A stretch of 63,753 bases of DNA, from the NCBI GenBank assembly GCA_028693395.1, contig JAQUVJ010000002.1, positions 1 to 63,753 on the forward strand. Reading direction: 5' to 3'. This DNA is from Candidatus Nanoarchaeia archaeon (GTDB lineage: Archaea; Nanobdellota; Nanobdellia; Woesearchaeales; JAQUVJ01). A program made the translations under genes and the position numbers. The notes beneath the pieces are model-generated. The model worked only from the letters and a program-made list of their open reading frames with translations. It was not told where the DNA came from and searched no databases. Numbering within the stretch: the first letter of the stretch is position 1; each line of letters starts with the position of its first letter. Shown piece after piece: positions 1 to 63,753 of this stretch.

Positions 1-50
1 CCATTTTTATCCATATCAATAAATTCAATAATATGCAAAGTAGTTTTCAT
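1..50 (-). CDS. hypothetical protein, N-terminal fragment (continues past left edge)
   Basis: ATG at 50 (MKTTLHIIEFIDMDKN...) overlaps stop of upstream ORF as ATGA; open to window edge. Confidence 0.4.
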   Translation of the reverse strand, partial: MKTTLHIIEFIDMDKN

Positions 51-217
51 TTTGAATCCTTTTTATTAATAAAATCTTTTCCACAAACTGTACAGTGAGC
101 AATTTTATTATTAATAATAACATTATACTCATTAAACAGTCTGTTACCATCACCATATATCTTATCTTGACCTTCATGTTTGCAACTACACTTAGCAACA
201 AAACTATTCTGTGTCAT
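47..217 (-). CDS. small Cys-rich (CxC...CxxC) protein, 56 aa
   Basis: GAGGAG RBS upstream of ATG 217; below ORF-track size cutoff; translationally coupled to next ORF. Confidence 0.5.
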   Translation of the reverse strand: MTQNSFVAKCSCKHEGQDKIYGDGNRLFNEYNVIINNKIAHCTVCGKDFINKKDSK

Positions 218-303
218 AAAGCATCATCTCCTCATCTATCTTAATTAGATACTTATTATATCATAGAACCATAGATAAAGCAATACCTTTTAAAATTCCA
301 ATA

Positions 304-341
304 CAAAAAAAATCTTATGGATTGATCCATAAGATTTTTAG
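304..341. terminator. bidirectional intrinsic terminator
   Basis: 11-bp stem AATCTTATGGA/TCCATAAGATT (311-321/326-336) flanked by A-run and T-run. Confidence 0.7.
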
Positions 342-357
342 CTATCTTTTAATAATA

Positions 358-543
358 TTATTTCTTCATTACATCCAGTCCTTTAACAATATTATCATCT
401 TCCATATAAAAAATATCATGATTATTAATAGACGTAATTCTATTTACATTTGATAAAATTTGGCCCAATCTTTCGTCTGGTCTACTTTCCCAAAAAACTT
501 TAAGTGCTTCTAAAATTACTGGTATTCTATTAGGATCTCTCAT
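358..543 (-). CDS. small helical protein, DUF1040/YihD-like
   Basis: 61-aa ORF; RIPVILEALKVFWESRPDERLGQIL resembles YihD-type proteins (from memory); terminator follows. Confidence 0.5.
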   Translation of the reverse strand: MRDPNRIPVILEALKVFWESRPDERLGQILSNVNRITSINNHDIFYMEDDNIVKGLDVMKK

Positions 544-559
544 TTATAAAATCACCCTT

Positions 560-853
560 TTAATTTAAATTAAAATATTCATTAAATTCTTTCGGTGTAT
601 AAACTTTAAATTCCATTAAATTCGAATCGGGATCAACAAATGCAATATAACATTCTCGATTTTCAATACAAAAATAACTTCTTCCACTAAAAAAAGTATA
701 TACATTCTTTTCAGATGATTCAAACTCAAAATCTTCATAAGAATGGTACGAAATAAATTCTCTAATATCATTAACCATTTTCTTAACATTCTTAACATAT
801 AAATAAAAGATTTTTCTAGGTTTTGTAGATCCAACACTGCCACAATTTGTCAA
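560..853 (-). CDS. hypothetical protein
   Basis: 97-aa ORF with TTG start in track; start uncertain (internal ATG at 778). Confidence 0.5.
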   Translation of the reverse strand: MTNCGSVGSTKPRKIFYLYVKNVKKMVNDIREFISYHSYEDFEFESSEKNVYTFFSGRSYFCIENRECYIAFVDPDSNLMEFKVYTPKEFNEYFNLN

Positions 854-895
854 TCTAAAACCACACTTTCATTTAAAATTAGATCCAATTAAAAA

Positions 896-1234
896 TTATA
901 ATTCTTTTTCAATAAGAGATATTAATTTTTTTAAATCATTTATAACTGCGCTTTTATTTCCCCCAATCGAAATGTAACCTTTATATTGATCGGAAATAAG
1001 ACTTAATTGGATAAATAATGCATCTTCCAAATCACTAATTTCAATTATAGATTTTTTCTTAATTTCAGAATATTTCACTGTACCATTATTTTGATTTTTA
1101 GCTTTTTTTAAAATAAGATAAATAGTAGTCAAATTAATATATTTTGATGAAGAATAAATTTCACCTTTTAATTTTTCTTCAATTTCTTTCAATATAGATT
1201 TAAGATTACCGACATCATCATAGCTAGCAACCAT
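896..1234 (-). CDS. hypothetical protein
   Basis: 112-aa ORF, co-oriented tight packing. Confidence 0.6.
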   Translation of the reverse strand: MVASYDDVGNLKSILKEIEEKLKGEIYSSSKYINLTTIYLILKKAKNQNNGTVKYSEIKKKSIIEISDLEDALFIQLSLISDQYKGYISIGGNKSAVINDLKKLISLIEKEL

Positions 1235-1263
1235 ATTATATCACACCTATCTACATATGTCAA

Positions 1264-1719
1264 TCAACTAATCAAATAATAATTAACAATCCCATCTTTT
1301 TGAATTTCTTTACATAGATTAAATTTTAAACACCCATGAACAATATAATAAAGCCAATTTAAAAAAGACATATTACTCTTTTCAAAATACATGCTTTCAA
1401 CTAATTCAACAACACCATCATCTTGATACGGCTCTATCACTAAAGAATTATCAATGGATTTTAAATATTCCGCATCTTGTTTACTCAAAATAGCACTATC
1501 ATGTTGAAATTCAATATTTCTTATAAATATATTTTTAATAAGAGAAAATAATCTAAAAATGGCATTAAAAGGTTTCGGATCTATGTATGTATGATGGCAA
1601 TGAAATAAAGGATAAAATATATACATATTACCAGTATCAATTTCTTCTTTTACTATTATATGATATGACGGATCTTCACAATAACACTCAATTATTTTCA
1701 TATTATATTGACTATTCAT
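1264..1719 (-). CDS. hypothetical protein
   Basis: AAGAAGGAA RBS 7 nt before ATG 1719; track start 1737 is an upstream TTG. Confidence 0.6.
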   Translation of the reverse strand: MNSQYNMKIIECYCEDPSYHIIVKEEIDTGNMYIFYPLFHCHHTYIDPKPFNAIFRLFSLIKNIFIRNIEFQHDSAILSKQDAEYLKSIDNSLVIEPYQDDGVVELVESMYFEKSNMSFLNWLYYIVHGCLKFNLCKEIQKDGIVNYYLIS

Positions 1720-1871
1720 AAAAATTCCTTCTTTCAATTATTCTTATTCAATTATTTAACTTTTTTATAATTCATAATTTAAAATAGTTATTTATCATGA
1801 CTAATAGTAACAAATTAAAACTATTCTTGAATAATAAGAATAGCTTTATAAAAAAATAAATTTATAAACCA

Positions 1872-2303
1872 TTAATATTTGTATTTATCAATTAAAGAAC
1901 ATGCAGTACGCATCATAACAAACACATCTTCTGAAATTGGTATTGCACCATTACGAAAAGAACTATCAAGAAAATTATAAAGAGCTTCTAAAGATATAAA
2001 TAATTCATTTTTTTCCAATTCATTTTTTTCAATCAAAAACTGAATTTTAGCATCAAGATCCTCTGTATTTATTTCCTTTTCATCGGCATCATTCCATAAA
2101 GTCATTAAACGATAAGCATTGGATATATCCTCATCATCAATTAAATTCTTATTAATTCTATGATCGATGCGAGCTATAACCATTGGCTTATCATCTTTTA
2201 AAGCGCAAAGCTCTATGCATTCGATACCTTCACTTCTAAGATCATTCAAAACTATTTGACTTTTAGTATAACTTGACATGCCATTTATATTTTTCTTATC
2301 CAT
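1872..2303 (-). CDS. hypothetical protein
   Basis: AGAGGTG RBS 7 nt before ATG 2303 (track start 2309 is GTG). Confidence 0.6.
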   Translation of the reverse strand: MDKKNINGMSSYTKSQIVLNDLRSEGIECIELCALKDDKPMVIARIDHRINKNLIDDEDISNAYRLMTLWNDADEKEINTEDLDAKIQFLIEKNELEKNELFISLEALYNFLDSSFRNGAIPISEDVFVMMRTACSLIDKYKY

Positions 2304-2420
2304 TTTCACGCACCTCTTAATTATCTTTTATTCAACAATCTATTATAACACAAGAACAACCAAAAATCAAGGTTGAAAATTAAATCCTTATTAGTTTAAT
2401 TAAAATAATAACAAATTATA

Positions 2421-2453
2421 AAAAACTAGGGGTTTAAACCCCTAGTTTTTTTT
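2421..2453. terminator. bidirectional intrinsic terminator
   Basis: Perfect palindrome CTAGGGGTTTAAACCCCTAG (2426-2445) between A5 and T8; contains the TAG stop of 2442..4805. Confidence 0.75.
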
Positions 2454-4805
2454 GTCCAATAATCTTTCTATCTCCCTTATCCCATACAAAAGATTCTTAA
2501 AAAAGTTTCCATATTTTTTTCCATATTCTGACATAAGTGTTCCTTTTCCTTTTAATTCACCATGTCCTTTTTCTATTTTATTTGCTTTTTCTTCGAATTT
2601 AGATTTAATTCGTTCTAATCTATTATAAAAATCTGAAATAATATTTTTATACTGTTTTAGATGATATAAATAAGATTTTATATAAAATTTTATATCACTA
2701 TTTGTAAAATTATCAACATCTATATCTAAATATTCTCTTTCGCATTCATCCAACTCTGCTAATAAATTCTTATTTATTTTATGTAAATTATTTTTAATCA
2801 TATCGCTATGTTCTATACAAAAATTAACTATTTGAAGTTTTGAAGAATCATATCCATTTAAAAATTCCAAACCGTTGTTTATTGTATATGTTAAATTCGG
2901 AAATATTGAAGTTTCAAAATCTTTAAAAATAAGTTCTTCATTATCATTTACAATTTCTACTAATTGATTATAACTCTGATTCTGATTACTAAGATTTAAA
3001 GAACTAATATATTCATACATTACAACTAGATCTTTAAAATGTATATTAGAATTTTCTATTATATTTCTACCATGTTTAGACATTAATATATTAAATTTTA
3101 AATAATTACCATCTTCAGGTTTAAATCGCATAGCACTAATTAATTCTTCTAAATCATTACAAGAATTTTCAAACATTTCATCTCTAATGGATTTATCTTC
3201 AAATTCTAATACATTTAAAAATTTAATAGAATCCATAAATGATACAGTCTTGTATAAATCATTAAAAAATTTATGAGATGTTATTTCAAAAGGAATTTTA
3301 TATACTAATGAATGCTTAATTAAATTACTATTATGAATTAAAAAATTCATAAATTTAATTATATCTAAACTGGATGTAATATTATTGATAACAAAATTAT
3401 TAATATATCTTATATCTCTATATTTACTATTTTTAAAAACATTTATAAATATTTTTAAATAATCAAAATAATCTGGAATTTTATGACTATTCATAAAATT
3501 TTCAATTCTTTTATCATTATCAATAATATCATCTATACATTCTATATATTCATTGTTATAACCAACATATCTATTATATTCTTTAATTAAAGAAGCTATA
3601 TTTTTTCTATTTTCTATTAGCTCATAAATTCGATTTAAGCTTTTTTTATTCTCCGTTTCATCAATAAAAATGAATAATATTTCAAAATTTTCGGTTTTAT
3701 TGATAATTTTTTCCATAAAATCTTCGTGAAGTTTTAATATTTCAATAACATCTGGATCATTTACAATTAAATTTTCAATCTCAAATAATGATAATTTTTT
3801 TAAATTTTTAATATCATAAACACTCATATAATGTTTAGTGCTATCAGGATATAATTGAAATTTATCAAACATTTTTTTACGTTCATATCTACCTTGTAAT
3901 GATTTATCTTCTTGACGTTTAAGCCAATTATCAAAAGATTCATTAAATACATTTAATATATATTCCAAACAAGATCCATCCGAATAAACTCTTTTTTCAT
4001 TCACATATATAATATCTTTAAATTCATTTTGTTCTTTATTAGAATATAATACAAAAGGTTTAGCTAATAGTCTAGCATGAGGTTTAGGATTTTTTAAATC
4101 TTCCCCACCATCTTCAATCAAATATGCTATAATTGAACCACCAACTATATCACCTTTAAGAGAAGTATAATATGCACCGCCTTGCATATTTTCAGGATTA
4201 TAACCAGGTAATGACATACATGATACCCAACGTTGCCCGGAAGATGCCGCCAAAACATCAGCAGGGTGACAACTAATACATATTCTAAATTTTTTTTCAA
4301 ATATTTGAGAACTTGGCCTTGAACTAAAAACTTTAATAATTTCAGAATCTATATTAAGAGATTTATTATTCAAAAACTTAGATATGCTCATTTTTTGTCC
4401 TTTTTCATTGCTAACAAAACCTTCTAAATACTCTTTTACATTTTTTAATTCATATATACCTAATTTAGCACTTTTTAATTGATCGTCTGTAAATTTTTGA
4501 TAATTTTTTAACATTTTTTGGTATTTATCATTTTCAAAATCTCGTATTATTGTAGAAATTTGATAAAAATTTCCTTCGAATTTATATGGTAAATTTCTTG
4601 GATGTTCTAAATTTTTAATATCATATTCTAGATCAAGATATATTCTTCTTTTATCACCAAATAAAGACTTTAATCTTTCTTTAACTAAACTGGATCTTAA
4701 TTTAGTTAAACGAAGCATTTCTAAAGTTTTATCTTTAGTACCTTGAGCTTTCTCTTTTTCCCAATCTATCGCTGCTAATATCGCATCTAATTCTTTCACG
4801 TACAT
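2442..4805 (-). CDS. large hypothetical protein (787 aa)
   Basis: Longest ORF; GGTGG RBS; central block CISCHPADVLAASSGQRWVSCMS...GGAYYTSLKGDIVGGS, Asn/Ile-rich helical C-terminal half; no family recognised. Confidence 0.75.
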   Translation of the reverse strand: MYVKELDAILAAIDWEKEKAQGTKDKTLEMLRLTKLRSSLVKERLKSLFGDKRRIYLDLEYDIKNLEHPRNLPYKFEGNFYQISTIIRDFENDKYQKMLKNYQKFTDDQLKSAKLGIYELKNVKEYLEGFVSNEKGQKMSISKFLNNKSLNIDSEIIKVFSSRPSSQIFEKKFRICISCHPADVLAASSGQRWVSCMSLPGYNPENMQGGAYYTSLKGDIVGGSIIAYLIEDGGEDLKNPKPHARLLAKPFVLYSNKEQNEFKDIIYVNEKRVYSDGSCLEYILNVFNESFDNWLKRQEDKSLQGRYERKKMFDKFQLYPDSTKHYMSVYDIKNLKKLSLFEIENLIVNDPDVIEILKLHEDFMEKIINKTENFEILFIFIDETENKKSLNRIYELIENRKNIASLIKEYNRYVGYNNEYIECIDDIIDNDKRIENFMNSHKIPDYFDYLKIFINVFKNSKYRDIRYINNFVINNITSSLDIIKFMNFLIHNSNLIKHSLVYKIPFEITSHKFFNDLYKTVSFMDSIKFLNVLEFEDKSIRDEMFENSCNDLEELISAMRFKPEDGNYLKFNILMSKHGRNIIENSNIHFKDLVVMYEYISSLNLSNQNQSYNQLVEIVNDNEELIFKDFETSIFPNLTYTINNGLEFLNGYDSSKLQIVNFCIEHSDMIKNNLHKINKNLLAELDECEREYLDIDVDNFTNSDIKFYIKSYLYHLKQYKNIISDFYNRLERIKSKFEEKANKIEKGHGELKGKGTLMSEYGKKYGNFFKNLLYGIREIERLLDKKN

Positions 4806-4862
4806 TAATAAAAACCACCTTTAAAAACAGTTCTTTTAATTAATTTTCAAATTTGTATTAAA

Positions 4863-4906
4863 TAAAAAAACAGTCTTAAGAATGTTTTAAATTCAAAAGA
4901 CTGTTT
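4863..4906 (-). terminator. terminator-like hairpin in leader of 2442..4805
   Basis: Minus strand AACAGTCTT-19 nt-AAGACTGTT followed by T7. Confidence 0.55.
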
Positions 4907-4924
4907 ATATTAGCCATGATATTT

Positions 4925-5100
4925 ATAAAAACTTAGCCGAAAACCACTAGGTCTTTAGCCTAGTGGATGAAGGCTTATCCTACTGTCATAACCTTGGTTT
5001 TAAATATATTTTCCAATGATATTTTTTGACACATTACAGATGAAAGTGCAAGAAAGCTCCTCACTTTAGCGGGAGTAGTTCACCTACTCATAATATAACC
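4925..5100 (-). ncRNA. candidate structured leader RNA or sRNA
   Basis: ORF-free, locally G+C-enriched; hairpins GAGTAG/CTACTC (5073-5089), AAAGTG/CACTTT (5043-5067), CCACTAGG/CCTAGTGG (4944-4966) plus TTTT. Confidence 0.3.
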
Positions 5101-5115
5101 ATAAGCTTTCTATAA

Positions 5116-5340
5116 TTAATCAATAACAATTTTCAGAATATTGCTATCATTTTTCATATCACTAATAACATTATTTCTTATTTCTTTAAACTTGTCACTT
5201 ATAGTTTTAATTTTATTCACCAATTCTTTAAACTCTTCTTCTTTCAATACTTTATCATGAAAAGAATTATAACTAATTGTTCCTTCCAAATTATTTTGAA
5301 ATCCTACTATTCTTTTATTATCACCAATAGAATATATCAT
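5116..5340 (-). CDS. hypothetical protein
   Basis: 74-aa ORF. Confidence 0.55.
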   Translation of the reverse strand: MIYSIGDNKRIVGFQNNLEGTISYNSFHDKVLKEEEFKELVNKIKTISDKFKEIRNNVISDMKNDSNILKIVID

Positions 5341-5494
5341 ATCTTTATTTTTTTCATATCTTCTTAAAATTTCATCACTGTAATATATTTATTTTTTTCC
5401 GGTTTTGTTATTACTACATCACAGATACTACATACAGGAACATTTTCACATTCTATATTACTATCCGGAAATATTTTTTGAACGCATACAGTTT

Positions 5495-5764
5495 TCAAAA
5501 CATCACGTCCTTTACAGAAAGTGGTTTTACATCAACCAGTGAATCTTCAATTTCTTGTTGAACATCAATACAATATACATTCGCACATAATATAAGCCCA
5601 TGGACTTTATGATCTTCTACAACATACGCAATTGACTGAACAATATACGTTTTTGAATTAATATACACAATTTCACTCACTCTAGGGACAAATGTACAAT
5701 TCAGTAATGGCTCAATAATCCTCTCATTTTTCAATGTAATAAATTGAATAACAGACGTATTCAT
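5495..5764 (-). CDS. hypothetical protein
   Basis: 89-aa ORF, 4-nt overlap with upstream gene. Confidence 0.6.
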   Translation of the reverse strand: MNTSVIQFITLKNERIIEPLLNCTFVPRVSEIVYINSKTYIVQSIAYVVEDHKVHGLILCANVYCIDVQQEIEDSLVDVKPLSVKDVMF

Positions 5765-6012
5765 TCTTCTATCTCCTTTGCTTTTCGATGTAAAAATTCT
5801 TTTGTGATAGGAATATATATTGGAATACTAATAACTTGTCCAACATATATTCCATTTTTACTGATTTTATTATTCATCATAATATCATAAACAATTTTTC
5901 CAACATCTATAACATTTCCCATGTCTTTAAGGGTTATGTTATTAACAATATCCCATAATGTATCCCCCACACGTACTTTATAATCTTCAAATTTAATAAC
6001 CCAATCAAACAT
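5761..6012 (-). CDS. LysM-domain protein
   Basis: YKVRVGDTLWDIVNN...GIYVGQVISIPI matches the LysM pattern (Y.V..GDTLw.I...l..G..l.iP). Confidence 0.6.
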   Translation of the reverse strand: MFDWVIKFEDYKVRVGDTLWDIVNNITLKDMGNVIDVGKIVYDIMMNNKISKNGIYVGQVISIPIYIPITKEFLHRKAKEIEE

Positions 6013-6230
6013 TTCTTATATCTCCTTATTCCACAGGGTAACAATACGATAAGCGTTTTTTAAAGCTTCTTTATAACTATTTTTATCAAATATTGTATCT
6101 TCACCAACAAATACACAATTTACTTCCATAGAACAAATAATTTTATTATCATCTACAGTTCTTATAAATATTTCCCAACACCCATCTTCTTGAAAGTCTT
6201 ATCATCAATATATTATTGACTTCTTATATC

Positions 6231-6656
6231 TTAAAAGTTATATAACACCTTTTTATTTGCAGCATCTATACATTCTTTAATTCTTTCTCCATAATAACTT
6301 TGATTTTTTGGGTTAATATCTTTACCAAATAATTCACAATATGGAATATTTTTATTAAATGAAAAATGCCGACATTTATGAGAACAATATTTATCATTAT
6401 ATGACGAAGGTTCAATAAATTCTTCAAATAAAATAGATAATTCTTCATTTTCTTGTATTTCAATATTTTCTGTAGCTTTACAACATTTAAAATATCTTTC
6501 ACCACATCTATCTTCATCTAATGAAGATAATATTACACCAAAAAGTTTACAATAAGGATTCTTTTCACTATTCATATTCCAATATTTACAACGAATAGAA
6601 CAATATTTTTCATCCCAAGGTCTAATATATTTTATAATTAATATAGGAATATTCAT
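6231..6656 (-). CDS. Cys-rich protein with internal duplication
   Basis: Two copies of D.KYCS..C+.....N.PYC.LFG...C (zinc-binding-like). Confidence 0.6.
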   Translation of the reverse strand: MNIPILIIKYIRPWDEKYCSIRCKYWNMNSEKNPYCKLFGVILSSLDEDRCGERYFKCCKATENIEIQENEELSILFEEFIEPSSYNDKYCSHKCRHFSFNKNIPYCELFGKDINPKNQSYYGERIKECIDAANKKVLYNF

Positions 6657-6673
6657 TTTTATCTTCTTTCTAT

Positions 6674-6925
6674 TTAAAATGCATGATTTCTAAAACGATT
6701 GATTTGTACATCCATATCTTGCATAAGATCATATGATTCCATATATTTTTGCATAGCTTCTGGATTATTTCTTGCTGCTATAGCTCCTTTTCTAGTATCA
6801 TAAAATGCAGGATAATCTTCATAATCAAATGTATCGCACCAGATAATCATATATTTTTTACCTTCTTCAATTCCTCTCTTCGCCCATTCTTTAATATCTT
6901 CTCTTGTAGTAGACATATCAATCAT
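6674..6925 (-). CDS. hypothetical protein
   Basis: 83-aa ORF. Confidence 0.6.
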   Translation of the reverse strand: MIDMSTTREDIKEWAKRGIEEGKKYMIIWCDTFDYEDYPAFYDTRKGAIAARNNPEAMQKYMESYDLMQDMDVQINRFRNHAF

Positions 6926-6944
6926 TCATTTCAAAAAAAAAGTA

Positions 6945-7379
6945 TCACTCTTTTTCAAGAAGAGGGTTTAAACAATTCTTAAAACTTTCACTTTTTAAAA
7001 ATTCTAAATTATCACTGCTTAATGACATACTTACCATATGAAGTAGTGCTCTAAATTCCGACAATTTCTTTTCGGATCGACAAATAGCTTCATCATATCC
7101 AGCCATTATTGAATTAGCAAACCAACCTCTCATTGTATCCAGATTAACATTTGAATTAAATTTACAAAATTCTTCGGCCCATTTAGCAGCATCAATTTCT
7201 CTAATTTCATTAAAAATACGTGTTTTTCTATTTTCTTCTCTTAGTTCAGCTTCCCAACAATCTTGACATATTGTTCTATGAGTTTTTTTACTACTGAAAA
7301 AAGTCGTATATTCTTCAGTATAAAATTTTGAGCATGAACTACATTTTAAAATTGTTTTTACTTTCACCGATACAGACAT
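6945..7379 (-). CDS. hypothetical protein (N-terminal CxxC...CxxC)
   Basis: 144-aa ORF. Confidence 0.6.
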   Translation of the reverse strand: MSVSVKVKTILKCSSCSKFYTEEYTTFFSSKKTHRTICQDCWEAELREENRKTRIFNEIREIDAAKWAEEFCKFNSNVNLDTMRGWFANSIMAGYDEAICRSEKKLSEFRALLHMVSMSLSSDNLEFLKSESFKNCLNPLLEKE

Positions 7380-7399
7380 TTCTAATCCCTCAATTCAGT

Positions 7400-7741
7400 C
7401 TATTCCATACGATTTAAACGTGTTGCACTATTTATAATATATTTAGTGTTTTCCATTCCTTTTAAAATATCATATACAAATGACAAGACATGTTCTTCCA
7501 TTCTTTGATGAGTTACCGATATTAGAAAAGTAGTATAGTTATTACAAAAATCCTCCGAAACAATTTTAATAGTTCCACAATGACCATAAGGATCATAATC
7601 TTTATAAAAATCATAAAAGAAAGAATGTATATAATCTTTGTTCACTTCTTTATTGATCATTTCCAATATTTTATCAACATCATCATTATAGTTGTTACAA
7701 TGAATGTGAATATTCTTTGTTTCAGATATTGTTTTAATCAT
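7400..7741 (-). CDS. hypothetical protein
   Basis: 113-aa ORF. Confidence 0.6.
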   Translation of the reverse strand: MIKTISETKNIHIHCNNYNDDVDKILEMINKEVNKDYIHSFFYDFYKDYDPYGHCGTIKIVSEDFCNNYTTFLISVTHQRMEEHVLSFVYDILKGMENTKYIINSATRLNRME

Positions 7742-7742
7742 T

Positions 7743-8069
7743 TTACATTTTCTTAACCAATTCCCAGTCTATACTTTCATACCCAGCAATAACATCTTTC
7801 AATTTATGATGCTCTGTTATATAGAATGTTTTAGGTCGTCTATCCTCTTCATCCGTAAAATCATTAAATTCTCTTTCATTAAACGCCAGACCGCAAGCTG
7901 TAAAAAGACCATTATCAATAAGAACTAAAACAGCTTTTTTGTCTTTTCTAACTTCTTCCACAGCAATTTCTTTAGATACCTTTTCAGCATTAAGAGATAA
8001 CCATTCCTCTTTTATTATATTATTAGGATTGACATAATAGCCCATATTCAAATCCTCCATTTTTTTCAA
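7743..8069 (-). CDS. hypothetical protein
   Basis: 108-aa ORF abutting next gene. Confidence 0.6.
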   Translation of the reverse strand: MKKMEDLNMGYYVNPNNIIKEEWLSLNAEKVSKEIAVEEVRKDKKAVLVLIDNGLFTACGLAFNEREFNDFTDEEDRRPKTFYITEHHKLKDVIAGYESIDWELVKKM

Positions 8070-8269
8070 ATATTACTAATTATACACTACAATTCAATTC
8101 TTGTCAATAGAAATCATTCCACTTTTTCAAGAGTAATAATCATTCTATATTTTCCACAATTATCAAAACTTAATAACCCTAAAAATGATCTACAAAATTT
8201 TTCTATATCAATACCAGTACTTTCCAGTTTAAAAGTAAGTTTATCCCCTTTATCTGAAAATTCAACATT

Positions 8270-9391
8270 TTAATGATTAATAAGTGATTGACAAAATTTA
8301 TACATATAAGATAATCTATTATGATAATTACCTTTTACTATTTCCATTTTCGGATGAGCAGTAAAATCTCTAATATTGAAATTTTGATAATGTTCCAATA
8401 ATACTCCATCTAATTCATCCCGATAATCTTCATGTCTTCTTAGTCCATCACTCACCCATGGAACGCCCTCAAAAGAAAGGAAAAATCTATAATCATACAA
8501 ATCTTTATAATACGCATCATATATTGAATTAAAAAGATTCAATTCGGAGTCGGATATTTCATAAATATCATTTTCATTTTTATACAATCTATAATAGTAA
8601 TAAGTAACTACAATATCGGTATCAAAAAAACACAATCTATTGCAAGTTTTCAATGCATGGTCATTCGCTTCTATTTGCAATCTGATTATATTAAAATAAT
8701 CTTCATCGGTAATATATCTTTCATCATTTACATTTTGTTCTACATATATCCGACCCATTTCTTCGGCCCAAGATGTATGGAATATTTTAGCCAACATTTT
8801 TACCAGAGTAGTTTTTCCTGTTGATTCTGTACCAGTAATAAGAATCTTTTTTGCAAAGTGTTTTCTAGCTGACCCGCAAATATAGTCCCAATATTGCAAA
8901 GGATTTTTTCTTATTTGTGTAGCTGAAATAGGATATCTTGTCATAGAATAATCAAAATATTTAATATCGTACTCTGGAAAATAAGATTTATAAAATTCAA
9001 CATCATTCAATTCTCCAGTAAAAATAGTAAATTTAATATCCGTTGTATAAGGAGTACAATAATCATAAATAAAACTATTCAAGCATTTACTCCATTGAGG
9101 CCACCCAATGGGATATTCTGGCATATCATTAGGTTCCTTCATAATATGAATTTTTATATTATTAAAACCTTTTAATTCAGTTTTCAGCCAACGCAATCTT
9201 GTATCAGCGGAAATATATTTGATATTTGCTTCTTTACATAATCTCATATCTAACTGAATATTGTCGCAAATGATAATATTCAATTGATCACACTGAGAGT
9301 ATGCATTAAAAATATGAGTAAGATGTCCTCGATGTAAAGGAAAAAATTTTCCGACTAATATACCAACATGAAAATCATTATTGTTCATCAT
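8270..9391 (-). CDS. nadR: NadR-like bifunctional NMN adenylyltransferase / ribosylnicotinamide kinase (no HTH domain)
   Basis: GKFFPLHRGHL (HxGH), ISATQIRKNP (ISxxxxR), P-loop ITGTESTGKTTL with NadR-like context. Confidence 0.8.
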   Translation of the reverse strand: MMNNNDFHVGILVGKFFPLHRGHLTHIFNAYSQCDQLNIIICDNIQLDMRLCKEANIKYISADTRLRWLKTELKGFNNIKIHIMKEPNDMPEYPIGWPQWSKCLNSFIYDYCTPYTTDIKFTIFTGELNDVEFYKSYFPEYDIKYFDYSMTRYPISATQIRKNPLQYWDYICGSARKHFAKKILITGTESTGKTTLVKMLAKIFHTSWAEEMGRIYVEQNVNDERYITDEDYFNIIRLQIEANDHALKTCNRLCFFDTDIVVTYYYYRLYKNENDIYEISDSELNLFNSIYDAYYKDLYDYRFFLSFEGVPWVSDGLRRHEDYRDELDGVLLEHYQNFNIRDFTAHPKMEIVKGNYHNRLSYMYKFCQSLINH

Positions 9392-10250
9392 ATATTCTCC
9401 CTTTTTTTAAAATAGTCCATTCTCTTTTTTCTTTTGAATCTTCCGTCCATTTATAATAGCCATAAAAACTATTAATAAGAAAGCCAAGCCACATAAATAC
9501 AATCGGAAGTACCCAAGTAACAGAATTTCTATCATTTAATACAACCAGAATCCACATGAAAATAGTTATAATATTTGTAAGAATCCAAAATATCCATTGT
9601 TGTGAGTATGCCAACGTCATTAGAATCTGACCAATAATCTGTAATACTTCAGTAGATGAATCCAGAATTGGACCAAGTAATGTTATTCCAGTTATTGCTG
9701 TTATACTGGAATATATTGATTCATTTCTTTGCATAATATGAACAAACCAATGATCTACCATAGAAAGAAATATTCCGAATCCAATCAATGCTAGAATAGA
9801 AGTAATTGTAATAATAAATATACCTTGTTTTGTCAATTTTCTAGGCTTGATATATATTCTAGAAAATTTATCCATATGATATTTTTTCCATACAACCCAA
9901 CCAATAAATTGAAATGGCAGAAAAAAGAACCAATTTAAAATCCAATCACCATAATATCCGCTATACCAAGATATTGCTCCATACATAATAGCATTAATTA
10001 TACCCCAGTAGTAATTAGTAATATTTTCTTTTGCTACTAATACTACACATACTATTCCTGTTATAGCAGCTACGGGTGATATAATCCAATTCAATATAAC
10101 ATCAAAAAATGTATCATAAGGAGTTATATATGAAAAATAAAAAGTGGATCCCATAATAAGAGTAGTAATGAAGCCAACCAATATTTTTTCAAATACATTC
10201 CAAGAACTAAAATCCAAAGATTTTTGAATATATTGTATCATTATTTTCAT
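9378..10250 (-). CDS. pnuC: PnuC-like nicotinamide riboside transporter
   Basis: 290 aa, multiple TM helices rich in W/Y (SWYSGYYGDWILNWFFF); overlaps nadR-like gene by 14 nt. Confidence 0.7.
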   Translation of the reverse strand: MKIMIQYIQKSLDFSSWNVFEKILVGFITTLIMGSTFYFSYITPYDTFFDVILNWIISPVAAITGIVCVVLVAKENITNYYWGIINAIMYGAISWYSGYYGDWILNWFFFLPFQFIGWVVWKKYHMDKFSRIYIKPRKLTKQGIFIITITSILALIGFGIFLSMVDHWFVHIMQRNESIYSSITAITGITLLGPILDSSTEVLQIIGQILMTLAYSQQWIFWILTNIITIFMWILVVLNDRNSVTWVLPIVFMWLGFLINSFYGYYKWTEDSKEKREWTILKKGRIYDEQ

Positions 10251-10280
10251 CTTCTTCCATTTTCACTATTTAATATATCC

Positions 10281-10309
10281 ATTATACACTATGTCATTAA
10301 ATAAGTCAA
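10281..10309 (-). promoter_or_regulatory. sigma70-type promoter for pnuC-nadR
   Basis: Minus strand TTGACT-17 nt-TATAAT. Confidence 0.65.
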
Positions 10310-10364
10310 TGGACAATATTAAACTAGCAATTCAAACAATATAAGAATTTTTAGAATATGATTA

Positions 10365-10436
10365 AAAACTATTCACCACCCGGGCCGACAGTACGAGAAT
10401 TATCTGATTATTAAAAAACTATTCACCACCCGGGCC
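10365..10436 (+). repeat. tandem 50-bp duplication carrying two CCACCCGGGCC boxes
   Basis: AAAAACTATTCACCACCCGGGCC at 10365-10386 and 10415-10436. Confidence 0.85.
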
Positions 10437-10786
10437 AGCTTGGATTTTTATACAGAATATTCAGATAATAAATTACAATCTATTTATGAAAATGATGGCG
10501 ACGGAAAGACCAAGGTATGGATTGAAACATCGTTGGAGATAGCTCTAGAATGGCTTGTATCACATTATCCGTATCGATAAGGTAGTTCGATATGCTTCAC
10601 TGGTCAAGAACGATTCTGGGTCATTTTAGAGGTATGCGACTGAAAATTCCATAAAATCATTTCTATCATCCTTATAAAGCTCATGTCGTCGGATATAGCT
10701 CTAAAATCAACGCAGAGCTATATCCAGATGAAAGGTAATCTGATACGTCCTAATACAAGAAAATCATTCTACAAGTGTTTTAGAAT
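10437..10786. other. G+C-enriched ORF-free element bracketed by inverted CCACCCGGGCC boxes
   Basis: Boxes 10426-10436 and 10787-10797 (inverted); internal GGATATAGCTCT/AGAGCTATATCC 12-bp inverted repeat (10691-10725) plus third copy GGAGATAGCTCT (10545-10556). Confidence 0.5.
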
Positions 10787-10802
10787 GGCCCGGGTGGATA
10801 TA

Positions 10803-10842
10803 TGAAAATAAGAAGAGAGCGGCTTTTAGGGCCGCTCTCTTC
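10803..10842 (-). terminator. intrinsic terminator of cassette 1
   Basis: 12-bp stem GAAGAGAGCGGC/GCCGCTCTCTTC then T-rich run on minus strand. Confidence 0.8.
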
Positions 10843-10853
10843 ATTCATATTAG

Positions 10854-11459
10854 TTAGTTTATTGAGAAAAGAATGTCAAATCCGAATCCTTTCAACATGT
10901 CCAGAATCTTAGTGTTGGCGGGAGCATACCAAGCCTTGTTTTCAGGACTATACTTTCTTATCGGAAGAGTTTTGACATTCTGAAGAGTCTCCCTGTCAAA
11001 AGAAAACTCTATTTTCAGATAATTCATGTCATCTTTAGCTGACCGAACAAGAGATACCTTTTTGAATACTTCTTTGACAACAGTCTTTCCATCCTCAACA
11101 ACCTTTTTGGAAAAATCAATTTCAGCAAAATTCTTTATAATGCTCTTGGGTATCCACTGATCGACTTTGACGGCTTCGACCTCATCCCTGATCGTCTTGA
11201 CTTGATCTTCGGTAAGAGTTTCAAGAATGACATCCCTTGTTACCCATGAACCCAAGCATTCCGGCCCAATTCCCAGAAGTTTTGATCCTGGGTGAGTGAG
11301 TTTCCGGCCGCATCTAGCACAACGACCATCTTTGGGAATGATACCATTTCCTTTGACATAAACGGCCTTGTCAGATTCTTTCGTTATAACGCCGTTGATG
11401 TTATAAGGTACGTTCATTGCCCGTGCGATCCTCGTGCTGATAACAAAAATTTGATTCAT
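10854..11459 (-). CDS. DUF6011-motif protein with HARP-like C-terminal region
   Basis: True start ATG 11459 after AAGGGGGA SD (track start 11549 translates the leader); CARCGRKLTHPGSKLLGIGPEC; C-terminal KIEFSFDRETLQNVKTLPIRKYSPENKAWYAP. Confidence 0.6.
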   Translation of the reverse strand: MNQIFVISTRIARAMNVPYNINGVITKESDKAVYVKGNGIIPKDGRCARCGRKLTHPGSKLLGIGPECLGSWVTRDVILETLTEDQVKTIRDEVEAVKVDQWIPKSIIKNFAEIDFSKKVVEDGKTVVKEVFKKVSLVRSAKDDMNYLKIEFSFDRETLQNVKTLPIRKYSPENKAWYAPANTKILDMLKGFGFDILFSIN

Positions 11460-11520
11460 ATTAAAATCCCCCTTGGTAGATTGATGTTTGGTCGGGATTG
11501 CTCTTCCAACCAACAAGGAT

Positions 11521-11549
11521 ATTCTATCACGTATCAATCGATCCGTCAA
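11521..11549 (-). promoter_or_regulatory. cassette promoter P1
   Basis: TTGACG-17 nt-TGA-TAGAAT; member of 15-copy family. Confidence 0.75.
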
Positions 11550-11635
11550 TAGGGAAATATGATGTTTATATTTTCAGATAACTATCAACCACCCGGGCCA
11601 ACTCGGATTTTTATATAGAATATTCAGATAATAAA

Positions 11636-11785
11636 TTACTTTTTCCCAAGTACATCTTTATTGAATTTAATAGCTTTTTTAGCAAGATCATAAGCGGCGG
11701 AGGTATTTTCACCAATTTCCATAAAAAAACTATGCATTCCCACTATGAACATAAACCATAGAACATATGTAATATATTCTCGCAT
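11636..11785 (-). CDS. small membrane protein, 49 aa
   Basis: GAAAGGTGAT RBS; MREYITYVLWFMFIVGMHSFF...; below track cutoff. Confidence 0.45.
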   Translation of the reverse strand: MREYITYVLWFMFIVGMHSFFMEIGENTSAAYDLAKKAIKFNKDVLGKK

Positions 11786-11852
11786 TAGATATCACCTTTC
11801 TAATTTTCATAATATAAAGAGGGGAGTTTTCAAGACTCACCTCTATCGGATT

Positions 11853-12167
11853 TTAGACTATGAAAGTAATTCTCAGAAATTTCAGTTTGGCTCCATCAGG
11901 AAGAGTAGTGCTACCCTCGGCCAGTCTTGGACCGGAATATTGAACCACGAAAAGAGTGTCGTCCATGTCCAGTGTTACCGACTCCCTGTTGAACGTGAAT
12001 CCTTCCCAGGAAGAGGCCAGAGAATCGGCCAGTTCCTTATGACCGATAACACTCTTCGGGCTATTTTTTATAATCTCTTCAAGAGTAACAGTTTCAACAC
12101 TCATGCCGTAGTTGTTTTCCGAAATCATATTGAGAGAAAAAGCGTTGGAAACGAGAGTCTTTGCCAT
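11853..12167 (-). CDS. DUF1874 / AcrIII-1-like viral ring nuclease (candidate anti-type III CRISPR)
   Basis: True start ATG 12167 after AAGGAGGA SD; MAKTLVSNAFSLNM..., VIGHKE (catalytic His context), VVQYSGPRLAEG match STIV B116 / SIRV1 gp29 family. Confidence 0.8.
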   Translation of the reverse strand: MAKTLVSNAFSLNMISENNYGMSVETVTLEEIIKNSPKSVIGHKELADSLASSWEGFTFNRESVTLDMDDTLFVVQYSGPRLAEGSTTLPDGAKLKFLRITFIV

Positions 12168-12237
12168 TGTGAAATCCTCCTTAGAAATTGTATTTTGTCG
12201 GTCGGGTCGCCTGTTCGCTCTTCCAACCAACAAGGAT

Positions 12238-12266
12238 ATTCTATCACGTATCAATCAATCCGTCAA
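12238..12266 (-). promoter_or_regulatory. cassette promoter P2
   Basis: TTGACG-17 nt-TGA-TAGAAT. Confidence 0.75.
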
Positions 12267-12482
12267 GCATTAAAATCGATTTTTTTGATGATTAAATTTT
12301 CAAACAACTCAACATCCTTTCAATTATATAGTCTGCATATCGGTGAAAAAATATTTTATAGATAATTCTGAATAATCTAACCATCGCCGCCCCGGGCCAA
12401 CTCGGATTTTTTTGCAGAATATTCGTATAGATTGAAAGCAATAAAAAAGACAACTCCTTTTAAGAGTTGTCTTTATATTCTA

Positions 12483-12647
12483 TTATATTTCAGTCAATTT
12501 CAGAATATGATCTTCCGGGTTCTCGTTCGGTGCAGTATATTTCAACCATTCAAAAAAGTCTATATCATCGCCGTCGATAATTCCGGTAATAACTTCGTCC
12601 ATATAAAGATCCAGAAAGGGGCCAAACTTTATTATAATCGTTGTCAT
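12483..12647 (-). CDS. acidic mini-protein, 54 aa
   Basis: AAGGGGGA SD; MTTIIIKFGPFLDLYMDEVITGIIDGDDIDFFEWLKYTAPNENPEDHILKLTEI; terminator AAGACAACTC/GAGTTGTCTT follows. Confidence 0.6.
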   Translation of the reverse strand: MTTIIIKFGPFLDLYMDEVITGIIDGDDIDFFEWLKYTAPNENPEDHILKLTEI

Positions 12648-12708
12648 TTAAAAATCCCCCTTAGATATTAGATGTTTGGTCGGGATCGCTCTTCCAACCA
12701 ACAAGGAT

Positions 12709-12737
12709 ATTCTATCACGTATCAATCAATCCGTCAA
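12709..12737 (-). promoter_or_regulatory. cassette promoter P3
   Basis: TTGACG-17 nt-TGA-TAGAAT. Confidence 0.75.
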
Positions 12738-12830
12738 GCATTAAAATCGATTTTTTCTATGATTAAATAGTTAGATAATAGCTAAAATCGTTATTGAAGT
12801 AACCTCGGAAAAAACCTATTTTAGAACACA

Positions 12831-13020
12831 ACCACGTAAAGTCTTGCAAACACTGGATTCTTAGATTTCTTGTGAATAAGATAACATATTTATAAAGCCT
12901 TGCAAACACTAGCTTTTTTATACACGATCACTAATCTCCTATGTGTCGCAACGAAAAATGGATAAATGGTATAAAGCTACACTTGCAATCTAAAACCGCG
13001 ACAGGATTGAAATTAGGAAT
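12831..13020 (+). ncRNA. hairpin element copy a (candidate structured RNA)
   Basis: Two CGTAAAGYCTTGCAAACACTRG motifs then GATCACTAATCTCC...GCGACAGG...AATTAGG hairpin; paralog of 15542-15780 and 17815-18055. Confidence 0.4.
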
Positions 13021-13192
13021 TGTATATATTATTATAAACAATGCGGCCAGGGTGGATAAAATTGTATATGCTTTTAAAACAATTATGATTATATGAAAAT
13101 GATTATAATTGATATATATTCTAAAAAAACGATTATCAACCACCCGGGCCAGCTTGGATTTTTTCACAGAATATTCATACAAATTGAAGATA

Positions 13193-13240
13193 ATAAAAAA
13201 AAGACTGTTTATTTTTCTCGAAATAAACAGTCTGAAAAAA
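13193..13240. terminator. bidirectional intrinsic terminator
   Basis: AGACTGTTTAT/ATAAACAGTCT 11-bp stem between A8 and A-run. Confidence 0.75.
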
Positions 13241-13243
13241 CTA

Positions 13244-13417
13244 TTAAATTGCATATGTCATTTTTTCGGAAATAAGATAACTTGTATTAATACCTGGATA
13301 ATAAAATTCCATCCATTCCAAAAAACTAAAAATAGTCTCATTATCTTCTACTTCTTGAAGCCAATCATGATAATAATAACTATCTTCAAGAATCTGATAT
13401 GAAGAAGAGCTAGGCAT
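13244..13417 (-). CDS. acidic aromatic-rich mini-protein, 57 aa
   Basis: GGGGGG SD overlapping end of upstream ORF; MPSSSSYQILEDSYYYHDWLQEVEDNETIFSFLEWMEFYYPG... Confidence 0.55.
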   Translation of the reverse strand: MPSSSSYQILEDSYYYHDWLQEVEDNETIFSFLEWMEFYYPGINTSYLISEKMTYAI

Positions 13418-13418
13418 A

Positions 13419-13727
13419 TTAAAAACCCCCCTTATAAAGATTAGTCAGATTATTTTCTACAATTCTCTTGAAACGTCTGGCGAGATTACGATTCGCCATA
13501 TAACGACGTTTCACGGGATTGACAGACTTCTCCAATTTTTCTCTCTTTTTGCCCGTCCAATCCTCAGGGCGAACAAACTCACGACGGACCTGATGATTAG
13601 TGAGTTTCTTGTAATAAGAATTGTCAGAAATATCGTCAGTATTCCGAACAATTTTTTTTGTATCAGCTTTCACTTCGATGCCCATTCCGTCCGTAAAAAT
13701 ATAGCTCTTTCGATAAGTATTTGCCAT
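13419..13727 (-). CDS. basic hypothetical protein, 102 aa
   Basis: AAGGAGGG SD, first gene of P4 cassette. Confidence 0.7.
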   Translation of the reverse strand: MANTYRKSYIFTDGMGIEVKADTKKIVRNTDDISDNSYYKKLTNHQVRREFVRPEDWTGKKREKLEKSVNPVKRRYMANRNLARRFKRIVENNLTNLYKGGF

Positions 13728-13799
13728 ATTAAAAACCCTCCTTGAAAGATAGATGTTTGGTCGGGAACGCTTGACTTCGCTCTTCCAACCAACAAGGAT

Positions 13800-13828
13800 A
13801 TTCTACCATGCTTTATCGAATCCGTCAA
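13800..13828 (-). promoter_or_regulatory. cassette promoter P4
   Basis: TTGACG-17 nt-TGG-TAGAAT. Confidence 0.75.
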
Positions 13829-13910
13829 TAGGGAAATATGATGATTAAATTTTCAGATAATTTATATTCTGGATATTATATTCTGTATTCTGTATTCTGT
13901 ATACACAAAC

Positions 13911-14123
13911 GCGGAATAAATAAATTTTTCTTTTTAGGAGTATTGTGCGGAAAATATAAATTTTTATTAGATGGAATATTGTGCGGAAAATAAATTTTTA
14001 TTAGATGGATATTATGCAAAATAAATGAATTTTTATTAGATGGATAATTTATGCGAAATAAATGAATTTTTATTAGATGGGTATTTATGCGAAAAATATA
14101 AATTTTCGTGTTAGAGGTATGAT
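13911..14123 (+). repeat. six tandem 33-37-bp iteron-like repeats
   Basis: GCGRAAAATAAATGAATTTTTATTAGATGGATAWTTAT units head to tail, no spacers. Confidence 0.85.
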
Positions 14124-14139
14124 TAAAAAGATTCTAATC

Positions 14140-14194
14140 TTTTGCGTAACGTAGTGAAGCAAAAGAGTTTTTGCGTAACGCAGTGAAGCAAAAA
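14140..14194 (+). repeat. two tandem hairpin repeats
   Basis: TTTTGCGTAACGYAGTGAAGCAAAA twice (TTTTGC/GCAAAA stems). Confidence 0.8.
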
Positions 14195-14217
14195 CCTGAT
14201 CGGCTAAAATATTTTTG

Positions 14218-14354
14218 GTCGGCGCAATATATTTTCCTCCAAACTCTTTTTTAACGACTTATATTTTTTCAAACTATTTATAATTATTCAAACTATTTAT
14301 AATTTTTAAAGGCTAAGTACTTTTAACTTTATCATCTTTTTCTATTTTTACTAA
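14218..14354 (+). repeat. long direct repeat, copy 1
   Basis: GTCGGCGCAATATATTTTCCTCCAAACTCTTTTTTAACGACTTATATTTTTT... about 90 percent identical to 14580-14696. Confidence 0.85.
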
Positions 14355-14431
14355 TTCGTCAATTCGTAATATAGTTCTTAGGAATCATCTTTTTCGGTTA
14401 AAAGATGAGTCTTAGGAATCATCTTTTAGAC

Positions 14432-14461
14432 TTGACAAACTATACTATAGTATGATATAAT
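14432..14461 (+). promoter_or_regulatory. near-consensus sigma70 promoter with no downstream ORF
   Basis: TTGACA (14432-14437)-18 nt-TGA-TATAAT (14456-14461), points into ORF-free repeat DNA. Confidence 0.6.
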
Positions 14462-14579
14462 AATTAAAAAAAAACTTTTATTTTAGGAATATTTTTAGAA
14501 ATGCATTCAGAAGGTATGATATGAAATTTTTATAATCGTTCTCAAAATATAAAAATTGCGTCGACCAAAAATTTATCCA

Positions 14580-14696
14580 GTCGGCGCAATATATTTTCCT
14601 CCAAACTCTTTTTTAACGACTTATATTTTTTAAACTATTTATAAAATTTTAAAGGCAAGTACTTTTAACTTTATCATCTTTTTCTATTTTCACTAA
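14580..14696 (+). repeat. long direct repeat, copy 2
   Basis: Paralog of 14218-14354; followed by AATTCCTAAGA/TCTTAGGAATT 11-bp hairpin. Confidence 0.85.
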
Positions 14697-14773
14697 ATTA
14701 TACATAATTCCTAAGATTCATTTTTATATGAGTCTTAGGAATTATTTTATGAACAAAAATATTTCAGAAAATT

Positions 14774-14932
14774 TTAGCTATTATCAATCATATCTTGAGT
14801 ATAAAATGTCTTGCTAGTTTCATAATCACATTCCATACAAAATACTTTGACTGTTATGGAATTTTCTTCAGGATTAGCACAATAATCAAAATCTGTTTCT
14901 TTTCCGCATACAGGACAAAAAACACTATTCAC
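14774..14932 (-). CDS. zinc-ribbon mini-protein, 52 aa
   Basis: GAAAGGAG RBS, GTG start; CPVC...CMEC. Confidence 0.5.
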   Translation of the reverse strand: MNSVFCPVCGKETDFDYCANPEENSITVKVFCMECDYETSKTFYTQDMIDNS

Positions 14933-14956
14933 TACACAACACTCCTTTCAAAATAT

Positions 14957-14988
14957 AAAGAGGGAATTTTTTAGATAATTCCCTCTTT
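14957..14988 (-). terminator. intrinsic terminator
   Basis: AAAGAGGGAATT/AATTCCCTCTTT 12-bp stem. Confidence 0.7.
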
Positions 14989-14999
14989 CATATAAATTT

Positions 15000-15368
15000 C
15001 TATTCCTTGTTCAGTTCAATAGAATTGTAAGTATTATTTATGTCATTCAGATATCGAAGAATATTTGTTGCTTCTTTTGTATTCTTCTTTGTATTAGCAT
15101 CCAAAATAACTATTGGTATCATAATATCATTCTGAGCAACAATTCCCATGTCCCAGAGAGTATAAAGAGTAGTCAATTCCGAACCGTAATTCATTGACCA
15201 CAAAACCCCTTCTATTTCCGAAAAATGAAATACGACTGGTGAGTTCTTGTTGTCCAAAACAAATCTTTCAAACTTCTTGTTAATTTTGCAATCCAAATCC
15301 GTTTTAATGTCACCCTTTTTAATCATACTAGCTAAAGTACCGATGTTTAGAACCTTCGTCTTCATCAT
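15000..15368 (-). CDS. hypothetical protein, 122 aa
   Basis: AAGGGGGA SD 9 nt before ATG; P5 cassette. Confidence 0.7.
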   Translation of the reverse strand: MMKTKVLNIGTLASMIKKGDIKTDLDCKINKKFERFVLDNKNSPVVFHFSEIEGVLWSMNYGSELTTLYTLWDMGIVAQNDIMIPIVILDANTKKNTKEATNILRYLNDINNTYNSIELNKE

Positions 15369-15435
15369 CTGTGAAAATCCCCCTTATAAAGATATTTTGT
15401 CAGTCGGATCGTTTACTCTTCCCTCCGACTGCTAT

Positions 15436-15464
15436 ATATTATCACGGTTTTTTCAATCCGTCAA
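15436..15464 (-). promoter_or_regulatory. cassette promoter P5 (variant)
   Basis: TTGACG-17 nt-TGA-TAATAT; leader hairpin CAGTCGGA/TCCGACTG. Confidence 0.7.
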
Positions 15465-15541
15465 GTAGTATTTTTCATGATTAAATATTCTGATAAATAA
15501 AAACGTCGTATTGACCAAGGAAAATCGTTAATTTTTCAATG

Positions 15542-15780
15542 ACCACGTAAAGCCTTGCAAATACTGGGTTTTTATATTTCTTGTGAATGAAATATCAAAC
15601 TCGTAAACTGTTGCTACGACTACATTTTTTCTATACGATCACTAATCTCTTCTGTATCGGTCTGTTTTTCCATAAAACAGTATAACTGCACACGTCTAAA
15701 ATTTTCATTGCGACACAGAGGAGATTAGTAATGTTTAGACCGCTCTAACATTTATAAACTGTTGATATTACTGGATTTTT
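15542..15780 (+). ncRNA. hairpin element copy b (candidate structured RNA)
   Basis: 15-bp stem ACTAATCTCTTCTGT (15641-15655) / ACAGAGGAGATTAGT (15715-15729) with one U-G pair valid only on plus-strand RNA; flanked by three TTGCAA-type 22-mers. Confidence 0.45.
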
Positions 15781-15875
15781 CAAGTCGATAAATTCTAAAA
15801 AACATCATGCTAAAAAATCTCATTGACCCCCTGGCCTTCCCGAAGAATGCAGAATATTCCGTCATGTAGAATATA

Positions 15876-15912
15876 ATAAAAAAGACGGCTCTTTTATGGG
15901 AGTCGTCTTTAT
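15876..15912 (-). terminator. intrinsic terminator
   Basis: AAGACGGCTC/GAGTCGTCTT stem with flanking A/T runs. Confidence 0.65.
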
Positions 15913-15920
15913 ATTTTTAA

Positions 15921-16325
15921 TTAAAGAGTAATTTCAGCCATTTCGGGAATTTCAACCCTTACCTTCCTCGGTCTGCCTCTAGGTCTCTTTTCAGCCACCG
16001 GAGCATTCGGATCCACAGGCTTCCTCGGTCTACCTCTAGGTCTCTTCTCAGCCACAGGTGCATTCGGATCAATCATCTTCTTTGGTCTCCCCCTTCCTCT
16101 CTTTTCTACTACAAGAAACCCGCTATCAACCAATGTATTGACAAAATCAATTACATTCGGCATATTCAGAGTTGTAGCAATATTCTCAACAACTACCCCC
16201 TCGTCCTTTGGAACACTGAAAAATACCGCCTTGAAATTCTCGTCCTTATTAAAACGAGCATTTTGAATAAGATTGAAAGTATTCGCCTTATTTCCTCTCT
16301 TCACTACTGCCTTTACGTTCATCAT
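15921..16325 (-). CDS. AT-hook repeat DNA-binding protein
   Basis: Start ATG 16325 after AAGGAGG; three RGRP AT-hook cores (KRGRGRPKK, KRPRGRPRK twice) in tandem PVAEKRPRGRPRKxVDPNA repeats. Confidence 0.7.
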   Translation of the reverse strand: MMNVKAVVKRGNKANTFNLIQNARFNKDENFKAVFFSVPKDEGVVVENIATTLNMPNVIDFVNTLVDSGFLVVEKRGRGRPKKMIDPNAPVAEKRPRGRPRKPVDPNAPVAEKRPRGRPRKVRVEIPEMAEITL

Positions 16326-16400
16326 CACCATTACCTCCTTGAATTTTAATTTCTTTTCAATTTCTTTATGATTATATCTTATCATAAAGAAATTCGTTTG

Positions 16401-16718
16401 TCAAGCTCTTTTTTCAAACTTTTTAATCAATCCATCCAAAAAGCTATTTTCTCTAACTATTTTGGAGATTGCTGTTTCAATATGAGAATCCAACAATCCC
16501 TCCGCATAAATATCGTTGTAAAATTCTCTTTCCGATGTTACCTGATAATATTTGTTTACGGCCCAGAAAATATCCCAAGTGATTCTTTTTCTGAAATTCT
16601 GAAAATCCTTGGAATTAAAAACTTTTTCAATATGAGCCGCTGTTTCTGATGGATGTTTTCCTACAAAATCATTGATCTCATTTTTAATCTTCTCATAAAG
16701 TGTCTTGCTCATTTTCAT
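16401..16718 (-). CDS. hypothetical protein, 105 aa
   Basis: GAGGGGGA SD; first gene of P6 cassette. Confidence 0.7.
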   Translation of the reverse strand: MKMSKTLYEKIKNEINDFVGKHPSETAAHIEKVFNSKDFQNFRKRITWDIFWAVNKYYQVTSEREFYNDIYAEGLLDSHIETAISKIVRENSFLDGLIKKFEKRA

Positions 16719-16770
16719 TCAGAAATCCCCCTCTATTTTGTTTTCAAGTGTCTTCCGAACCAACAAGGAT

Positions 16771-16799
16771 ATTCTACCATGCTTCAATCAATCCGTCAA
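16771..16799 (-). promoter_or_regulatory. cassette promoter P6
   Basis: TTGACG-17 nt-TGG-TAGAAT. Confidence 0.75.
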
Positions 16800-16904
16800 T
16801 AGGTTATTTTCGATTTTCTTGTAGATTAAATTTTCAAACAACTTCCCACCACCCGGGCCAGACGTACAAAAATTTTTTCAATATTCAAATTATCAGAATA
16901 TAAG

Positions 16905-16941
16905 AAAAAAGCGACTCCCTTAAAAGAGTCGCTTTTTTTTC
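16905..16941. terminator. intrinsic terminator
   Basis: AGCGACTC/GAGTCGCT stem between A6 and T8. Confidence 0.75.
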
Positions 16942-16944
16942 TAT

Positions 16945-17298
16945 TTAAAATTCTCTTCTCAAATAATAAGTGCAACCAAAACCTTCACCCAATGTTTCAT
17001 CATCATTATAAGGATACAGAATACCTCTTACTTCCGTTATTCTTGCCGTAACTGTCCCCCAACAGGTTACATTCTGAGTTTTTTTACTATTCAATTTTCG
17101 AGAAGTGATTTTATACTGAAAAGCTGGATAGATGATATTTTTTGCGTTGTATCTAATTTCAAATTTAGTTCCAACAAAAGCTTGATCAACAAATACATTC
17201 GATTCTGTATTCCACTCATCACCCTTTACAGAATCGATCATCCAAACTTCCCCGGCGAACTCAACGATGGGTTTTTTGCTCATATCGATTTTTTTCAT
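16945..17298 (-). CDS. hypothetical protein, 117 aa
   Basis: True start ATG 17298 after AAGGGGGA SD; track start 17373 translates the conserved leader. Confidence 0.7.
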   Translation of the reverse strand: MKKIDMSKKPIVEFAGEVWMIDSVKGDEWNTESNVFVDQAFVGTKFEIRYNAKNIIYPAFQYKITSRKLNSKKTQNVTCWGTVTARITEVRGILYPYNDDETLGEGFGCTYYLRREF

Positions 17299-17363
17299 TA
17301 TAAAATCCCCCTTGAAAATAGATGTTTTGGTCGGGATCGCTCTCTCTCTCAACCAACAAGGAT

Positions 17364-17392
17364 ATTCTACCATAAAAAAATCAATACGTCAA
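17364..17392 (-). promoter_or_regulatory. cassette promoter P7
   Basis: TTGACG-17 nt-TGG-TAGAAT. Confidence 0.75.
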
Positions 17393-17449
17393 TAAGAAAA
17401 TATGATGTTTATATTTTCAAATAACTCCCCACCATAATAAACAGTACAA

Positions 17450-17737
17450 AAATTATCAAACTATTCAAAATAAAAATAATATATTAAAAAAACAAGTTAA
17501 TTGAAAAAACCCAAAATTTTTGAATACGTTAATTATACCTAAAATAGAAAAAACTATGAAAGTTAATTTAAAAAAACCTTTTTTTTTTGGTAAATTGTCA
17601 GATAATTTAGATTAGTCGGAAGATATTATTAAAAACAAAATTTTATCAATTATTTCATTATTTCATTAATTCATCATAAAAATATAAATTCTATAAAGAT
17701 TCAGATTATAGGATATATATTTTTTTGTCTTTAAATT
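17450..17737 (+). repeat. long dispersed direct repeat, copy 1
   Basis: Blocks AAACTATTCAAAATAAAAATAATATATTAAAAAAACAAGTTAATTGAAAAAACCC and TTCTATAAAGATTCAGATTATAGGATATATATTTTTTTGTCTTTAAATTC recur at 18810-19003. Confidence 0.8.
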
Positions 17738-17814
17738 CGGATAACTATCTCGTTCATTATACCATTTCAGATTTCAAAATTTCCCCTAGAAAAACCTATT
17801 TCATAATCTAATCT

Positions 17815-18055
17815 CGTAAAGCCTTGCAAACACTAGCTTTCTCAACTTCTCATTTTAAAAAATCCAACCTTGTAAAACCTTGCTATCACTAGCTTTTTTG
17901 ACCACGATCACTAATCTCTTCTGTACGGGGTTTTTAATACACATATCCATACAATCTTGCGTCTTCATTTCTAAAAACGCGACACAGAGCAAAATAGTAA
18001 TCGTAAGCCTTGTCTAACATTTATAAAACCTTGCAATTACTAGGTTTTTTATTTT
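17815..18055 (+). ncRNA. hairpin element copy c (candidate structured RNA)
   Basis: Same layout as copies a and b; arms 17910-17924 / 17984-17998 (12 of 15 pairs) plus inner CGGGGTTTTTA/TAAAAACGCG pairing. Confidence 0.4.
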
Positions 18056-18375
18056 TGATATTCCAGAAAAAAGATATATAAAAACTTTTACACCCGGGCC
18101 AAACGTACAAAAATTTTTTTAATATTCAGACTATCAAAATATAATAAAAAATGACCCTTTAAATTTTTCTTCTGAAAGAGCAGGGTCAGACTCTTCCAGC
18201 AACACTCATTTTTATAAATACTATGAATACCAAAATGAGAAAATATTCATAGCTTGAAACGATTCTTAAAAATTAAAATATTTAGATAATTGGAAATGCA
18301 GAATCAACATCTCCAATTACCTGTCTTTTTATAATACCTCATAAACAATAAAAGACAAAATGTTTACGGGATAAA

Positions 18376-18422
18376 TTAAAAAATTTTAATACGAGTAGAA
18401 AGGAGGATAACTACTCGTATTA
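18376..18422 (-). terminator. terminator downstream of tRNA-Leu
   Basis: 12-bp stem TAATACGAGTAG/CTACTCGTATTA then T-run on minus strand; second 13-bp hairpin at 18428-18461. Confidence 0.7.
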
Positions 18423-18547
18423 AAAGTGAAATGATTATTATTTCGAGCTAATAATCATTTCAATGGAACAAGAAATACCGTTGCGTTGTGCTTGTATCGC
18501 CGCATGGGGTCGGCAAAATTAAACTTTCTGATATTAAATTTTTTAAA

Positions 18548-18634
18548 TGGTGCGAGAGGGGGGACTCGAACCCCCAATCCCCTCCGGGCGAAGCATTTTA
18601 AGTGCTTTGCGTATCCCAATTCCGCCACTCTCGC
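18548..18634 (-). tRNA. tRNA-Leu (anticodon UAA), class II, CCA encoded
   Basis: Acceptor GCGAGAG/CTCTCGC, U8, D-arm GCGGAATTGGGATACGC, anticodon stem AAGCA/TGCTT with loop CTTAAAA, long variable arm, T-arm GGGGG-TTCGAGT-CCCCC, A-CCA end. Confidence 0.9.
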
Positions 18635-18681
18635 ACTTTTCTCTTTATTCACTTGTCAAGGTCGTTTCGCTCAACATGTAT

Positions 18682-18710
18682 ATAATACCATAGGATCAAT
18701 AAGATGTCAA
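18682..18710 (-). promoter_or_regulatory. promoter for tRNA-Leu
   Basis: TTGACA-17 nt-TGG-TATTAT, about 40 nt upstream of the tRNA 5' end. Confidence 0.65.
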
Positions 18711-18809
18711 TAACTAAAATCAATGTTTAAATTATCAAAAAACTTACTTACCCTTCAAACCATCCCGAAGAATGCAGAATATTCCGTCAACCACCCAGGC
18801 CATCGCCCA

Positions 18810-19003
18810 GAAATTATTAAACTATTCAAAATAAAAATAATATATTAAAAAACAAGTTAATTGAAAAAACCCTAAATTTCTTGAAAAATTGAATTGAATG
18901 GAAAATGACATAAAAATATAAATTGAAACAAAAAATATAAAATTTCATATTTATTCTATAAAGATTCAGATTATAGGATATATATTTTTTTGTCTTTAAA
19001 TTC
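18810..19003 (+). repeat. long dispersed direct repeat, copy 2
   Basis: Paralog of 17450-17737; bracketed by boxes at 18791-18801 and 19011-19021. Confidence 0.8.
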
Positions 19004-19055
19004 CCCTCATCCACCCGGGCCAACTAAATATAAATTTCAGATAATTTTCTATATA

Positions 19056-19094
19056 ATAAAAATGCGCTATCCCTCAAAGATAGCGCATTTTTTA
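19056..19094. terminator. intrinsic terminator
   Basis: ATGCGCTATC/GATAGCGCAT stem between A5 and T6. Confidence 0.75.
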
Positions 19095-19099
19095 GATTA

Positions 19100-19945
19100 T
19101 TAAACTATTTCATAATCCCATTTTTCCCAGTTATTTATATTGTACAATTTCCCTTTCCAATTAAACTTTATTTTATTATCCATATCAACTACAACAAATG
19201 TATCAGCTTTCTCTCCTGCAATCGTTACATAACCATTCAATATTCTAATTCTTTCACCATGATTCAATTTTCTCTTTTTTGTATTTTGTTTCATGGAAGT
19301 ACTGGAATATCCAGTCGTTTCAACCTTTTTTCTCCAATTATATGAACGCTCTTTTTCCTCATATGAATAATTATCAGCCAAATCCAAATTATCCAACTTA
19401 TTAAACATTTCCATCGGCATTCGTATTAAATGTTCAAATGTCAACGTATCCATATAATCAGAATACTCAGGAATCAAAGTAATATCAGCATTATGAATAG
19501 TTTTTTTAATTTTCATTTTCATCGCTGCTGCAACACGATTTCCCATAACATCCAAATACAAGATATAACCTTCACGACCACCCTTATGAATAAATATATC
19601 AATTATAATATTTTTTCCAAACAAATCCATTATAGCCTCTTTCAATGTCTTTCCCCTATAACTAACATTAAAACGAGAATTCAACCTATCATAAAACGTT
19701 TCAATAATTACTTCCCTTTTCTCTTCTCTCTTGGTACTAGTAGCTTTTTCATATCCCCTATAGCTACCAGGCATATATCCAGATACCAAATACTTTTTCA
19801 TTATACCATACTCTTCATTGAGCATCTTCATCATCTCGTCATTCCCACCACGATCAGGATGATGTATTCTTACTAATCTCCTATACTCATTCTTCAATAC
19901 AGAATCATCTTTGATCACAGAAGTATTAAAAAACTGCATCATCAT
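19100..19945 (-). CDS. J-domain (DnaJ-like) protein, 281 aa
   Basis: N-terminal YRRLVRIHHPDRGGNDEMMKMLNEEY with HPD tripeptide; rest unrecognised. Confidence 0.75.
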   Translation of the reverse strand: MMMQFFNTSVIKDDSVLKNEYRRLVRIHHPDRGGNDEMMKMLNEEYGIMKKYLVSGYMPGSYRGYEKATSTKREEKREVIIETFYDRLNSRFNVSYRGKTLKEAIMDLFGKNIIIDIFIHKGGREGYILYLDVMGNRVAAAMKMKIKKTIHNADITLIPEYSDYMDTLTFEHLIRMPMEMFNKLDNLDLADNYSYEEKERSYNWRKKVETTGYSSTSMKQNTKKRKLNHGERIRILNGYVTIAGEKADTFVVVDMDNKIKFNWKGKLYNINNWEKWDYEIV

Positions 19946-20178
19946 CGACCCCCCACAAGAATAAACTGATTCACTCTTTTCATCGGAATGACTGAACTAT
20001 TAAACTGTTCAATACTCATCCCAATTATCTCATCATCACTAACTACAATTACCTGATTGTTTTTATCATTGCTATATGTAAAACGAAATGACACCCTATC
20101 CGACCCCATTATCCCACGAAAAACTCCCCTAATTCTCGGATTCTTCGGATCAGTCTTTTTCATCTCATACTTCATCAT
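19942..20178 (-). CDS. hypothetical protein, 78 aa
   Basis: True start ATG 20178 after AGAGGAG; stop overlaps J-domain gene start (ATGA). Confidence 0.6.
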   Translation of the reverse strand: MMKYEMKKTDPKNPRIRGVFRGIMGSDRVSFRFTYSNDKNNQVIVVSDDEIIGMSIEQFNSSVIPMKRVNQFILVGGR

Positions 20179-20207
20179 CTCATCTCCTCTCATCAACCAA
20201 CAAGGAT

Positions 20208-20236
20208 ATTCTATCATATTAAAATCAATCCGTCAA
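20208..20236 (-). promoter_or_regulatory. cassette promoter P8
   Basis: TTGACG-17 nt-TGA-TAGAAT; leader truncated (no hairpin). Confidence 0.75.
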
Positions 20237-20272
20237 TAAGAAAATATGATGTTTATATTTTCAGATAACTTA

Positions 20273-20479
20273 AAAATGAACTTTTCCCTGATAGGTACTT
20301 AAAACTTTTTCCATTTGATTACTTTTCCCTGATAGGTACTTAAAACTTTTTCCAGCTTATAAACTATTCAAAATATCCAAAATTAAAGAAACCATTGCAA
20401 TTACCAGCTTTATCAAAATTTTACAACCCTTCTGAAAATAAAATGAACTTTTCCCTGATAGGTACTTATAAACTTTTTT
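20273..20479. repeat. three copies of a 33-40-nt CRISPR-repeat-like unit
   Basis: ACTTTTCCCTGATAGGTACTTAAAACTTTTTCC at 20280-20312, 20321-20353, 20447-20478; gaps 8 nt and about 93 nt. Confidence 0.8.
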
Positions 20480-20497
20480 AAAAATTTATAAATTCTT

Positions 20498-20629
20498 TGC
20501 AACAGTGTTGCATTTTAATATAAATTCTTTGCAACAGTGTTGCATTTTAATATAAATTTATATTAAAAAATAATATAAAACTCATAGACCGTTGCAAACA
20601 CTATATAAAAGTTTTGCAACAGTGTTGCA
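20498..20629. promoter_or_regulatory. three palindromic operator-like sites
   Basis: TGCAACAGTGTTGCA at 20498-20512, 20530-20544, 20615-20629. Confidence 0.6.
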
Positions 20630-20724
20630 TTAAAAGTCGGTGTGTATACAGAATACTTTACACAAAATTATCCACAAAAATATATTACACTATATGTAGC
20701 ATTAAAAAAAATATATTACACTAA

Positions 20725-21000
20725 TCCTTAGAGCATTATAGAGCTTAGAGCATCGTATAGAGCTATCCTTAGAGCATCGTATAGAGCTATCCTTAGAGCT
20801 TAGAGCTATCCTTAGAGCATCGTATAGAGCATTATAGAGCTTAGAGCATCGTATAGAGCATTATAGAGCTTAGAGCTATCCTTAGAGCATTGTATAGAGC
20901 TTAGAGCTATCCTTAGAGCATTGTATAGAGCTATCCTTAGAGTTATTTTTAGAGTATTGTATAAGGACGTATAGAGTATTGTATAGAGTATAAGATATAG
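20725..21000 (+). repeat. mosaic minisatellite built on TAGAGC
   Basis: 20 exact TAGAGC in about 215 bp, spaced 7/10/12 bp in units TTAGAGC, ATTATAGAGC, ATCGTATAGAGC, TATCCTTAGAGC; decays to TAGAG toward 21000. Confidence 0.9.
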
Positions 21001-21220
21001 AATTATTTAAAGAATTAGGTATATGTATTAAATTGTATGGATATTGATTATTGCTGTATTTGTTTAATTTATGGGAAATATTTGTTTTATATGGGAATTA
21101 GGTATATGTATTAAATTGTGTGGGGAGTTTTGTATACAATATAACCGTTGGAAACACTGATAAAATGCTGATAAAATGAAAATGGAATTTATTTTGAAAA
21201 AGTTTTTGTTTATATGAAAA

Positions 21221-21245
21221 AGAGCGGGTTTTGGGGACCCGCTCT
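21221..21245. terminator. intrinsic terminator (family copy 1 of 3)
   Basis: AGAGCGGGT/ACCCGCTCT stem, A5/T5 flanks; same hairpin at 22727-22751 and 25994-26018. Confidence 0.8.
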
Positions 21246-21291
21246 TTTTCTATCGTATATTATTTAGATTTAGATTTCAAAATTCTCTCCT

Positions 21292-21465
21292 TTATATTGA
21301 TGAACTGATTTCTTGTTTTACTTTTTCGTTAGAGTAGAACTGGCTCTTTATTTCTATATGATTGCAATTTTTATTCATACATATTTTTTTGTATGTAAAC
21401 TTATCTACTTTCTCCAGAATGGAATAGTCCATATTACTTTGACATGATGGGCATCTAAAAATCAT
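21292..21465 (-). CDS. zinc-ribbon mini-protein, 57 aa
   Basis: AAGGAGGAG RBS; MIFRCPSCQSN...CMNKNC; distal gene of hicA-like cassette. Confidence 0.55.
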   Translation of the reverse strand: MIFRCPSCQSNMDYSILEKVDKFTYKKICMNKNCNHIEIKSQFYSNEKVKQEISSSI

Positions 21466-21556
21466 TATTCTATCTCCTCCTTATATGTAAAACGATAAAA
21501 TCTATAAACTCTTCCAATGACATTTCCTGTATTTGTTTCTTAGTCATAATCATATC

Positions 21557-21778
21557 TTATTTATAGACCGCTTCAAACTCCTTCATATTAATTCCATTTT
21601 CTTTGAGAATCCGGCGAAGAAGTGTAGTCTTTACTTCGCCGCTTCTGGGAAATACAACCATTTTTGATGGATCGTATGTTTTTTTCATTTTTTGATGTCC
21701 GGTCCCTCCATTGTCGACATATCCGAGTTTTTCAAAAGCTTTTTTTACTCTGTCGCCGCGATAATCAAAACGTGCCAT
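21557..21778 (-). CDS. hicA: HicA-like mRNA interferase toxin, copy 1 (no HicB seen)
   Basis: 73 aa; KLGY..NGGTGHQKM...VVFPRSGEVKTTLLRRILKENGI fits HicA pattern (G.GSxH...P.H...l...l+.Ilkq.Gi). Confidence 0.7.
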   Translation of the reverse strand: MARFDYRGDRVKKAFEKLGYVDNGGTGHQKMKKTYDPSKMVVFPRSGEVKTTLLRRILKENGINMKEFEAVYK

Positions 21779-21833
21779 CTATATTACCCCCTCAAGATTT
21801 TATGTGTTGGTCGTTCTATCAACCAACAAGGAT

Positions 21834-21862
21834 AGTATATCACACTCTCGTCAATCCGTCAA
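21834..21862 (-). promoter_or_regulatory. cassette promoter P9
   Basis: TTGACG-17 nt-TGA-TATACT. Confidence 0.75.
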
Positions 21863-21967
21863 GAGCTTTTCTAAAGAATTTATTTTCAAAAAACTTTTCT
21901 TGTTTATACACTCATCATCATCAATTATATAGACTGTATATCGGTGAAAAAAAGTTATTTAATTATT

Positions 21968-22007
21968 GAAAAAGGGATGAATTTATTAAAAACTCATCCC
22001 TTTTTTT
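21968..22007. terminator. intrinsic terminator
   Basis: AAAGGGATGA/TCATCCCTTT stem then T7. Confidence 0.75.
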
Positions 22008-22013
22008 GATTAT

Positions 22014-22604
22014 TTATTCCATATAAACACTACCATCTTCGTAAAATTCAAACCCATTTTTATCCAAATATTTTATCAAATAAGAATCTGATGATTTATC
22101 TTTATATTTTTCTTTTAGAATGTCACCTACTACTAAAGTATAATAATGAAACAGTGAAAGAACTGCATTGACGAATTCATTTACATCATTTTCTATTGTA
22201 TATATATCTGCTTCTTCAAGAAGAATTTTAAAATTTCCAAGAGTTTCATACAACATAAAACTTCTTGAAGTGATAATAATATCAAAATCTTTAAATGCTC
22301 CTTCATAAAAATACCTTTTCATTTTATCTTTAATTCTAGCATGATCATTTGAAAGAATTTTCATTGCATCGGAAGCTTTAATTCTTCCATTAAAAGAGCA
22401 ATATGAAAGACTTTTTTTGTCCATAGTAAAAAATACATCTGCAATATGAACAACACTAGGAATATATGTAAGGGCGTGTTTTATATCCTCATTATCCAAT
22501 TCAATAGAATCAACACCGTATTTTTTAAATGTTTCAATCGCATAATTCTTTGCTTCGTCGGAAAGTTCATTGATGGTATACAGATCTAAAGTGATAGTTC
22601 TCAT
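22014..22604 (-). CDS. hypothetical protein, 196 aa
   Basis: GAGGAGG SD; P10 cassette; N-terminal LYTINELSDEAKNYAIE and C-terminal FEFYEDGSVY recall plasmid/phage accessory proteins, family not identified. Confidence 0.7.
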   Translation of the reverse strand: MRTITLDLYTINELSDEAKNYAIETFKKYGVDSIELDNEDIKHALTYIPSVVHIADVFFTMDKKSLSYCSFNGRIKASDAMKILSNDHARIKDKMKRYFYEGAFKDFDIIITSRSFMLYETLGNFKILLEEADIYTIENDVNEFVNAVLSLFHYYTLVVGDILKEKYKDKSSDSYLIKYLDKNGFEFYEDGSVYME

Positions 22605-22659
22605 TGTATTACCTCCTCAAAATTTTTATATGCTGGCCGTTTTATCAACCAACAAGGAT

Positions 22660-22688
22660 AGTATATCACACTCTCGTCAATCCGTCAA
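22660..22688 (-). promoter_or_regulatory. cassette promoter P10
   Basis: TTGACG-17 nt-TGA-TATACT. Confidence 0.75.
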
Positions 22689-22726
22689 GAACTTTTTTAA
22701 AGAATTTATTTTCAGATAATAAAAAA

Positions 22727-22751
22727 AGAGCGGGTTTTGGGGACCTGCTCT
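22727..22751. terminator. intrinsic terminator (family copy 2)
   Basis: AGAGCGGGT/ACCTGCTCT stem with A7/T5 flanks. Confidence 0.75.
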
Positions 22752-22827
22752 TTTTCACTATTCTTTTACAAAATCTTCAACAATTTCACAATTAATTTGT
22801 TTAAATTGATTAAAATGTACCATAAAT

Positions 22828-23001
22828 TCATCTATAGCTTTTAAAGTGTAAGGGATCATAACGATATCCCATATCTTTTGCTTTTTTTAAAACTTCTTGA
22901 ATTTTTTCATTATACTCTATCATAAAGGCTAACGAGCCTCTATAAATACAATCTTTTTGATATTCATTTAAATTTTGAAGATCAAGAATTTTATCACCCA
23001 T
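22828..23001 (-). CDS. hypothetical mini-protein, 57 aa
   Basis: ATG 23001 abuts upstream stop (TAAATG); a 33-aa ORF overlaps its 3' end out of frame, so a frameshifted longer gene is possible. Confidence 0.4.
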   Translation of the reverse strand: MGDKILDLQNLNEYQKDCIYRGSLAFMIEYNEKIQEVLKKAKDMGYRYDPLHFKSYR

Positions 23002-23289
23002 TTAATTTTTCTCCTTTTTTATTTGAATAAATTTTTCTAATTCTTTAATTTTTTCATATCGTTCTGTACATGTAGTCATTAGTTTCATTATTTCAGATTC
23101 CAAGAATTTTACTCGATTATTTAAAGTTTTAATTTCTTCATCTTTAATGTCTAGAATATTCTCCCATTGTCTATTATTATCGCTCTTATCTTTTTCCGTT
23201 TTTTCTTTCATTTCCATCATATTTATAGACATTTTTTGAATAAGATAATACATCGCCTTATCTTCTCTTCGCATTTCCATTATCATCAA
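23002..23289 (-). CDS. coiled-coil hypothetical protein
   Basis: 95-aa ORF. Confidence 0.6.
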   Translation of the reverse strand: MMIMEMRREDKAMYYLIQKMSINMMEMKEKTEKDKSDNNRQWENILDIKDEEIKTLNNRVKFLESEIMKLMTTCTERYEKIKELEKFIQIKKEKN

Positions 23290-23295
23290 TCCTTT

Positions 23296-23541
23296 CTATC
23301 TATTTGTAATTGTTTCAGCAAGAATTTCTGTTATTTTCCCATCACTACGTAATACACGAATATGTATCTGATTATCATGTATTACTTCGCCTTTAATGAT
23401 ATATTTTGTTTTACTGATATTCCCTTCTTCTCTGAAATTGAATTCTACTTCCATTTCACCACCTTTTGTTCTCGGCCCCGTTGCTTTTACTTCGTTACCA
23501 TCAATAAAAAGTTTTGTCCAGAAATTTCTAACAAATTTCAT
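23296..23541 (-). CDS. hypothetical protein
   Basis: 81-aa ORF, AAGGAGGA-type RBS. Confidence 0.65.
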   Translation of the reverse strand: MKFVRNFWTKLFIDGNEVKATGPRTKGGEMEVEFNFREEGNISKTKYIIKGEVIHDNQIHIRVLRSDGKITEILAETITNR

Positions 23542-23555
23542 AATTTTAGTCCTCC

Positions 23556-23870
23556 TTAGATATAATTTCCTATTTCAGATATAGACAGAATAAAATTTCT
23601 TGCCATTGTAATATTTTTAAAAAATATATTTTCTTTTATCATTTTATTATTCTTATCGTAAAAAGAGATATAGAAACCAAGTCCATCTTTAATAATCTGA
23701 AAAGTTCCATCGTGGGTTTTTTGTATATCAGTATATCCACAAGAAAGACCGTAGTTGCTTATGAAAATTCTACCATTTTTCTTTATATAAAATTTTCTAA
23801 TCATCTCATCTGACATTTTAGAACGGTCAATTTTAAAAGCATCTTCTGTAGAACGATTATTATAGCTCAT
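23556..23870 (-). CDS. hypothetical protein, 104 aa
   Basis: True start ATG 23870 after GAGAGGAG; P11 cassette. Confidence 0.65.
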   Translation of the reverse strand: MSYNNRSTEDAFKIDRSKMSDEMIRKFYIKKNGRIFISNYGLSCGYTDIQKTHDGTFQIIKDGLGFYISFYDKNNKMIKENIFFKNITMARNFILSISEIGNYI

Positions 23871-23895
23871 TTCTTCATCTCCTCTCAATGCAAGT

Positions 23896-23924
23896 AGTAT
23901 ACCATGTTTTCGTCAATACGTCAA
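23896..23924 (-). promoter_or_regulatory. cassette promoter P11
   Basis: TTGACG-17 nt-TGG-TATACT; overlaps 3' end of 23921..24388. Confidence 0.7.
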
Positions 23925-24388
23925 GCAGTTATTTTAAAATCTTTATTTTCAGATAATAAATTAGCTATATGATTTCTGTTATGTCCAAAATCAAAATCAA
24001 TGTCTCTTACATTTAATCCAAAACTTTGTATATTGTATTCTGTATACACTTCAACGTTTCCTTGAAAATTTTTATCATAAAAAAGATTTCCAATTTTAAT
24101 CATTCCATGAAATGACCAAGGAACTTCATGTCTAAAAGTAATAATTGTTTTTGCGTCTAGATTATTTTTTCTTGCAATTTTTTTCATAATAGCAGCATTT
24201 TCAAGACAACTCCAATATTTGGAGTTTATGCATTCATTAAAAGGACGGATATCATTTACTTTATTTTTAAAAATTTCCGGGCAATATACATTTATTTTTT
24301 TTCCATTTTGTGTTATTCCCCAATTAAGAAAAGCATTATTGAATAATTCGGAAATTTCATATTTAAAATTTTCTATACGATACATCAT
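23921..24388 (-). CDS. hypothetical protein (possible Cys-His-Asp papain-like fold)
   Basis: 155 aa; YWSCLENAAIM ... FHGMIKIG ... D; fold assignment is speculative. Confidence 0.55.
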   Translation of the reverse strand: MMYRIENFKYEISELFNNAFLNWGITQNGKKINVYCPEIFKNKVNDIRPFNECINSKYWSCLENAAIMKKIARKNNLDAKTIITFRHEVPWSFHGMIKIGNLFYDKNFQGNVEVYTEYNIQSFGLNVRDIDFDFGHNRNHIANLLSENKDFKITA

Positions 24389-24390
24389 TT

Positions 24391-24702
24391 TTATACAGCA
24401 ATTTTCTTATTTAAATTAAAAAGAATGTTATTTATATCAATTTTTTCTCCAATTTCATAAACATTATAGAAAATACAAGGGAATGTGAATTTATCATTAT
24501 ATTCATCTGCTTTTAATTGATATATAAATATATTAGTTTTTCGTATTTCTTTATTGCCATGTTTATTTTCTATAAATTTAATAAAATCACAAACATCATC
24601 CAATTCATCAAACTCGCATATAAATTGCCTTTGTTCTTTAAATATTTTATTTTCACTTATAATTACAAAAATTTCAGCTTTATATTTTGCATAAATTGTC
24701 AT
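24391..24702 (-). CDS. hypothetical protein
   Basis: 103-aa ORF. Confidence 0.6.
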   Translation of the reverse strand: MTIYAKYKAEIFVIISENKIFKEQRQFICEFDELDDVCDFIKFIENKHGNKEIRKTNIFIYQLKADEYNDKFTFPCIFYNVYEIGEKIDINNILFNLNKKIAV

Positions 24703-24709
24703 AATTTTA

Positions 24710-24967
24710 TCACCCTTCTATAAAATATAGTTGAGCTTTTTGTTCACCTGTATATCTATGATTATCAATAATTTTCAGAAGATAATAGCCGCCTGTATGA
24801 ATAGCGTCATATTCTTTAAAATCAATATTTTTTCCACGCCATGGGTTATTATTTAATCTTTCAAAATCTTCTATATAAAGTCTACCATTGCCATGTCTAA
24901 TATAAGCACGTCCTTGAGGTGTATGTGAAATTTTTGAGACTTTTCTAAATTTTTTAATATTCATCAT
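24710..24967 (-). CDS. hypothetical protein
   Basis: 85-aa ORF abutting neighbours. Confidence 0.6.
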   Translation of the reverse strand: MMNIKKFRKVSKISHTPQGRAYIRHGNGRLYIEDFERLNNNPWRGKNIDFKEYDAIHTGGYYLLKIIDNHRYTGEQKAQLYFIEG

Positions 24968-25300
24968 TTATCTTCCTTTCATATTAGTATATTCAAAATC
25001 ATCCAATAATACTCGTTCTTCACAACTGTATATATTATTACCATTAACAACAATCATATCATCCCTAGGTATATCCATCATATAAATTTCAAAATCTTCA
25101 TATGTATCGTCATTTAATATATTCACTATTTTTAGAGATAATCTACCATCAAATAAAATTGATTTTTCAGCATATATATATTCTGAGTTATATTTATCAT
25201 CAAATGAATTTATAATAAAATCTACACATTCATCAACATTATAACCATTCCATCGAAGAACTTGAATTGTTGTATTTTTAGGAACCATTGTCATTATCAT
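24968..25300 (-). CDS. hypothetical protein
   Basis: 110-aa ORF; AGAGGTG RBS. Confidence 0.6.
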   Translation of the reverse strand: MIMTMVPKNTTIQVLRWNGYNVDECVDFIINSFDDKYNSEYIYAEKSILFDGRLSLKIVNILNDDTYEDFEIYMMDIPRDDMIVVNGNNIYSCEERVLLDDFEYTNMKGR

Positions 25301-25326
25301 AAAAACACCTCTTTATTTTAAAATAG

Positions 25327-25358
25327 TATAGGGGGTTATATTATTTCAACCCCCTATA
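25327..25358 (-). terminator. terminator-like hairpin after ardA-like gene
   Basis: TATAGGGGG/CCCCCTATA stem. Confidence 0.6.
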
Positions 25359-25368
25359 TATAGTGTAA

Positions 25369-25872
25369 TTAAAATATTCTTATAACGTGACCATTTTCAG
25401 TTTCAATATATCCATCATGACCTAAATCTTTGCCTATTGCTTCATAATCAATATAACATTTTAGATTATCTGATACTTCACCAAACAATCCTTCATCGAC
25501 TAATTCTTCAGCAACTTCTTCCAAATCTGAATTAGCATAGAATTCATAATCACCATCATCATAAATTGCAAGTGCTGTATTCCAATCTTTTTCAACTTCA
25601 TATATTGCTTCAAGTCTATCTATCTCATCATTATCATCAATATTAGCAACACTTTCAAAAAAATTATTCAACTTTTCCAAATCTGTATCTTCTGTAATTT
25701 CATAATCATCAAGTTCAATTTCAGAATCTACGATAACAGCAGTAGTAACATCTTCGCATCCAAGAGTTTCAAGAGCTTCTTCCAATTCTGAATCTAAAAA
25801 AGGAAGATCCAACCAAATAATATTATCCTCAGTACGCTTATACATATTTGTCAAGGCTATTCTATTATTCAT
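25369..25872 (-). CDS. ardA: ArdA-like antirestriction protein (DNA mimic)
   Basis: True start ATG 25872 after GAGGAGG; highly acidic; C-terminal CYIDYEAIGKDLGHDGYIETENGHVIRIF matches ArdA YfDYEafaRDL...G..f motif. Confidence 0.7.
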   Translation of the reverse strand: MNNRIALTNMYKRTEDNIIWLDLPFLDSELEEALETLGCEDVTTAVIVDSEIELDDYEITEDTDLEKLNNFFESVANIDDNDEIDRLEAIYEVEKDWNTALAIYDDGDYEFYANSDLEEVAEELVDEGLFGEVSDNLKCYIDYEAIGKDLGHDGYIETENGHVIRIF

Positions 25873-25927
25873 AAATGTTACCTCCTCTAGATTTTGTGTG
25901 CCGGTCGTTTTATCAACCAACAAGGAT

Positions 25928-25956
25928 AGTATATCACATTCTCGTCAATCCGTCAA
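25928..25956 (-). promoter_or_regulatory. cassette promoter P12
   Basis: TTGACG-17 nt-TGA-TATACT. Confidence 0.75.
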
Positions 25957-25993
25957 GAACTTTTTTAAAGAATTTATTTTCAGATAATAAAAA

Positions 25994-26018
25994 AGAGCGG
26001 GTTTTGGAGACCCGCTCT
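25994..26018. terminator. intrinsic terminator (family copy 3)
   Basis: AGAGCGGGT/ACCCGCTCT stem, A/T flanks. Confidence 0.8.
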
Positions 26019-26026
26019 TTTTTTTG

Positions 26027-26248
26027 TTATTTATAGACCGCTTCAAACTCCTTCATACTAATTCCGTTTTCTCGAAGAATTCGGCGAAGAAGTGTTGTCT
26101 TTACTTCGCCGCTTCTGGGAAATACGACCATCTTACTTGGATCGTCGACTTTCTTCATTTTCTGATGCCCGGTCCCGCCATTATCTGAGTATCCGAGTTT
26201 TTCAAAAGCTTTCTTCACCCTATCTCCGCGATAATCAAAACGTGACAT
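26027..26248 (-). CDS. hicA: HicA-like mRNA interferase toxin, copy 2
   Basis: 73 aa, 7 substitutions versus 21557..21778; own promoter and terminator. Confidence 0.7.
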   Translation of the reverse strand: MSRFDYRGDRVKKAFEKLGYSDNGGTGHQKMKKVDDPSKMVVFPRSGEVKTTLLRRILRENGISMKEFEAVYK

Positions 26249-26306
26249 TTTTTATGCCCTCCTTAGAAATTAGTTTTTGTCGGTCGTCATTCTGTCCGAC
26301 TGCTAT

Positions 26307-26335
26307 ATAATATCATACTCTTATCAATCCGTCAA
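26307..26335 (-). promoter_or_regulatory. cassette promoter P13 (variant)
   Basis: TTGACG-17 nt-TGA-TATTAT; leader hairpin GTCGG/CCGAC. Confidence 0.7.
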
Positions 26336-26338
26336 GTA

Positions 26339-26710
26339 TCATTTAAATTTTGTCGGATTAGCAAAATAAAACCGATTGAAAATTTCCTCTTTAATATAAT
26401 TTCTCAAAAAATATTTATCAGCTAAATAGTTAGAATATTTTCCATTGATATAAACTGTCAACTCCTTATTTTTATTTGATGGTATATCTTTCCACAAATA
26501 AGCTGTAAAATCTACCCATCCACAATAATAACCATTTTCATCCATACAATGAAAGGAGCTTCTAATTTCAAAATTTTTCTTTTGTTCAGTAATTTCATGT
26601 TTAATGTCAAAGCCAGAACCATGAGGCAGACAGAAATCAAGAAATTCAATCTTGGTATCTGCATCCATATTTTTAATTGCATTGTATATATGTTTTAATT
26701 CTTTTGACAT
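26339..26710 (-). CDS. hypothetical protein, 123 aa
   Basis: AAAGGAG RBS then ATG 26710 (track start 26719 abuts the SD). Confidence 0.65.
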   Translation of the reverse strand: MSKELKHIYNAIKNMDADTKIEFLDFCLPHGSGFDIKHEITEQKKNFEIRSSFHCMDENGYYCGWVDFTAYLWKDIPSNKNKELTVYINGKYSNYLADKYFLRNYIKEEIFNRFYFANPTKFK

Positions 26711-26741
26711 ATTTACCATCTCCTTTTTAGTTGATAAAATG

Positions 26742-26770
26742 ATTATACCATAAATTTATCAATCCGTCAA
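26742..26770 (-). promoter_or_regulatory. cassette promoter P14
   Basis: TTGACG-17 nt-TGG-TATAAT. Confidence 0.75.
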
Positions 26771-26777
26771 GTAGCTT

Positions 26778-26975
26778 TTAATCCAAATACATTTTAATTT
26801 CTTCCATATCTTTGTTCATTATATAATTTCGTATCGACACCATAACGCCAATCCTAGTTCTATTCATATTTTTATCATTTTCATGTTTAAAAGGCAATTC
26901 ATTTTCTTTTAAAAGAGAATTGATCATTTTATCTATTATCTTCGCAATATGCATTTCAGCTTTTGTCATTTTCAA
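26778..26975 (-). CDS. hypothetical protein, 65 aa
   Basis: AAGGAGGAG SD 6 nt before TTG start. Confidence 0.55.
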   Translation of the reverse strand: MKMTKAEMHIAKIIDKMINSLLKENELPFKHENDKNMNRTRIGVMVSIRNYIMNKDMEEIKMYLD

Positions 26976-27008
26976 TTTTATCTCCTCCTTTATTTTTGAA
27001 ACACCATC

Positions 27009-27037
27009 ATGTTATCATAAATTCGTCAATCTGTCAA
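27009..27037 (-). promoter_or_regulatory. cassette promoter P15 (outermost)
   Basis: TTGACA-17 nt-TGA-TAACAT. Confidence 0.6.
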
Positions 27038-27079
27038 TAGAAAAATTGTAGGGATTATCTTATCCCTACAATTAATTTT

Positions 27080-27340
27080 TTACTTTTGTTCAATTGATTT
27101 TATTAAATTTTCTAAATCTTTATAATCTATTCCATCATGATGAATTATATTATTTTGAATTTCTTTAAGTTTTTGATACATTAAAACTGCCATCGAGAAG
27201 AAATGCGCATAATCTTCTTCTTTTTCAGTTTCACCACGTCTCCAAAATTCACAAATACTTTTATTATTTTCAACCAATTCTAAACTATTATGTACTTCAT
27301 CTTTAAATAATTTTATTGAATTATTAGGCATATTTCTCAT
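27080..27340 (-). CDS. hypothetical protein
   Basis: 86-aa ORF; terminator ATTGTAGGGA/TCCCTACAAT at 27046-27072. Confidence 0.6.
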   Translation of the reverse strand: MRNMPNNSIKLFKDEVHNSLELVENNKSICEFWRRGETEKEEDYAHFFSMAVLMYQKLKEIQNNIIHHDGIDYKDLENLIKSIEQK

Positions 27341-27867
27341 TCATTTATCACTTCCTTTATAAAAATACACTGAAGAATTAGATTTGATAAATAAAAGAAA
27401 CCAATGAAAAAAGTAATAATTAAAGGTGAAATGAATGTAAGGTATAAAGAAATCAAAAAATTTAGAAATTTAAAACTCATTTTTATTGTATAATCTTTTT
27501 TAGTTTCTACCTTTTTAATTACTTGATCAACTACAAAATTCCAATGCATATTAAATAATACTAGAATAAGTAAAGATATAATAATGTGAAATATTGACAG
27601 TCTATATATTTCAACATCTATTGTTTGCATAAAATATTTGGAAATTTTAAAAAATGATATTAATAATATAATAGTTATTGAAAGCATAATCATATTCACA
27701 GCAAAAATTTTAATTTTATTACCTTTTTTAGCTAATTTTTCATTAATTTCATTATGCTTCAATGCTAGTAGAAATATAATTAAACTACATATTGCAATTG
27801 ATGATATTGATAATGATACAGGTGAAAAATTATTAGTTAGATAATTTAAAATAATACTTATATCCAT
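27337..27867 (-). CDS. multi-pass membrane protein
   Basis: 176 aa, about 5 hydrophobic helices. Confidence 0.6.
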   Translation of the reverse strand: MDISIILNYLTNNFSPVSLSISSIAICSLIIFLLALKHNEINEKLAKKGNKIKIFAVNMIMLSITIILLISFFKISKYFMQTIDVEIYRLSIFHIIISLLILVLFNMHWNFVVDQVIKKVETKKDYTIKMSFKFLNFLISLYLTFISPLIITFFIGFFYLSNLILQCIFIKEVINE

Positions 27868-27870
27868 GAA

Positions 27871-29115
27871 TTACACCTTAAATTTAGAAAATACTGGGAA
27901 TCTTAAAGATTTATTACCATTTTTATCTTGTGAAATATCTTGATATTTTAGTTCAATAGAAGTTCCAATTAATTTATCTTTATTTTCCCATATAAATTCA
28001 CGCAATTCATCTGAAAAACCAGTACCAACATCTACACTAATATTATCATTATCTTCTAAAATGCAGCTTATAGAACCCATCATATTTTCATATTTTCCTT
28101 GCCCTTCATTTATTGATTTTACTTTCATATCAATTTCATTAAAAAATTTAACTTTTAATAAATTATTAGAACGTTTAAAATCATAGCTAATGTCAGGATT
28201 TCTTAACATACAACCTTCATATCCTTGTTCAACATATTCTTTAGTTAAATTTTCAATATCTTCCAAATTATTATTTATTTTTATTGCTTTAATAAATTGA
28301 ATGTTATTAAATGAATATGTCCTATCTAATTGCTCAATTCTTTTTTGCATTTCCTCAGTTGGTATAATTGTATCATTTATTCCCAAAGCAAAAATATTAT
28401 AACTTATTTTATTTTTATCACCAATATCATAATTAACATTTGACATTATAGAAGATTGAATACTGACAAAATTTTGATCTTTTGTAAATAATTCACCATC
28501 AAAGAATGTTATATCGTGTTCAGCATCTATGATTTTATGAATAGATTTTAAAATTTTATCAAAACCTGTAAATTCTTTTCCACTTCTTGACCATAAAATA
28601 TTAGGCGTATTTAATGTCCAAAAACATCTCAAACCATCCATTTTAGGAGTCGCATAAAAATATTCCGTATTGTAATTTCGTTCAGAATCGTATTTATTTG
28701 CTAATTGTACTTTAAATTCCGGGATAAATTCTTTTCCATATACTCTATTTATTAAAGAAGCACCTAGATTGCATTTTAAATCTCTTTTTAAAATCATTTT
28801 AAATACATCTTGTGTTTCTTTTGTATATGAAGAAAGTATTCCGTCAATAACATTTCTAGCTGTATTTCCAGTTATTTTTCTTTTAGATAGATTATGTAAA
28901 AGTTTAAATATATCATCTCCCTCATCTTCTATCGTTTTTGATCCTATCCCAGAAAAATTTTCAATATTTGTTATATAAAAATTATGATTAGGATTATATG
29001 TCCACCATAAAATATTTTTTAATATTTCATTTTTTTGTATTGATTTCAAAATAGATATTTTTTTATTAGTTTTAGGTTCCAGTCTTAGAATATCTAGATA
29101 TCCAAAAATCCTCAA
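27871..29115 (-). CDS. lig: ATP-dependent DNA ligase
   Basis: Motif I ATPKMDGLR (KxDG), motif IV EGCMLRNP, motif V LLKVKFF. Confidence 0.85.
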   Translation of the reverse strand: MRIFGYLDILRLEPKTNKKISILKSIQKNEILKNILWWTYNPNHNFYITNIENFSGIGSKTIEDEGDDIFKLLHNLSKRKITGNTARNVIDGILSSYTKETQDVFKMILKRDLKCNLGASLINRVYGKEFIPEFKVQLANKYDSERNYNTEYFYATPKMDGLRCFWTLNTPNILWSRSGKEFTGFDKILKSIHKIIDAEHDITFFDGELFTKDQNFVSIQSSIMSNVNYDIGDKNKISYNIFALGINDTIIPTEEMQKRIEQLDRTYSFNNIQFIKAIKINNNLEDIENLTKEYVEQGYEGCMLRNPDISYDFKRSNNLLKVKFFNEIDMKVKSINEGQGKYENMMGSISCILEDNDNISVDVGTGFSDELREFIWENKDKLIGTSIELKYQDISQDKNGNKSLRFPVFSKFKV

Positions 29116-29128
29116 ATTGAAATCTCCT

Positions 29129-29671
29129 TTATGAATATATTTTATTTAAAAAATTACTATTTTTAAAATCATCATTTTCGTTAGAATATCTTGTACATTC
29201 ATCACAATCATCACAATCATCTACTTCATCTACATCATCTATTTCATCTATTTCATCTTCATTAAATTCTTCTAAATCTTTTGTTAGATCCATAGCTGAC
29301 CACACATATTGTTTTGTTTCATTTTCAGCACCATTAACAAAAAACTCTTTTCTAATTTTTTTAGAATGCATGATATTTCTTACTTGTGAAGATAGTATTT
29401 TTTCTTTTTGTCTAAATTCGTTAAGATCATCCATTTGAAAGCCATAAATAATACTCATTAGTTCAGCAGTTATTTGATTCACTGTAGTATATCCATATCT
29501 CATTGATAAATATTTTGCAACAATTCTTACAACTTTACCTTTAATTTTATCATCCATCCAAAAAGAAGCAAAAACTTCATAAGCAGCATCTTTACAATCA
29601 CAAATTGCCATTTTATTCATTTTATTCATTTTATTCATAATTTTATACCATCCTTCACTATTGAATTTCAA
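29129..29671 (-). CDS. hypothetical protein with acidic Cys-containing tail
   Basis: 180 aa; MNK x3 from 9-bp tandem repeat; DEIDEIDDVDEVDDCDDCDEC. Confidence 0.6.
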   Translation of the reverse strand: MKFNSEGWYKIMNKMNKMNKMAICDCKDAAYEVFASFWMDDKIKGKVVRIVAKYLSMRYGYTTVNQITAELMSIIYGFQMDDLNEFRQKEKILSSQVRNIMHSKKIRKEFFVNGAENETKQYVWSAMDLTKDLEEFNEDEIDEIDDVDEVDDCDDCDECTRYSNENDDFKNSNFLNKIYS

Positions 29672-30845
29672 TAAGATATTTAATTGTATTTTGTTCTTCT
29701 TTATAGATAACTATCTCATCATTATAAAGAAATCCTGTTGCTTTATGTGCATACAAAGAATCGTAATCACCTTTTGCTCTCAATTTAAAAAAATCCATCT
29801 TACCCGATTCTTGAAAATGAGAATGAACATTATACGGATTTCCAGTATGTACATTATAAAGTGCCATAAATGCTTTTTTACTACTCCCTCTAGCCCAGTA
29901 TGATCCGTTTATAGATGTATAACCTTCTGATTTTTTAGCTGTTGGGGAATAGTACGTCCCATTTCCAAATAGTTTGCCGGTAATTACTGCATTAGGACGA
30001 AGAAGCAATCCTGTTTGAATAATTGACCACCAATTTTCATTTCTACTACCATGCCATAGTAAATCCATAGTTTTATTATTTGAAGTATCCCAATGTTTTT
30101 TAAACTTATCGTCAGTTTTTTTATTTGTAACTTCATAAGCATTTACAAATTTATGAGAAATTTCGCCTAATTTATTTTTAATTAATTGTATTGTTGTATT
30201 ATCTGAAATTAAAGAAATATTCAAATTCATAGCTTCAAGAATTGTCAACGAAGAATCTGATTCTTTTTCAATTTTCTCGTCTTTTATTTGAGTAGCAAAG
30301 TTATCTAACAAAGATTGTTCTCGCATATAAATTTCCATCAATTTATCTTTTGAAGTTTCATTATATAAGAAATAATTTACTTTGTTCATTTTTCTTGGAA
30401 TTATCTTAAATAAGTCAAGAAGTAAATTATTTATAGAATTCTTATCTTTATAATCTATATCATTTAACTTTATCATTATTTCTTGTGCATCATCTAATTG
30501 TAATTGTGTGGCTGTAGTAACATTATAGTTTTCTTTAACACTATCCCTACTAAAACTTTGCAATAATTTGACAAGTGAATTTACACTATTATCTAATATT
30601 TCTTTAAATCCAGTTTTAGATTCTTTAGTTGGAATTAGATATAAATGCGTAACATCTTCATAACCTTTATTTACTTTTTCATTATATTTTTTATCCCATT
30701 GTCTTATCGGATATCGTGTATTATCTGATTTTGCTCCAATTCTTCCCCATGTTGCAATAAATGTACCATCCCCATTATCTTGCATCTCATAAAATTTATT
30801 ATTATTGTTATTTGTAACCATCACTAACTTAACATAATTAGGCAA
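29658..30845 (-). CDS. PARP-like ADP-ribosyltransferase with WGR domain
   Basis: FYEMQDNGDGTFIATWGRIGAK (WGR); catalytic LWHGSR (H), GNGTYYSP (Y), LYNDEIVIY...KYLIEI (E) resembling the PARP1 H-Y-E signature. Confidence 0.8.
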   Translation of the reverse strand: MPNYVKLVMVTNNNNNKFYEMQDNGDGTFIATWGRIGAKSDNTRYPIRQWDKKYNEKVNKGYEDVTHLYLIPTKESKTGFKEILDNSVNSLVKLLQSFSRDSVKENYNVTTATQLQLDDAQEIMIKLNDIDYKDKNSINNLLLDLFKIIPRKMNKVNYFLYNETSKDKLMEIYMREQSLLDNFATQIKDEKIEKESDSSLTILEAMNLNISLISDNTTIQLIKNKLGEISHKFVNAYEVTNKKTDDKFKKHWDTSNNKTMDLLWHGSRNENWWSIIQTGLLLRPNAVITGKLFGNGTYYSPTAKKSEGYTSINGSYWARGSSKKAFMALYNVHTGNPYNVHSHFQESGKMDFFKLRAKGDYDSLYAHKATGFLYNDEIVIYKEEQNTIKYLIEIQ

Positions 30846-30851
30846 TTATTA

Positions 30852-31307
30852 TCACCTCCGATATTTTTCAATAATTCTTTTTGTGTCGTTTCTAATTTCA
30901 GAAATCATTTTCGTTGTAATTTCATTATTAGTATTAGTATTTAAATCAACTAAATACTGCCAAAAATCTAACCATGTATAATTATCTTCCATTGATGCAT
31001 CAAAATATAAATCATTTTCAACTTCTTTTCCAGATAAATAAAAATACCCTAATACAGTTAGTTTGAGACAATATACATTTCCTTTTTTAAACAAAGTTAA
31101 ATAATTTTTTAAAAACAAATCATCTATTTTTTCTTCAATTTCTTCTTTAGTAAATTCATAAAAATTATTTGAAAGTATAGAATCAATTAATTCTTTTCTT
31201 GCTAAACTATTATCATTTTGATATGCATTATCTATACCGACTAGAACAGCCCATTCTAAACTATCATTTCTTCTGCTTGTTTTCATGAGGGATTTTTGAC
31301 CATCCAT
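30852..31307 (-). CDS. hypothetical protein
   Basis: 151-aa ORF; start uncertain (ATG 31286 alternative); a 50-aa TM ORF 31264..31416 overlaps its 5' end. Confidence 0.55.
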   Translation of the reverse strand: MDGQKSLMKTSRRNDSLEWAVLVGIDNAYQNDNSLARKELIDSILSNNFYEFTKEEIEEKIDDLFLKNYLTLFKKGNVYCLKLTVLGYFYLSGKEVENDLYFDASMEDNYTWLDFWQYLVDLNTNTNNEITTKMISEIRNDTKRIIEKYRR

Positions 31308-31428
31308 GTATTTTATAATTTAAATATTCATTTTCCACCCAAACATAACCAATAGCAACTATTATAAGCATCGCAATAAGAACACAAGATAAAATTATAA
31401 TTAAATTTGTAGTCATAATTATTTCAAC

Positions 31429-32034
31429 TTAATTTAAATTCGTTTCTTCAAAATAGTCAATATATTTAAATCTTTTTGAATTGCGAAAAGGAAAATTTGT
31501 TTGATTAATATTACTTATTTCTTCAATACCTTCTGAAAAATCTAAAAGATATTCAATTGACTGAGGCTTATAATCCCAAGCATCTACACATACATTGATA
31601 ATTGTAGTATTATTTAATGATCTAATTTTTTGAAATATTCCATGAACATGACCACAGAACCAGAGAGTATTTTCTTTTTGAGCCCATGCAGGATCATGAG
31701 CTATATAAATATCTTGATTTTTATATTTAATCTTTAGATGACCATGAACAGCATTAAATCCAATATCATAATAATCATATACAGACAAATTATCATGATT
31801 GCCAGCAATAAGAATTTTTGTGCCATTTAATCTTTGAATAATTTCTTTTGTTTCACCTTTACTACAATTTAAACTAATATCACCAAGAATATAACATATA
31901 TCATCTTTTCCAACAATATTATTATATTCCTTGATAATATGCTTATTCATTTCAAATCTTGTTGTAAATGGACGATTGCAATATTTAATTATATTTTCAT
32001 GATAAAAATGGGGATCGGAAGTGAAATAGATCAT
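31429..32034 (-). CDS. calcineurin-like metallophosphoesterase
   Basis: DPHFYH, GDIS, GNHD, AHDP, GHVH motif series. Confidence 0.8.
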   Translation of the reverse strand: MIYFTSDPHFYHENIIKYCNRPFTTRFEMNKHIIKEYNNIVGKDDICYILGDISLNCSKGETKEIIQRLNGTKILIAGNHDNLSVYDYYDIGFNAVHGHLKIKYKNQDIYIAHDPAWAQKENTLWFCGHVHGIFQKIRSLNNTTIINVCVDAWDYKPQSIEYLLDFSEGIEEISNINQTNFPFRNSKRFKYIDYFEETNLN

Positions 32035-32047
32035 TAATAATTCCTTT

Positions 32048-32596
32048 CTAAATATATAAATCCAGCAATAAACCAGTTATTTCAAATTGATTATAAATAA
32101 ATCTATGCAGTTCTTCTGGCTCAATTATTCTTATTATTTGGTAGTTATCAGGAGTTTTCATATCAATACTTTGCACTAAAATGCATGGGTAATCAGAATA
32201 TTTGAAATTTTCAATAAAACATAAATTTATAGATTTCTTTTGCATTTCCTCATTTCTTCTCTCTATTGCTCTTCTAAAATCTTCCATAAATTTATTATAA
32301 TCTATTTTTAACATTTTACCATTTACTTCATTTAAAATATTAACTTTTTGGTATCCATTCACTATATCTTTCTCAATAAAGAATCTTTTCATTTCACCAC
32401 GAACTAATTTTGTTTGATATGTTGTATAGTTTTTATTTTTATTAAGTTCAATTAAAGAGCTATTAAAAATAGTTTTTCTTTTTCTATTTTCAGAATCCAT
32501 CTTGTATGTACTTCTTATTCTTATTATTTCATTATTGGAATATGAATTTCTTGAAAGTGTTGAGCTATTAATAACTGACTCTTGCATTAAAATCAC
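32048..32596 (-). CDS. hypothetical protein
   Basis: 182-aa ORF. Confidence 0.6.
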   Translation of the reverse strand: MILMQESVINSSTLSRNSYSNNEIIRIRSTYKMDSENRKRKTIFNSSLIELNKNKNYTTYQTKLVRGEMKRFFIEKDIVNGYQKVNILNEVNGKMLKIDYNKFMEDFRRAIERRNEEMQKKSINLCFIENFKYSDYPCILVQSIDMKTPDNYQIIRIIEPEELHRFIYNQFEITGLLLDLYI

Positions 32597-32832
32597 TCAC
32601 TTCCATATACAGCAAAAAGAATAAAAAGTGAACTGAATGCGCCATAAAGAACATGAGAAATAATAGCAAAAAATTCACTTATATCAACATAAAAAAGATA
32701 ACAAAGAAGACTGATAAAAACAGTAATTAAATATATTACTATTTGTAATTCTCTTTTTTGATATCTCATAAATTCATGAATGATTGCCAATGCACAACAC
32801 GAAAGAAATGTCAGAATTAGACTAATCAGCAT
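32593..32832 (-). CDS. small membrane protein
   Basis: ATG 32832 directly after upstream stop; track start 32874 would overlap by 41 nt. Confidence 0.55.
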   Translation of the reverse strand: MLISLILTFLSCCALAIIHEFMRYQKRELQIVIYLITVFISLLCYLFYVDISEFFAIISHVLYGAFSSLFILFAVYGSE

Positions 32833-32833
32833 T

Positions 32834-33157
32834 TTAATAACATGTTGGCATTTCCATGCCATGATATTCTTCATAAATTTCTAGAAATTTATCTTCATAA
32901 AGATGATTAAAAAATCCAACTTCATCTAAAAATATATAAGAATTTGGTGCTGCTGTACATTTTTGTGTTTTATTAAAATAATGTATTAGTGTTTTATCTC
33001 CAAGTTTTTCTAAAACTATAGTTTCTATAAAACTTTTACCCAGAAATTCTTTAACTTCTTCTAGATTCTCACCAGTCCATTTAATTGCTTCTATTGTCGG
33101 AATTTTTCTTTTGAATGTTCGAACATAATTTTCTTTATTATGCATAATATATATCAC
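32834..33157 (-). CDS. hypothetical protein
   Basis: 107-aa ORF. Confidence 0.6.
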   Translation of the reverse strand: MIYIMHNKENYVRTFKRKIPTIEAIKWTGENLEEVKEFLGKSFIETIVLEKLGDKTLIHYFNKTQKCTAAPNSYIFLDEVGFFNHLYEDKFLEIYEEYHGMEMPTCY

Positions 33158-33170
33158 CCTTTCATAATTT

Positions 33171-33407
33171 TTAAGAATGATCTATAAATTGAAAATGAGC
33201 AGAATTAAATGACCCGGATTTTTCTTTAAGAGTGAGTTTTGTATGCCATGATCTCACATCCACACTATCAATTGTATAATAATCATTTTTAACTAAGCCT
33301 TTTTTTATTGGATCATCATTAGATCCCCATTTAACTTGATCGGGATCATAATCAACAAATCTCACAACATCGCCAACTTTGAATTCATAATTATAATCTC
33401 TTTCCAA
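33171..33407 (-). CDS. hypothetical protein
   Basis: Track GTG 33419 lies inside the SD AAGGTGGAG; TTG 33407 is spaced 6 nt. Confidence 0.5.
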   Translation of the reverse strand: MERDYNYEFKVGDVVRFVDYDPDQVKWGSNDDPIKKGLVKNDYYTIDSVDVRSWHTKLTLKEKSGSFNSAHFQFIDHS

Positions 33408-33486
33408 TCCAATCTCCACCTTTCTATTATGTTATTATAACATAGAATTTAAAAAAAGTAAAGAGGGTAGTTTAACTACCCTCTTT

Positions 33487-34542
33487 TTAATTCTTCCATA
33501 GTGCTGAAGGCTTGAAAAGAGTAACCTTGGCTATTTCTTTCCAACCACTAGAACTAGTTTTTATAAAATTTGCGACTTGAAGAACAGTTCTAAGACTAAG
33601 TGATCTCAATTTTGTAGCATTATCATTAATCCAATCAACCATTTCACTTATTTGTTCCGGCTCCAAATTTAAATTATCAATCATATCAGTATTCATAATT
33701 ACATGATTAATTCTGATTAAAATTTCTTCAGCTTCATGAACGCCCAGATCAAGATAAATAGACCTTGACACCAGAGCAGAAAGATGAGGGGCCAATTTAT
33801 TTCCTTTACTAATCATCTTATCAAAATTAAGATTGCTTATAAAAACTACTGTACCATTAAATTCAAAACGATTAGGAATATCTGCTTCTTCCAGTGCTTT
33901 AGAGACAGTATTCCAGCTTATAACTCTTTTAAGACCAGAATCCAGAGCAGCTTTAAGGATATTCAAAGCAACATCATCATAAAATACAGAATCAGCATCA
34001 TCAAAAACAAGAACATTTCCTTCATCTTTATGTTCCCAAAGAGACATATACAACCCAATAGGCGAACACTGACCTTTGATAAATGTATATTTTTGAATTA
34101 TTCCATCTTCATGAGCTTTTTCAAGTTTTGTTTCAACACCATAGGTTTTACCAACACCAGGAGCAGCAGAAATAATTAAACTTTTAATAGAATTGTAAAT
34201 AATACCATCAGTCATTATATTCATTACATTAAAACGACTACTTATTCTTTCAATCATTTCACTTGGAGTTTCTTTTTTGGTATTGACAATATCAGCAGTT
34301 TCTTCTATATTAGATGAATCTGTATTATTATTATTATTTACCGCTTCTCTATCCGTATAATGAAAATCTGTCATATTTACCCAAATCCCTTTTGACTTTC
34401 CATTTATATTTACAAAAATCTTGCCATCTTTATCCGAATTTCCATTGGGGATAAATCTTGTTTCAACAAAATCTCTTACAACCTCAAATTCACCATTGAT
34501 AACTTGTCCGTAAGAAACTCCTTCTTTGATGTAAACTCGCAT
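33487..34542 (-). CDS. AAA+/P-loop ATPase
   Basis: Walker A SAAPGVGKTY, Walker B VLVFDDADS; N-terminal 110 aa unrecognised. Confidence 0.7.
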   Translation of the reverse strand: MRVYIKEGVSYGQVINGEFEVVRDFVETRFIPNGNSDKDGKIFVNINGKSKGIWVNMTDFHYTDREAVNNNNNTDSSNIEETADIVNTKKETPSEMIERISSRFNVMNIMTDGIIYNSIKSLIISAAPGVGKTYGVETKLEKAHEDGIIQKYTFIKGQCSPIGLYMSLWEHKDEGNVLVFDDADSVFYDDVALNILKAALDSGLKRVISWNTVSKALEEADIPNRFEFNGTVVFISNLNFDKMISKGNKLAPHLSALVSRSIYLDLGVHEAEEILIRINHVIMNTDMIDNLNLEPEQISEMVDWINDNATKLRSLSLRTVLQVANFIKTSSSGWKEIAKVTLFKPSALWKN

Positions 34543-34598
34543 GATTTTGTAACCTCCGTCGTTTTAAGATTTTTTTCTTCTTCGTCTCAACAGAAGCT

Positions 34599-34627
34599 AT
34601 TATATCACACGGTTTAAATAAAATCAA
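34599..34627 (-). promoter_or_regulatory. sigma70-type promoter for ATPase gene
   Basis: TTGATT-17 nt-TGA-TATAAT. Confidence 0.6.
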
Positions 34628-34649
34628 GCCGTTTTAACTTAAAACGGCT
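34627..34649 (-). terminator. terminator hairpin after 34687..35031
   Basis: AGCCGTTTTA/TAAAACGGCT stem. Confidence 0.6.
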
Positions 34650-34686
34650 CAACAAAGATAGATTGAATTTTTAGATTTTAAAATTC

Positions 34687-35031
34687 TTATAACCAACTTG
34701 CATCAATTATTTCAGGCGTTCCAAGAGCTTCAATAAGTTTTAAATATAAATTATGTGAGTTAAATGATCCCCATGATAAATTTAAAGAGTTATAAAATTC
34801 ATAGATATCACAATCCGTGTCCACATTACAAATTAGAAACTCATTGTTCTTTCCACTTATATACAATCCGCAATCTATTTGTTTAAATAAATCTTGCATC
34901 GATTTAGTTTTATTAAAATTTAAATTATTTTTATTCATATATTCTTTTATAATCATCATAACAGTATGATAATTCTTTTCATGCAATTCCCAACCTATTC
35001 CAAATATTGAATCAATATTACTATATTTCAT
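34687..35031 (-). CDS. hypothetical protein
   Basis: 114-aa ORF. Confidence 0.6.
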   Translation of the reverse strand: MKYSNIDSIFGIGWELHEKNYHTVMMIIKEYMNKNNLNFNKTKSMQDLFKQIDCGLYISGKNNEFLICNVDTDCDIYEFYNSLNLSWGSFNSHNLYLKLIEALGTPEIIDASWL

Positions 35032-35078
35032 TTAAAAAATCCTTTCTAAATTAAAAATTAATAAAGGGGGTGTTCTCA

Positions 35079-35372
35079 TTGATAAATTTAACAGGTATAT
35101 TTTGTATTAATAATTTATTAATTATTAGTTTGCTAATATGTATTACATTTGCATTACTTATGGTTCAAATTTCATTTACGAAATTTATGAAGACTAAAGA
35201 AAAGAAATTATTAATTCCCTTTGCTAATGGGGTTTTATATATTTTTATGAATATCGATTGGCTTATTACACAACAAACATTAGAAGTTGGTTATTTACGT
35301 GATATTATATGGAATATAATAGAATTATGTTTTATATATATTATAATTATTTTAATTAAAGATAATTATTAA
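35079..35372 (+). CDS. small membrane protein
   Basis: AAAGGGGG SD 8 nt before TTG 35079 (track GTG 35070 abuts the SD); 3 hydrophobic helices. Confidence 0.5.
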   Translation: MINLTGIFCINNLLIISLLICITFALLMVQISFTKFMKTKEKKLLIPFANGVLYIFMNIDWLITQQTLEVGYLRDIIWNIIELCFIYIIIILIKDNY

Positions 35373-35662
35373 TCTATTATAACATTTACCTGTGAATTTG
35401 AATTTAAAATATCATTTTTCATTTTTTCAATTTCTTTTAATTCGTCATATTTTTGTCTAATAATTTCTTGTTCTTTTTCATATAATGTCAATAAATCAAT
35501 TCCTTTATATGCCATTTTTTCAAGATTTTTTAATACGATATTAAAATCTGGTGCAAATTTTTCATATATATAACCAATTACATTCCCTGTATTATCTAAA
35601 AGCTGATAATGTTTATGATTATCAGCTTTATTTAATTTAAAAAAATAATCTTCTTCAGACAT
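35369..35662 (-). CDS. hypothetical protein
   Basis: 97-aa ORF. Confidence 0.6.
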   Translation of the reverse strand: MSEEDYFFKLNKADNHKHYQLLDNTGNVIGYIYEKFAPDFNIVLKNLEKMAYKGIDLLTLYEKEQEIIRQKYDELKEIEKMKNDILNSNSQVNVIID

Positions 35663-35744
35663 ATTTTAAAACCCTTTCTTTTTTTAGTTTTAAGTCACTT
35701 TTTAAAATCTTCATCAAAAAATTTAAAATTTTTTGAAAATAATT

Positions 35745-35987
35745 CTATTCTTTAAAAAATTCATTAAGCAAAGAATATAAATTTTTTAATTCTTCTAATG
35801 ATAATGAAATGCCTTTTCCAAAAATTTGTTTATATGGATCTTCATTTTCTTTCATTTTTCTAATATCATAATAAATTTTTGTGTCTTTAGTATCTGACAC
35901 TTCCAATTCAGAAAATTTTGTGACCCATCCAGATTTGTCTGATTTTGAAATATATCCAATAAGTGATTTTTCTTTAAATTCAGCCAT
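35745..35987 (-). CDS. PC4/YdbC-like ssDNA-binding protein
   Basis: GW.TKF...YYDIRKM...GKGISLSLEELKNLYSLL fits the bacterial PC4-like (YdbC) pattern. Confidence 0.6.
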   Translation of the reverse strand: MAEFKEKSLIGYISKSDKSGWVTKFSELEVSDTKDTKIYYDIRKMKENEDPYKQIFGKGISLSLEELKNLYSLLNEFFKE

Positions 35988-36000
35988 TTAAAATTCCCCT

Positions 36001-36576
36001 CTATTTCATTATGTTATTAACTTTATTTAAAATTGTTTGATTAAAATTATCAAATTCTTCTATTAAACTTTTAGAAAGTTCTGTTAGTGTAGCTTCTACT
36101 GCTTTTGGTATTGAACTTTTTATCAAACTTACATCAAAAATTAAATTTTTAACTTGTTCTTCAATTTCTCTATTTTTAAAATCTAAATTACCAATAATAT
36201 CTAAAATATTTACATCTGAAAATAATGAAATTTTTTCATTTATTTTGAACACCTTTGAATCTATTCTATCTAATCTACTATTCACTACATGATTATTCTT
36301 AATAAATTTATCTTTATCTAACAGCAATTGTTCTATTTTAGTATTTAAATTTCTAATTTGATTATTAATTTTAGTTATATCATCTTTAATTATATTATTT
36401 GATATAATAAGACATTGTATATCTTCTTTAATAAAATTTTTAGAATGAATTAAAGATTCTATTTTTTCATTTAATTCTTTGTTATTTTTTTTCAAATCAA
36501 TAATTGTAAATACAATTAACATTAATACCAAACTAATAATCATTATTACAACCAAATTAATATTTTCCATAATCAT
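36001..36576 (-). CDS. N-terminally anchored coiled-coil protein
   Basis: TM helix then heptad-rich Asn/Ile/Lys region. Confidence 0.6.
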   Translation of the reverse strand: MIMENINLVVIMIISLVLMLIVFTIIDLKKNNKELNEKIESLIHSKNFIKEDIQCLIISNNIIKDDITKINNQIRNLNTKIEQLLLDKDKFIKNNHVVNSRLDRIDSKVFKINEKISLFSDVNILDIIGNLDFKNREIEEQVKNLIFDVSLIKSSIPKAVEATLTELSKSLIEEFDNFNQTILNKVNNIMK

Positions 36577-36758
36577 TATCCTTTATAAAAATTTTGATAA
36601 TTCTGTTTAATTATTTTAGATTTTTCTTGAACATAACTATGACTGCTATTAACTTTAATAATCATTTCATTGACTGAATTTTTAAAATCAATTAAACTTC
36701 TTTTAAAATTTTCTGCCGCTAAATAAGATCTTCTCGTTAATTTTTTTAAGTTTTCCAT
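36576..36758 (-). CDS. hypothetical protein
   Basis: 60-aa ORF abutting both neighbours. Confidence 0.5.
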   Translation of the reverse strand: MENLKKLTRRSYLAAENFKRSLIDFKNSVNEMIIKVNSSHSYVQEKSKIIKQNYQNFYKG

Positions 36759-37222
36759 TATTGACCATCCTCAATTATTTTTTCGTATGCTTTTTTCAAT
36801 GAATCTTTAATATGACTAATATTAAAATTATAAGATTCGGTATTTTTTTCAAGTTCTTCTAGTTTTAAATTAATATTATTTATATTTTCTATTAAGTTTT
36901 TTAGAATTTCATCATCTAAATTTTCTGATTTATTAATTAAATCTACGCTTTCAATTAAAACTTGAAGTTCTTTATTATTATTTAAAATATATGTTTCTAA
37001 ATTTGTTTTAATATTAGAAATGTCATGATATTTCACTTGAAGATTAGAAACTTTCTCTTCTAAATAGTTAATTGTGCTTCTATCTTCATCTCTATCAATT
37101 TCAAGTAGTGTTATTTTTTTCTTTAAATTATTAAATATTGTATTAATCGCACAAAAACTCTGATAAACTATAATAGCTATTATAATTATACTAATAATCA
37201 CAAATTGCATAATTATCATCAT
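36758..37222 (-). CDS. N-terminally anchored coiled-coil protein
   Basis: Same architecture as 36001..36576. Confidence 0.6.
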   Translation of the reverse strand: MMIIMQFVIISIIIIAIIVYQSFCAINTIFNNLKKKITLLEIDRDEDRSTINYLEEKVSNLQVKYHDISNIKTNLETYILNNNKELQVLIESVDLINKSENLDDEILKNLIENINNINLKLEELEKNTESYNFNISHIKDSLKKAYEKIIEDGQ

Positions 37223-37673
37223 CTCCTTTTATACCTTGAAATTCTTTGCATATTTCCCATATAGTTATCGGTTTAGTAGTTAAAAATTTAACATAATGCG
37301 AATAGTTTTTAAAATGTAAAAAATCATAATGATCATACCCTAAAAGAGTTCTATTAGTTTTAAATATATAACTAGTTTTAAATTCTTTTAATTTTTCCAA
37401 TATTTGTTCTGAATAATTTAAATTTTTTAATATACGCGGCTTGAATATATTAGAGCCGTCGATATCAATGCTTTCAAAATGTTCTTTTAAAATCTTAACA
37501 TTGTCATATTCATAAAATTCAATAACATACATCTTTTTTTCATCATCATAATAAAGCGTCAATTCTTTATATTTAATTTCCGAGTTAAAAGATGTTAAAT
37601 TTTCAAAAGGCATAGGAATAATAATAATTTCTTCCCTTCTAATTTTAATTGCGCCAAAATCCGAATTATACAT
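37191..37673 (-). CDS. hypothetical protein
   Basis: 160-aa ORF. Confidence 0.6.
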   Translation of the reverse strand: MYNSDFGAIKIRREEIIIIPMPFENLTSFNSEIKYKELTLYYDDEKKMYVIEFYEYDNVKILKEHFESIDIDGSNIFKPRILKNLNYSEQILEKLKEFKTSYIFKTNRTLLGYDHYDFLHFKNYSHYVKFLTTKPITIWEICKEFQGIKGDDDNYAICDY

Positions 37674-37764
37674 TTCTTAATCAACCTTTCTTTAAAAACT
37701 ACAATCTCATTATTATCATTATAGCATAAAAACTATTCAATGTCAATAAAAAAAGACTTCTGAT

Positions 37765-38436
37765 TTAGAAGTCTTTTTTTGCTTTAATAAAATTCTTTTT
37801 TGTTTTGCTGAATGAATCTTGAAAAATAATCTGAAAACCTTTATATTCAAAAAAATTATCAGGTATGATATAATGATAAATCTTTTTAGAAAAAAATAAT
37901 TTTTTTTCCATATAATCAATTCCTAATTTATCATGGAAAGTGATCATAGAATTAGCTACAAATTCTGTGCATGACATTCTTTTATTACAATCAAAATTCA
38001 TTGAAAAATCATAAGGAATCCCAATAAAGCTTTTTGCATTATTAATAACAATTGAAATTTCCTCTGAATTTAAATTGGGTCTTGCAATTACTAACATGTC
38101 GCAACGTAAAAATCGATAAATACTTTCTTCAAAAACCCCATCTTGCATAGAATGTAGTACTTTACCATCACCGATATAAATTCCCACATGAGAGAATAGT
38201 CCTGGAATAAAATAAACATCTAAAAAATCAACATAACCTCGAATTAAAACATCACCTGGTTGAACAGTATTTAAAATTTTTAATTCATCTTGTTCATTTA
38301 AGCGATAGCCTTTAGGATTATAAACAATAAAAAATGGATATGGGAAAATTTTAATTCTACCAAAAATTTTAAGAAATGCTGACCAAATTGCATATAATTT
38401 CACTTTTAATACATTTTTTAAAAACTGTAATTTCAT
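37765..38436 (-). CDS. YiiX-like permuted papain-fold (C92) hydrolase
   Basis: PGDVLIRG...FSHVGIYIGDGKVLHS...RMSCTEFV pattern. Confidence 0.5.
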   Translation of the reverse strand: MKLQFLKNVLKVKLYAIWSAFLKIFGRIKIFPYPFFIVYNPKGYRLNEQDELKILNTVQPGDVLIRGYVDFLDVYFIPGLFSHVGIYIGDGKVLHSMQDGVFEESIYRFLRCDMLVIARPNLNSEEISIVINNAKSFIGIPYDFSMNFDCNKRMSCTEFVANSMITFHDKLGIDYMEKKLFFSKKIYHYIIPDNFFEYKGFQIIFQDSFSKTKKNFIKAKKDF

Positions 38437-38460
38437 AAAAATCTCCTAAAAATTAAATTA

Positions 38461-39240
38461 TTATCTATTATTTAAAAAATAATCTATGGTTACATCGTCT
38501 ATTTTCCCATCAAATCTCATATCAAATAATATTTGACTTAATTTAGAGATTAAATCATCAACATATTCAGAATCATTATTTTTAGAAATGGCTAAAAATG
38601 CCATTTCTTTTGCTAGCACCATGACAATTCTAGAGTGTGGCAACTCTTCATTTCTTGCTCTCATTTGCCATTCAGTGAACAAGATAGCTAAAATGTCATT
38701 AACGTAGACATCAATTACACCATCTCTTAGTTTTCTAACACCATCTAAATTATCAATAACGTCAACAACTTCATATATGTTTCTATCTTGAAATTCACGA
38801 ATAACCGGAAAATTAAATCCTTTATTAACTCCAATAGTTTTATTTTTAAATGATTGCGGCCACGGTTCAATAGGCAATTCCGTAAAATTTCTATTAATAA
38901 CTGCAACTAATCCCTCTTCCATTAAAAAAATGGAATAATCGACCCAAGGTCTTTCATCTGGTCTAAAATATGGAGGGAATAAAGCTAAAATTTCACCCGA
39001 TTCGAGTTTTTTAATACCTTCTGACCAACTAATAGGAACAAATTTAAAAGTGTAATCTTCTAACTTTTCATCAACAATTTTTAATAAATCAACATAAATG
39101 TCAGATGATTCATTATTTTCATTAACATATGCATATGGAGGATAACTTTCGTCATGATATAACTCAACTTCTATTATATTAGCAAATAAATTAATTGGAT
39201 AAATAAACAAAAATATAATCAAAAAAAATATTTTATACAC
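38461..39240 (-). CDS. secreted solute-binding-like protein (SBP family 3-like)
   Basis: Signal peptide MYKIFFLIIFLFIYPINLFA; YPPYAY...W.EG...L..G.. pattern. Confidence 0.45.
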   Translation of the reverse strand: MYKIFFLIIFLFIYPINLFANIIEVELYHDESYPPYAYVNENNESSDIYVDLLKIVDEKLEDYTFKFVPISWSEGIKKLESGEILALFPPYFRPDERPWVDYSIFLMEEGLVAVINRNFTELPIEPWPQSFKNKTIGVNKGFNFPVIREFQDRNIYEVVDVIDNLDGVRKLRDGVIDVYVNDILAILFTEWQMRARNEELPHSRIVMVLAKEMAFLAISKNNDSEYVDDLISKLSQILFDMRFDGKIDDVTIDYFLNNR

Positions 39241-39371
39241 TCTGCACTTCTCCTAAATTTAAGTTTAAACAATCATTTCTGCAATGACAGTTTCTACTTT
39301 ATTAAGTTTTATTTTAATATAAAAAAAGAGGAGCTAATATAGCTCCTCTTCTTAATTTAACCAATTTTTAA

Positions 39372-40826
39372 TTAAAAACTTACGTTAGTTTTAAATCTAA
39401 TTAGATGGTCGTCCGTTTTGTTAAGATTCTCAAATTTTAGATTATCATAACTAAGTTCAAATGATAGTGAAGGTGTATATTTATGAATAACACCAACTGA
39501 CCAATTTGTAACTTTTTGATCAACTGTATTTTCTTGTGTTACCAGTACATATCGACCAAATGTAGACCATGTATCAGACCATTTTTGTTCAAGTTTACCA
39601 AACCAAGCATTTGTTCTTTCATCAAATGCCATATTACTTCTACTTACAGCAAATACTACATCAGCACTATATTTTGCAAAAGGATCATTCTGAAGAACAA
39701 ATCCAGCATCCCAATTATTATATTCAACCCAAAGATTTGTATATTTTAGAGTTGACTGAGGAACAAAGAAACCTACTCTATAAGCGTTAGGATTAGATTC
39801 ATTTGTTACCATCCAGAAAGGATCAAGATTCTGTCTCCAATATTCACCAAATACTAGGAAATAATTTCTAAAATTATATCTAGAATTAATATTATATGCA
39901 GTTACATTATCATTAGTTCCTAGAGTAGTAGCATCTTTAAAATTCCAATGGAAATATTGTAGACCTATTTGGAAATTTTCTGTAGCAAAATCGGCTCTTG
40001 CACCATAAGCTAGAACATCACTATTTGGATCCATAAGATCTTTATTATGAGTATTTCCAAAATCTTCTCTATTTATAAAAGCAGATGCATAGAAATTAGC
40101 ATTGAAAACTTTTGTAAATAAGAAACCATCTTTTTGAACATCTGTAAACCAAGGTTTATTATCTACATGGTATCCCCAATCAAGAGTAAATCTACCAATA
40201 GTCATATCAAAATCAAATGGCATCTTTACTTTAATAAAGAAATTTTTCCAATATAGATTATCAAGATTAGTATCGTTATCAGCAGCTAGAGTTGCATGAA
40301 AACTTACTTTATCATCTACAATTTTTCCGAAATGCAGTTCAGCGGTATCAAATCTAAACTTTTCTTTATTTGAAAGGCCATATACTGAATCATTTTCACC
40401 AGCAAAATCCGCAAAAAATGTAAACTGACCTGATAGTTTCCATCCACCAAGATTATCTTCAAGAACTGCTACTCTGGAATCCAGTTCATTTACTTTTACA
40501 CCAAGTGCAACAAGTTCATTTTTAAATTCAATTACAAGTTGTTTTAGAAGTGCCACATCTTGTTTAGACGCTTTCATAAGATCTACATTTGCTAGAGTTC
40601 TGGCTACAACAGATGCTAATTCATATCTTGTAGCAGGTTTATTTCCCCTAAAAGTTCCATCCTCATATCCAGTTACAATGCCTCTTGCATTTAACTGTGA
40701 TACTGCATCATATGCCCAATTGCCTAGAGGTACATCAACAAAAGGATTAATATTACCAAATCCAATACTAGCAATACTAAATACCATAAATACTGATACT
40801 ACTACACTAAAAATTACTTTTTTCAA
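39372..40826 (-). CDS. SLH-domain outer-membrane porin
   Basis: Signal peptide; SLH motif FVDVPLGNWAYDAVSQLNARGIVTGYEDGTFRGNKPATRYELASVVAR; coiled-coil linker; alternating beta-strand C-terminal half ending in Phe. Confidence 0.75.
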   Translation of the reverse strand: MKKVIFSVVVSVFMVFSIASIGFGNINPFVDVPLGNWAYDAVSQLNARGIVTGYEDGTFRGNKPATRYELASVVARTLANVDLMKASKQDVALLKQLVIEFKNELVALGVKVNELDSRVAVLEDNLGGWKLSGQFTFFADFAGENDSVYGLSNKEKFRFDTAELHFGKIVDDKVSFHATLAADNDTNLDNLYWKNFFIKVKMPFDFDMTIGRFTLDWGYHVDNKPWFTDVQKDGFLFTKVFNANFYASAFINREDFGNTHNKDLMDPNSDVLAYGARADFATENFQIGLQYFHWNFKDATTLGTNDNVTAYNINSRYNFRNYFLVFGEYWRQNLDPFWMVTNESNPNAYRVGFFVPQSTLKYTNLWVEYNNWDAGFVLQNDPFAKYSADVVFAVSRSNMAFDERTNAWFGKLEQKWSDTWSTFGRYVLVTQENTVDQKVTNWSVGVIHKYTPSLSFELSYDNLKFENLNKTDDHLIRFKTNVSF

Positions 40827-41054
40827 GATTCAAAAACCCTCCAAAAATATATAATATTGTTTTTGAATTGTTTTAATATAAAAGTTGCCTCGTTTCCTTT
40901 TAATTAAATCAATTCTTCAAAAGACATAGGATTAATCCCATCATTTAATTTCTTAAACGTCATAGGATTTCTAATAGAAATTTGCGCTATTTTACTAATT
41001 ATTATAGAAATATCACCACACTTTCTTATGGAAAGAATTTTAGAATTTAAAATC

Positions 41055-41240
41055 CTATTCTTCTTCATTTATTTCCATATCTTCAAAAGTAATATCTACA
41101 TCATCTTGAATTGCTAGAGAATTAACTCCTTCTTTTTTCAGAAGATTAATAACTTTACCTTTAATCTTTTCAATTGCTTTACCATTGCCCGCTAGACTAA
41201 ATAGAATTCTCACATCATGGTTTTCAACTGTACTTTTCAC
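41055..41240 (-). CDS. hypothetical protein
   Basis: 61-aa ORF, GTG start after AAAGGATGA. Confidence 0.5.
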   Translation of the reverse strand: MKSTVENHDVRILFSLAGNGKAIEKIKGKVINLLKKEGVNSLAIQDDVDITFEDMEINEEE

Positions 41241-41264
41241 TTAAATCATCCTTTCAATATTAAC

Positions 41265-41309
41265 TTCTAAGATTTTTCTATTTTAACACATTGAAATCGT
41301 TTTGTCAAG
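41265..41309 (-). promoter_or_regulatory. duplicated promoter, copy A
   Basis: TTGACA-17 nt-TAAAAT; 45 bp identical to 42485-42529. Confidence 0.6.
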
Positions 41310-41714
41310 CTATTTTTTAAAATAAGATTCAAAGTCATTTTTAACTTTTTCTTCATCAAGAAAGTGTGGAAAATTTTTAATTATTAAGTCTAAAAAGTTT
41401 TTAAAAAGATTCAATAAATCAATTTCATTGTTCATTAAAATATTATTTGTTAAGATAAATGAATATGTTGGTATAGAAACTAAATCACCAGTATCATCTA
41501 ATTCTAGAATTGTTTTTTTAATGATAACACTACCAAAAAAACCTTTACGATCATGATTTTCAAAAATTGAAATAATAGTAGATATGGGAATATCATCATC
41601 TTTTACAATTTTAGAATATTCTTTTTTAAAAACTTCAAAAGCTTCATTATACTGCATTTTATCTGAACAATATACAGTAGTTTCTTTTTCATTAAATTCA
41701 ACATTAAATCCCAC
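41310..41714 (-). CDS. hypothetical protein
   Basis: 134-aa ORF, GTG start after AAAGGTGA. Confidence 0.6.
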   Translation of the reverse strand: MGFNVEFNEKETTVYCSDKMQYNEAFEVFKKEYSKIVKDDDIPISTIISIFENHDRKGFFGSVIIKKTILELDDTGDLVSIPTYSFILTNNILMNNEIDLLNLFKNFLDLIIKNFPHFLDEEKVKNDFESYFKK

Positions 41715-41746
41715 TATTCATCATCACCTTTCAAAAGAAGATTTAA

Positions 41747-42388
41747 CTAAACATTTAAATTAGTTAGTTCTTCTTTCATTGCTACTAAATCTCCTATTCC
41801 CAAATCTAAATTATCTTTATTCAAAAGTTTAGAATTTAAACCTATAAAATTTGGTGAAGATTTTTTTTCAAAATAATTTCCTTCGTCAAAAACTTTTCCG
41901 AAATTAAAAACAACTTTACAAAATTTGACTTTTTTAAGTTCTTCTGCAAAATTTAAAAATTCATTCAAATCTTTTAGAAAATCACTTTTATTAATGCCTA
42001 TTTTTTGAATTTCTTCTATTTCATAAGCTTTTTCAGTTGGAATTGTATCGTGCAAAAAGGCATTGTGTTTAATAAATCTAATTGCTATTTGATTGGATCT
42101 AACATTAGAACAATTAAAATGAAAAGGCCCAATGTTATAATTTAAAATCCAATTTCCACTATTATTAGTTGTTATAAGTGCTTTTTTTTGTTTAAAAAAA
42201 TCACGCATTGGTTGCAATTCTTTATCAACTAATTCACTTATTTTTGTGTCATTTAAATCTTTTCTTTTAGATTTAACATAATCAAAAAGAACTGATGGAT
42301 TAAAACCTGAGATGATGGTATTTTTCACATTTGATAGTTCTAAAATCTCATTTAACAACATCTTGTAATTCTTTTCCAATTTTAGCAA
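41747..42388 (-). CDS. hypothetical protein
   Basis: 213-aa ORF; start uncertain (TTG 42388 or ATG 42361). Confidence 0.55.
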   Translation of the reverse strand: MLKLEKNYKMLLNEILELSNVKNTIISGFNPSVLFDYVKSKRKDLNDTKISELVDKELQPMRDFFKQKKALITTNNSGNWILNYNIGPFHFNCSNVRSNQIAIRFIKHNAFLHDTIPTEKAYEIEEIQKIGINKSDFLKDLNEFLNFAEELKKVKFCKVVFNFGKVFDEGNYFEKKSSPNFIGLNSKLLNKDNLDLGIGDLVAMKEELTNLNV

Positions 42389-42484
42389 CTTCTTTCTTAG
42401 TTATCTTATAATTAATTTTATAATTTTAAATTAATTGATAAAATTTATAAGCCACTAAGTTTTTAACCAAGTGGCTTAATAATT

Positions 42485-42529
42485 TCTAAGATTTTTCTAT
42501 TTTAACACATTGAAATCGTTTTGTCAAGT
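42485..42529 (-). promoter_or_regulatory. duplicated promoter, copy B
   Basis: Identical 45-mer; followed by hairpin AAGCCACT/AGTGGCTT in the leader. Confidence 0.6.
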
Positions 42530-42720
42530 TATTTTTTAAGATAAACTTTTAATGCTTTTTTAACTAAATCATTTTCTAAATCTTCTGTTGAAACATCTTT
42601 GCATTGATTTAAACATGCACACATTCTTCTTGCTAGTTCTGGATCATCCGTTTCAAATAAAATTTTATCTTCTTCATCAATAACATTATCATCTTTGGTT
42701 AAAAATATAAATTCCGTCAT
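42529..42720 (-). CDS. hypothetical acidic protein
   Basis: 63-aa ORF. Confidence 0.55.
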   Translation of the reverse strand: MTEFIFLTKDDNVIDEEDKILFETDDPELARRMCACLNQCKDVSTEDLENDLVKKALKVYLKK

Positions 42721-42734
42721 AATTAAACCTTCTT

Positions 42735-43748
42735 TTAATCAATAGTATGTTTAAAAAATTCACTTCTCATAATTTCAGATGCTTCATTATTTACAAATTT
42801 CTGCAATCTTTTAGTTTCTTCATTTGTTAGATCAAAATTAAATTCTTTTTCAAAATCTTTAAGAATATCTAAATTATACTCTTTAAGCACATTACCAAAA
42901 TCTTTTTTTGATACTTCCCCAATATGAGATAATACATTATGAAGTCGATTTATTGTAATAAATTCAAGAATTGCTTCTCTTGCTTCATTTTCAGTATCAG
43001 ACATATTAATTTCTTTTACTACTTTAATTTTATTACTTTTCATTTTTTCAGAAAATTTATCATTCTTATTTTTAAGAATAACTCTTTGACCATTACCAAA
43101 TTGATGTTCAATAAGAGGTTTAATTACAACACCCTCAGTAATATTATTTTCAATAGATGGTAAATGAAAAAGTTTGTGTATCATATCAGGTTCATCATTC
43201 GGATAATTTAAACATTCATCAAGTGTTCCTACAAAAAGAGTAGGAGTAAAAAGAATATTACAATTTTCAAATACTTGTGTTGCTAATTCCCAATTCATAT
43301 ATTGATTTCCATTTTCAGTAGGCGTAGCAATATCAAATGCAATAAAATCATTATGAGGACAGTATTGAATTCTTCCTTGAATTTTTTTAGAACCTGGTAC
43401 TTTATTCACATCTGGGTGATTATATACACCACCAAAATTCTCACCAAATATAATAATGCTTTCAATATTATTTAACGGATACATTGACTGTACTTCTTTT
43501 AGAGCACACTGAAATCTTGTTCTATACTTTTCTAAATTATCTAGCATACAGTCAAAATTTGATCCATCCGTAACTACATCCGAACGTCTTGCTATTTTAA
43601 TATCATTTTTTGAAATAATATACGAACCATTTGAGCCATCTACTTTAGGAAGAACTACCCATTTTACATTTCTATCTACAACTTCTCTAATAAAAAATAA
43701 AGTTTTTTCTTGATATGAATTTTCTATTTCACTAAATTTTTTCCACAT
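42735..43748 (-). CDS. rnlB: RNA ligase 2 (T4 Rnl2 family)
   Basis: KFSEIENSY N-terminus, KVDGSN nucleotidyl-transfer motif, RVILKNKNDKFSEKMKS, ITINRLHNVLSHIGE...DFGNV parallel T4 Rnl2. Confidence 0.85.
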   Translation of the reverse strand: MWKKFSEIENSYQEKTLFFIREVVDRNVKWVVLPKVDGSNGSYIISKNDIKIARRSDVVTDGSNFDCMLDNLEKYRTRFQCALKEVQSMYPLNNIESIIIFGENFGGVYNHPDVNKVPGSKKIQGRIQYCPHNDFIAFDIATPTENGNQYMNWELATQVFENCNILFTPTLFVGTLDECLNYPNDEPDMIHKLFHLPSIENNITEGVVIKPLIEHQFGNGQRVILKNKNDKFSEKMKSNKIKVVKEINMSDTENEAREAILEFITINRLHNVLSHIGEVSKKDFGNVLKEYNLDILKDFEKEFNFDLTNEETKRLQKFVNNEASEIMRSEFFKHTID

Positions 43749-43773
43749 TTATCATCATCCTTTCTTTTAATCA

Positions 43774-43802
43774 ATTATAGCATATAATTAACAATTTGTC
43801 AA
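43774..43802 (-). promoter_or_regulatory. consensus sigma70 promoter for Rnl2 gene
   Basis: TTGACA-17 nt-TATAAT. Confidence 0.7.
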
Positions 43803-43805
43803 GGG

Positions 43806-43958
43806 TTAATGATCCATCTTTGACTTCCCATTTAAGTCTTCTATTTGATCATTTATTTTTTTAATAATCTCATCTGAGCAAAACCAGCAATCCCATCCAC
43901 ATCTTTTTGTAGGTGTACATCTTTGACAAATTTCTGAAAAAGTTTGACATTCAATCAT
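43806..43958 (-). CDS. Cys-rich mini-protein, 50 aa
   Basis: MIECQTFSEICQRCTPTKRCGWDCWFCSDE...; below track cutoff. Confidence 0.45.
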   Translation of the reverse strand: MIECQTFSEICQRCTPTKRCGWDCWFCSDEIIKKINDQIEDLNGKSKMDH

Positions 43959-43979
43959 AATTTTAATTAACCTTCTTTA

Positions 43980-44888
43980 TCATATAAATTTAAATTTTCT
44001 TGACATATGTATTTCTGGATAATTTTTAGAAAATATTAATAATTCTTGATTTTTTCCTTTTTGCTTTCCTAAATCTTCTTTACTAAATGCCATACTATAC
44101 GCCCATCCAGTTTCAATCATTTGATAATCTTTATATAATTCTTTTATTTGATTACTATTATTATATGACATTAACCACATAATATTAGTATTATCTAAAA
44201 TTTCTTTTAATTTATAATGATCAAAATTTTTATGAGTATTACCATTTTCACCATATAATCTATTATTTTTTTTAATTAACCAATATGGGGGATCTAAATA
44301 TATAAAATCAACAGAATTTTTATTTTTTATTAGCGATTCTTCAAAAGAACCTCCCTGTATTTTTATATTAATATTTTTATATATTGATAATCCATCTATT
44401 AATTGTTTTGTAAAATCTTTTCTATTTAATGCAGAATAACCTCCACTATAGCCAGTACCAGAAAAACTACATAAATTTACATAATAAAAGTATGCAGCAT
44501 TTGTTATATTTTTCTCAAAAGGAGTTTTTAATAATCTATAAAAATCCTCTTTTCCATAAGATAAACATTCATATAGATTTTTTATAAGATTATCATTATC
44601 ATGTATTAAATAATGATAAAAATTTAATAATCTATCATAAACATCATATGCATATACATTAACATTAAATGAAGATAACGCAAATTCTACTGAACCACCA
44701 CCACAAAAAGGACTTAACATTTGTTTTATATTATTTGGAATTAAAGACATTAATATTGATATAGCTCTAAATTTACCACCTGGATACCATATAGGAGATA
44801 TTAGATATTTTTTATTTTTATTTAAATCCCATATATTATTTTTTATATGAATATTTTCTATTTTTGTATTATTTATTTTAAAACCCAA
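43980..44888 (-). CDS. dam: DNA adenine methyltransferase (Dam/D12 class)
   Basis: WYPGGK near N-terminus, FCGGGSVEF AdoMet motif, catalytic DPPY. Confidence 0.85.
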   Translation of the reverse strand: MGFKINNTKIENIHIKNNIWDLNKNKKYLISPIWYPGGKFRAISILMSLIPNNIKQMLSPFCGGGSVEFALSSFNVNVYAYDVYDRLLNFYHYLIHDNDNLIKNLYECLSYGKEDFYRLLKTPFEKNITNAAYFYYVNLCSFSGTGYSGGYSALNRKDFTKQLIDGLSIYKNINIKIQGGSFEESLIKNKNSVDFIYLDPPYWLIKKNNRLYGENGNTHKNFDHYKLKEILDNTNIMWLMSYNNSNQIKELYKDYQMIETGWAYSMAFSKEDLGKQKGKNQELLIFSKNYPEIHMSRKFKFI

Positions 44889-44993
44889 ATTTTATCATCA
44901 TCCTTTCTTCAAAATTATAGCACACATTGAATTTTTATGCAACCTAAAATTAAAATTAATAATAAGGATTAAAAAATTAAAAAGGTTGTGTTT

Positions 44994-45164
44994 ATGTTGA
45001 ATGTAATTAAAGAATTAGATGTTATTTTATCTGAATATTATAAGAATGTAATTGAGATTGCATTTTGTGATAAATGCCATGAAGAAAGTAATGCAGAAGA
45101 TTTAATTTATTTAGATGATATTAAATTATGCAAAGATTGTTATGACAAAAAAGAAGGGGTTTAA
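44994..45164 (+). CDS. zinc-ribbon mini-protein, 56 aa
   Basis: CDKC...CKDC; ends in bidirectional terminator AAGAAGGGGTTTAAACCCCTTCTT. Confidence 0.5.
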   Translation: MLNVIKELDVILSEYYKNVIEIAFCDKCHEESNAEDLIYLDDIKLCKDCYDKKEGV

Positions 45165-45631
45165 ACCCCTTCTTTTTTAATTAAATTTTCAAATTGATTG
45201 CTAAATTCAATTTTTAAATTGTCAGAAATTTCTTTAGCTTTAATTAAAATTTCTCTGGCTTCTTCTTTTGAAACTTCTCTATCTGTATAGCTAAAAATTT
45301 CAGAAACTAATTTAGAATCTGGCAAACCTTTGTATTTAACATTACTTCCTCGATAATAAAAATTAAAATCATCAATAACAAAAAGTTTTTTTCCATTATA
45401 TAATAAATCTGTTCTTAATGAATAACTTTTAGTAGTTTCTTTTCTTATTTCAGATTTTAAACTAAATTTATCATTAATTAAAATATTTTTAGTGAACTCT
45501 CGAAGAAGTTTTTGTTGATCTTTCGGATTTAAATTTTCAAAATCACCTTTAAAATAATGACTTTTCTTATTGAGAATTTTAGATAGTAGTGCATTTATTT
45601 CTTTTACAATATTAACCATTTTATAAAACAC
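45161..45631 (-). CDS. hypothetical protein
   Basis: 156-aa ORF. Confidence 0.6.
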   Translation of the reverse strand: MFYKMVNIVKEINALLSKILNKKSHYFKGDFENLNPKDQQKLLREFTKNILINDKFSLKSEIRKETTKSYSLRTDLLYNGKKLFVIDDFNFYYRGSNVKYKGLPDSKLVSEIFSYTDREVSKEEAREILIKAKEISDNLKIEFSNQFENLIKKEGV

Positions 45632-45681
45632 CCTCTTAAAAAATTAATTATATAATTAATTTTTTAATTTTATTCATCTTT

Positions 45682-46650
45682 TTAAACTTCAACTCCTATA
45701 ACAGTACCATTTTCTTTTCCTGTATATCGAGGGTCTTCTAACTGTCTTCTTATATTTTCATTATTTTTTGCCATATAAACACCATATATAAATTTATAAA
45801 CATCATTTTTATTTGCTTTATCCAATTCCAGATTATCATTTTCAAGCATTCTATTTATAAAAGGTATTGAACTAATTATAAGATTTATACATGCAGCATA
45901 CATTTTTCGATTTAAAGTAAATAATGTACCAAATCTCATGCTATCATAATAAGTATCTGAATATTGTTTCCAATCTTTAAAATTACAATTTCTAATAAAA
46001 TCACGATTTAATGAAAATAAATTCATATAATTATCATAATAGTTATATGAAATATCAGATATATTAAAATTTATTGCATTATTAGAATATAGATATGTAA
46101 TAATATGATTTCCTTCATTAAGAAGCATCTCATATACTTGTCTAGAAAATTTATTATCTTCCACATAATAATATTCTAAATTGCTATTATTAAAATGATT
46201 TTTATTTTCAATCAATGTTATTTGATAATGTTCTTCTAGTAATGCTGTATATTGTAATATAAAATGAAAAACATCTATAATTTCTTCACAAATTAAAAGA
46301 CTTGAATTATATAAGTCTTCTTTGTTTTTATAAAATTTTACTTTGTTATAATAGTTATTGACTGCATCTTGTACTTCAAATATCTCATCATTCATTGCAA
46401 TATAATTATGATTATAAATATGTTGATATAAACATTTAATTAGTTCATAACCTTTTACATCATTATTAAAATGTCTTTTTTTAATCATATTAGAATTTAA
46501 ATTATTTCTCATCATATCATATTGTGTTTTAAGACATTGTGATAATACATAGCCAGCTAATTGTGAATGTGAATCAAAATTATAAGATTCTAATTCTTTA
46601 ATTTTTTCTATAATGATATTTTTATTTTGTAAAATTGATAGCATACTCAT
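45682..46650 (-). CDS. hypothetical protein (possible all-alpha NTP pyrophosphohydrolase-like)
   Basis: 322 aa; EEIIDVFHFILQ resembles MazG/dimeric-dUTPase metal-binding helices; weak. Confidence 0.35.
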   Translation of the reverse strand: MSMLSILQNKNIIIEKIKELESYNFDSHSQLAGYVLSQCLKTQYDMMRNNLNSNMIKKRHFNNDVKGYELIKCLYQHIYNHNYIAMNDEIFEVQDAVNNYYNKVKFYKNKEDLYNSSLLICEEIIDVFHFILQYTALLEEHYQITLIENKNHFNNSNLEYYYVEDNKFSRQVYEMLLNEGNHIITYLYSNNAINFNISDISYNYYDNYMNLFSLNRDFIRNCNFKDWKQYSDTYYDSMRFGTLFTLNRKMYAACINLIISSIPFINRMLENDNLELDKANKNDVYKFIYGVYMAKNNENIRRQLEDPRYTGKENGTVIGVEV

Positions 46651-46652
46651 CT

Positions 46653-46874
46653 CTATTTTTCCTCATTATTTTTAAAAAATTCTTTTTTTAAGTTTTTATA
46701 TACTTCTAAGTTTTTGTTAGCAGTTTCCCATAATCCAATTTTCATAGATCTATAAACTTCATCATCACCAAATTTATCTTTATATAATTTAGTTGTACAT
46801 AACTTATCTAAATTATGTATTAATTCTAGCACTAAATTGGAATTTTCACTCAAAAAATTTTTCAGCGAAGACAT
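46653..46874 (-). CDS. hypothetical protein
   Basis: 73-aa ORF. Confidence 0.55.
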   Translation of the reverse strand: MSSLKNFLSENSNLVLELIHNLDKLCTTKLYKDKFGDDEVYRSMKIGLWETANKNLEVYKNLKKEFFKNNEEK

Positions 46875-46876
46875 AT

Positions 46877-48049
46877 TTAATCAACCTTCTCTAATCCATC
46901 AGGATCATAAGGAACTTCTATACCTTCTTCCGATGCTGCTTTTATTGTTTCTTCAGAAATTTCATCATCTAACATTAATTTAGTTACTTTTGATATATTT
47001 TTATTAACAAATTCTTCGGATTCTAGCAGAATTTTTTCATAATAATCTTTATCTTCCAGAAGTCTTTTGGCAAAATCTTTTTTATAGAATTTTTTAACTT
47101 CTTTAATTGCATCTTTTTCTTTCATATCTGGATTATCTCTCATTACATCTTTAACATCAGAATTTAAATAACACCATGCACCAGCTTGACATAAAATTTC
47201 TGTTGTTACAAGAAATTCACAAAAAGATTCTAATATATTTTCTTCTGTAAATCCTAATGAATAATCAAATTGAATAACTGTATTTTGAAATGGTCTAAAT
47301 AATCTATTTTTTGTAGGTGTTGAAAGTTTAACACCTTGACCTTTTTCATCAGGTTTTATTTTATTTATTCTTACAATAATATCAGCAGTATGATGAAGTG
47401 CATAGCCACCAGGCATATTAAATATATCACCATAACGATCTTGATTAGCTCTAGCTTGATTGATAAAAATAATGCCAGCATTCATTTTTTTAACTTTAGT
47501 TCTAATACGTCTTAAATTCCTAGTCAGAACTTTGGATTGCGCTGCAATTTCTATTTGCTCAGCACTTCTTGAAACCTCGTCATTTGTAGGTGTTGCTGCA
47601 ATAGAATCCCATATAATAATAATAGGCTCTTCTAAAGTATTAGCATCAAGTTTTGCTTTATAAATATCTTCAATAATTGAAAAGCATTCTTCCATTGTAT
47701 CCGGTGCTGCATAAATCATATTGTCTAAATCTACATTAAATTGTTTAATACGAGGTTTTGTCATTGAACGTTCTGTATCTAAAAATACAGTTTCAATTTT
47801 TTGCTTTTGAATTTCAGAAATTAATTGTAAAACTAAACTTGTTTTTGAGGCTCCTTCAGGCCCATATAAACATATCATCTTACCTGATAATGGAATTCCT
47901 CCAGTTTTAGGTTTACCTGATAGTAAATAATTAATAGTTGGTATTCCAGTATTAACAAACTGAACTTCTGTAAGAATATCTACATTAATTGCATTTGGGT
48001 ATTTTTTTGTAAGAAAACTTTTAATATCTTTAGCCATTTGTATTTTCAA
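46877..48049 (-). CDS. RecA/UvsX-family recombinase
   Basis: Walker A YGPEGASKTS; QSKVLTRNLRRI, IIFINQ, TPTKNRLFRPFQ parallel RecA motifs. Confidence 0.75.
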   Translation of the reverse strand: MKIQMAKDIKSFLTKKYPNAINVDILTEVQFVNTGIPTINYLLSGKPKTGGIPLSGKMICLYGPEGASKTSLVLQLISEIQKQKIETVFLDTERSMTKPRIKQFNVDLDNMIYAAPDTMEECFSIIEDIYKAKLDANTLEEPIIIIWDSIAATPTNDEVSRSAEQIEIAAQSKVLTRNLRRIRTKVKKMNAGIIFINQARANQDRYGDIFNMPGGYALHHTADIIVRINKIKPDEKGQGVKLSTPTKNRLFRPFQNTVIQFDYSLGFTEENILESFCEFLVTTEILCQAGAWCYLNSDVKDVMRDNPDMKEKDAIKEVKKFYKKDFAKRLLEDKDYYEKILLESEEFVNKNISKVTKLMLDDEISEETIKAASEEGIEVPYDPDGLEKVD

Positions 48050-48332
48050 CTTCCTTTAATAGATTATTTATTTTTTTAATTTTATTTTCTTCAACTTTTG
48101 CTTCAAAAATTTTACCAAACATAACTTTAAGTTGTTGTATCATAATTTCAACATCGCCTAGTTCTTCTATAATTTCTTCAATAGAATTAGGTCGTTTTCT
48201 AACATAGTGCGATAATGCAACTGTCAATTCAGCACATTCTTCCATAGCTTGATGGCATTGTGAATCTTTTCCTCTTATTTCAATTATTTTCTTATATAAT
48301 TCAATATTATCAATCATTTTTAAACACCTCAC
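48030..48332 (-). CDS. MazG-like nucleotide pyrophosphohydrolase
   Basis: AMEECAELTVAL ... EELGDVEIMIQQL (ExxE...ExxD helices). Confidence 0.7.
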   Translation of the reverse strand: MRCLKMIDNIELYKKIIEIRGKDSQCHQAMEECAELTVALSHYVRKRPNSIEEIIEELGDVEIMIQQLKVMFGKIFEAKVEENKIKKINNLLKEVENTNG

Positions 48333-48431
48333 TTGTTATTGAAATTATATCACAAAATATTTTTTTTGTAAAGTACCTACATAAAATAAAAATTAATTAT
48401 GATTATATAACTTAAGGGTAGGCTTATTGAT

Positions 48432-49217
48432 ATGAAAATGACAAAAGATATTTTAGATAAATTATTTGGTGAAAAATTATTTAATAAATATATCACTGTG
48501 CCCATAGTATTAGCAACGATGATTAGTTTAGGCGCATTAGGTTTTAATATACAATTAATTCAAGAGTTTGAATACTCTAAAATAACTTTATTGATAATGA
48601 ATATATTATTAATTATATTCGGTTTTATCATAATAATTGCTAAAATAAATGAAATTAATTCAAATGTAAATATTAATAAAACTTATTTAGAAGAATTTAA
48701 TAATTTAATTGAAAATATAAATAATAATTATGATAGTATAATTCATAAGATAGAAATTTTGTTAGTTAATAATGGTGATATGATTGTTATTTTAAAAGAA
48801 ATAAATGAAGAGTTAAAAGGTATACCTAATATTAAAGCTTTACATTTAATTTTAGAACTTAAAAATAAAGGGTTATGGAATGAACTATTTAATGATTGTT
48901 TAAATTACACTTTAACATATAATCAAAATAATGCAAAAATAATAGACAGACAATTTGAAGATCACACTAAAAAGACCATTAAAAATTATATGGATTTTGT
49001 TAAAAAAAATATAAAATTATATCGACTTAATCCAAAAATGCTACCAGAAATAGAAACAGTTATTGCAAAACATAAGAAATTGATTAATGATGAAATTAGT
49101 AAAGATAAAAGAATTGATGAGAAATTATATACCATTTCAAATTTATTACAAGCTATGCATGATGATATCAACGCATTGGTTGAACGAAATTTACGCGAGC
49201 AACAGACAAATATTTAA
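48432..49217 (+). CDS. membrane-anchored coiled-coil protein
   Basis: Two TM helices then helical domain; upstream of PAS-GAF gene. Confidence 0.6.
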   Translation: MKMTKDILDKLFGEKLFNKYITVPIVLATMISLGALGFNIQLIQEFEYSKITLLIMNILLIIFGFIIIIAKINEINSNVNINKTYLEEFNNLIENINNNYDSIIHKIEILLVNNGDMIVILKEINEELKGIPNIKALHLILELKNKGLWNELFNDCLNYTLTYNQNNAKIIDRQFEDHTKKTIKNYMDFVKKNIKLYRLNPKMLPEIETVIAKHKKLINDEISKDKRIDEKLYTISNLLQAMHDDINALVERNLREQQTNI

Positions 49218-49231
49218 AGGGGTCAGAAATT

Positions 49232-50680
49232 ATGGATAAAATTTCGATGATCATAGTTTATTTTTTATTTTTTATTATATTTTTATTTTTTATTCAATAC
49301 ATTTTAAATATTAATAAAGATAAAAATAATTGTAAGATTATTAAATATTATAAAAATTTACCAAAACCAGTAATTATAATTGATATATTACATAATCGAA
49401 TTGCTGATTATAATGATGATGCTGAAAATCTGTTTAATTTGAATATTGAATATGTTAAAAATTTAAGCATATTTGATAATTTTGACGATTATCTTGCAAT
49501 TAAAAATAATATTAGAGATTCAATTGAAGGAGATTTTATAACACAAAATATAATGCTTAAAAACTCTTTATATAGTATTCATTATACTATTATAAGAGAG
49601 AATAATAAAAAATTTTTATGTATTCTTTTTGATGATATCTCTAATAAATTTGATTATTTAAAAAATTTAGGAATATTTTCATCCATAATTGAAGAAAGCC
49701 CTGATGGAATTATATTAGCAAAATATATAGATTATAATAAATCTCCTATTATTATTTATATGAATAAAACATTAGAAGAAATTACTGGTTATAATAGATT
49801 TGATGTTATTCAAAAACCTCTTAATAGTTTATTTGAAATGAATGTAGATGAAAAAACATTACAAAATATTGAAAAAAATATATATTCATTACGCCCAAGT
49901 ACTTTGGATTATCAATATATAAATAAATTTGGTGAAATAAATTGGGTTGTGACTGATATTATTCCTGTAAATAATATAAACATTTCCAATTCTTTAAAAG
50001 TTCTAGATAAAATGAACATACTTAAAAAGATTGAAGGTTATAATAATATTGATAATTTAGGAATTGACATTTTTATTTCCATACATCAAAAAGATATTAC
50101 TGATGTTAAACATTATGAAAATTCTTCAAAATCTTTTATATCCAGATTACAAAATACTTTAAAAGAAAAAATAACTTTTCATGAAAATATAGTTAGAAGT
50201 ATTATATCAATTTTAAATACAAATGTCAATAACACGATGATTATAAACGATGTTCTAAAAATAATAGGTGAGCTTTTCAATGCTGATCGTTGTTATATTT
50301 TTAAATTATATGAAAAGAAAGATTATTTATATATGGATTATTTATATGAATGGGTCGAAGAAGGAATTACTCCAGAAATAAACAATCCAACTTTAAGCAA
50401 TATATCATTTTCAGACGTTGGCGCGTATGATTTATATGCAAATTTAATAAGCAATAGAATTTCTAAAATTATAGTTTCGGATATTAAAGACCCTGCATTG
50501 AAATTCACTTTGGATGCACAAAATATTAAATCTATGATAGCTTGTCCTATATTTAAAGAAGAAAAATTAGTGGGATATATTGGAATTGATGATTGTACAA
50601 ATGAAGATAGAAATTGGGATACTCAAGTTGAATTAGTCTTAAGAAAAGTGAGTGACAGTTTAAGTAATTTTATACATTAA
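49232..50680 (+). CDS. membrane-anchored PAS-GAF sensor protein without output domain
   Basis: N-terminal TM; PAS-like IIEESPDGIILAKY...IIYMNKTLEEITGYNRFDVIQKPLNSLF; GAF-like LKIIGELFNADRCYIFKLYE...MIACPIFKEEKLVGYIGIDDC. Confidence 0.65.
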   Translation: MDKISMIIVYFLFFIIFLFFIQYILNINKDKNNCKIIKYYKNLPKPVIIIDILHNRIADYNDDAENLFNLNIEYVKNLSIFDNFDDYLAIKNNIRDSIEGDFITQNIMLKNSLYSIHYTIIRENNKKFLCILFDDISNKFDYLKNLGIFSSIIEESPDGIILAKYIDYNKSPIIIYMNKTLEEITGYNRFDVIQKPLNSLFEMNVDEKTLQNIEKNIYSLRPSTLDYQYINKFGEINWVVTDIIPVNNINISNSLKVLDKMNILKKIEGYNNIDNLGIDIFISIHQKDITDVKHYENSSKSFISRLQNTLKEKITFHENIVRSIISILNTNVNNTMIINDVLKIIGELFNADRCYIFKLYEKKDYLYMDYLYEWVEEGITPEINNPTLSNISFSDVGAYDLYANLISNRISKIIVSDIKDPALKFTLDAQNIKSMIACPIFKEEKLVGYIGIDDCTNEDRNWDTQVELVLRKVSDSLSNFIH

Positions 50681-50739
50681 AAAATAGTCTTGCGGATTAG
50701 GTTCTGCAAGACTATTATTTTAAATTATATTAAAATCTA

Positions 50740-51246
50740 TTATTTTAAAACAATAGCCAATGTCAAAACTCCGACTGCTGTTTTAGAAGAAGAATCATCT
50801 ATTTGTGATACTGCAAAAGCTCCTAATCCTAAAGTAAATAATTTATCCATTAATGTTTTTTGCTTTTGTTTTCTTACTTCTTCCGCTTTTACATCATATA
50901 GCATTTTATAATTATTTACATTCATATCTTTATATTCAATAATCTGATCTTTTAAATCAACTGTCTTTTTTAATACATCAATTCTTTCATCTTGAATAAT
51001 ATTTCTTTCTTGATGCAGTTTTCTTAATTCTTCTATCGTCTTATTTAAATACTCACTATCTTCTTTATACTGATCCAATAGTTTTTGACTGGTTACTAAA
51101 TCATTGAATATATCTTCTCTTACTGCTATATAGTTATTATTCAATTTATATACAGGTTTTTCATTACTATAAGACATTCCTGCAAAATATGAGAAAAAGT
51201 TAACTAAAAAGACTAAAAAAACTGCTATTTTTACTTTTTTATTCAT
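50740..51246 (-). CDS. secreted/anchored coiled-coil protein
   Basis: AGGTG RBS then ATG 51246; signal-like MNKKVKIAVFLVFLV, hydrophobic C-terminus. Confidence 0.55.
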   Translation of the reverse strand: MNKKVKIAVFLVFLVNFFSYFAGMSYSNEKPVYKLNNNYIAVREDIFNDLVTSQKLLDQYKEDSEYLNKTIEELRKLHQERNIIQDERIDVLKKTVDLKDQIIEYKDMNVNNYKMLYDVKAEEVRKQKQKTLMDKLFTLGLGAFAVSQIDDSSSKTAVGVLTLAIVLK

Positions 51247-51273
51247 TTCTATATACACCTACTTTATTTTAAA

Positions 51274-52317
51274 TTATCTAATTTTATATCTTATTATTAC
51301 TATTCCAGAACCGCCGTTGCCACCTACTGTTGGAGTTCCTCTCCACGCACCGCCACCACCGCCCCCGCCTGTATTTTGAGTTGCTGATGCAGCTATAATT
51401 GTTTCAGTATTTCCTGATGCGTGACCTCCATTACCACCACCACCTAAACCTCCGTATCCAATAGTTCCAGTTCCAGAACCAATATATTGGCTACCGCCTC
51501 CACCACCAGCATAATAAGTTAAAGTACCATTTATTTTAGATTGTAAACCATTACCACCATTACCGCTTATATTATTAGAAGTTGCATTTTTACCTATTTC
51601 TCCTGCTCCACCTCCACCTCCACTACCATACGGATTAGGCTGGCCTAATCCACCAGAAAAACCTTGAGTCGTAGTTCCAGTTCCACCAGTACCAACATTA
51701 GTTCCTTCTGAAGACCCTGCACCACCACCAGAACCGCCTGATTTTCCATTTTTTAAAGAACTTGCAGTTTCACCATATACACCACCACCCCCACCGCCAA
51801 TAGAAATTATATTATTAAAAGATGAATTTGATCCATTAATTCCTCTAGTTGCTTCTGTATTTCTAGTTAAACCACTAACAGGACCATTACCGCCAGCACC
51901 AATGACTACAGAATAATTTCCTTTATTAATAAACATGGGAGATTCTGGTTGACTATTTCCACCTGATAATTCACCTTTTACATTAGAACGATAACCTCCT
52001 GCACCTCCACCACCAGCTAAATCACCACCACCGCCACCACCACCAGCAACAACTAAATATTCAATTTCACCTTCACCACTTAATATTTCAAAATTACTAC
52101 TACTAGTAAAAGTATGAACTTTATAAGTTATACCATTATCAGTAAATTCAGTAATTATACCACCAATAGCATTAATAAATGATTTTTTATTATTTTCAAT
52201 TAAATAATCATTAGTAAGCCATATTCTGGAATCACTAGTTATTTCTTCATTACTAATAATTCCACCATATAACGATTTAAATTTATCAATTCCTAATATA
52301 CTACCGCTGAATTTCAT
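51274..52317 (-). CDS. glycine-rich tail-fibre-like protein
   Basis: Repeated GGGGGG/GGxGG runs over 250 aa as in phage glycine-rich fibre proteins. Confidence 0.6.
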   Translation of the reverse strand: MKFSGSILGIDKFKSLYGGIISNEEITSDSRIWLTNDYLIENNKKSFINAIGGIITEFTDNGITYKVHTFTSSSNFEILSGEGEIEYLVVAGGGGGGGDLAGGGGAGGYRSNVKGELSGGNSQPESPMFINKGNYSVVIGAGGNGPVSGLTRNTEATRGINGSNSSFNNIISIGGGGGGVYGETASSLKNGKSGGSGGGAGSSEGTNVGTGGTGTTTQGFSGGLGQPNPYGSGGGGGAGEIGKNATSNNISGNGGNGLQSKINGTLTYYAGGGGGSQYIGSGTGTIGYGGLGGGGNGGHASGNTETIIAASATQNTGGGGGGGAWRGTPTVGGNGGSGIVIIRYKIR

Positions 52318-52322
52318 AAGAA

Positions 52323-52661
52323 CTAAATAATATCATATTCAGTTAAAGATAATATTAAATCTACTTTATCGTTACCATTTGATAAAGCTTGTAATATATC
52401 ATTTTCCATTATAATAGCTCCTACTAAATCGCCTAAAGGTTTGGCAGAAGCATTTGCAGGGATATTCAAATCTTTAACAAAATAAAAACTATTTTCTCCT
52501 TTTTTTAAATTAATAGATAATGGTACATCTTCATTTGTTAAATTTGAAGCTTGTATATGTGTTATTTTAGCTGCTTTATTTACAGAACATGTATAAATAT
52601 TCTGTTCTGTATCCGTTAAATGAACAGCAAAATTTTTAATTCCATTTATTTTAATAGTCAT
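52323..52661 (-). CDS. hypothetical virion-associated protein
   Basis: 112-aa ORF between two fibre-like genes. Confidence 0.55.
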   Translation of the reverse strand: MTIKINGIKNFAVHLTDTEQNIYTCSVNKAAKITHIQASNLTNEDVPLSINLKKGENSFYFVKDLNIPANASAKPLGDLVGAIIMENDILQALSNGNDKVDLILSLTEYDII

Positions 52662-52678
52662 AATCTCTAATCATCCTT

Positions 52679-53266
52679 TTAATATGATTCAATAAAATTT
52701 ATAGTTAAAATAGTTTCTTCTTTAACAAAGTCATTTATATCACCAGTTCTAACTACATCGGTTATATCACCAGTTCTAACTACATCGGTTATATCACCAG
52801 TTCTAACTACATCGGATATATCATCTTGAGTTATAACATTTGTATTAACTAAAGTGTTTATTTCTGTTACATTTACCCATCCATATTCAATTCCTTGATA
52901 AACAAAAAGACCGCCAGAATTAGGGATATCTAAAACAATATCTTCTTCACTACTTTCAATCTTTTTACCATTTCTATCAATAGTTTGAGTACCAGATAAA
53001 TTTTTCCATCCGATTTGATCACCAATTTCTGGATTTAAAGGTAATGTTAAAGTAATATCACCATGCATAAGATATCCTGTATTGGATTCAGCATCGGTAG
53101 AAATTGTTATGTATTCCCATGATAGACCACCTTTGCCTCCTCCAGTATTTAATTCTTCAACATTAACACCATTTATTTTACTTACATATATATCTTTCCA
53201 CTTTTTTTGAATTGTTCCTAATGTTTGTAAATTATCGACGTTAGGAACAATATTTCTATAATCCAT
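52679..53266 (-). CDS. tail-fibre-like protein with 9-aa tandem repeats
   Basis: GGGGA RBS 7 nt before ATG 53266; DITDVVRTG x3 from 27-bp DNA repeats at 52739-52820. Confidence 0.55.
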   Translation of the reverse strand: MDYRNIVPNVDNLQTLGTIQKKWKDIYVSKINGVNVEELNTGGGKGGLSWEYITISTDAESNTGYLMHGDITLTLPLNPEIGDQIGWKNLSGTQTIDRNGKKIESSEEDIVLDIPNSGGLFVYQGIEYGWVNVTEINTLVNTNVITQDDISDVVRTGDITDVVRTGDITDVVRTGDINDFVKEETILTINFIESY

Positions 53267-53347
53267 AAAATAATCCCCACTTCCATAAAAAATCATTCTA
53301 TTATTAATTTTGATTTTTTCTTTCTATTTACTTTTTAAAAAAACTTG

Positions 53348-53376
53348 TTGACTTCTTAAATAATCTATGATATAAT
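53348..53376 (+). promoter_or_regulatory. sigma70-type promoter
   Basis: TTGACT-17 nt-TGA-TATAAT. Confidence 0.7.
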
Positions 53377-53413
53377 CATTTTGTTATAACAAATTGAAAG
53401 GAAGTTGATTGTG

Positions 53414-53587
53414 ATGAATGTAGTAACAGCAGGAGAAAAAGGTAAGGCCGGAGTTCTAGTAGGGGAATTTGAAAATCTAAAATACAGTAAAATGAAAGCT
53501 GGAATGGCAAGAAAATCTTATGGTTCGGGTGGATGGTCGGAAATTAAAACTCCTGATGGTGAAGTTATTAGAGTAGATAATCCTTAA
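53414..53587 (+). CDS. hypothetical protein, 57 aa
   Basis: AGGAAG RBS 9 nt before ATG 53414. Confidence 0.5.
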   Translation: MNVVTAGEKGKAGVLVGEFENLKYSKMKAGMARKSYGSGGWSEIKTPDGEVIRVDNP

Positions 53588-53599
53588 AACTTGAACTTA

Positions 53600-53631
53600 A
53601 AACTCTCTCATTTAAACGAGAGAGTTTTTTT
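53600..53631 (+). terminator. intrinsic terminator
   Basis: AACTCTCTC/GAGAGAGTT stem then T7. Confidence 0.8.
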
Positions 53632-53639
53632 ATATCCTA

Positions 53640-53668
53640 TTTACTTTTTTTAGAAACTATGATATAAT
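53640..53668 (+). promoter_or_regulatory. sigma70-type promoter
   Basis: TTTACT-17 nt-TGA-TATAAT. Confidence 0.6.
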
Positions 53669-53694
53669 AGATATATGAAAGGATTTGATTAAAT

Positions 53695-54027
53695 ATGAAA
53701 AAACTAGATATAATTGATGTTGTTAAAGATTTAATTGATAGCACAAAAATTCTTTTAAAAAAAGATTTTAAAAATACATGTTCTCATGATGAAGTTTATA
53801 GAGGTGGTGCAATTTGGACTATTTGTAGTCAATGTGGAAAAAAATGGGCTGATGATGAAGGTGGAATGTCAGAATATCAAGATCCAGAAGAATGGGATGA
53901 TGCTCAAAAAGCTATTGATAATGGTGAAGAATTATTAAAACGACTAGAAGAATTTGTTAAAGCTAGATATGGCATTTCTTATAGAGCTATTACAAAAAAT
54001 GATGGAAAGGACTGTTTAAATGACTAG
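53695..54027 (+). CDS. hypothetical protein (CxxC)
   Basis: 110-aa ORF. Confidence 0.6.
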   Translation: MKKLDIIDVVKDLIDSTKILLKKDFKNTCSHDEVYRGGAIWTICSQCGKKWADDEGGMSEYQDPEEWDDAQKAIDNGEELLKRLEEFVKARYGISYRAITKNDGKDCLND

Positions 54028-54811
54028 TGCAAATTATGAAATGTGTACTGATCCTCTTGATATGGAAAATTCTGAAATATTAGGTGATGGTGAAGATATT
54101 TATACTGAAGAAGAAATAGAAGAACTTAATAAAAAGGAAAAAGAAGCGGCATTTTCTGAATATTTTAATAAGCTAAATAATATTCCTATTAGTGATGATT
54201 TTAAGCATAAACTAATTGAAGTTGTTTTAATGTTACTTAATAAAGGGCATAGTGGTAGTTCATATGATTATACAGTTAGTAGGATTTTATATTATCTATA
54301 TAAAAATATTTCTTTAGAAAAAATTAAAACGGACTTACCTGAATATTATAAAGAAGATGCTGATTCATTTGAAAGAACAATTGCAGAAAATATTATTGAT
54401 GTAATAGAAAAATTTAGGTCTTATTTTAATAATCCACAATATTCAATGTTTTTTATTGATCTTCTTCAGAAATTATTTTATCATAATCCAATTAATAAAT
54501 ATATTACATTTGAAGATGATAAATGGGGAGAGAATACTTTTAATCTTGATAAATCTGTTAAACATTCACTTTATCAGCATAAGGAATCTAGTGATGTTTT
54601 TAAAGAAGTTGATGAAGATGGTAAAATAAATATTTTCCAGATAGGTTATTTTATTTTTGAAGATGAAGATGGTTATACGTATACCAATGGGAATAGCATA
54701 ATTGATTTAAATGATTATGATTATTGGCATCCACATTCTATATTAGTAACAAAAGATATTGTTCAAAGATTAATAAACGAATATAGAAGTCATAATGTTC
54801 TATTTAATTAA
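54020..54811 (+). CDS. hypothetical protein
   Basis: 263-aa ORF. Confidence 0.6.
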   Translation: MTSANYEMCTDPLDMENSEILGDGEDIYTEEEIEELNKKEKEAAFSEYFNKLNNIPISDDFKHKLIEVVLMLLNKGHSGSSYDYTVSRILYYLYKNISLEKIKTDLPEYYKEDADSFERTIAENIIDVIEKFRSYFNNPQYSMFFIDLLQKLFYHNPINKYITFEDDKWGENTFNLDKSVKHSLYQHKESSDVFKEVDEDGKINIFQIGYFIFEDEDGYTYTNGNSIIDLNDYDYWHPHSILVTKDIVQRLINEYRSHNVLFN

Positions 54812-54826
54812 AAGGGGGACTTTAAT

Positions 54827-55381
54827 ATGATAGAAAGTTTACAGCGTGATGATTGTTTAGTAGTGATTGATTATCAAAAAGATTTTGTAGATGGTCTTCT
54901 TCCATGTAATCAGCCAGCTAAAGATATTGAAAATTTTATAATTGAATGTGTAGAAGAATTTCACAGTATTAATAATGAAGGAAATGTTATTATTACATTG
55001 GATACTCATGAAATTCCTAAATATACAATTTCAAATGAAGGTAAATATTATCCAAAACATTGCGAAAAATATACCGAAGGTTGGTTGCCTTATGGTAAAC
55101 TAAAAAATTATATGAATTATACAAATACACATGTAATAGAAAAAGATACTTTTGGATCTATTCATTTAGTTAATTACCTTCATACTAACATGAAATTTAA
55201 AAATATTTATGTTACTGGTGTTGCAACTAATGTGTGTGTTTTGCATAATGTAATTTTAATGTATAATATGCTTCCAGATGTTAAAATTAATGTTCTAGCT
55301 AAAGGGTGCGCCTCTTTTGATGAAACATTGCATAAACAAGCATTAAAATTAATGGAAGGTTTTGTTAACGTAATTTATTAG
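54827..55381 (+). CDS. pncA: nicotinamidase / isochorismatase-family hydrolase
   Basis: LVVIDYQKDFV (Asp), later Lys, VTGVATNVCVLHN (nucleophile Cys). Confidence 0.7.
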   Translation: MIESLQRDDCLVVIDYQKDFVDGLLPCNQPAKDIENFIIECVEEFHSINNEGNVIITLDTHEIPKYTISNEGKYYPKHCEKYTEGWLPYGKLKNYMNYTNTHVIEKDTFGSIHLVNYLHTNMKFKNIYVTGVATNVCVLHNVILMYNMLPDVKINVLAKGCASFDETLHKQALKLMEGFVNVIY

Positions 55382-55434
55382 ATTATTATAAGGGTTGAAA
55401 TTTAAATTTCAACCCTTATAATTTTTAGAAAGGG

Positions 55435-56376
55435 TTGATGAAATTGATTAAAATAAATGGAAATGTTATTGAAAACACAAATTATCCTAATGGTGAAATT
55501 AAATTAAATACAAAAAGTATCGTAGATTTTATATATGATTCTCGTATGATATCATCAAACTCTGAAAATAAGAATATAATTAGTTTTTATCCATACAATC
55601 CTAATGATATTTTAGAATTAGTATTTACTACTAATTATATAAAACAATGTTATAATAATATATTTTCTGAATTTATACTTGATATTAAATATTTACCATA
55701 TTCGAGAATGGATAGAATTAAAAATCTAAAAAATGATGTATTTTCTTTAAAATATTATTGCGATATAATCAATAATCTAGGTTATAGTAAAATACAAGTA
55801 GAAGATTGTCATTCTGATGTTGGGGTTGCATTACTAAATAATAGTATAAATGTGAATTCATTTATGTATAAATTTAAAAATACATATTTAAATGTATATG
55901 ATGAATCTTTATTAAAAGGTGATTTTTATATTGATGCTGAAAGATTAAATATACATGAAATTATGCAAAAACATACTTATATAGTTTATCCAGATACTAC
56001 TGCAATTAAAAGATATAGTGAAATGTTTAAAGAATATAAAAAAATAATTTCATTTAAAAATAGAAATTGGGAAACTGGAAAAATTGAATCTATCGAAGTT
56101 ATAAATAGTAATAAGGAATCTATAACTAAAAATTCAATTGCTTGTATTGTTGATGATATATGTAGTTATGGTGGAACTTTTATTGGAGTTTCTGAAAAGT
56201 TGCGTGAAATGGGTTTTGGAACTATAGTATTAGCTGTTACACATTGTGAAAATAGTATATTTTCAGGAAACATATTTAATGAAAATTCATATATAAATTA
56301 TGTAATTACTTCCAATTCTATATTGAATCCAAAAAATGTTGAATGCTTAAATAAATTAACAATAATGGAAATTTAA
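55435..56376 (+). CDS. ribose-phosphate pyrophosphokinase-like (Prs or ADPR-pyrophosphokinase)
   Basis: YPNGE, YLPYSRMDR, EDCHSD, PRPP-loop IVDDICSYGGTF; divergent from housekeeping Prs; start TTG 55435 or ATG 55438. Confidence 0.7.
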   Translation: MMKLIKINGNVIENTNYPNGEIKLNTKSIVDFIYDSRMISSNSENKNIISFYPYNPNDILELVFTTNYIKQCYNNIFSEFILDIKYLPYSRMDRIKNLKNDVFSLKYYCDIINNLGYSKIQVEDCHSDVGVALLNNSINVNSFMYKFKNTYLNVYDESLLKGDFYIDAERLNIHEIMQKHTYIVYPDTTAIKRYSEMFKEYKKIISFKNRNWETGKIESIEVINSNKESITKNSIACIVDDICSYGGTFIGVSEKLREMGFGTIVLAVTHCENSIFSGNIFNENSYINYVITSNSILNPKNVECLNKLTIMEI

Positions 56377-56392
56377 TGGAAAGGTCTGATTA

Positions 56393-57886
56393 TTGATGTT
56401 TGATTACAACCCAATGCTTTTGACAGACTTTTATAAAACAATACATTATAAATTATACCCAGAAAATTCTAATAAAATATATTCTTATTGGATACCAAGA
56501 CAAAGTAGATTAGAATATGATAAAGTTGTAGTTTTTGGTATTCAAGCATTTATTCAAGAATATTTAATTGATTATTTTAATAAATATTTTTTTGAAAAAG
56601 ATATAAATGAAATTTTACGAGAGTATATGAGATTAATAGAATATACTTTTAATTCAAATATTATTATTGAAGATTTAAATCATATTAAAAAACTTCATAA
56701 ATTGGGATATCTACCATTAGAAATTAAAGCTATTAAAGAGGGATCGTTAGTAAATATAGGAATACCAATTATTGAAGTAAGTAATACAGATAATGAATAT
56801 TTTTGGCTTGTTAATTATTTAGAAACTTTATTATCTTCTTCTATTTGGCATCCTATGACATCAGCAACTATATCATATATGTTTAGAAATATTGTAAATA
56901 AATATTATAATATTTCATCTGATATTAAAACTAAACATGGTGCTATGGGTGATTTTTCTTTAAGAGGTCAAACATCTATTAATTCGGGTATAGCTTCAAG
57001 TGCAGCATTTTTAACATCATTTTCTAAAACAGCAACGATACCTTCAATTCTATATCTTGAAAAATATTACAATTGCGATATTAAAAGTGAAATTGTTGGT
57101 ACGGGAACACCTTCTACTGAACACTCCGTAATGTGTTCTTATGGTAAAGAAAATGAATTTGAAGTATATGAAAAAATACTAGATATCTATAAATCTGGTC
57201 CTATAAGTATAGTTTCAGATACTTATGATTATTGGAATGTTTTAACTAATTTTATTCCTAGATTAAAAGATAAAATAATGTTAAGAAAGGGTAAAGTTTT
57301 AATACGTGGTGATAGTGGTAACCCTGTTGATATTGTATGTGGCAATGAATATTCAGATAATATTAATGAAAGAAAAGGAACGGTGGAAATTTTATGGGAT
57401 TTATTTGGTGGCACAATAAATTCAAAAGGATATAAAGTTTTAGATTCACATATAGGGTGTATTTATGGCGACGCAATTACTTTACAAAGAGCAGAAGAAA
57501 TATATACAAAATTGATAAATAAAGGTTTCTCTGTTGAAAATGTAGCTTTAGGTGTTGGTTCTTATAGTTTACAATACGTAACTAGAGATACTTTTGGGTT
57601 TGCTATGAAAGCTACACATCTTGAATATAAAAATAACGAATTTATAGCATTATTTAAAGACCCAATAACAAGTAAAGATACAGTAAAAAAATCTCCAAAA
57701 GGAATATGCTATGTATATAAAATTGGAGAGCAATATCATTTAATGGATAATTTTAATTCTGAAAGTATTAAATTAGTAGAATACAATAATCAATTAGAAA
57801 CTATTTTTAAGAATGGTGTTATAATGAGAAAACAATCATTAAAAAATATTAGAAATATTTTACATTCATACTCTGGAGGATTTTAA
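56393..57886 (+). CDS. nadV: nicotinamide phosphoribosyltransferase-like (NAMPT/NadV or Namat)
   Basis: NPMLLTDFYKTIHY N-terminus typical of NAMPT; about 495 aa; GDFSLRGQTS; adjacent to Prs-like gene. Confidence 0.8.
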   Translation: MMFDYNPMLLTDFYKTIHYKLYPENSNKIYSYWIPRQSRLEYDKVVVFGIQAFIQEYLIDYFNKYFFEKDINEILREYMRLIEYTFNSNIIIEDLNHIKKLHKLGYLPLEIKAIKEGSLVNIGIPIIEVSNTDNEYFWLVNYLETLLSSSIWHPMTSATISYMFRNIVNKYYNISSDIKTKHGAMGDFSLRGQTSINSGIASSAAFLTSFSKTATIPSILYLEKYYNCDIKSEIVGTGTPSTEHSVMCSYGKENEFEVYEKILDIYKSGPISIVSDTYDYWNVLTNFIPRLKDKIMLRKGKVLIRGDSGNPVDIVCGNEYSDNINERKGTVEILWDLFGGTINSKGYKVLDSHIGCIYGDAITLQRAEEIYTKLINKGFSVENVALGVGSYSLQYVTRDTFGFAMKATHLEYKNNEFIALFKDPITSKDTVKKSPKGICYVYKIGEQYHLMDNFNSESIKLVEYNNQLETIFKNGVIMRKQSLKNIRNILHSYSGGF

Positions 57887-57887
57887 A

Positions 57888-58631
57888 ATGATAGTAAATT
57901 TTGAACTTGTTAAAAAGATTAAAAGTTGGATTAAAGAATATTTTGATAACAATTCAAATAGTCAAGTAGGTCCAAAAGCTATTATTGGTATTTCTGGTGG
58001 TAAAGATAGTGCTGTATGCGCTAAACTATTGTGTGATACAATTGGCCCAGAAAACGTGACATGTGTATTGATGATGTCAGAAGAAACAAAAAAAGATATG
58101 GATTATGCAATTGAATTTGTTACTTCTTATTTAAAAGCTAATATTGTTTTAATTGATCCAAAATATATTTCTGAATTAAAAAAATTATTTAAAATGACAA
58201 TAGATGATAATTTATCAGAACAAGCATCTATTAATATTACACCTAGAATACGAATGACTATTCTTTATATGTTAGCAAGTACTTTACATGCTAGAGTATG
58301 TGGGACTGGTAACTTGTCTGAAAGAACTGTTGGTTATTTTACAAAATGGGGCGATGGAGCTTGTGATTTTAATCCTATTGGCAATTTAACATGCACAGAA
58401 GTTTTAGAAATTGGTAATATTTTAGAAATTCCATCTTATATAATGAATAGACAACCAGAAGATGGTGTTTCTGGAAAAACAGATGAAGAAAACATGGGAT
58501 TTTCTTATAAAGAATTAGATGATTATATAAGAAAAACTAATTTTGCTTCATTTAATTATCCAAAAATACTTATTATGGAAAAAGCAAATCGTCATAAAAA
58601 TAATCCAATTCCAATGTTTGAAATTAATTAA
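57888..58631 (+). CDS. nadE: NH3-dependent NAD+ synthetase
   Basis: PP-loop GISGGKDSAV; FTKWGDGACDFNPIG typical of NadE. Confidence 0.8.
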   Translation: MIVNFELVKKIKSWIKEYFDNNSNSQVGPKAIIGISGGKDSAVCAKLLCDTIGPENVTCVLMMSEETKKDMDYAIEFVTSYLKANIVLIDPKYISELKKLFKMTIDDNLSEQASINITPRIRMTILYMLASTLHARVCGTGNLSERTVGYFTKWGDGACDFNPIGNLTCTEVLEIGNILEIPSYIMNRQPEDGVSGKTDEENMGFSYKELDDYIRKTNFASFNYPKILIMEKANRHKNNPIPMFEIN

Positions 58632-58640
58632 GATTTGAAA

Positions 58641-58670
58641 AAGTAGATTCTTTAGGGGTCTACTTTTTTT
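58641..58670 (+). terminator. intrinsic terminator
   Basis: AAGTAGA/TCTACTT stem then T7. Confidence 0.7.
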
Positions 58671-58671
58671 A

Positions 58672-58700
58672 TTGACAGATTACTAATTTTATGATATAAT
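58672..58700 (+). promoter_or_regulatory. consensus sigma70 promoter
   Basis: TTGACA-17 nt-TGA-TATAAT. Confidence 0.75.
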
Positions 58701-58725
58701 CTATATAGAAAGGAAGTGTTTGAAA

Positions 58726-59817
58726 TTGAATTCTAAAGATTATTTGAATATCCCTACATATGATGAGTGTATGTCATTAGTAGAATCAAACCCAGATGCT
58801 TTTATAACCAAAGATGAAAATGTAGATGGTATTGATGTAACTACATTCGGTTATCGACTTGCATCATATTCTGATTTTACTCTTAATGGTGCTAGAAATA
58901 TGAGAGGAATTACATTTAGAAAAGACACTAAAAAACTCATTGCTCTTCCTTTTCATAAGTTTTTTAATTATAATGAGAATCCTTATACAATGGACGAATC
59001 AATTAAAAATAAAAATATTGTGAGAATTACAGAAAAATATGATGGCTCTCTTATTTATTTTTTTATAATAAATGGAAAACTATATGCTAAAACAAAAATG
59101 AATTGTTTTAGTGAACAATCTGAATGGGCCATGAAAATTGTAGAAAACATTTCCTTGCTTAAAAAGGGCATTATTGATCTTATAAATAAAGGATTCACAC
59201 CTATGTTTGAATTTATCTCGCCTAGAAATCAAATAGTTATTCTTTATTCATCAGAAGAACTTGTATATCTCGGTGCTAGAAATATGAATACAGGCGAATA
59301 TAATTTTGAATATAAAATGAAAGATTGTAAAAATGCCGAATATCTTCCTTTTGATTCTATTGAAACTTTAAATAAAATTCTTAAAGATTATTATGGTCAT
59401 GAAGGTGTTGTTGTAACTTTTGAAGATGGTGATATGGTAAAATTCAAAACATCTGAATATTTTAATCTTCATAAAGTTAAAGAAAATATTTATAATGAAA
59501 AGGCTATAGCTAATCTAATTCTTAATGAAAAAATAGATGATATAAAAGCTGCATTTTCGACATCGAAAGAATTAGTTGATTATATTGAAGATATGGAATT
59601 TAAAATTAAAAAACATTATTTTAAATTAATTAATCATGCACAGAAGTTTTATAATTTTAATAAAGAACTTGATAGGAAAAATTATGCTATCAATGGTCAA
59701 AAAGAACTTTCTAAAATAGAATTTGGTCTTGCTATGGAATTTTATCTTAATGGAATGTATGATATTGAAAAATTTAAGGAACGATTTATTGATAAAAAAA
59801 TGTGGGAAGAAGAATAA
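58726..59817 (+). CDS. rnlA: RNA ligase 1 (T4 RnlA family)
   Basis: FGYRLASYSDF, NMRGITF, FHKFFNYNENPYTM, TEKYDGSL (ligase Lys), PMFEFISPRNQIVILY parallel T4 Rnl1; TTG 58726 is better spaced from AGGAAG than the track start 58720. Confidence 0.85.
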   Translation: MNSKDYLNIPTYDECMSLVESNPDAFITKDENVDGIDVTTFGYRLASYSDFTLNGARNMRGITFRKDTKKLIALPFHKFFNYNENPYTMDESIKNKNIVRITEKYDGSLIYFFIINGKLYAKTKMNCFSEQSEWAMKIVENISLLKKGIIDLINKGFTPMFEFISPRNQIVILYSSEELVYLGARNMNTGEYNFEYKMKDCKNAEYLPFDSIETLNKILKDYYGHEGVVVTFEDGDMVKFKTSEYFNLHKVKENIYNEKAIANLILNEKIDDIKAAFSTSKELVDYIEDMEFKIKKHYFKLINHAQKFYNFNKELDRKNYAINGQKELSKIEFGLAMEFYLNGMYDIEKFKERFIDKKMWEEE

Positions 59818-59834
59818 TTGAAAGGTAGTGATAA

Positions 59835-60326
59835 TTGATGAATATTGATAGTATGGATTATTCAAAACGGATTAAATTTCTTGAAACATATTTAGTTTTG
59901 ACAGGTAATGAATCGCATTTAAATAATTATGTATCAAAATTTTCTTTAAGTAAAAAAGAAAAGTTTAAAGTTAATGCTATTTTAATGGAAAATTGGCTTA
60001 AAAAATCTTCTGATGAAATTAAATTTATTAAAAAAGAACTTAAAAATCTTGTTCTCATAATGAAAAAACACTCACGTCGAAATGGATTTGACGTACAATA
60101 TTATAATTATAAAAAACAATTTTCAGATTGTCAAAGTAAATTGTCTAAAATACAAAAAGAGCATCGTCTTGTTTCAGTTCTTCATTGTGTTTATTGGAAT
60201 AATTTTATTCCAGAGATTAATGCAAAAAAGAATTTGAATTGGATTCATCTAGCAATGTATACTCAAGATTTAAAAATTGATAATATTGACCGAATTAAAA
60301 ATTTTATTAAACAATTAAAATCATGA
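59835..60326 (+). CDS. hypothetical protein
   Basis: 163-aa ORF. Confidence 0.6.
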   Translation: MMNIDSMDYSKRIKFLETYLVLTGNESHLNNYVSKFSLSKKEKFKVNAILMENWLKKSSDEIKFIKKELKNLVLIMKKHSRRNGFDVQYYNYKKQFSDCQSKLSKIQKEHRLVSVLHCVYWNNFIPEINAKKNLNWIHLAMYTQDLKIDNIDRIKNFIKQLKS

Positions 60327-60679
60327 TTAAAATAAACGAAGCATCTCTTAAACCTAAACGCATTATTTCTTATTATTATGACGGAAATATGAAAAATTTA
60401 GAAGAATTTATAACTTTAATCAATAAACGAGCAGATCCTAGTGCTTTAAGATTTTTTATTGATAAAAGTGAAAATGAAATTATAAATGATTCTATTTTAG
60501 ATAACTGTCATTATTGGTGTTGTTCTTTTGTGAAAGGTCAATATATTTGTGCTGACTTTAAAGATTTAGATTTTGATTTATGTTCAGATAGTTATTATCG
60601 TGATGTTAATATATTTTCTATTGATGAAGATGAATTTAATTGGCGTTATGATATTAAAAAAAGTAAATGGACAGAATAA
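60323..60679 (+). CDS. hypothetical protein
   Basis: 118-aa ORF, ATGA overlap. Confidence 0.6.
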   Translation: MIKINEASLKPKRIISYYYDGNMKNLEEFITLINKRADPSALRFFIDKSENEIINDSILDNCHYWCCSFVKGQYICADFKDLDFDLCSDSYYRDVNIFSIDEDEFNWRYDIKKSKWTE

Positions 60680-60696
60680 GAAAGGATTGATTAATT

Positions 60697-60864
60697 ATGA
60701 GTTTCACTACTTTTAGACTTATTTTTGCAATAATTAGTATTATTATAATTTCTATTAAATTACATCATTTAGCTATTAAACGTAATGAAAATGTAAATAT
60801 TATATATTCATTTTTTGGTGGTTTATCTATAGGTTTTCTTTTTGGAATGTTAACGATTGGTTAA
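60697..60864 (+). CDS. small membrane protein, 55 aa
   Basis: AAAGGA RBS; two hydrophobic segments; below track cutoff. Confidence 0.5.
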   Translation: MSFTTFRLIFAIISIIIISIKLHHLAIKRNENVNIIYSFFGGLSIGFLFGMLTIG

Positions 60865-60921
60865 AATTTATTAATTTTTGTTAAATCATTGAAACTGATT
60901 AAGAAAGGTGTTGAATTATAA

Positions 60922-61290
60922 ATGAGATTTCAGAGTGTTTACGATGAAAAAGGATTTTTAATTTTTGATAATAAGATAATTATTAACAAATTATGTTATG
61001 AGTCAGATGATATTGATAAACTGATTCACAACTTAACACTTTTTGAAAATGATATTGGTGCTTATGGAAAAGTTTTTGAAGGATATGAATGTGGGATGGG
61101 TTGGGATGAAATACAAGAAATTGCATTTATAGAAACGCCTGATATAATTATAATTGGAACTGGATGGGTGACAAATCAAATATTTTTTGATATTTTAAAT
61201 GAATTTTTTGATGAAAAGTTAACAGATTATTTAATTGATATTAATGATGATGGTAATTTATATTGGAGTTTAAATCCTGATGGAAACTAA
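60922..61290 (+). CDS. hypothetical protein
   Basis: 122-aa ORF. Confidence 0.6.
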   Translation: MRFQSVYDEKGFLIFDNKIIINKLCYESDDIDKLIHNLTLFENDIGAYGKVFEGYECGMGWDEIQEIAFIETPDIIIIGTGWVTNQIFFDILNEFFDEKLTDYLIDINDDGNLYWSLNPDGN

Positions 61291-61513
61291 AATTTATTAT
61301 ACTTTAGATTATATTGGACAAAACATTAAAGAATGCCAAGAACTAGAAAAGCAAGGAAAATTAGAAGAAGCAAAAAATAAAGAAAAAGAAATGATTGGAA
61401 AAATAACAAATTCTGAAGGAATATATATTGGATATAATTTATATATGATTGGTAATGGAAAAGTTAGGACTGTTAAAGAAATTGAATTCATAAAAAATAA
61501 AGGTGGAATTTAA
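61280..61513 (+). CDS. hypothetical protein
   Basis: 77-aa ORF. Confidence 0.55.
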   Translation: METKIYYTLDYIGQNIKECQELEKQGKLEEAKNKEKEMIGKITNSEGIYIGYNLYMIGNGKVRTVKEIEFIKNKGGI

Positions 61514-61515
61514 AA

Positions 61516-62013
61516 GTGAAAAAATTTATCATTGCAATTATGTTTGTTATGATGATTTCTAGTACAGCTTTTGGACATGATTATTGCGGTCAAAAATGTA
61601 AAGAAGTTTATAAAGAAAAAAATGATGAAAATACTTATTTTTATGTAGCAGAAGGTTGTGCTGCACATAGAGCATTTCAAGAATTTAAATTATATGAAAT
61701 GGATATAGGCGGTGTTGATGTAGGCTATTTTGTAGATAAAATTAATGAAATTCCTAATCAAACAAATGCTACTGTGATGTGGTTAGCACAAACTCCTAAT
61801 TCAAAGAAACCATTATATGTTAAAATAACTCTTATTCTTCTTGATTTTCCACAGCCAAACATGCAAATGGGAATTGTTATGGATGTTCAATTTAAAAATG
61901 ATGATTATGTGAATTTTGATGTTAAAACAACTTCTGAACTTAGTGGTCGTGGTTATAGGACAAGTACAGTTTATGGATTTTTTGATTTTATGATAGATTA
62001 TCTAGCTGAATAA
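61516..62013 (+). CDS. secreted hypothetical protein
   Basis: Signal peptide MKKFIIAIMFVMMISSTAFG. Confidence 0.6.
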   Translation: MKKFIIAIMFVMMISSTAFGHDYCGQKCKEVYKEKNDENTYFYVAEGCAAHRAFQEFKLYEMDIGGVDVGYFVDKINEIPNQTNATVMWLAQTPNSKKPLYVKITLILLDFPQPNMQMGIVMDVQFKNDDYVNFDVKTTSELSGRGYRTSTVYGFFDFMIDYLAE

Positions 62014-62023
62014 GAAGGGGTGT

Positions 62024-62347
62024 ATGTTAATTTTGGGACATTTTCTTAATAAATTAGCAGATATATATTGTTATTTTTTTGATCATAAAGTTCATACACT
62101 TTTTCATACTGTAATTTATGATGGAAAATTCCCAAAGCATATTTTTGAAACAATTAAAAAAAATGCTTATTGGTCTCCAGAAGAAATAATTGAAGGATGC
62201 TTACAGATTGAAAAAGATGAATTTATAAACTCAAATAATTCTAAAGTTAAAGTTATCTGTAAAGAATGTATTCGTTGTGGAAAGATTTTTGTGGAAGCGG
62301 AAATTTTGGATGATAATGAATTAAAACTACAAGAACCTATTAGTTAA
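62024..62347 (+). CDS. hypothetical protein
   Basis: 107-aa ORF. Confidence 0.55.
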   Translation: MLILGHFLNKLADIYCYFFDHKVHTLFHTVIYDGKFPKHIFETIKKNAYWSPEEIIEGCLQIEKDEFINSNNSKVKVICKECIRCGKIFVEAEILDDNELKLQEPIS

Positions 62348-62375
62348 TAATTTTATTTTTAAAAGGGGTTTTTTT

Positions 62376-63278
62376 ATGAAATATTTTGTTTATGATATTA
62401 AGAATGAAGAATTTATTTTTACGACGACTTCTTTTAAAGATAAAATTTTTCCCGATCTGGTTTTTCCTGGTTGGCATAACTTTAATTATTGTGTTCCTAA
62501 TAGTACTTATTATACTCCATATATGATTTATCTTGAAAAATACAAATACATTAGACTTGCATTTGGTAAGAATTATCATATTAGATTAAATGAGCTTGCA
62601 CATTGTATTAATGATTATCAAAAAAATAAATTAAAAAGATTTATTATTATTGATTCTTTTGATCGAGTTATTCATGCTGATGTATTTAGAAATATATTTA
62701 TTGAAAATTATAATAATGGTTATTATAATGATAGATTTTATAATAAAATTTCTCAAAATATGATATTTAACAAACGAAAAAGGAATTATATTAAAGCTAT
62801 AAATGCAAACCAAGAAGGAAATGAAATTAAATTTTATAGTAATTATTGGAAATGTGATAAATTGACATATTCTTTTAGAAATGATTCTGTTCCTGGAATT
62901 CGTCATAGTAAGAATTATCATCATTTTAGAAAAGTTAGAACTTTAAATGAACTTAAAAATGTATTTGACGAAAAAGATTTAAATTCTCAACTTGATGAAT
63001 TTATTAAAGATGATTCGTTGCTTGAATGGTCAGACGATAGTGAAATTATTGAAAAAGAATATAATTATGAAGATTATAATATTAAAACATCACCAAATTT
63101 TAAAATAGTTGTAAATAAAAGGATTGCTAGAAAAAGAAATATTCCTACATATTGGGATGATGTATATATTCATAATGAAAAGAATTGGAAGCGAAATAGT
63201 AAAGCCAGAAAATCTTGGGGAAAACATATTTTGAAAGGACGTGTAAAAAATATTGAATACAGCGATATTGAGTTATAA
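62376..63278 (+). CDS. hypothetical basic protein
   Basis: 300-aa ORF, AAAGGGG RBS. Confidence 0.65.
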   Translation: MKYFVYDIKNEEFIFTTTSFKDKIFPDLVFPGWHNFNYCVPNSTYYTPYMIYLEKYKYIRLAFGKNYHIRLNELAHCINDYQKNKLKRFIIIDSFDRVIHADVFRNIFIENYNNGYYNDRFYNKISQNMIFNKRKRNYIKAINANQEGNEIKFYSNYWKCDKLTYSFRNDSVPGIRHSKNYHHFRKVRTLNELKNVFDEKDLNSQLDEFIKDDSLLEWSDDSEIIEKEYNYEDYNIKTSPNFKIVVNKRIARKRNIPTYWDDVYIHNEKNWKRNSKARKSWGKHILKGRVKNIEYSDIEL

Positions 63279-63753
63279 TCATATATTAGTTTTACTTGTA
63301 ATTATTATTTTTTCATTTATTGGGTTTGGATTTTTTATATTTAATGCAGTGACAAATACAATGAAATATAATCATAAGCAATTAAAAGATATTCATACTT
63401 CTATATTTGATAATCACATGGAATTAAAAGACCAAATATTACAAAATGAATTAATGATGGATGAAAAAGATTATAAAATAAAAGAAGAACTTAAAAATAA
63501 AATTGAATTAAGATATAAAGATAGTTGTAATTTTGTTTCATCTATTTCAAAGGAAAATAAAGAAAGATTTGATCCATTAGAAAAATTTATACTTGATTTT
63601 TTTGCGGGTGCTAAAAATGATATTCATAAACTATATGAAAATTATGATAAATTAAATGAAAATCATGAATCTTTCGATCAATTAATTAATTATCTAGATA
63701 ATAAAATTGATCACGTTATTGATATATTAGAAAAATATAAAAAAGATGTAATA
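63268..63753 (+). CDS. N-terminally anchored coiled-coil protein, partial (runs off right edge)
   Basis: Open frame to window end; TTG 63268 precedes a TM helix LVLLVIIIFSFIGFGFFIF; start uncertain; same architecture as 36001..36576. Confidence 0.5.
   Translation, partial: MSYNHILVLLVIIIFSFIGFGFFIFNAVTNTMKYNHKQLKDIHTSIFDNHMELKDQILQNELMMDEKDYKIKEELKNKIELRYKDSCNFVSSISKENKERFDPLEKFILDFFAGAKNDIHKLYENYDKLNENHESFDQLINYLDNKIDHVIDILEKYKKDVI

Follow-up and report, generated by a model that had tools for sequence, protein, structure and literature searches.

Organization of the array

The window, that is, the whole stretch of 63,753 nucleotides that was analyzed, harbors at positions 10260-27060 an array of short minus-strand cassettes. 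Its upstream edge is the intrinsic terminator ending a ligase operon (27044-27073, minus strand), and at its downstream edge lie pnuC (9378-10250) and a nadR-like gene (8270-9391), both driven by the predicted promoter P0 (10281-10309, minus strand; TTGACT, 17 nt, TATAAT). Fifteen further minus-strand promoters listed in an initial annotation of this DNA were all recovered, each with TTGAC(G/A), a 17-nt spacer and TGnTAnnnT. The total of 15 was nevertheless too low, as two more are found within the region, one serving the AT-hook gene (16376-16404) and one, composed of TTGACATCTT, 17 nt and TGGTATTAT, a tRNA-Leu gene (18682-18710, minus strand). Across the window, the regular expression TTGAC-N14-16-TGnTAnnnT matches 25 sites versus 0.8 expected from shuffles.

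The extended -35 context TTGACGGATTGA is exact in 10 of the 15 promoters, with one difference in each of the remaining 5, and G-rich Shine-Dalgarno sequences are present in the modules, as originally described. Of the leaders, ATCCTTGTTGGTT occurs in 10 of the 15 and a CAGTCGGA type in 2, and a 5' hairpin is predicted in 10 of the 15. The AT-rich upstream tract TTATCTGAAAATATAAACATCATATTTCCCTA is found in subfamily A (TAGAAT), namely in P4 (13800-13828) and P7 (17364-17392), both with a leader hairpin, in P8 (20208-20236), whose truncated leader lacks the hairpin, and in P1 (11521-11549), a mosaic that joins the subfamily A upstream tract to a subfamily B core and a leader hairpin. Subfamily B further comprises P2 (12238-12266) and P3 (12709-12737), with 100% identical cores, and subfamily C (TATACT) comprises P9 (21834-21862), P10 (22660-22688) and P12 (25928-25956; ATCCTTGTTGGTTG leader hairpin), all with leader hairpins. 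Hairpins of the CAGTCGGA type follow P5 (15436-15464; TGATAATAT), as CAGTCGGA/TCCGACTG, and P13 (26307-26335; TGATATTAT). The others are P14 (26742-26770; TTGACGGATTGA, 17 nt, TGGTATAAT), P6 (16771-16799; TAGAAT), with a leader beginning ATCCTTGTTGGTTC and no conserved hairpin predicted, and P11 (23896-23924; TTGACGTATTGA, TGGTATACT) and P15 (27009-27037; TTGACAGATTGA, 17 nt, TGATAACAT), with short leaders without a hairpin.

Alignment of the modules mapped the identity breakpoints: homology at 85-94% identity starts at about -30 to -67, in the upstream terminator or AT-rich tract, and runs up to the cargo start codon. The P10 and P12 modules are 94% identical from -67 to +80 (ATG at +84), P1 and P4 93% identical from -32 to +93 (ATG at +90), and P2 and P3 90% identical, while the ORFs downstream of homologous modules are unrelated to one another. 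The modules are mosaics of subfamilies, as in P1. The subfamilies retain non-consensus -10 hexamers (TAGAAT, TATACT) and identical spacers, which points to shared ancestry rather than convergence toward an optimum. Wobble and compensatory changes keep the leader hairpin intact, both when the UUGGUUGG/CCGACCAA type is compared with the CAGUCGG/CCGACUG type and when the two promoters of the relative L084 are compared (CAGUCG/CGACUG versus CAGUCA/UGACUG).

An intrinsic terminator follows 13 of 17 cassette ends; those at 26778, 26339, 23921 and 11636 have none, so that the claim of a terminator for every cassette stands for most of them. The terminator hairpin AGAGCGGGT/ACCCGCTCT is indeed present three times on the minus strand, abutting the P12 module (25987-26022), abutting the P10 module (22720-22755), and at 21214-21249.

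Cassette cargo

All cargo lies on the minus strand. From the upstream edge, cassettes 15 (26778-26975) and 14 (26339-26710) encode ORFs of 65 and 123 aa without a family; the stop codon of the former, which has no terminator, lies 8 nt ahead of the P14 -35. Cassette 13 (26027-26248) encodes a 73-aa HicA-like protein with a GTGH motif, for which no HicB partner was found and which shares 92% amino-acid identity with the copy at 21557-21778; homology of this duplicated promoter and HicA unit runs from -1 to +247 (83% DNA identity). Cassette 12 (23921-25872) holds five ORFs with native-like G+C at third codon positions (GC3, 0.11-0.13), beginning with an ArdA-like acidic protein of 167 aa (25369-25872). 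Downstream of the terminator at 25327-25358 follow ORFs of 110 (24968-25300), 85 (24710-24967), 103 (24391-24702) and 155 aa (23921-24388), and no consensus promoter of their own was found for these last four (23921-25300). Cassette 11 (22828-23870) contains ORFs of 104 (23556-23870), 81 (23296-23541; phrog_37977), 94 (23002-23286) and 57 aa (22828-23001). Cassette 10 (22014-22604; terminator ~21968-22005) is a 196-aa ORF whose N-terminus matches phrog_10310, and cassette 9 (21292-21778) pairs the second 73-aa HicA-like protein (21557-21778) with a 57-aa Cys-rich, zinc-ribbon-like ORF (21292-21465).

Cassette 8 (19100-20178) encodes a 78-aa ORF (19942-20178) and a 281-aa J-domain protein (19100-19945; terminator 19058-19091) with a single homologue among 5.8 billion proteins. 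After the tRNA-Leu gene (anticodon taa; 18548-18634) come cassette 7 (16945-17298; 117-aa ORF without a family; terminator 16905-16938) and cassette 6 (15921-16718), with a 105-aa ORF (16401-16718; phrog_9817) and, behind the internal promoter at 16376-16404, a 134-aa protein with PRGRPRK AT-hook repeats (15921-16325; terminator 15881-15910). Cassette 5 (14774-15368) has a 122-aa ORF (15000-15368) and, after a terminator (14957-14988), a 52-aa zinc-ribbon-like ORF (14774-14932). Cassette 4 (13244-13727) has a basic 102-aa (13419-13727) and an acidic 57-aa ORF (13244-13417; terminator 13202-13233), and cassette 3 (12483-12647; terminator 12446-12474) an acidic 54-aa ORF (D+E 0.22, K+R 0.05). 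Cassette 2 (11636-12167) encodes a DUF1874/AcrIII-1-like protein of 104 aa (11853-12167; GC3 0.47) with the invariant Gly42-His43, and a hydrophobic 49-aa ORF (11636-11785); cassette 1 (10854-11459; terminator 10812-10842) encodes a 201-aa DUF6011 protein (GC3 0.42).

The cargo families named from sequence inspection held up. ArdA, both HicA proteins, the AT-hook protein and DUF6011 are above the Pfam threshold; the AcrIII-1-like Pfam match, weak alone, is backed by homologues and a PDB profile search, and the J-domain match, also weak alone (E = 2e-3), is accompanied by HHPDRGG, which contains the HPD motif. The tRNA was likewise verified as tRNA-Leu(taa). For 18 of the 28 cargo ORFs no family could be assigned.

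Base composition and noncoding elements

The higher G+C content attributed to the array is real but uneven, with 0.33-0.37 at 10-13 kb and 15-17 kb versus 0.22-0.28 in the flanks. GC3 is 0.26-0.47 for the cargo at 10854-21778 and 0.11-0.23 for that at 22014-25872, versus 0.09-0.20 for core genes, a spread that indicates cassettes of mixed origin; together with the duplicated promoter and HicA unit, this heterogeneity supports recombinational turnover.

Only 54% of the region is protein-coding. One noncoding, repeat-rich block (20240-21210) contains ~20 GCTCTA-type iterons of 12/24 nt (20724-20991), a 32-nt repeat in 2.2 copies with the palindrome TGCAACAGTGTTGCA (20487-20558; more copies nearby) and a 24-nt repeat, AACTTTTCCCTGATAGGTACTTAA, in 3.3 copies (20279-20350); it is a candidate origin-like or terminal-repeat-boundary-like element, and DnaA boxes are not enriched in it. 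A second block (13830-14770) has a 36-nt tandem array of 5.5 copies (13911-14106) and a ~130-nt unit that occurs twice (14220-14354, 14580-14696). It also carries a plus-strand promoter of perfect consensus (14432-14461), after which comes a candidate structured sRNA of ~120 nt that ends at a hairpin at ~14555-14590. A minus-strand element of ~300 nt is present in three copies, at 12780-13125 (hairpin 12918-13040, -27 kcal/mol, z = -3.0), 15490-15790 (hairpin 15628-15745, ~21/23 stem bp paired, -38 kcal/mol, z = -5.3) and 17760-18075 (hairpin 17897-18015, -35 kcal/mol, z = -4.9); in the first, the 3' arm of the hairpin carries an invariant ACAnArGAGATTAGTGATC and CCAGTGTTTGCAAGGCTTTAC-type boxes follow. 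Finally, eleven GGCCCGGGTGG boxes are spread over 10376-19021, nine on the minus strand (10376, 10426, 11589, 12388, 13140, 16849, 18090, 18791, 19011) and two on the plus strand (10787, 13045). Most are directly preceded by a terminator plus a GAATATTC palindrome and are followed, after 45-120 nt, by the next promoter. The box is also kept in the relative L083, and it is not predicted to form an RNA structure. The 54% coding share, in a region with several conserved noncoding repeat families, is not explained by a plain early-gene cluster.

Comparison with known phage systems

The array had been called integron-like, a reading that does not hold: no IntI-type integrase was found among the 28 cargo ORFs or 40 larger ORFs scanned in the window, no attC-like element was found in the array, and a promoter for every cassette is the opposite of integron logic. 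The observation that no recombinase is visible was correct for the array region; a UvsX-like recombinase is encoded elsewhere in the window (46877-48049).

Read with the same scripts, the terminal-redundancy host-takeover module of SPO1 has the same anatomy as the array, with 12 TTGAC(A/T)-17-TGn promoters, a common A-rich upstream tract, leader hairpins, strong Shine-Dalgarno sequences, and similar pairwise identities between promoter modules. SPO1 host-takeover genes are small and early, with strong promoters and ribosome-binding sites (PMC6873191, PMC10531801). The ligase and recombinase of the phage are most similar, distantly, to those of SPO1-group and Herelleviridae phages. A scan of ten SPO1 host-takeover proteins showed no PHROG family in common with the cargo. 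BLASTP of the cargo against all 29 SPO1 terminal-redundancy proteins gave one weak match, over 39 aa, between gp53 and the C-terminal part of the 196-aa cassette 10 ORF. The likeness to SPO1 is one of architecture and not of gene descent.

The analogy drawn earlier to the PeSLs of T4-type phages, evolutionarily the closest analogue of the array, is apt: homology tracts here begin in the upstream terminator or AT-rich tract and end at the start codon. PeSLs are composite cassettes of a strong early promoter and a stem-loop, through which modules are shuffled (PMC2839356, PMC4122927). An unrelated IMG/VR phage contig likewise carries 8 promoters on one strand within 3.8 kb, 3 of which share an identical 45-nt upstream tract. 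Close relatives (L053, L083, L084) are fragments of 1.3-4 kb only, and the array is absent beside the ligase in the more distant L080, L081 and L085.

Proposed function

The evidence supports an array of cassettes, each self-promoted and most of them insulated by a terminator, on paralogous promoter-leader modules, and the reuse of one strong promoter-leader module in ~17 short operons is an already known kind of phage architecture. We consider it likely that the region is an early host-takeover and counter-defense cluster, and not an integron, of a large SPO1-like lytic phage of a low-GC Firmicute. The phage itself appears from its proteins to be an uncultivated, distant relative of SPO1 and the Herelleviridae, and its host is probably a member of the Clostridia.

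From sequence and the SPO1 precedent we infer early timing and promoter activity. At DNA entry, host sigma-A RNA polymerase would fire from ~17 strong promoters, each with an A/T-rich UP-like tract, TTGACG, a 17-nt spacer and a TGn-extended -10. [quoted passage not shown] 2002, cited in PMC3997798). Strong intrinsic terminators would insulate most cassettes.

The counter-defense label fits part of the cargo. The ArdA protein and the DUF1874/AcrIII-1 homologue support it, but they are the only 2 of 28 ORFs recognizable as anti-defense. Their products may act, respectively, as a DNA mimic against type I restriction and as a ring nuclease against cyclic-oligoadenylate signaling, alongside two putative orphan HicA RNases, a J-domain co-chaperone, an AT-hook DNA binder, small acidic proteins, tRNA-Leu and many ORFans. 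The 110-150-nt terminator/promoter/leader modules would be paralogues spread and homogenized by homologous recombination or gene conversion, the recombination being homologous rather than site-specific in a phage that has a UvsX-like recombinase. Like PeSLs, they may serve both as portable units of expression and as sites of crossover at which cassettes are gained, lost and duplicated.

Promoter modules of the array

All 15 minus-strand promoter spans listed for the array (10260-27060) in the initial annotation, from P1 (11521-11549) to P15 (27009-27037), read TTGAC(G/A) followed, after a spacer of 17 nt, by a TGn-extended -10. A regular-expression search returned 25 sites of this architecture in the window, compared with 0.8 expected from shuffled sequences, and promoters inside the array number 17, corresponding to one for every one to five genes. 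Several promoters had been missed earlier: one at 16376-16404 upstream of the AT-hook gene, one at 18682-18710 upstream of tRNA-Leu(taa) (18548-18634), one at the array edge (P0, 10281-10309), which drives pnuC and nadR, and one with a perfect consensus on the plus strand (14432-14461). The predicted promoters agree with the consensus at 10-11 of 12 positions, combine the 17-nt spacer with the TG extension, and are accompanied by A/T-rich upstream tracts such as TTTAAAAAAGTTC ahead of the -35 in subfamily C.

The additional sequence said to be shared by the modules is also present. The extended -35 context occurs as an exact TTGACGGATTGA in 10 of the 15 promoters, a 32-nt version of the AT-rich upstream tract in four, and the leader as ATCCTTGTTGGTT in ten modules and as the CAGTCGGA type in two; G-rich Shine-Dalgarno sequences are found throughout, and the AGAGCGGGT terminator is present in three copies. 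The claim that every preceding cassette ends in an intrinsic terminator holds for 13 of the 17 cassette ends and fails for the other four.

Module homology and descent

Local alignment of all promoter neighborhoods delimited homology tracts of 110-150 nt with 85-94% identity, beginning at -26 to -67 and ending no more than a few bases from the start codon of the cargo. Thus, P10 and P12 are homologous from -67 to +80 (ATG at +84), P1 and P4 from -32 to +93 (ATG at +90), and P2 and P3 from -31 to +100. The ORFs downstream of modules that are alike are unrelated, the sole paralogous pair among the 28 cargo ORFs being the two HicA genes. For these, a unit of promoter and HicA gene has been duplicated (P9 and P13, -1 to +247, 83% identity), with homology starting exactly at the -35 and with differing upstream contexts. 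In two modules, at 25870-26022 and 22602-22755, the repeat also includes the upstream terminator.

Segment-wise identity matrices revealed that the modules are mosaics. By their -30 to -1 tracts they fall into groups A (P1, P4, P7, P8), B (P2, P3) and C (P9, P10, P12), while the 29-nt core of P1 groups with B (96%) and the initial 15 transcribed bases are the same or nearly so across all three. Non-optimal -10 hexamers are retained by the subfamilies (TAGAAT in eight promoters, TATACT in four), and the spacers within subfamilies are 96-100% identical. Spacer sequence is not constrained in sigma-70-type promoters; its identity here, together with the non-optimal -10 hexamers, thus favors common descent with gene conversion over convergence on an optimum as the source of the likeness between modules.

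A further paralogous pair of promoter modules is found outside the array, at 41258-41346 and 42477-42565, with 78 of 89 bases in common, an identical 29-nt core (TTGACAAAACGATTTCAATGTGTTAAAAT) and a 213-aa ORF between them, suggesting that module reuse is a habit of the genome as a whole.

Leader hairpin and possible operators

A hairpin of 9-11 bp starting at about +5 is predicted in 10 of the 15 leaders, with folding energies of -9 to -18 kcal/mol. In the UUGGUUGG/CCGACCAA type, the 3' arm differs by A-to-G changes only, which turn U-A into U-G pairs and are thus compatible with pairing on the sense transcript only. In the CAGUCGG/CCGACUG type (P5, P13) this stem recurs, with one pair altered in a fully compensatory way (G-C to A-U) and two wobble pairs turned into Watson-Crick pairs, and the two promoters on L084, a contig from a diverged relative, differ by another compensatory pair (CAGUCG/CGACUG versus CAGUCA/UGACUG). 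These compensatory and wobble changes indicate that the leader structure is under selection. By analogy with Bacillus subtilis mRNA stabilizers, which Hambraeus (in 2002) and Hue (in 1995) reportedly described as a 5' stem-loop combined with a strong ribosome-binding site, the leader may stabilize the mRNA and boost its translation.

It is possible, although we would put it on the unlikely side, that the shared sequences are mainly operators, with a regulator, encoded by phage or host, that would recognize the conserved spacer GGATTGA, the tract TTATCTGAAAAT or the RNA hairpin of the leader and thereby shut off the whole early regulon together; early shut-off by SPO1 gp44/50/51 and cleavage by T4 RegB are analogues. 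Such a role would account for conservation that extends past the promoter hexamers and for a hairpin preserved by covariation. It is also consistent with the frequency of TTATCTGAAWAT (28 occurrences versus 7.4 expected, with 11 of 12 exact copies in or just beside the array), with an excess of CodY-box-like matches (81 versus 43 expected), and with the palindrome CAGAATATTCTG, which recurs at cassette boundaries and is found in L084 as well. Nevertheless, no regulator was identified and, given a genomic G+C of ~26%, the motif matches are weak; the reading of TTATCTGAAAAT as a CodY box in particular is a weak idea, the motif being enriched but carrying 1-3 mismatches at this base composition. 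Operator function would be compatible with the preferred reading of the array.

Cargo proteins

The 28 cargo ORFs, delimited by a Shine-Dalgarno sequence and a start codon, were compared to Pfam, PHROGs and the PDB, and the profile searches supported all of the protein families recognized earlier. ArdA (25369-25872) matches PF07275 (E = 3.9e-12; 47.5 bits, cut-off 27) as well as the anti-restriction family phrog_2059, and is highly acidic (D+E 0.29 versus K+R 0.05), as are, strongly, several of the cargo mini-proteins. The two HicA copies (26027-26248 and 21557-21778) match PF07927 above its cut-off of 27 bits, scoring 30.2 and 31.6; no HicB-like partner of either was detected among the cargo ORFs with Pfam or PHROGs, and both are therefore regarded as orphan toxin-like genes. 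The AT-hook protein (15921-16325) and the DUF6011 protein (10854-11459) score above threshold, while the J-domain protein (19100-19945), for which a search of 5.8 billion proteins yielded one homologue, gives a weak Pfam match and contains the motif HHPDRGG.

On its own, the DUF1874/AcrIII-1 homologue (11853-12167) reaches 19.8 bits in Pfam, under the 26-bit cut-off, and its assignment comes from its homologues, a profile and an invariant Gly-His pair. PF08960 is present in all but one of 33 homologues, and a profile built from 16 of the homologues matches PDB entries 2j6b, 2x4i, 6scf and 2j85 (AFV3-109, SIRV1-114, 6scf and STIV B116) at 3e-11 to 6e-8. Gly42-His43 is invariant, and we take His43 to correspond to the catalytic residue of AcrIII-1. 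The protein thus has the features of PF08960, including the conserved Gly-His, and a ring nuclease role is predicted.

The description of the cargo as counter-defence applies to part of it, notably ArdA and the DUF1874/AcrIII-1 homologue; 18 of the 28 ORFs have no Pfam or PHROG family and no recognizable function, and exact-protein look-ups for two cargo proteins found neither on record. The G+C content of the array is raised relative to its flanks, as had been noted, but unevenly. GC3 is 0.11-0.23 for cargo at 22014-25872, like that of core genes (0.09-0.20), and 0.26-0.47 for cargo at 10854-21778, a split which suggests that the cassettes have different histories.

Phage identity and the remainder of the window

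A megablast search of INPHARED gave no nucleotide match. The ligase adjoining the array has its best full-length matches in the SPO1 group (~29% identity) and the recombinase matches myoviruses of Bacillus, Staphylococcus and Listeria, placing both proteins closest to SPO1-group, Herelleviridae and other Firmicute phages. A 484-aa protein (39372-40826) carries an N-terminal S-layer-homology (SLH) domain, which suggests a host with an S-layer; taken together with a fragment of a relative that was binned with a Clostridia metagenome-assembled genome, it points to a Clostridia-like host. Separately, the pattern TTGACGGATTG, N9, TGRTANNNTAT was found 150-250 nt upstream of 16S in five rrn operons of Tepidibacter mesophilus (loci L004, L006, L015, L018 and L040), and the same extended pattern lies upstream of 16S in one Bacillus sp. 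(FJAT-29937, locus L042). The phage early promoters accordingly look like the rrn promoters of certain Clostridia and Bacilli, which may hint at the lineage of the host, in a match that the search pattern itself forced.

The rest of the window also has an accessory and anti-defense flavor, encoding a WGR-PARP protein, a Dam methylase, the RNA ligases Rnl1 and Rnl2, a Tad3-like protein, nicotinamidase, NAMPT, NadE, NadR and PnuC. The NadR-like and PnuC genes lie at the array edge (8270-10250) and further NAD genes within 54020-58631, where the Tad3-like protein (54020-54811), NAMPT (56393-57886) and NAD synthase (57888-58631) are encoded; an isochorismatase/nicotinamidase and a phosphoribosyltransferase-like protein also belong to this NAD-related set, which is consistent with NAD reconstitution against NAD-depleting defenses. 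The protein with WGR and PARP catalytic domains (29658-30845) matches Pfam at 2e-19, and its PHROGs family is labeled only 'polymerase'; one 180-aa ORF separates its gene from the downstream DNA ligase.

Non-coding elements

Coding sequence makes up 54% of 10260-27060, and the remaining 46%, almost half of the island, harbors several repeat families. The GC-rich 11-mer GGCCCGGGTGG occurs in 11 copies against 0.3 expected, nine of them on the minus strand and all inside 10.4-19.0 kb. These boxes usually come after a terminator and a GAATATTC palindrome, mostly at cassette boundaries. An RNA hairpin or terminator was considered for the box and rejected, as neither strand of it folds significantly (z about -0.5). 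A second element of ~300 nt is present in three minus-strand copies (12780-13125, 15490-15790 and 17760-18075), each with a long hairpin of ~110 nt (z = -3.0, -5.3 and -4.9) and followed by CCAGTGTTTGCAAGGCTTTAC boxes; in the second copy, about 21 of 23 bp of the stem are paired. Its 3' arm, ACAnArGAGATTAGTGATC, is invariant, is found in the diverged relative L084 as well, and resembles an extended Shine-Dalgarno sequence (AGGAG...GTGATC). In early RNA of phage SP82, an RNase III site is followed by a polypurine stabilizer, and one may speculate that the long-hairpin element works in a similar manner.

Two blocks are rich in repeats. The first (13830-14770) contains a 36-nt unit repeated 5.5 times (13911-14106) and the second (20240-21210) contains GCTCTA iterons and TGCAACAGTGTTGCA palindromes. 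They may be origin-like, with DnaA boxes in them not enriched (29 versus 25 expected), or may instead mark a terminal-repeat boundary, by analogy with the 35-bp repeat of Kayvirus. That the two blocks are bracketing repeats of each other was rejected, as they have no sequence in common. The 36-nt array has the tandem-repeat geometry of ToxI, the antitoxin RNA in type III toxin-antitoxin systems; it has no match in Rfam. On the plus strand, opposite all cassettes, a perfect-consensus promoter (14432-14461; TTGACA, 18 nt, TGATATAAT) precedes a structured non-coding stretch of ~120 nt (about 14468-14590; z = -3.7) that ends in a strong hairpin and is a candidate antisense or independent sRNA. An Rfam scan of 9500-28500 at E <= 1 returned the tRNA alone, with no match to ToxI or another sRNA; matches to the L20 leader and Thr leader were discarded as terminators scoring under threshold.

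On a reading we consider doubtful, the conserved non-coding families would act as RNA or DNA devices of a type so far undescribed in the early regions of phages. Among the candidates are RNase III-processed stabilizer or decoy RNAs, pseudo-antitoxin repeat RNAs like those of type III toxin-antitoxin systems, and Chi-like sites protecting the entering DNA end. If so, the island carries non-coding cargo as well as genes.

Relatives and the case for recombination

No relative assembled across the array was found in INPHARED, IMG/VR, JGI metagenomes, GTDB genomes or protein collections, and relatives are represented by fragments only. Searches of IMG/VR by promoter pattern and by ligase returned only one unrelated phage, and two further motif scans returned nothing; GTDB genomes gave no more than single matches to the promoter pattern. 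The leader pattern had 25 single matches in JGI metagenomes, none preceded by TTGAC at promoter spacing, which were therefore judged to be chance. An identical 4-kb Logan contig (L053) stops at the HicA/terminator repeat and the contig of the closest relative (L080) ends 350 nt after the ligase, suggesting that the repeated modules break assemblies. Arrays of this sort would thus be broken in short-read assemblies, and long reads are needed to study their turnover.

Among the more distant ligase relatives (L080, L081 and L085), the array was not seen beside the ligase. One of them, L081, has consensus promoters but shares no modules with the window, while in L085 the ligase is followed by a 383-aa AAA_33 protein. 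This protein is not the NadR orthologue and therefore provides no evidence for insertion of the array between the ligase and nadR genes.

Two relative fragments span a cassette boundary, and one of them, L083, retains the GGCCCGGGTGG box. This contig encodes the J-domain protein at 66% identity and has kept the terminator and TTGGCCCGGGTGG while its flanks have diverged. At positions 1-110 of the same 1.3-kb contig, a homologue of the 78-aa ORF at window 19942-20178 forms an in-frame fusion with sequence upstream of it, ...ILVNTRWAEDDISGKLL..., that looks like a terminase large subunit, reflecting either a chimeric assembly or a different neighbor in that phage. L084 encodes the DUF1874 protein at 77% identity and has its own, different boundary repeat. 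Its DUF1874 gene lies behind a CAGTCG-type leader module, whereas the copy in the window lies behind the ATCCTTGTTGG type (P2), and the next promoter in L084, also with a CAGTCG-type leader, is a close paralogue of the first. This pattern would be expected from concerted evolution of modules within genomes and, at such divergence, is no proof of swapping.

These observations bear on an explanation without any recombinational role, under which the modules are alike through selection near one optimum or ancient tandem duplication and their order is fixed. The UP-like tract, -35, extended -10, 5' hairpin and Shine-Dalgarno sequence could all plausibly serve expression, SPO1 promoters are comparably similar on average, and rearrangement is demonstrated by no relative. 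Nonetheless, we judge this explanation quite improbable. It leaves unaccounted for the near-identity of spacer positions free of sigma-70-type constraint, the subfamily-specific non-optimal -10 hexamers, the mosaic combination of upstream tracts and cores, and the modules that sit on unrelated ORFs with identity ending at the ATG. The duplicated promoter-HicA unit in different upstream contexts, the heterogeneous GC3, and the alikeness of the L084 promoters to each other and not to P2 argue in the same direction. For the preferred reading, that the modules serve shuffling in the manner of the promoter/stem-loop cassettes (PeSLs) of T4-type phages, the mosaics, the promoter-HicA duplication and the GC3 heterogeneity provide indirect support.

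Comparison with known systems

PeSLs are composite cassettes of a strong early promoter and a stem-loop upstream of ORFans (Arbiol et al. 2010, PMC2839356; Comeau et al. 2014, PMC4122927), and they mediate shuffling through homologous recombination (PMC2839356, PMC4122927). The analogy drawn with them at the outset is borne out, with the same anatomy in a different lineage. Like PeSLs, the array modules combine an AT-rich tract with a predicted strong early promoter of sigma-70-like type, a stem-loop or terminator, and a Shine-Dalgarno sequence. They recur many times ahead of ORFans, in a hyperplastic region in which most cargo belongs to no family (18 of 28 ORFs), their homology is bounded by the end of the upstream gene and the downstream start codon, and they are plausible substrates for homologous recombination. 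The terminator stem-loop lies inside the repeated unit at 25870-26022 and 22602-22755. They differ in belonging to a Firmicute SPO1-like phage and not to T4-like phages of Gram-negative bacteria, in having a conserved transcribed 5' hairpin apart from the terminator, and, as had been proposed, in the greater length of the shared unit (110-150 nt). The modules are thus best described as a probable PeSL analogue and not as a member of the T4-type set. By chance, another case of paralogous early-promoter modules was encountered in an unrelated phage contig of ~40% G+C (L001, IMG/VR UViG_3300025066_001357), in which eight same-strand TTGAC-17-TGnTAnnnT promoters lie within 3.8 kb (3027-6842), with one and the same 45-nt tract ahead of three of them.

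The closest precedent is the host-takeover module of the SPO1 type, which had been overlooked. Bases 1-14500 of SPO1, scanned in the same way as the window, have 12 promoters of the form TTGAC(A/T), 17 nt, TGn-NATAAT. Upstream of these lies a common ...AAAAAGTnc tract, their leaders form hairpins such as CAGGCGGGGGCAACCCCGCTCAG, and the ribosome-binding sites read ACCAAGATTGTAAAAGGAGAGGTT. Over the core, pairwise identity averages 0.67 in SPO1 and 0.74 in the window; over -30 to -1, the values are 0.47 and 0.45, respectively. The SPO1 module consists of small, early, highly expressed host-takeover genes (PMC6873191, PMC10531801), and in Kayvirus the equivalent genes lie in long terminal repeats, adjoining a tandem repeat of 35-bp units that ends the unit genome (PMC6445280); the likeness of this repeat to the internal 36-nt x 5.5 repeat of the array (13911-14106) is only suggestive. 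As in the array, about 25 small, mostly ORFan early genes are organized in SPO1 into about a dozen short operons, and the array has the short operons, small genes, predicted strong sigma-A-type promoters and ribosome-binding sites, and terminators of this type of module, in a window whose ligase and recombinase are distantly SPO1-group-like. In contrast to SPO1, where cassettes lie on both strands, those of the array are all on one strand; its modules are more uniform (the leading 15 nt of the leader are the same or nearly so in 10 of 15), its coding share is 54% versus ~77% as estimated from CDS coordinates in SPO1, and it has recognizable anti-defense genes (ArdA, AcrIII-1-like). A BLASTP comparison of the 28 cargo proteins with the 29 proteins encoded in the SPO1 terminal redundancy (gp35.1 to gp60, gp0.11) found no homology but a weak match of the cargo protein c22014 to the C-terminus of gp53 (17 of 39 aa, E = 1e-4 pairwise), and no PHROG family is common to the cargo and the ten SPO1 proteins scanned. 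Shared gene descent with the SPO1 host-takeover genes was accordingly rejected.

Phage anti-defense clusters are accessory regions, expressed early, with genes of the Acr, Ard or Ocr type. With them the array shares ArdA and the DUF1874/AcrIII-1 homologue in early-type cassettes, and the window adds the Tad3-like protein, NAD-salvage enzymes, a Dam-type methylase and RNA ligases; it differs in that most of its cargo has no recognizable function and the anti-defense role is predicted.

Integrons comprise an IntI integrase, an attI site and promoterless attC cassettes expressed from the promoter Pc. The array resembles them in its one-directional order, small accessory genes and heterogeneous composition, but the description of it as integron-like does not stand, as integrase, attI and attC are lacking and each cassette has its own promoter, most with a terminator as well. 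Inverted repeats of the imperfect attC type were not found at the cassette boundaries, where the repeats are terminators, GAATATTC palindromes and GGCCCGGGTGG boxes, and the 17 internal promoters do not fit promoterless cassettes behind a common Pc. As noted in the initial annotation, no recombinase is visible: the Pfam and PHROG scan, covering the 28 cargo ORFs and 40 others (38 of the ORFs of at least 150 aa outside the array, which number five more, and two just upstream of P15), detected no tyrosine or serine recombinase, the sole recombinase domain being that of a UvsX/RecA-like protein (46877-48049). A site-specific capture platform, with a recombinase acting on a boundary element such as the GGCCCGGGTGG box or GAATATTC palindrome, might explain the over-represented 11-mer at boundaries, its retention in L083 while flanks diverge, and the heterogeneous cargo composition, but is exceedingly improbable given the recombinase scan, the promoter on every cassette, the absence of boxes from the cassettes at 21-27 kb, their lack of attC-like imperfect inverted-repeat structure and the different boundary repeat in L084.

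Implications

The region is an array of self-promoted cassettes with part of its cargo predicted to serve counter-defense, and its integron framing is wrong; what sets it apart is the combination of unusually uniform promoter-leader modules, heterogeneous cargo and unexplained non-coding repeat families. The 28 predicted early proteins, including ArdA, the AcrIII-1-type protein, orphan HicA and many ORFans, are candidates for takeover and anti-defense screens in Clostridia-like hosts, and the modules may provide strong expression parts for Gram-positive bacteria of low G+C. Portable promoter cassettes in early, hyperplastic phage regions have precedents in SPO1 and in T4-type phages, where they drive gene shuffling as PeSLs. 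The array extends this architecture to a deeply divergent, uncultivated Firmicute phage, in which the modules are unusually uniform and carry a structured 5' leader.

Follow-up and report, generated by a model that had tools for sequence, protein, structure and literature searches.

The DNA analysed here, a window of 63.7 kb from a contig of 73 kb, carries a GC-rich 11-mer box that recurs between small genes, and raises the question of whether this box marks the junctions at which modules are inserted by recombination. The initial annotation had proposed so, with integron attC-like sites or homing targets in mind and an activator site as the alternative. The array itself is real and far above chance. 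Box CCACCCGGGCC, or a variant with up to 3 mismatches, occurs 12 times, with one additional remnant, exclusively between positions 10376 and 19021 of the window, against a chance expectation of zero. Ten copies have at most 1 mismatch (10376, 10426, 11589, 13140, 16849, 18090, 18791, and 19011, and in inverted orientation 10787 and 13045), a degree of match that was found in 0 of 100 dinucleotide-preserving shuffles, and 7 copies keep the perfect 11-mer. All 9 CCCGGG sites of the window lie inside 10379-19014, the box is the sole GC-rich 9-mer repeated at least 3 times in the whole window, and its reported absence outside the array holds across the window, save one unrelated match with up to 2 mismatches at 53522. 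The original list of copies was right at most positions and is amended here at the others: the copy placed at 12387 begins at 12388 and reads CGCCCCGGGCC, which has 2 mismatches instead of 1; the one placed at 18091 has its first base at 18090; the decayed copy, at 15826, reads ACCCCCTGGCC; and a further remnant is present at ~17423 (Table 1).

Table 1. Box copies, spacers, inserts, and promoters of the array (window coordinates)
Feature	Position	Strand	Remarks
Box CCACCCGGGCC, perfect	10376..10386	+	66 nt upstream of -35 of pnuC promoter (10309-10281, minus strand)
Box, perfect, type-A flank	10426..10436	+	Inverted pair with 10787 around 350-nt element
350-nt non-coding element, ~39% GC	10437..10786	.	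Bracketed by inverted boxes
Box, perfect, inverted	10787..10797	-	14 nt from terminator 10812-10842
Repeated early promoter TTGACG-17-TAGAAT, leader GAATATCCTTGTTGGTTGG	11521..11549	-	Example copy
Further promoter copies, -35 at	12266, 12737, 13828, 15464, 16799, 17392, 20236
Box-less promoter copies	21862, 22688, 23924, 25956, 26335, 26770, 27037
Box, perfect, type-A flank	11589..11599	+	39 nt upstream of -35 of promoter 11549-11521 (minus strand)
Type-A post-terminator spacer	11600..11639	+	Other copies 10437-10476, 12399-12445, 13151-13201
Box variant CGCCCCGGGCC, 2 mismatches, type-A flank	12388..12398	+	47 nt from terminator 12446-12474
Box variant CCACCCTGGCC, inverted	13045..13055	-	Adjoins hairpin/repeat element D1
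84-nt AT-rich insert	13056..13139	.	Between outward-facing boxes
Box, perfect, type-A flank	13140..13150	+	51 nt from terminator 13202-13233
Decayed box ACCCCCTGGCC, type-C flank	15826..15836	+	
Exchanged 548-nt cassette	16771..17318	-	95-96.5% identical in phage contigs with ~70%-identical or unrelated neighbour genes
Box, perfect, type-B flank	16849..16859	+	49 nt upstream of -35 of promoter 16799-16771 (minus strand)
Box remnant CCCCACCAtaataaacagtac	17423..17446	+	Type-B flank retained, CCCGGGCC core replaced
Box variant ACACCCGGGCC	18090..18100	+	Type-B flank 90% identical to 16849 flank
Box variant CCACCCAGGCC	18791..18801	+	At left end of second long-repeat copy
AT-rich long repeat copy 2	18810..19003	.	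Bracketed by boxes 18791 and 19011
Box, perfect	19011..19021	+	Orthologous box in L215

Conservation within the array is selective. In the alignment of the 12 copies, the 11 box columns are the best conserved stretch, with a majority fraction of 0.89 versus 0.59-0.66 in the flanks, and CCCNGGCC forms the invariant core; the transcribed strand reads GGCCCGGGTGG. The copy at 15826 shows a 1-base deletion in a strain that is 98% identical across the region.

The array genes lie on the minus strand, each cassette running from a sigma-70-type promoter and a conserved leader through a small ORFan (GC content of the array ORFans 35-44% versus ~25%) to a terminator, and the box occupies the spacer between one terminator and the following promoter. 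The 5′ parts of the cassette are an AT-rich upstream element starting TTATCTGAAAAT and a promoter of the form TTGACGGATTGA...TAGAAT; the leader carries a conserved hairpin, the Shine-Dalgarno sequence is strong, and the terminator is of the intrinsic type. This setting invites the reading that the box is purely a transcription-control site (operator, activator, or roadblock) serving the adjacent early promoter or terminator, with recombination incidental. Indeed, all copies are intergenic, each placed after a terminator and ahead of the unit that follows, 10 of the 12 are co-oriented with transcription, and the distance to the terminator is fairly constant (44-51 nt in five copies). Furthermore, where a promoter unit follows, the box is intact and 4-7 nt away from the TTRTYTGAAAAT that opens the unit (11589, 16849, and a related contig, L289), while boxes preceding non-promoter elements tend to be decayed (15826, 18090, and 13045). 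However, the distance to the -35 hexamer ranges widely (39, 49, 66, 80, 116, and 121 nt), and the placement 40-120 nt upstream of -35 elements, as first described, applies to these six copies, the remaining ones being followed by non-promoter elements. Moreover, two copies are inverted, and a nearby box is found at just 3-4 of the ~16 promoters of the early class, with all eight promoters of this class between 20236 and 27037 lacking one. Thus, the case for an activator site is weak, and we regard a purely transcriptional role as unlikely.

The box is part of a larger unit, being the best conserved 11 columns of a ~70-nt repeated post-terminator module; the right flanks of all 12 copies align as one diverged module. 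The 8-bp palindrome that had been described as usually following the box, GAATATTC, is found in exact form 3′ of the box in four type-A copies and at 15826, but 5′ of 18791, and is replaced by CAATATTC or TAATATTC in type-B copies. Type-A spacers together with the box form a small hairpin on the plus strand, CCGGGCCAACTCGG, which resembles a terminator and has a T-run after it. The type-A box might therefore supply the 5′ half of an intrinsic terminator, small in size, that stops plus-strand (antisense) transcription and shields the cassettes from convergent transcripts. A terminator scan flags CCGGGCCAACTCGG or CCGGGCCAGCTTGG with a T-run at 10430, 11593, 12392, and 13144, a consensus plus-strand promoter is present in the array at 14432-14461, and five copies differ only in the loop or by G-C to G-U changes, differences that fit pairing on plus-strand RNA only. 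Nevertheless, we consider this reading very unlikely, given that the stem has just 5 pairs, the conserved CCACC part falls outside it, and the type-B, type-C, 19011, and L215 copies have no such hairpin.

The inserts between boxes are as the initial annotation described them, apart from the length of the one at 13056-13139, which is 84 rather than 85 nt. For the 350-nt element, neither an Rfam match nor a target-site duplication was found; it contains a plus-strand promoter-like site at 10522-10551. The first copy of the long repeat lies at ~17447-17738, and an iteron-like tandem array of 36-nt units is located nearby, at 13911-14106. Within the window, homology between box copies is usually one-sided, stopping at the box edge: 16849 and 18090 agree over 51 nt to the right of the box but over 0 nt to its left, where 18090 is flanked by element D3, unrelated to the left flank of 16849, whereas 10376 and 10426 agree over 12 nt to the left and 0 nt to the right. 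Such a pattern would be expected if the box were dedicated to site-specific recombination or nuclease attack, in the manner of an integron attC, a shufflon, or a homing site, with a phage enzyme, whose gene might lie outside the window, inserting, excising, or inverting modules there. The halting of homology at box edges in many paralogous pairs and in the comparison with L215, the direct or inverted box pairs around the 350-nt, 84-nt, and long-repeat segments, and the perfect 11-mer in 7 copies all speak for it. However, no conserved hairpin involving the box was found on either strand, nor the second inverted arm needed by attC or recombinase core sites, and a scan of ~55 ORFs turned up neither recombinases of the tyrosine or serine type nor HNH or GIY-YIG domains; target-site duplications, terminal inverted repeats with such duplications, and a cognate transposase were likewise not found.

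The box is present at orthologous positions in related metagenome contigs: in L215, where the gene product is 66% identical, the orthologue of box 19011 is TTGGCCCGGGTGG, identical at 13/13 positions versus ~75% identity, with indels, in the spacer, and homology covers the gene and the terminator and comes to an end at the box. Downstream of the 117-aa gene, the box is found in 13 related contigs as GGCCCGGGTGG or GGCCCGGGTAG, and L289 has it within an extra cassette. In a 134-nt intergenic stretch shared with L268-type relatives, the sole substitution falls inside the box (GGCCCGGGTGG to GGCCCGGGTAG, 8/10 loci), so that position 10 is under no strict constraint, at any rate in solitary boxes.

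The same contigs demonstrate transfer, insertion, and deletion of cassettes with breakpoints at promoter and Shine-Dalgarno motifs. The exchanged 548-nt cassette comprises the Shine-Dalgarno sequence, the 117-aa ORF, the terminator, a type-B spacer, the box, the upstream region, and the promoter through the -10 hexamer; homology ends exactly after this hexamer, TAGAAT, and just upstream of the Shine-Dalgarno sequence, and the flanking genes in relatives, ~70% identical, are syntenic with the window at 32-43 kb. In L289, insertion or deletion of a whole cassette (promoter, 146-aa gene, terminator, spacer, and box) involved a crossover in the -35 hexamer, mapped to TTGACGGATT. L284 carries a 92-nt insertion between AAT and ATT, 24 nt from the box, and in L278 the Shine-Dalgarno sequence and ORF are the only shared part. 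Among the resolved exchange breakpoints in relatives, a single one coincides with a box edge, and relatives with the transferred 117-aa cassette have one box in up to 10.8 kb. Contrary to the proposal that inserts begin and end at boxes, those breakpoints in relatives that can be resolved to the base thus fall mostly at the -10, -35, Shine-Dalgarno, and AAT-ATT positions, which argues largely against a dedicated recombination site, and we hold such a site to be distinctly unlikely. The initial description of the box as a junction holds, given the one-sided homology both in the window and against L215, but the mechanisms proposed for it fail: the attC-like reading, given also that each cassette has its own promoter, and the homing-site reading are not supported.

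A strand-specific DNA-processing signal connected with genome ends or replication (Chi-like, a T5-type nicking site, or an SPO1/Twort-like terminal-repeat or packaging element) would account for the orientation bias (10/12) and for the clustering of copies in a single early region that, at 8.7 kb, is as large as a long terminal repeat. The iteron-like array nearby and a loose likeness to the 12-bp inverted repeats TAAGTACCTGGG, which bound the terminal repeats of Twort-like phages (PMC7596081), point the same way. Yet 12 copies per 8.7 kb, all in terminator-promoter spacers, match the known pattern of none of these signals, and in the transferred-cassette relatives one copy sits amid other genes; we consider this reading extremely improbable.

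Instead, with slightly better than even confidence, we propose that the box array is a counterpart of the promoter-early stem-loop (PeSL) regulatory cassettes of T4-type phages, with the box as a selected dsDNA motif and one of several crossover islands. In this reading, the early genes at 10.3-19 kb form a hyperplastic region in the genome of a large, AT-rich, uncultured lytic phage. The region is built of autonomous minus-strand cassettes, and the box is the invariant core of an optional ~70-nt spacer module separating a terminator from the unit that follows. Cassettes would be gained, lost, and moved among phage lineages via homologous or microhomology recombination, with crossovers at short identity islands common to all cassettes, namely, the -35, -10, and Shine-Dalgarno regions and, less often, the box. 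The box is probably a protein-binding site, kept as a dsDNA recognition site for a putative phage or host protein, and could act as a boundary/insulator element or as a regulator of the adjacent unit; its use as a crossover point would then be a by-product of its conservation. We count against this proposal the decayed copies at 15826 and 17423, the box at few same-class promoters, and the substituted position 10 in L268-type loci; the sharp one-sided homology at box edges would suit a site-specific process too.

Among known systems, integron gene cassettes with their attC sites resemble the array in that small cassettes are strung together, each junction has a short conserved motif close by, and the cassettes turn up in varied genomic contexts, but the array lacks an attC hairpin, an integrase, and attI/Pc, each cassette has a terminator as well as a promoter of its own, and breakpoints lie at promoter and Shine-Dalgarno motifs. 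REP/BIME, Correia, and BOX/RUP-type elements are likewise short post-terminator intergenic modules, some in inverted pairs; by contrast, the array box is not a palindromic hairpin, its setting is a phage genome, and terminal inverted repeats with target duplication and a cognate transposase are missing. The SPO1 host-takeover module, located in the terminal redundancy, and the terminal-repeat genes of Twort-like phages share with the array short early genes under strong host-type promoters, in a block of ~8-13 kb within a large phage that infects Gram-positive hosts, and the Twort-like boundaries carry short GC-containing repeats, CCTGGG/CCCAGG (PMC7596081). These occur once per end, whereas the array boxes lie in spacers, and the sequences are not homologous; the UvsX-like recombinase encoded by the array phage ties it only distantly to Herelleviridae-type phages. 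The closest parallel is provided by the PeSLs (Arbiol et al. 2010, PMC2839356; Comeau et al. 2014, PMC4122927). Compared with these, the array repeats add a long conserved leader and an optional ~70-nt spacer, whose most conserved GC-rich 11-mer is neither promoter nor stem-loop. Mini-circles are the functional hallmark of PeSLs, whereas for the array, from a phage of another, uncultured lineage, the likeness is one of sequence organization. Nevertheless, the repeated unit of both systems combines a strong early promoter of the sigma-70 type with an AT-rich region upstream of it and a terminator stem-loop, and these units cluster in a hyperplastic region, where they flank small ORFans; in both, the phage encodes a recombinase, and the endpoints of insertions, deletions, and replacements between related phages fall in the repeated regulatory motifs.

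The window is part of a large lytic phage genome. It encodes a UvsX-like recombinase, RNA ligases, an ATP-dependent DNA ligase, and a PARP-like protein, together with an NAD-salvage gene set, ArdA, a Tad3-like protein, and a Dam-type methyltransferase; structural core genes are absent from the window. The phage has no close cultured relative: megablast of the array of small genes against cultured phages returned nothing, and, judged by UvsX, it is nearest among cultured phages to those of Bacillus and Staphylococcus (~30% identity). The NAD-related and anti-defence genes, namely those for PnuC, a NadR-like kinase, an isochorismatase-family protein, PRPP synthetase, NAMPT, NAD synthase, the Tad3-like Thoeris inhibitor, ArdA, and a WGR-PARP protein, are densely set (table). 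Large phages keep host-takeover and anti-defence genes in early ORFan arrays; to our knowledge, gene gain and loss in such arrays has been worked out in detail for T4-type phages alone, where it proceeds via promoter-early stem-loop (PeSL) regulatory cassettes.

The array genes lie on the minus strand and are organized into cassettes. In the direction of transcription, a cassette starts with an AT-rich upstream element beginning TTATCTGAAAAT. Next come the promoter (TTGACGGATTGA...-17-TAGAAT) and a conserved leader with a hairpin (GAATATCCTTGTTGGTTGG...); the Shine-Dalgarno sequence after it is G-rich and serves one ORF or two, all of them small, before an intrinsic terminator closes the unit. 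About 16 copies of TTGACG(G/T)ATTGA...-17-TAGAAT/TATACT with the TTATCTGAAAAT upstream element are found between 11549 and 27037, the promoter type running on, box-less, to the latter position; eight promoters of the array class have no box. Terminator-like sites (13 observed vs 4.6 expected) are located at the cassette ends, 45-120 nt upstream of the following promoter. The array ORFs are ORFans, with no informative Pfam or PHROG match and only few, scattered homologues; their products include a DUF6011 zinc-ribbon protein (10854-11459) and an AT-hook protein (15921-16331).

Features in and around the cassette array, with window coordinates
Feature	Coordinates	Strand	Remarks
NAD-related and anti-defence genes	8270-10250, 25369-25923, 29658-30845, 54020-58631		
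350-nt element	10437-10786		
84-nt insert	13056-13139		
Long repeat, copy 2	18810-19003		
Composite non-coding element, three copies	12831-13044, 15542-15825, 17811-18089		Box at the end of each copy; GTAAAGCCTTGCAAACACTAG-like motifs (two or three per copy); long hairpin (CACTAATCTC...GAGATTAGTAATG); conserved plus-strand promoter-like arrangement TTGC(A/T)A-17-(C/T)ACGAT; no Rfam match; may be a plus-strand small RNA
36-nt tandem repeat, 5.5 copies	13911-14106		Consensus ...AAATTTTTATTAGATGGATATTTATGCGAAA...; in non-coding 13850-14770; copy number differs in related loci L289 and L290; region looks like iterons or an origin
Further direct repeats	14206-14354, 14568-14696		In the gene-free ~0.9-kb stretch around the 36-nt repeat
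Perfect consensus promoter	14432-14461	+	TTGACA-18-TATAAT, upstream TG; antisense to array genes
57-nt tandem repeat	15963-16103		Inside gene 15921-16331; codes for repeated AT-hook motifs (KRPRGRPRK); a paralogue (146 aa) occupies another cassette position in L289
Exchanged segment	17318-16771		Shine-Dalgarno, 117-aa ORF, terminator, type-B spacer, box, upstream region, promoter to -10
Terminator hairpin after 117-aa gene	16905-16945		Exact reverse complement in L268-L277 and L282-L285 (GCGACTCTTTTAAGGGAGTCGC against GCGACTCCCTTAAAAGAGTCGC); flanks on both sides collinear and identical, hence flipped in place
tRNA-Leu(TAA)	18548-18634	-	Own near-consensus promoter, 18710-18682
Hairpin-rich non-coding stretch after the tRNA, ~350 nt	18200-18547		Terminator-like hairpin at its end

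Between the cassettes recurs a GC-rich 11-mer, the box. CCACCCGGGCC, with at most one mismatch, has 10 matches in the window, all within 10376-19021, and none in 100 dinucleotide-preserving shuffles, which bears out the initial annotation, whose box coordinates were right to within one base. Looser matching adds two copies (CGCCCCGGGCC at 12388 and ACCCCCTGGCC at 15826), and a remnant near 17423 retains the flank, with the CCCGGGCC core replaced. All nine CCCGGG sites of the window fall inside the array, and the box is the sole GC-rich 9-mer repeated at least three times in the window, where the GC content averages ~25% and is higher, 30-44%, in the array. Ten of the 12 copies share one orientation; read on the transcribed strand, the box is GGCCCGGGTGG. 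When the plus-oriented copies of the window (11, with the 17423 remnant counted) and one from a relative are aligned, no other 11-column stretch is as well conserved as the box (majority fraction 0.89 vs 0.59-0.66 in the flanks), and an AATATTC stretch ranks second; the positions that never vary are CCCNGGCC. That paralogous copies have kept the box better than its flanks speaks for selection acting on the motif. The same arrangement is present in independent Logan, ENA, JGI, and NCBI assemblies, so that a cloning or assembly artefact was rejected.

Alignment of the right-hand flanks shows that types A, B, and C, the spacer variants beside the box, are all diverged versions of one ~70-nt module that consists, in order, of the terminator A-run, a TATAAT-like stretch, (G/C/T)AATATTC, ~18 nt, and the box. 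In five copies, the box lies 44-51 nt past a terminator, and wherever a promoter unit comes next, the box is 4-7 nt ahead of it. Its distance to the -35 hexamer therefore spans 39-121 nt (39, 49, 66, 80, 116, and 121). An activator site, which had been offered as the alternative reading, is a misfit in its classical (class I/II) form, as is an UP-type promoter element: the distance to the -35 would be fixed and helically phased, whereas here it varies, and eight same-class promoters have no box.

No conserved hairpin accompanies the box on either strand in the 12 copies, only its CCCGGG part is palindromic, and Rfam contains no match; only in type-A copies is the box part of a terminator-like hairpin, a weak one on the plus strand (CCGGGCCAACTCGG, then a T-run), of which it supplies the 5′ half. 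A hairpin in RNA or single-stranded DNA was accordingly rejected for want of a consistent fold. Other candidates that were considered and dismissed include an alternative sigma-70 promoter on either strand or a MotA-box-like -35 substitute (inspection found no consistently spaced -10), a Shine-Dalgarno mimic (no ORF follows the box), and a methylation target (the phage methyltransferase is Dam-type, adenine-specific, PF02086).

The initial annotation likened the box to a recombination junction, and part of this claim stands. Homology between the window copies is mostly one-sided, stopping at the box edge: the copies at 16849 and 18090 have 51 nt in common on the right and 0 on the left, those at 10376 and 10426 have 12 nt in common on the left and 0 on the right, and those at 11589 and 16849 have only the promoter side in common. 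Furthermore, box pairs flank the 350-nt element (an inverted pair), the AT-rich insert (described as 85 nt but measured at 84 nt), and the long repeat, as had been noted.

The proposed mechanisms for such a junction fare less well. Integron cassettes are mostly promoter-less, attC sites are imperfect inverted repeats that fold into a hairpin, and the integron integrase is a tyrosine recombinase, with attI and Pc nearby. By contrast, each cassette of the array has its own consensus-like promoter and the attC hairpin is absent, and none of the ~55 ORFs of the window, which covers 63.7 kb of a 73-kb contig, contains a tyrosine or serine recombinase domain. Given the lack of a hairpin, the lack of an integrase among these ORFs, and the promoter in every cassette, an attC-like site is excluded. 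The suggestion of a homing target site is not supported, as no HNH, GIY-YIG, or LAGLIDADG gene was found in or near the array. Target-site duplications are missing, the 350-nt element having 11-bp inverted boxes and no flanking duplication, and direct repeats of at least 9 nt are found around just 2 of the 13 boxes, roughly as expected by chance. This does not match a miniature inverted-repeat transposable element, which has terminal inverted repeats together with a target-site duplication.

Exact-pattern scans of IMG/VR and of JGI/ENA metagenome contigs, with the box plus flank and with the conserved leader, produced chance single matches only; loci seeded by the 201-aa and 281-aa array proteins yielded no relatives in IMG/VR or GTDB genomes, and PARP-seeded loci were discarded as too distant (40-48% identity, box absent). 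Readable contigs were obtained from cluster members of at least 90% identity, for which the encoding contigs were then looked up, and from homology searches. The short-read contigs of four loci (L213, L215, L281, and L291) tend to end in or beside the conserved leader or the box spacer, consistent with repeats breaking assemblies, so that arrays would be under-represented among metagenome contigs.

Strains that are 98-100% identical retain the arrangement unchanged, one near-identical strain having an additional 1-base deletion in the decayed 15826 copy; in pnuC-nadR relatives with 77-82% nucleotide identity, the region upstream of pnuC contains neither array nor box. At least 13 contigs from sewage or wastewater (L268-L277, L282, L284, and L285) carry the exchanged segment (table) at 95-96.5% identity; their neighbouring genes are only ~70% identical and are syntenic with window 32-43 kb rather than with the array. 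Homology of the segment breaks off directly behind TAGAAT at one end and, at the other, ~10 nt upstream of the Shine-Dalgarno sequence, with the box inside the transferred piece; one cassette has been caught moving between lineages. These phages have other promoter types and one box in up to 10.8 kb. Within a 134-nt shared intergenic stretch, the sole substitution falls inside the box (GGCCCGGGTAG, 8 of 10 loci), and this G-to-A polymorphism in solitary copies shows that constraint on the box is not absolute. Contig L269 also has, at ~2200-2900, a high-GC stretch with a 116-aa ORF in otherwise AT-rich phage DNA (present in L271 and L272, too), which looks like a recently acquired foreign insert.

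Homology that stops at the box is seen in contig L215, which encodes a product 66% identical to that of 19100-19945. Here, the terminators match almost completely, the spacers show ~75% identity and two indels, and TTGGCCCGGGTGG is identical in 13/13 positions; the sequence beyond the box resembles a short type-B spacer, which probably leads to a second box past the contig end. L289 carries a whole extra cassette upstream of a 102-aa gene (promoter, leader, 146-aa AT-hook gene, terminator, type-A spacer, and box), and, set against the window, its crossover maps to the -35 hexamer (TTGACGGATT). In L284, a 92-nt insertion lies at AAT|ATT within the type-B spacer, 24 nt from the box, and L278 has in common only the Shine-Dalgarno sequence and ORF of the 102-aa gene. 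Among the resolved between-genome breakpoints, four or five lie at the -35, the -10, the Shine-Dalgarno/start region, or AAT|ATT, and one lies at a box edge. With most breakpoints away from it, the box is one identity island among several and not the junction.

Conservation of the box above its flanks and its retention in a diverged relative suggest that the box has its own role on double-stranded DNA, the simplest candidate being a protein-binding boundary or regulatory element. If protein-bound, this extra conserved component would reveal a new boundary or regulatory factor of phage early regions and help, as a practical marker, to locate such arrays in metagenomes. We consider it improbable that a phage enzyme or DNA-binding protein recognizes the box and uses it for the active capture, excision, or inversion of gene cassettes together with their promoters. 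Were this the case, the array would represent an integron-like cassette platform in a lytic phage, operating on double-stranded DNA with no attC hairpins, and the reassorting flanks, the box-bracketed inserts, and the L215 breakpoint at the box would be its footprints. The locus probably exemplifies a PeSL-like shuffling of cassettes, to which a GC-rich spacer motif has been added, in a new lineage of phages; it shows PeSL-like modular logic in an unrelated, uncultured lineage from sewage.

With the boundary repeats of Twort-like and SPO1-like terminal repeats, the box shows a resemblance only. The PeSL-rich hyperplastic regions of T4-type phages consist of repeated promoter-terminator units around ORFans, and the endpoints of PeSL exchange fall in repeated regulatory motifs (PMC2839356; PMC4122927); PeSLs are also marked by mini-circles that arise when adjacent units exchange. 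Judging from its sequence, the array appears to behave like these regions. The stem-loop of the array, unlike that of PeSLs, is separate from the promoter and not interleaved with it. Nevertheless, the array has a repeated sigma-70-like early promoter with an AT-rich upstream region and a stem-loop terminator in the same intergenic unit; it occupies a plastic region beside ORFans, with pnuC-nadR relatives lacking it; and the endpoints of indels and replacements fall in repeated motifs, namely, the -10 and Shine-Dalgarno region, the -35, and the box edge.

Follow-up and report, generated by a model that had tools for sequence, protein, structure and literature searches.

The window analysed here, a stretch of 63,753 bases, is the first part of a contig of 73,112 bases (C5) and carries fifteen sigma-70-type promoter-leader cassettes, all on the minus strand and each driving a small gene with a strong ribosome site. 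In total, eighteen such cassettes were found in the bin to which the contig has been assigned: the other three lie on a second contig of 7.1 kb (C35), where a profile of the promoter part detects two clear cassettes and a weak one, and the same profile retrieves nothing comparable from the other 46 contigs. The fifteen cassettes of C5 (P1-P15, Table 1) have in common TTGACGGATTGA, a 17-nt spacer ending in TG and a TAnAAT-like -10 element, and the order of a cassette runs from an AT-rich upstream element through these promoter parts to a hairpin, a spacer and a strong Shine-Dalgarno site. A stricter pattern that includes the start of the leader gives ten matches, all on the minus strand of C5, and none in the reversed control. 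Several cassettes are preceded by separate terminator-like hairpins with T-runs. Among the products of the cassette genes are ArdA, two HicA-like proteins and, behind P2, one STIV_B116/AcrIII-1-like match that falls below the Pfam cut-off.

Several repeats occur in the region of the cassettes. In an ORF-poor part of the window (13918-14122 and 14206-14750), a unit of about 36 nt is repeated five times head to tail, another of about 350 nt occurs twice, and palindromic CTTAGGAATCATCTT motifs are present as well. A perfect plus-strand TTGACA-18-TATAAT promoter lies amid these repeats at 14432; they could represent a replication origin or a regulatory array. A second ORF-poor region, extending from P8 to the P9 gene (20273-20990), is characterized by three TGCAACAGTGTTGCA palindromes and three copies of a 38-nt repeat, with a dense array of short CTTAGAGC/TATAGAGC repeats at 20725-20990. 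Moreover, CCGGGCCARCTYGG followed by ATTTTT, an element with a terminator-like score, is present in four plus-strand copies (10430-10443, 11593-11606, 12392-12405 and 13144-13157) located upstream of or between minus-strand cassettes, and these elements might stop antisense transcription.

The origin of the contig bears on how these signals are to be read. The G+C content of C5 is 26.6%; that of the bin, which amounts to 1.12 Mb, is about 21-22%, its other contigs having mostly 20-24%. The gene content of C5 is phage-like and includes a RecA/UvsX-like protein, an ATP-dependent DNA ligase and two T4-type RNA ligases, along with a PARP-like protein, NAD-salvage genes, an SLH-domain protein and a tRNA-Leu. 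The RecA protein is at most 32% identical to those of cultured phages, the top matches being Bacillus, Moorella and Clostridium phages. The bin contains an archaeal marker, the TATA-binding protein, and a search of it for sigma-70 region 2 found none. C5 is read as a mis-binned bacterial phage because of its perfect -35/-10 promoters, strong Shine-Dalgarno sites, intrinsic terminators and bacterial-type genes; in other words, C5 and C35 look like bacterial phage contigs that were placed by composition into an archaeal metagenome-assembled genome. The phage is an uncharacterised low-GC bacteriophage, and its host is probably a low-GC Gram-positive bacterium. An RNase J-like gene is present in the bin, in which searches for RNase E/G and RNase Y gave neither above cut-off, and these results describe the archaeal genome, not the phage host.

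Two further features of the contig can be mentioned. A NadR-like kinase/adenylyltransferase, a PnuC-type NMN transporter, a NAMPT/NAPRTase-like enzyme and a WGR-domain PARP-like protein are coded in the window at 8270-10250, 29658-30845 and 56393-57886, and their co-occurrence suggests NAD salvage or counter-defence. The far end of the contig, at about 72313-72553 and hence outside the window, is much richer in G+C than the rest and may be a mis-join or foreign DNA.

Leader hairpins and their position

Structure prediction with RNAfold places a hairpin as the 5' helix in ten of the fifteen cassettes of the window (P1-P5, P7, P9, P10, P12 and P13) and, when C35 is included, in twelve of eighteen, the two clear C35 copies having AGUCG/CGACU stems. 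An earlier note on this DNA had denied a hairpin to P6, P8, P11, P14 and P15, and the predicted folds bear this out. The outer helices comprise 5-10 pairs and enclose a part of 6-20 nt, for which at least five unrelated sequences occur among the cassettes; the loops had previously been put at 10-20 nt, a range that is too narrow when loop and inner part are counted together. Two types of leader can be distinguished, namely type A, which begins ATCCTTGTTGGTTG... and accounts for eight hairpins, and type B, which begins ATAGCAGTCGG.... In P1, the 10 nt between the arms are made up of an AA bulge, an upper stem of two pairs and a GCAA loop.

Most of the individual arms had been described correctly. 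Specifically, those of P1 lie exactly at 11506-11513 and 11488-11495, as proposed, and the arm sequences given for P2, P3, P4, P5, P9, P10, P12 and P13 match the DNA. In the case of P7, the 5' arm had been equated with UUGGUUGG, but it actually reads UUGGUUG followed by A and forms seven pairs. As for P9, P10 and P12, the arm letters stand and the length of six pairs does not, as the stems extend to 8-9 pairs (GUUGGUUG/CGRCCRRC).

Table 1. Promoters, predicted leader hairpins and associated genes of the cassettes in the window (SD, Shine-Dalgarno site, numbered from the predicted transcript start)
Cassette	Strand	-35 start	Promoter	Hairpin	Stem (5' arm / 3' arm)	Leader and gene
P1	-	11549	11521-11549	11488-11513	UUGGUUGG / CCGACCAA, 8 pairs	start codon 11459
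P2	-	12266	12238-12266	12196-12232	9-10 pairs, 3' arm CCGACCGAC(A), 17 nt between arms	STIV_B116/AcrIII-1-like match (below cut-off), gene 11853-12167
P3	-	12737	12709-12737	12676-12701	as P1 except GCGA loop	
P4	-	13828	13800-13828	13757-13792	8 pairs, 20 nt between arms including a 5-pair upper stem	
P5	-	15464	15436-15464	15401-15431	CAGUCGGA / UCCGACUG, 8 pairs	type B
P6	-	16799	16771-16799		5'-arm sequence ATCCTTGTTGGTT kept, no 3' arm	leader 46 nt; SD +32
P7	-	17392	17364-17392	17327-17356	UUGGUUG / CGACCAA, 7 pairs	
P8	-	20236	20208-20236		5'-arm sequence kept, no 3' arm	SD about +13
P9	-	21862	21834-21862	21805-21828	(U)GUUGGUUG / CGACCAAC(A), 8-9 pairs, 6-nt loop	HicA-like gene 21557-21778 (-)
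P10	-	22688	22660-22688	22631-22654	3' arm CGGCCAGC, three G-U pairs	
P11	-	23924	23896-23924		no hairpin	SD about +6
P12	-	25956	25928-25956	25899-25922	3' arm CGACCGGC, three G-U pairs	ArdA gene 25369-25872
P13	-	26335	26307-26335	26279-26300	GUCGG / CCGAC, 5 pairs	type B; HicA-like gene 26027-26248 (-)
P14	-	26770	26742-26770		no hairpin	SD about +12
P15	-	27037	27009-27037		no hairpin	weaker family member; SD about +14

The position of the hairpin is constant. In all twelve cases, and across two different arm sequences, the first nucleotide of the stem is the 5th to 8th one downstream of the -10 hexamer, which, by the usual promoter spacing of 7 nt, predicts stems beginning at about -2 to +2 of the transcript start. 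The first base is predicted to be a G, the 7th after the -10 element, and the hairpin would therefore be located at the very 5' end of the message. The earlier note had placed it about 5 nt downstream of the transcription start site; with the start predicted from the usual spacing, the stem moves to about +1 or +2.

The Shine-Dalgarno site lies outside the stem, at +31 to +52 of the predicted start, in the twelve cassettes with a hairpin, and masking of this site was rejected on this ground. In four of the six cassettes without a hairpin the site is found at +6 to +14, the exceptions being P6 and the C35 copy termed C35c (+43). Downstream of the 3' arm, the leaders are A/C-rich (e.g., AAACAUC) and devoid of a U-run in all twelve hairpins; none of them was picked up by scans for terminators, and an intrinsic terminator or attenuator was rejected, as no U-run stands behind the stem.

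Pairing, strand bias and variation of the stems

The pattern GTYGG-N4-30-CCRRC occurs on the minus strand of C5 at ten promoter-proximal sites (14 overlapping matches) and elsewhere on the contig at one unrelated G+C-rich site near its end; shuffled sequences give 1.3 +/- 1.5 matches on both strands together. The cassettes are paralogues and, therefore, this motif count reflects duplication and not independent origin. When the first 9 nt were kept fixed and the remaining nucleotides, up to the 45th at most, were shuffled with their composition preserved, six of the twelve hairpins beat the shuffles at p<0.05 (P2, P4, P5, P9, P10 and P12; p = 0.003-0.043), and the other six, with p = 0.12-0.41, are not unusually stable for their composition.

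A strand bias of the pairing is apparent from the predicted folds. Over the same first 45 nt or fewer, the energies of the sense strand range from -5.0 to -16.8 kcal/mol, and in eleven of the twelve hairpins the more stable fold is that of the sense strand, P13 being equal on both strands. The gap is widest in hairpins with many G-U pairs: sense and antisense values are -10.3 and -0.6 kcal/mol for P10, -10.0 and -2.0 for P12, and -16.8 and -6.7 for P2. Type-A stems contain 13 G-U cells, that is, a U-G at position 13 in eight out of eight and five more, and for every one of them the proposal that they would become C-A on the other strand proves correct. Accordingly, the idea of a strand-specific hairpin acting at the RNA level is plausible in the light of these modelled energies, which support the view that the full stem would form only in the minus-strand transcript, or in that DNA strand alone.

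The latter alternative would point to a role at the level of DNA, in which the inverted repeat belongs to a mobile cassette of the kind known as promoter-early stem-loop (PeSL) and acts as a hairpin of single-stranded DNA, as a hot spot of recombination or by attenuating transcription that reads through from upstream. A precedent is offered by the PeSL cassettes of T4-type phages, in which a sigma-70-like early promoter is combined with a stem-loop (PMC2839356). Hints of exchange are also present in C5: the HicA-like proteins of P9 and P13 are 92% identical and yet encoded behind different leader types, and a contig of sequencing run X4 joins 12665 back to 12215, within cassettes and with sides of at least 131 letters. 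Other joints fall near cassette borders; most of their sides, however, measure only 20-38 letters, and mis-joins are possible because the cassettes are repeats longer than the word size of the assembler. Moreover, pairing through G-T on one strand is explained equally well by RNA, the lack of a U-run after the stem speaks against an intrinsic terminator, and the spacing of the arms, which varies from 6 to 20 nt, does not suit a dimeric DNA-binding site, so that a dimeric DNA operator was rejected. On balance, a DNA-level role appears highly improbable.

The substitutions within the stems had been presented as G-U covariation. It is correct that they keep the pairing; as evidence of selection they are weak, since the changes are one-sided A/G transitions opposite U. 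In particular, the arms of the eight type-A hairpins differ in just five cells, at positions 8, 9 and 12, and all are 3'-arm A/G differences opposite U. The 5' arm of this type is composed entirely of G and U (the 3' arm of A and C plus one G), and therefore any transition in the 3' arm keeps the pairing. Among the strain differences, about 70% are transitions (run X2, 143 of 206; run X4, 111 of 147), so that five pair-keeping changes out of five would be expected by chance with a probability of about 0.17.

Better evidence of covariation comes from the comparison of the two leader types, which differ at all positions from 3 to 6 after the -10 element and yet both pair. Two-sided changes are found only between the types, at three positions: position 6 is U-A in P2, P9, P10 and P12 and A-U in P5 and both C35 copies; position 9 is U-A in six hairpins, U-G in two and C-G in four; and position 12 is U-A, U-G or A-U. 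Over positions 6-14 of the twelve hairpins, 82.4% of the cells are paired, compared with 75.7 +/- 1.9% when the 3' letters are shuffled among the sequences; the observed pairing was reached by none of 2000 shuffles and the covariation score by 42 of 2000, in a procedure that ignores relatedness. This two-sided signal rests on one split, type A against type B, among paralogues.

An alignment with MAFFT left the 3' arms of short and long forms unaligned. For the four sequences that are free of gaps, the true register is 91.7% paired, against 14-61% in slid registers, and the covariation counts are not above those of shuffles, 244 of 500 of which reach the observed value. A covariance model built on four sequences found P2 (E 0.0017), P1 and P3 (0.11) and P7 (0.3), but neither P4 and P5 nor the two C35 copies, and it also picked up terminators. 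Its alignment was left out of the counts because of these missed hairpins and terminator matches.

Strain variation provides an additional view of the stems. Part of the region is present in 20 public runs, none of which is listed as RNA, and contigs from four of these were compared. Among the 40 of 366 differences that were listed, P5 is the sole hairpin with strain variants: the P5 region is changed at 15402, 15408, 15414, 15442 and 15447 in all four runs and at 15415 in three of them. Of the variants that fall in the hairpin, two disrupt the A-U pairs at either end of the reference stem and two are in the loop, the core GUCGG/CCGAC being unchanged in all four runs. With all six variants applied, the four of the hairpin among them, the fold predicted from the G at position 7 changes from -9.4 to -13.3 kcal/mol, the gain in stability being due to a new GGG/CCC upper stem.

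All these observations bear on the question of whether the hairpin is no more than a passenger of cassette duplication, that is, an ancestral inverted repeat that is retained through youth or homogenisation by recombination, with its pairing unselected. In keeping with such an origin, whole leaders can be aligned from the upstream element through the Shine-Dalgarno site, P2 and P3 are nearly identical from about -60 into the loop, and so are P9, P10 and P12. The within-type changes, all of them transitions, were unable to break pairing, the four-sequence counts described above do not exceed shuffles, the hairpin has been lost in six of the eighteen cassettes, and the 5' arm persists without a partner in P6 and P8. 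A mere passenger is nevertheless hard to reconcile with the fact that types A and B both pair despite two-sided changes at three positions, and that the arms persist while the loops have come to differ in sequence and in length (6-20 nt). Furthermore, C>T and G>A changes are common between strains, yet no core G-C pair has turned into G-U, and the P5 variants retain a stable fold. Taken together, these data make an unselected hairpin unlikely.

Putative role of the hairpin

A protein-binding RNA site, recognised by a phage or host factor for antitermination (boxB/nut-like), for shut-off of early messages or for cutting by a nuclease, would be consistent with the occurrence of the hairpin on many early transcripts, in the manner of a regulon tag. 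Moreover, GNRA tetraloops (GCAA or GCGA) stand over an AA bulge in P1, P3 and P7, the string GAAGAG(C) recurs in the loops of P1-P5, and the phage codes for two HicA-like putative RNases. The loops as a whole are unconserved, however: those of P9, P10 and P12 read AUAGAA or AUAAAA, and those of P13 and the C35 copies are unrelated, so that a boxB-like site is a poor fit, given that neither length nor sequence of the loop is conserved across cassettes. Most units appear to have their own terminator, with a promoter of its own for the next, which renders antitermination unneeded, and the hairpins have no Rfam match at gathering score or at E<=1. Finally, RNase III needs stems longer than 5-10 pairs, and the stems described here fall below that length, on the basis of which an RNase III site was rejected. 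A protein-binding site is, in consequence, a distinctly unlikely explanation.

The variability of the loops, which differ in sequence and span 6-20 nt, thus fits better with a generic structural role than with a sequence-specific site. Among the roles offered by the earlier note, stabilisation of the mRNA 5' end is the best, albeit putative, fit. Specifically, we propose, with a probability of roughly one half, that the hairpin protects early, largely anti-defence mRNAs as a stem-loop at their 5' terminus, within a promoter-leader cassette that resembles the PeSL of T4-type phages; where transcription starts, which kind of host is infected and how stability is affected are all inferred in this proposal. 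The early mRNAs would be transcribed by the sigma-70-type RNA polymerase of the host from the duplicated cassettes. The hairpin would then pair the first nucleotides of the transcript and leave no single-stranded 5' end for the enzymes of decay, denying access to an RppH-type pyrophosphohydrolase and, subsequently, to RNase J1 or RNase E. As a result, the short early messages, several of them with anti-defence functions, would be longer-lived. Bacterial messages, and strongly so those of Bacillus subtilis, gain stability when their 5' end, or a position close to it, is occupied by a hairpin, a ribosome or a protein, and the RppH of B. subtilis requires at least two unpaired 5' nucleotides (PMC3997798).

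The either/or distribution of the hairpin and of an early Shine-Dalgarno site among the cassettes fits 5' protection; deletion of a hairpin would also shorten the leader and give the same pattern. The hairpin is dispensable, as six of the eighteen cassettes do without one, two of which (P6 and C35c) have long leaders. In addition, P6 and P8 keep the 5'-arm sequence without its partner, and thus the sequence must be held by something besides pairing, the candidates being a promoter or initial-transcribed function and gene conversion.

If the protective reading holds, an uncultured phage fits its first messages with a built-in 5' shield, and several of the shielded messages carry anti-restriction and anti-CRISPR-like genes. 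The combination of shield, strong promoter and ribosome site would represent a reusable cassette, which would be of use for expressing genes in low-GC Gram-positive hosts and would help to locate early or anti-defence genes in related metagenomic phages. No long-standing question is opened by this reading, given that stabilising 5' hairpins and repeated early-promoter cassettes are both known. A bolder version can be formulated, in which the unit of promoter, hairpin and Shine-Dalgarno site would be a mobile cassette of a Gram-positive-type phage that swaps ArdA, AcrIII-1-like and HicA-like genes within and between strains, as a functional analogue of PeSL, with the hairpin doubling as a tag for a phage factor that times the stability or shut-off of the early anti-defence set; in this full form we regard it as very unlikely.

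Comparison with known systems

Homologous cassettes were found in this bin and nowhere else in the collections searched. In Rfam, the only match at gathering score is the tRNA-Leu, and at E<=1 none of the matches in 10800-27100 is on a leader hairpin, the sub-threshold ones being mostly terminator-like hairpins. A blastn comparison of 10800-12800 with phage records gave no match. Searches of viral contigs with IUPAC patterns for the -10 element plus 5' arm, for -35/-10 and for the upstream element returned 97, 1 and 0 stretches, respectively, and no cassette; the -35/-10 pattern returned 42 stretches from metagenome contigs, none with the leader, and the pattern of -10 element plus 5' arm returned 91 single, unrelated stretches from genome contigs. 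In 40 relatives and 400 genomes of the order to which the bin belongs, matches were at chance level only, and locus searches seeded with proteins (the DNA ligase and the HicA-like pair) retrieved no relatives. Likewise, a literature search on leader hairpins of phage early promoters, limited in extent and hence no proof of absence, yielded nothing more specific than the systems compared below. As a separate observation, another low-GC metagenomic element (26-32% G+C) has repeated double promoters, TTGACGTATTGAC...TGnTATAAT, after a AATAATAAATATTAAAATAA upstream element, and its leaders are purine-rich and have no hairpin.

In terms of function, the closest systems are the 5' stabilising stem-loops of Escherichia coli ompA and papA and of the B. 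subtilis aprE leader, with which the leaders of C5 share a short and stable hairpin placed no more than a few nucleotides from the mRNA 5' end, this end being predicted in the present case. There is no sequence relation to these leaders; the hairpin of C5 and C35 exists in twelve copies within a duplicated phage promoter cassette, and its stabilising effect is putative. A promoter-linked hairpin at +1 of abundant phage messages is also known from the gene 10 leader of T7, where it is thought to raise mRNA stability. The T7 leader differs from those of C5 in its sequence and in belonging to a late promoter of the T7 RNA polymerase, with no family of multi-copy cassettes. The boxB element of the lambda nut sites is likewise a small, promoter-proximal RNA hairpin, and GNRA-type loops occur in three of the cassettes described here; the loop of boxB, however, is conserved, is read by the N protein, is accompanied by boxA and is present about twice per genome, whereas in the cassettes the loops vary among twelve copies.

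In terms of genome architecture, the closest systems are the PeSL cassettes of T4-type phages (PMC2839356, PMC4122927). There, the stem-loops are mostly located between or over the -35 and -10 elements, are rich in polyG/polyC and have been shown to terminate transcription; here, in contrast, the stem-loop is part of the transcript, lies at its predicted 5' end and lacks a U-run, with separate terminators lying upstream, and the phage is a different one, with Gram-positive-like signals and no sequence homology. The position of the PeSL stem-loop is nonetheless variable and can be downstream of the -10 element, G-T pairs occur in it, and the cassettes flank small orphan genes and recombine with each other (PMC2839356); in C5, an exchange of cassettes independent of the genes is hinted at. 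What the two systems share is a strong, repeated early promoter of the sigma-70-like kind whose upstream part is AT-rich, next to which lie a stem-loop containing G-T or G-U pairs and a Shine-Dalgarno site, the flanked genes being small and mostly of unknown function.
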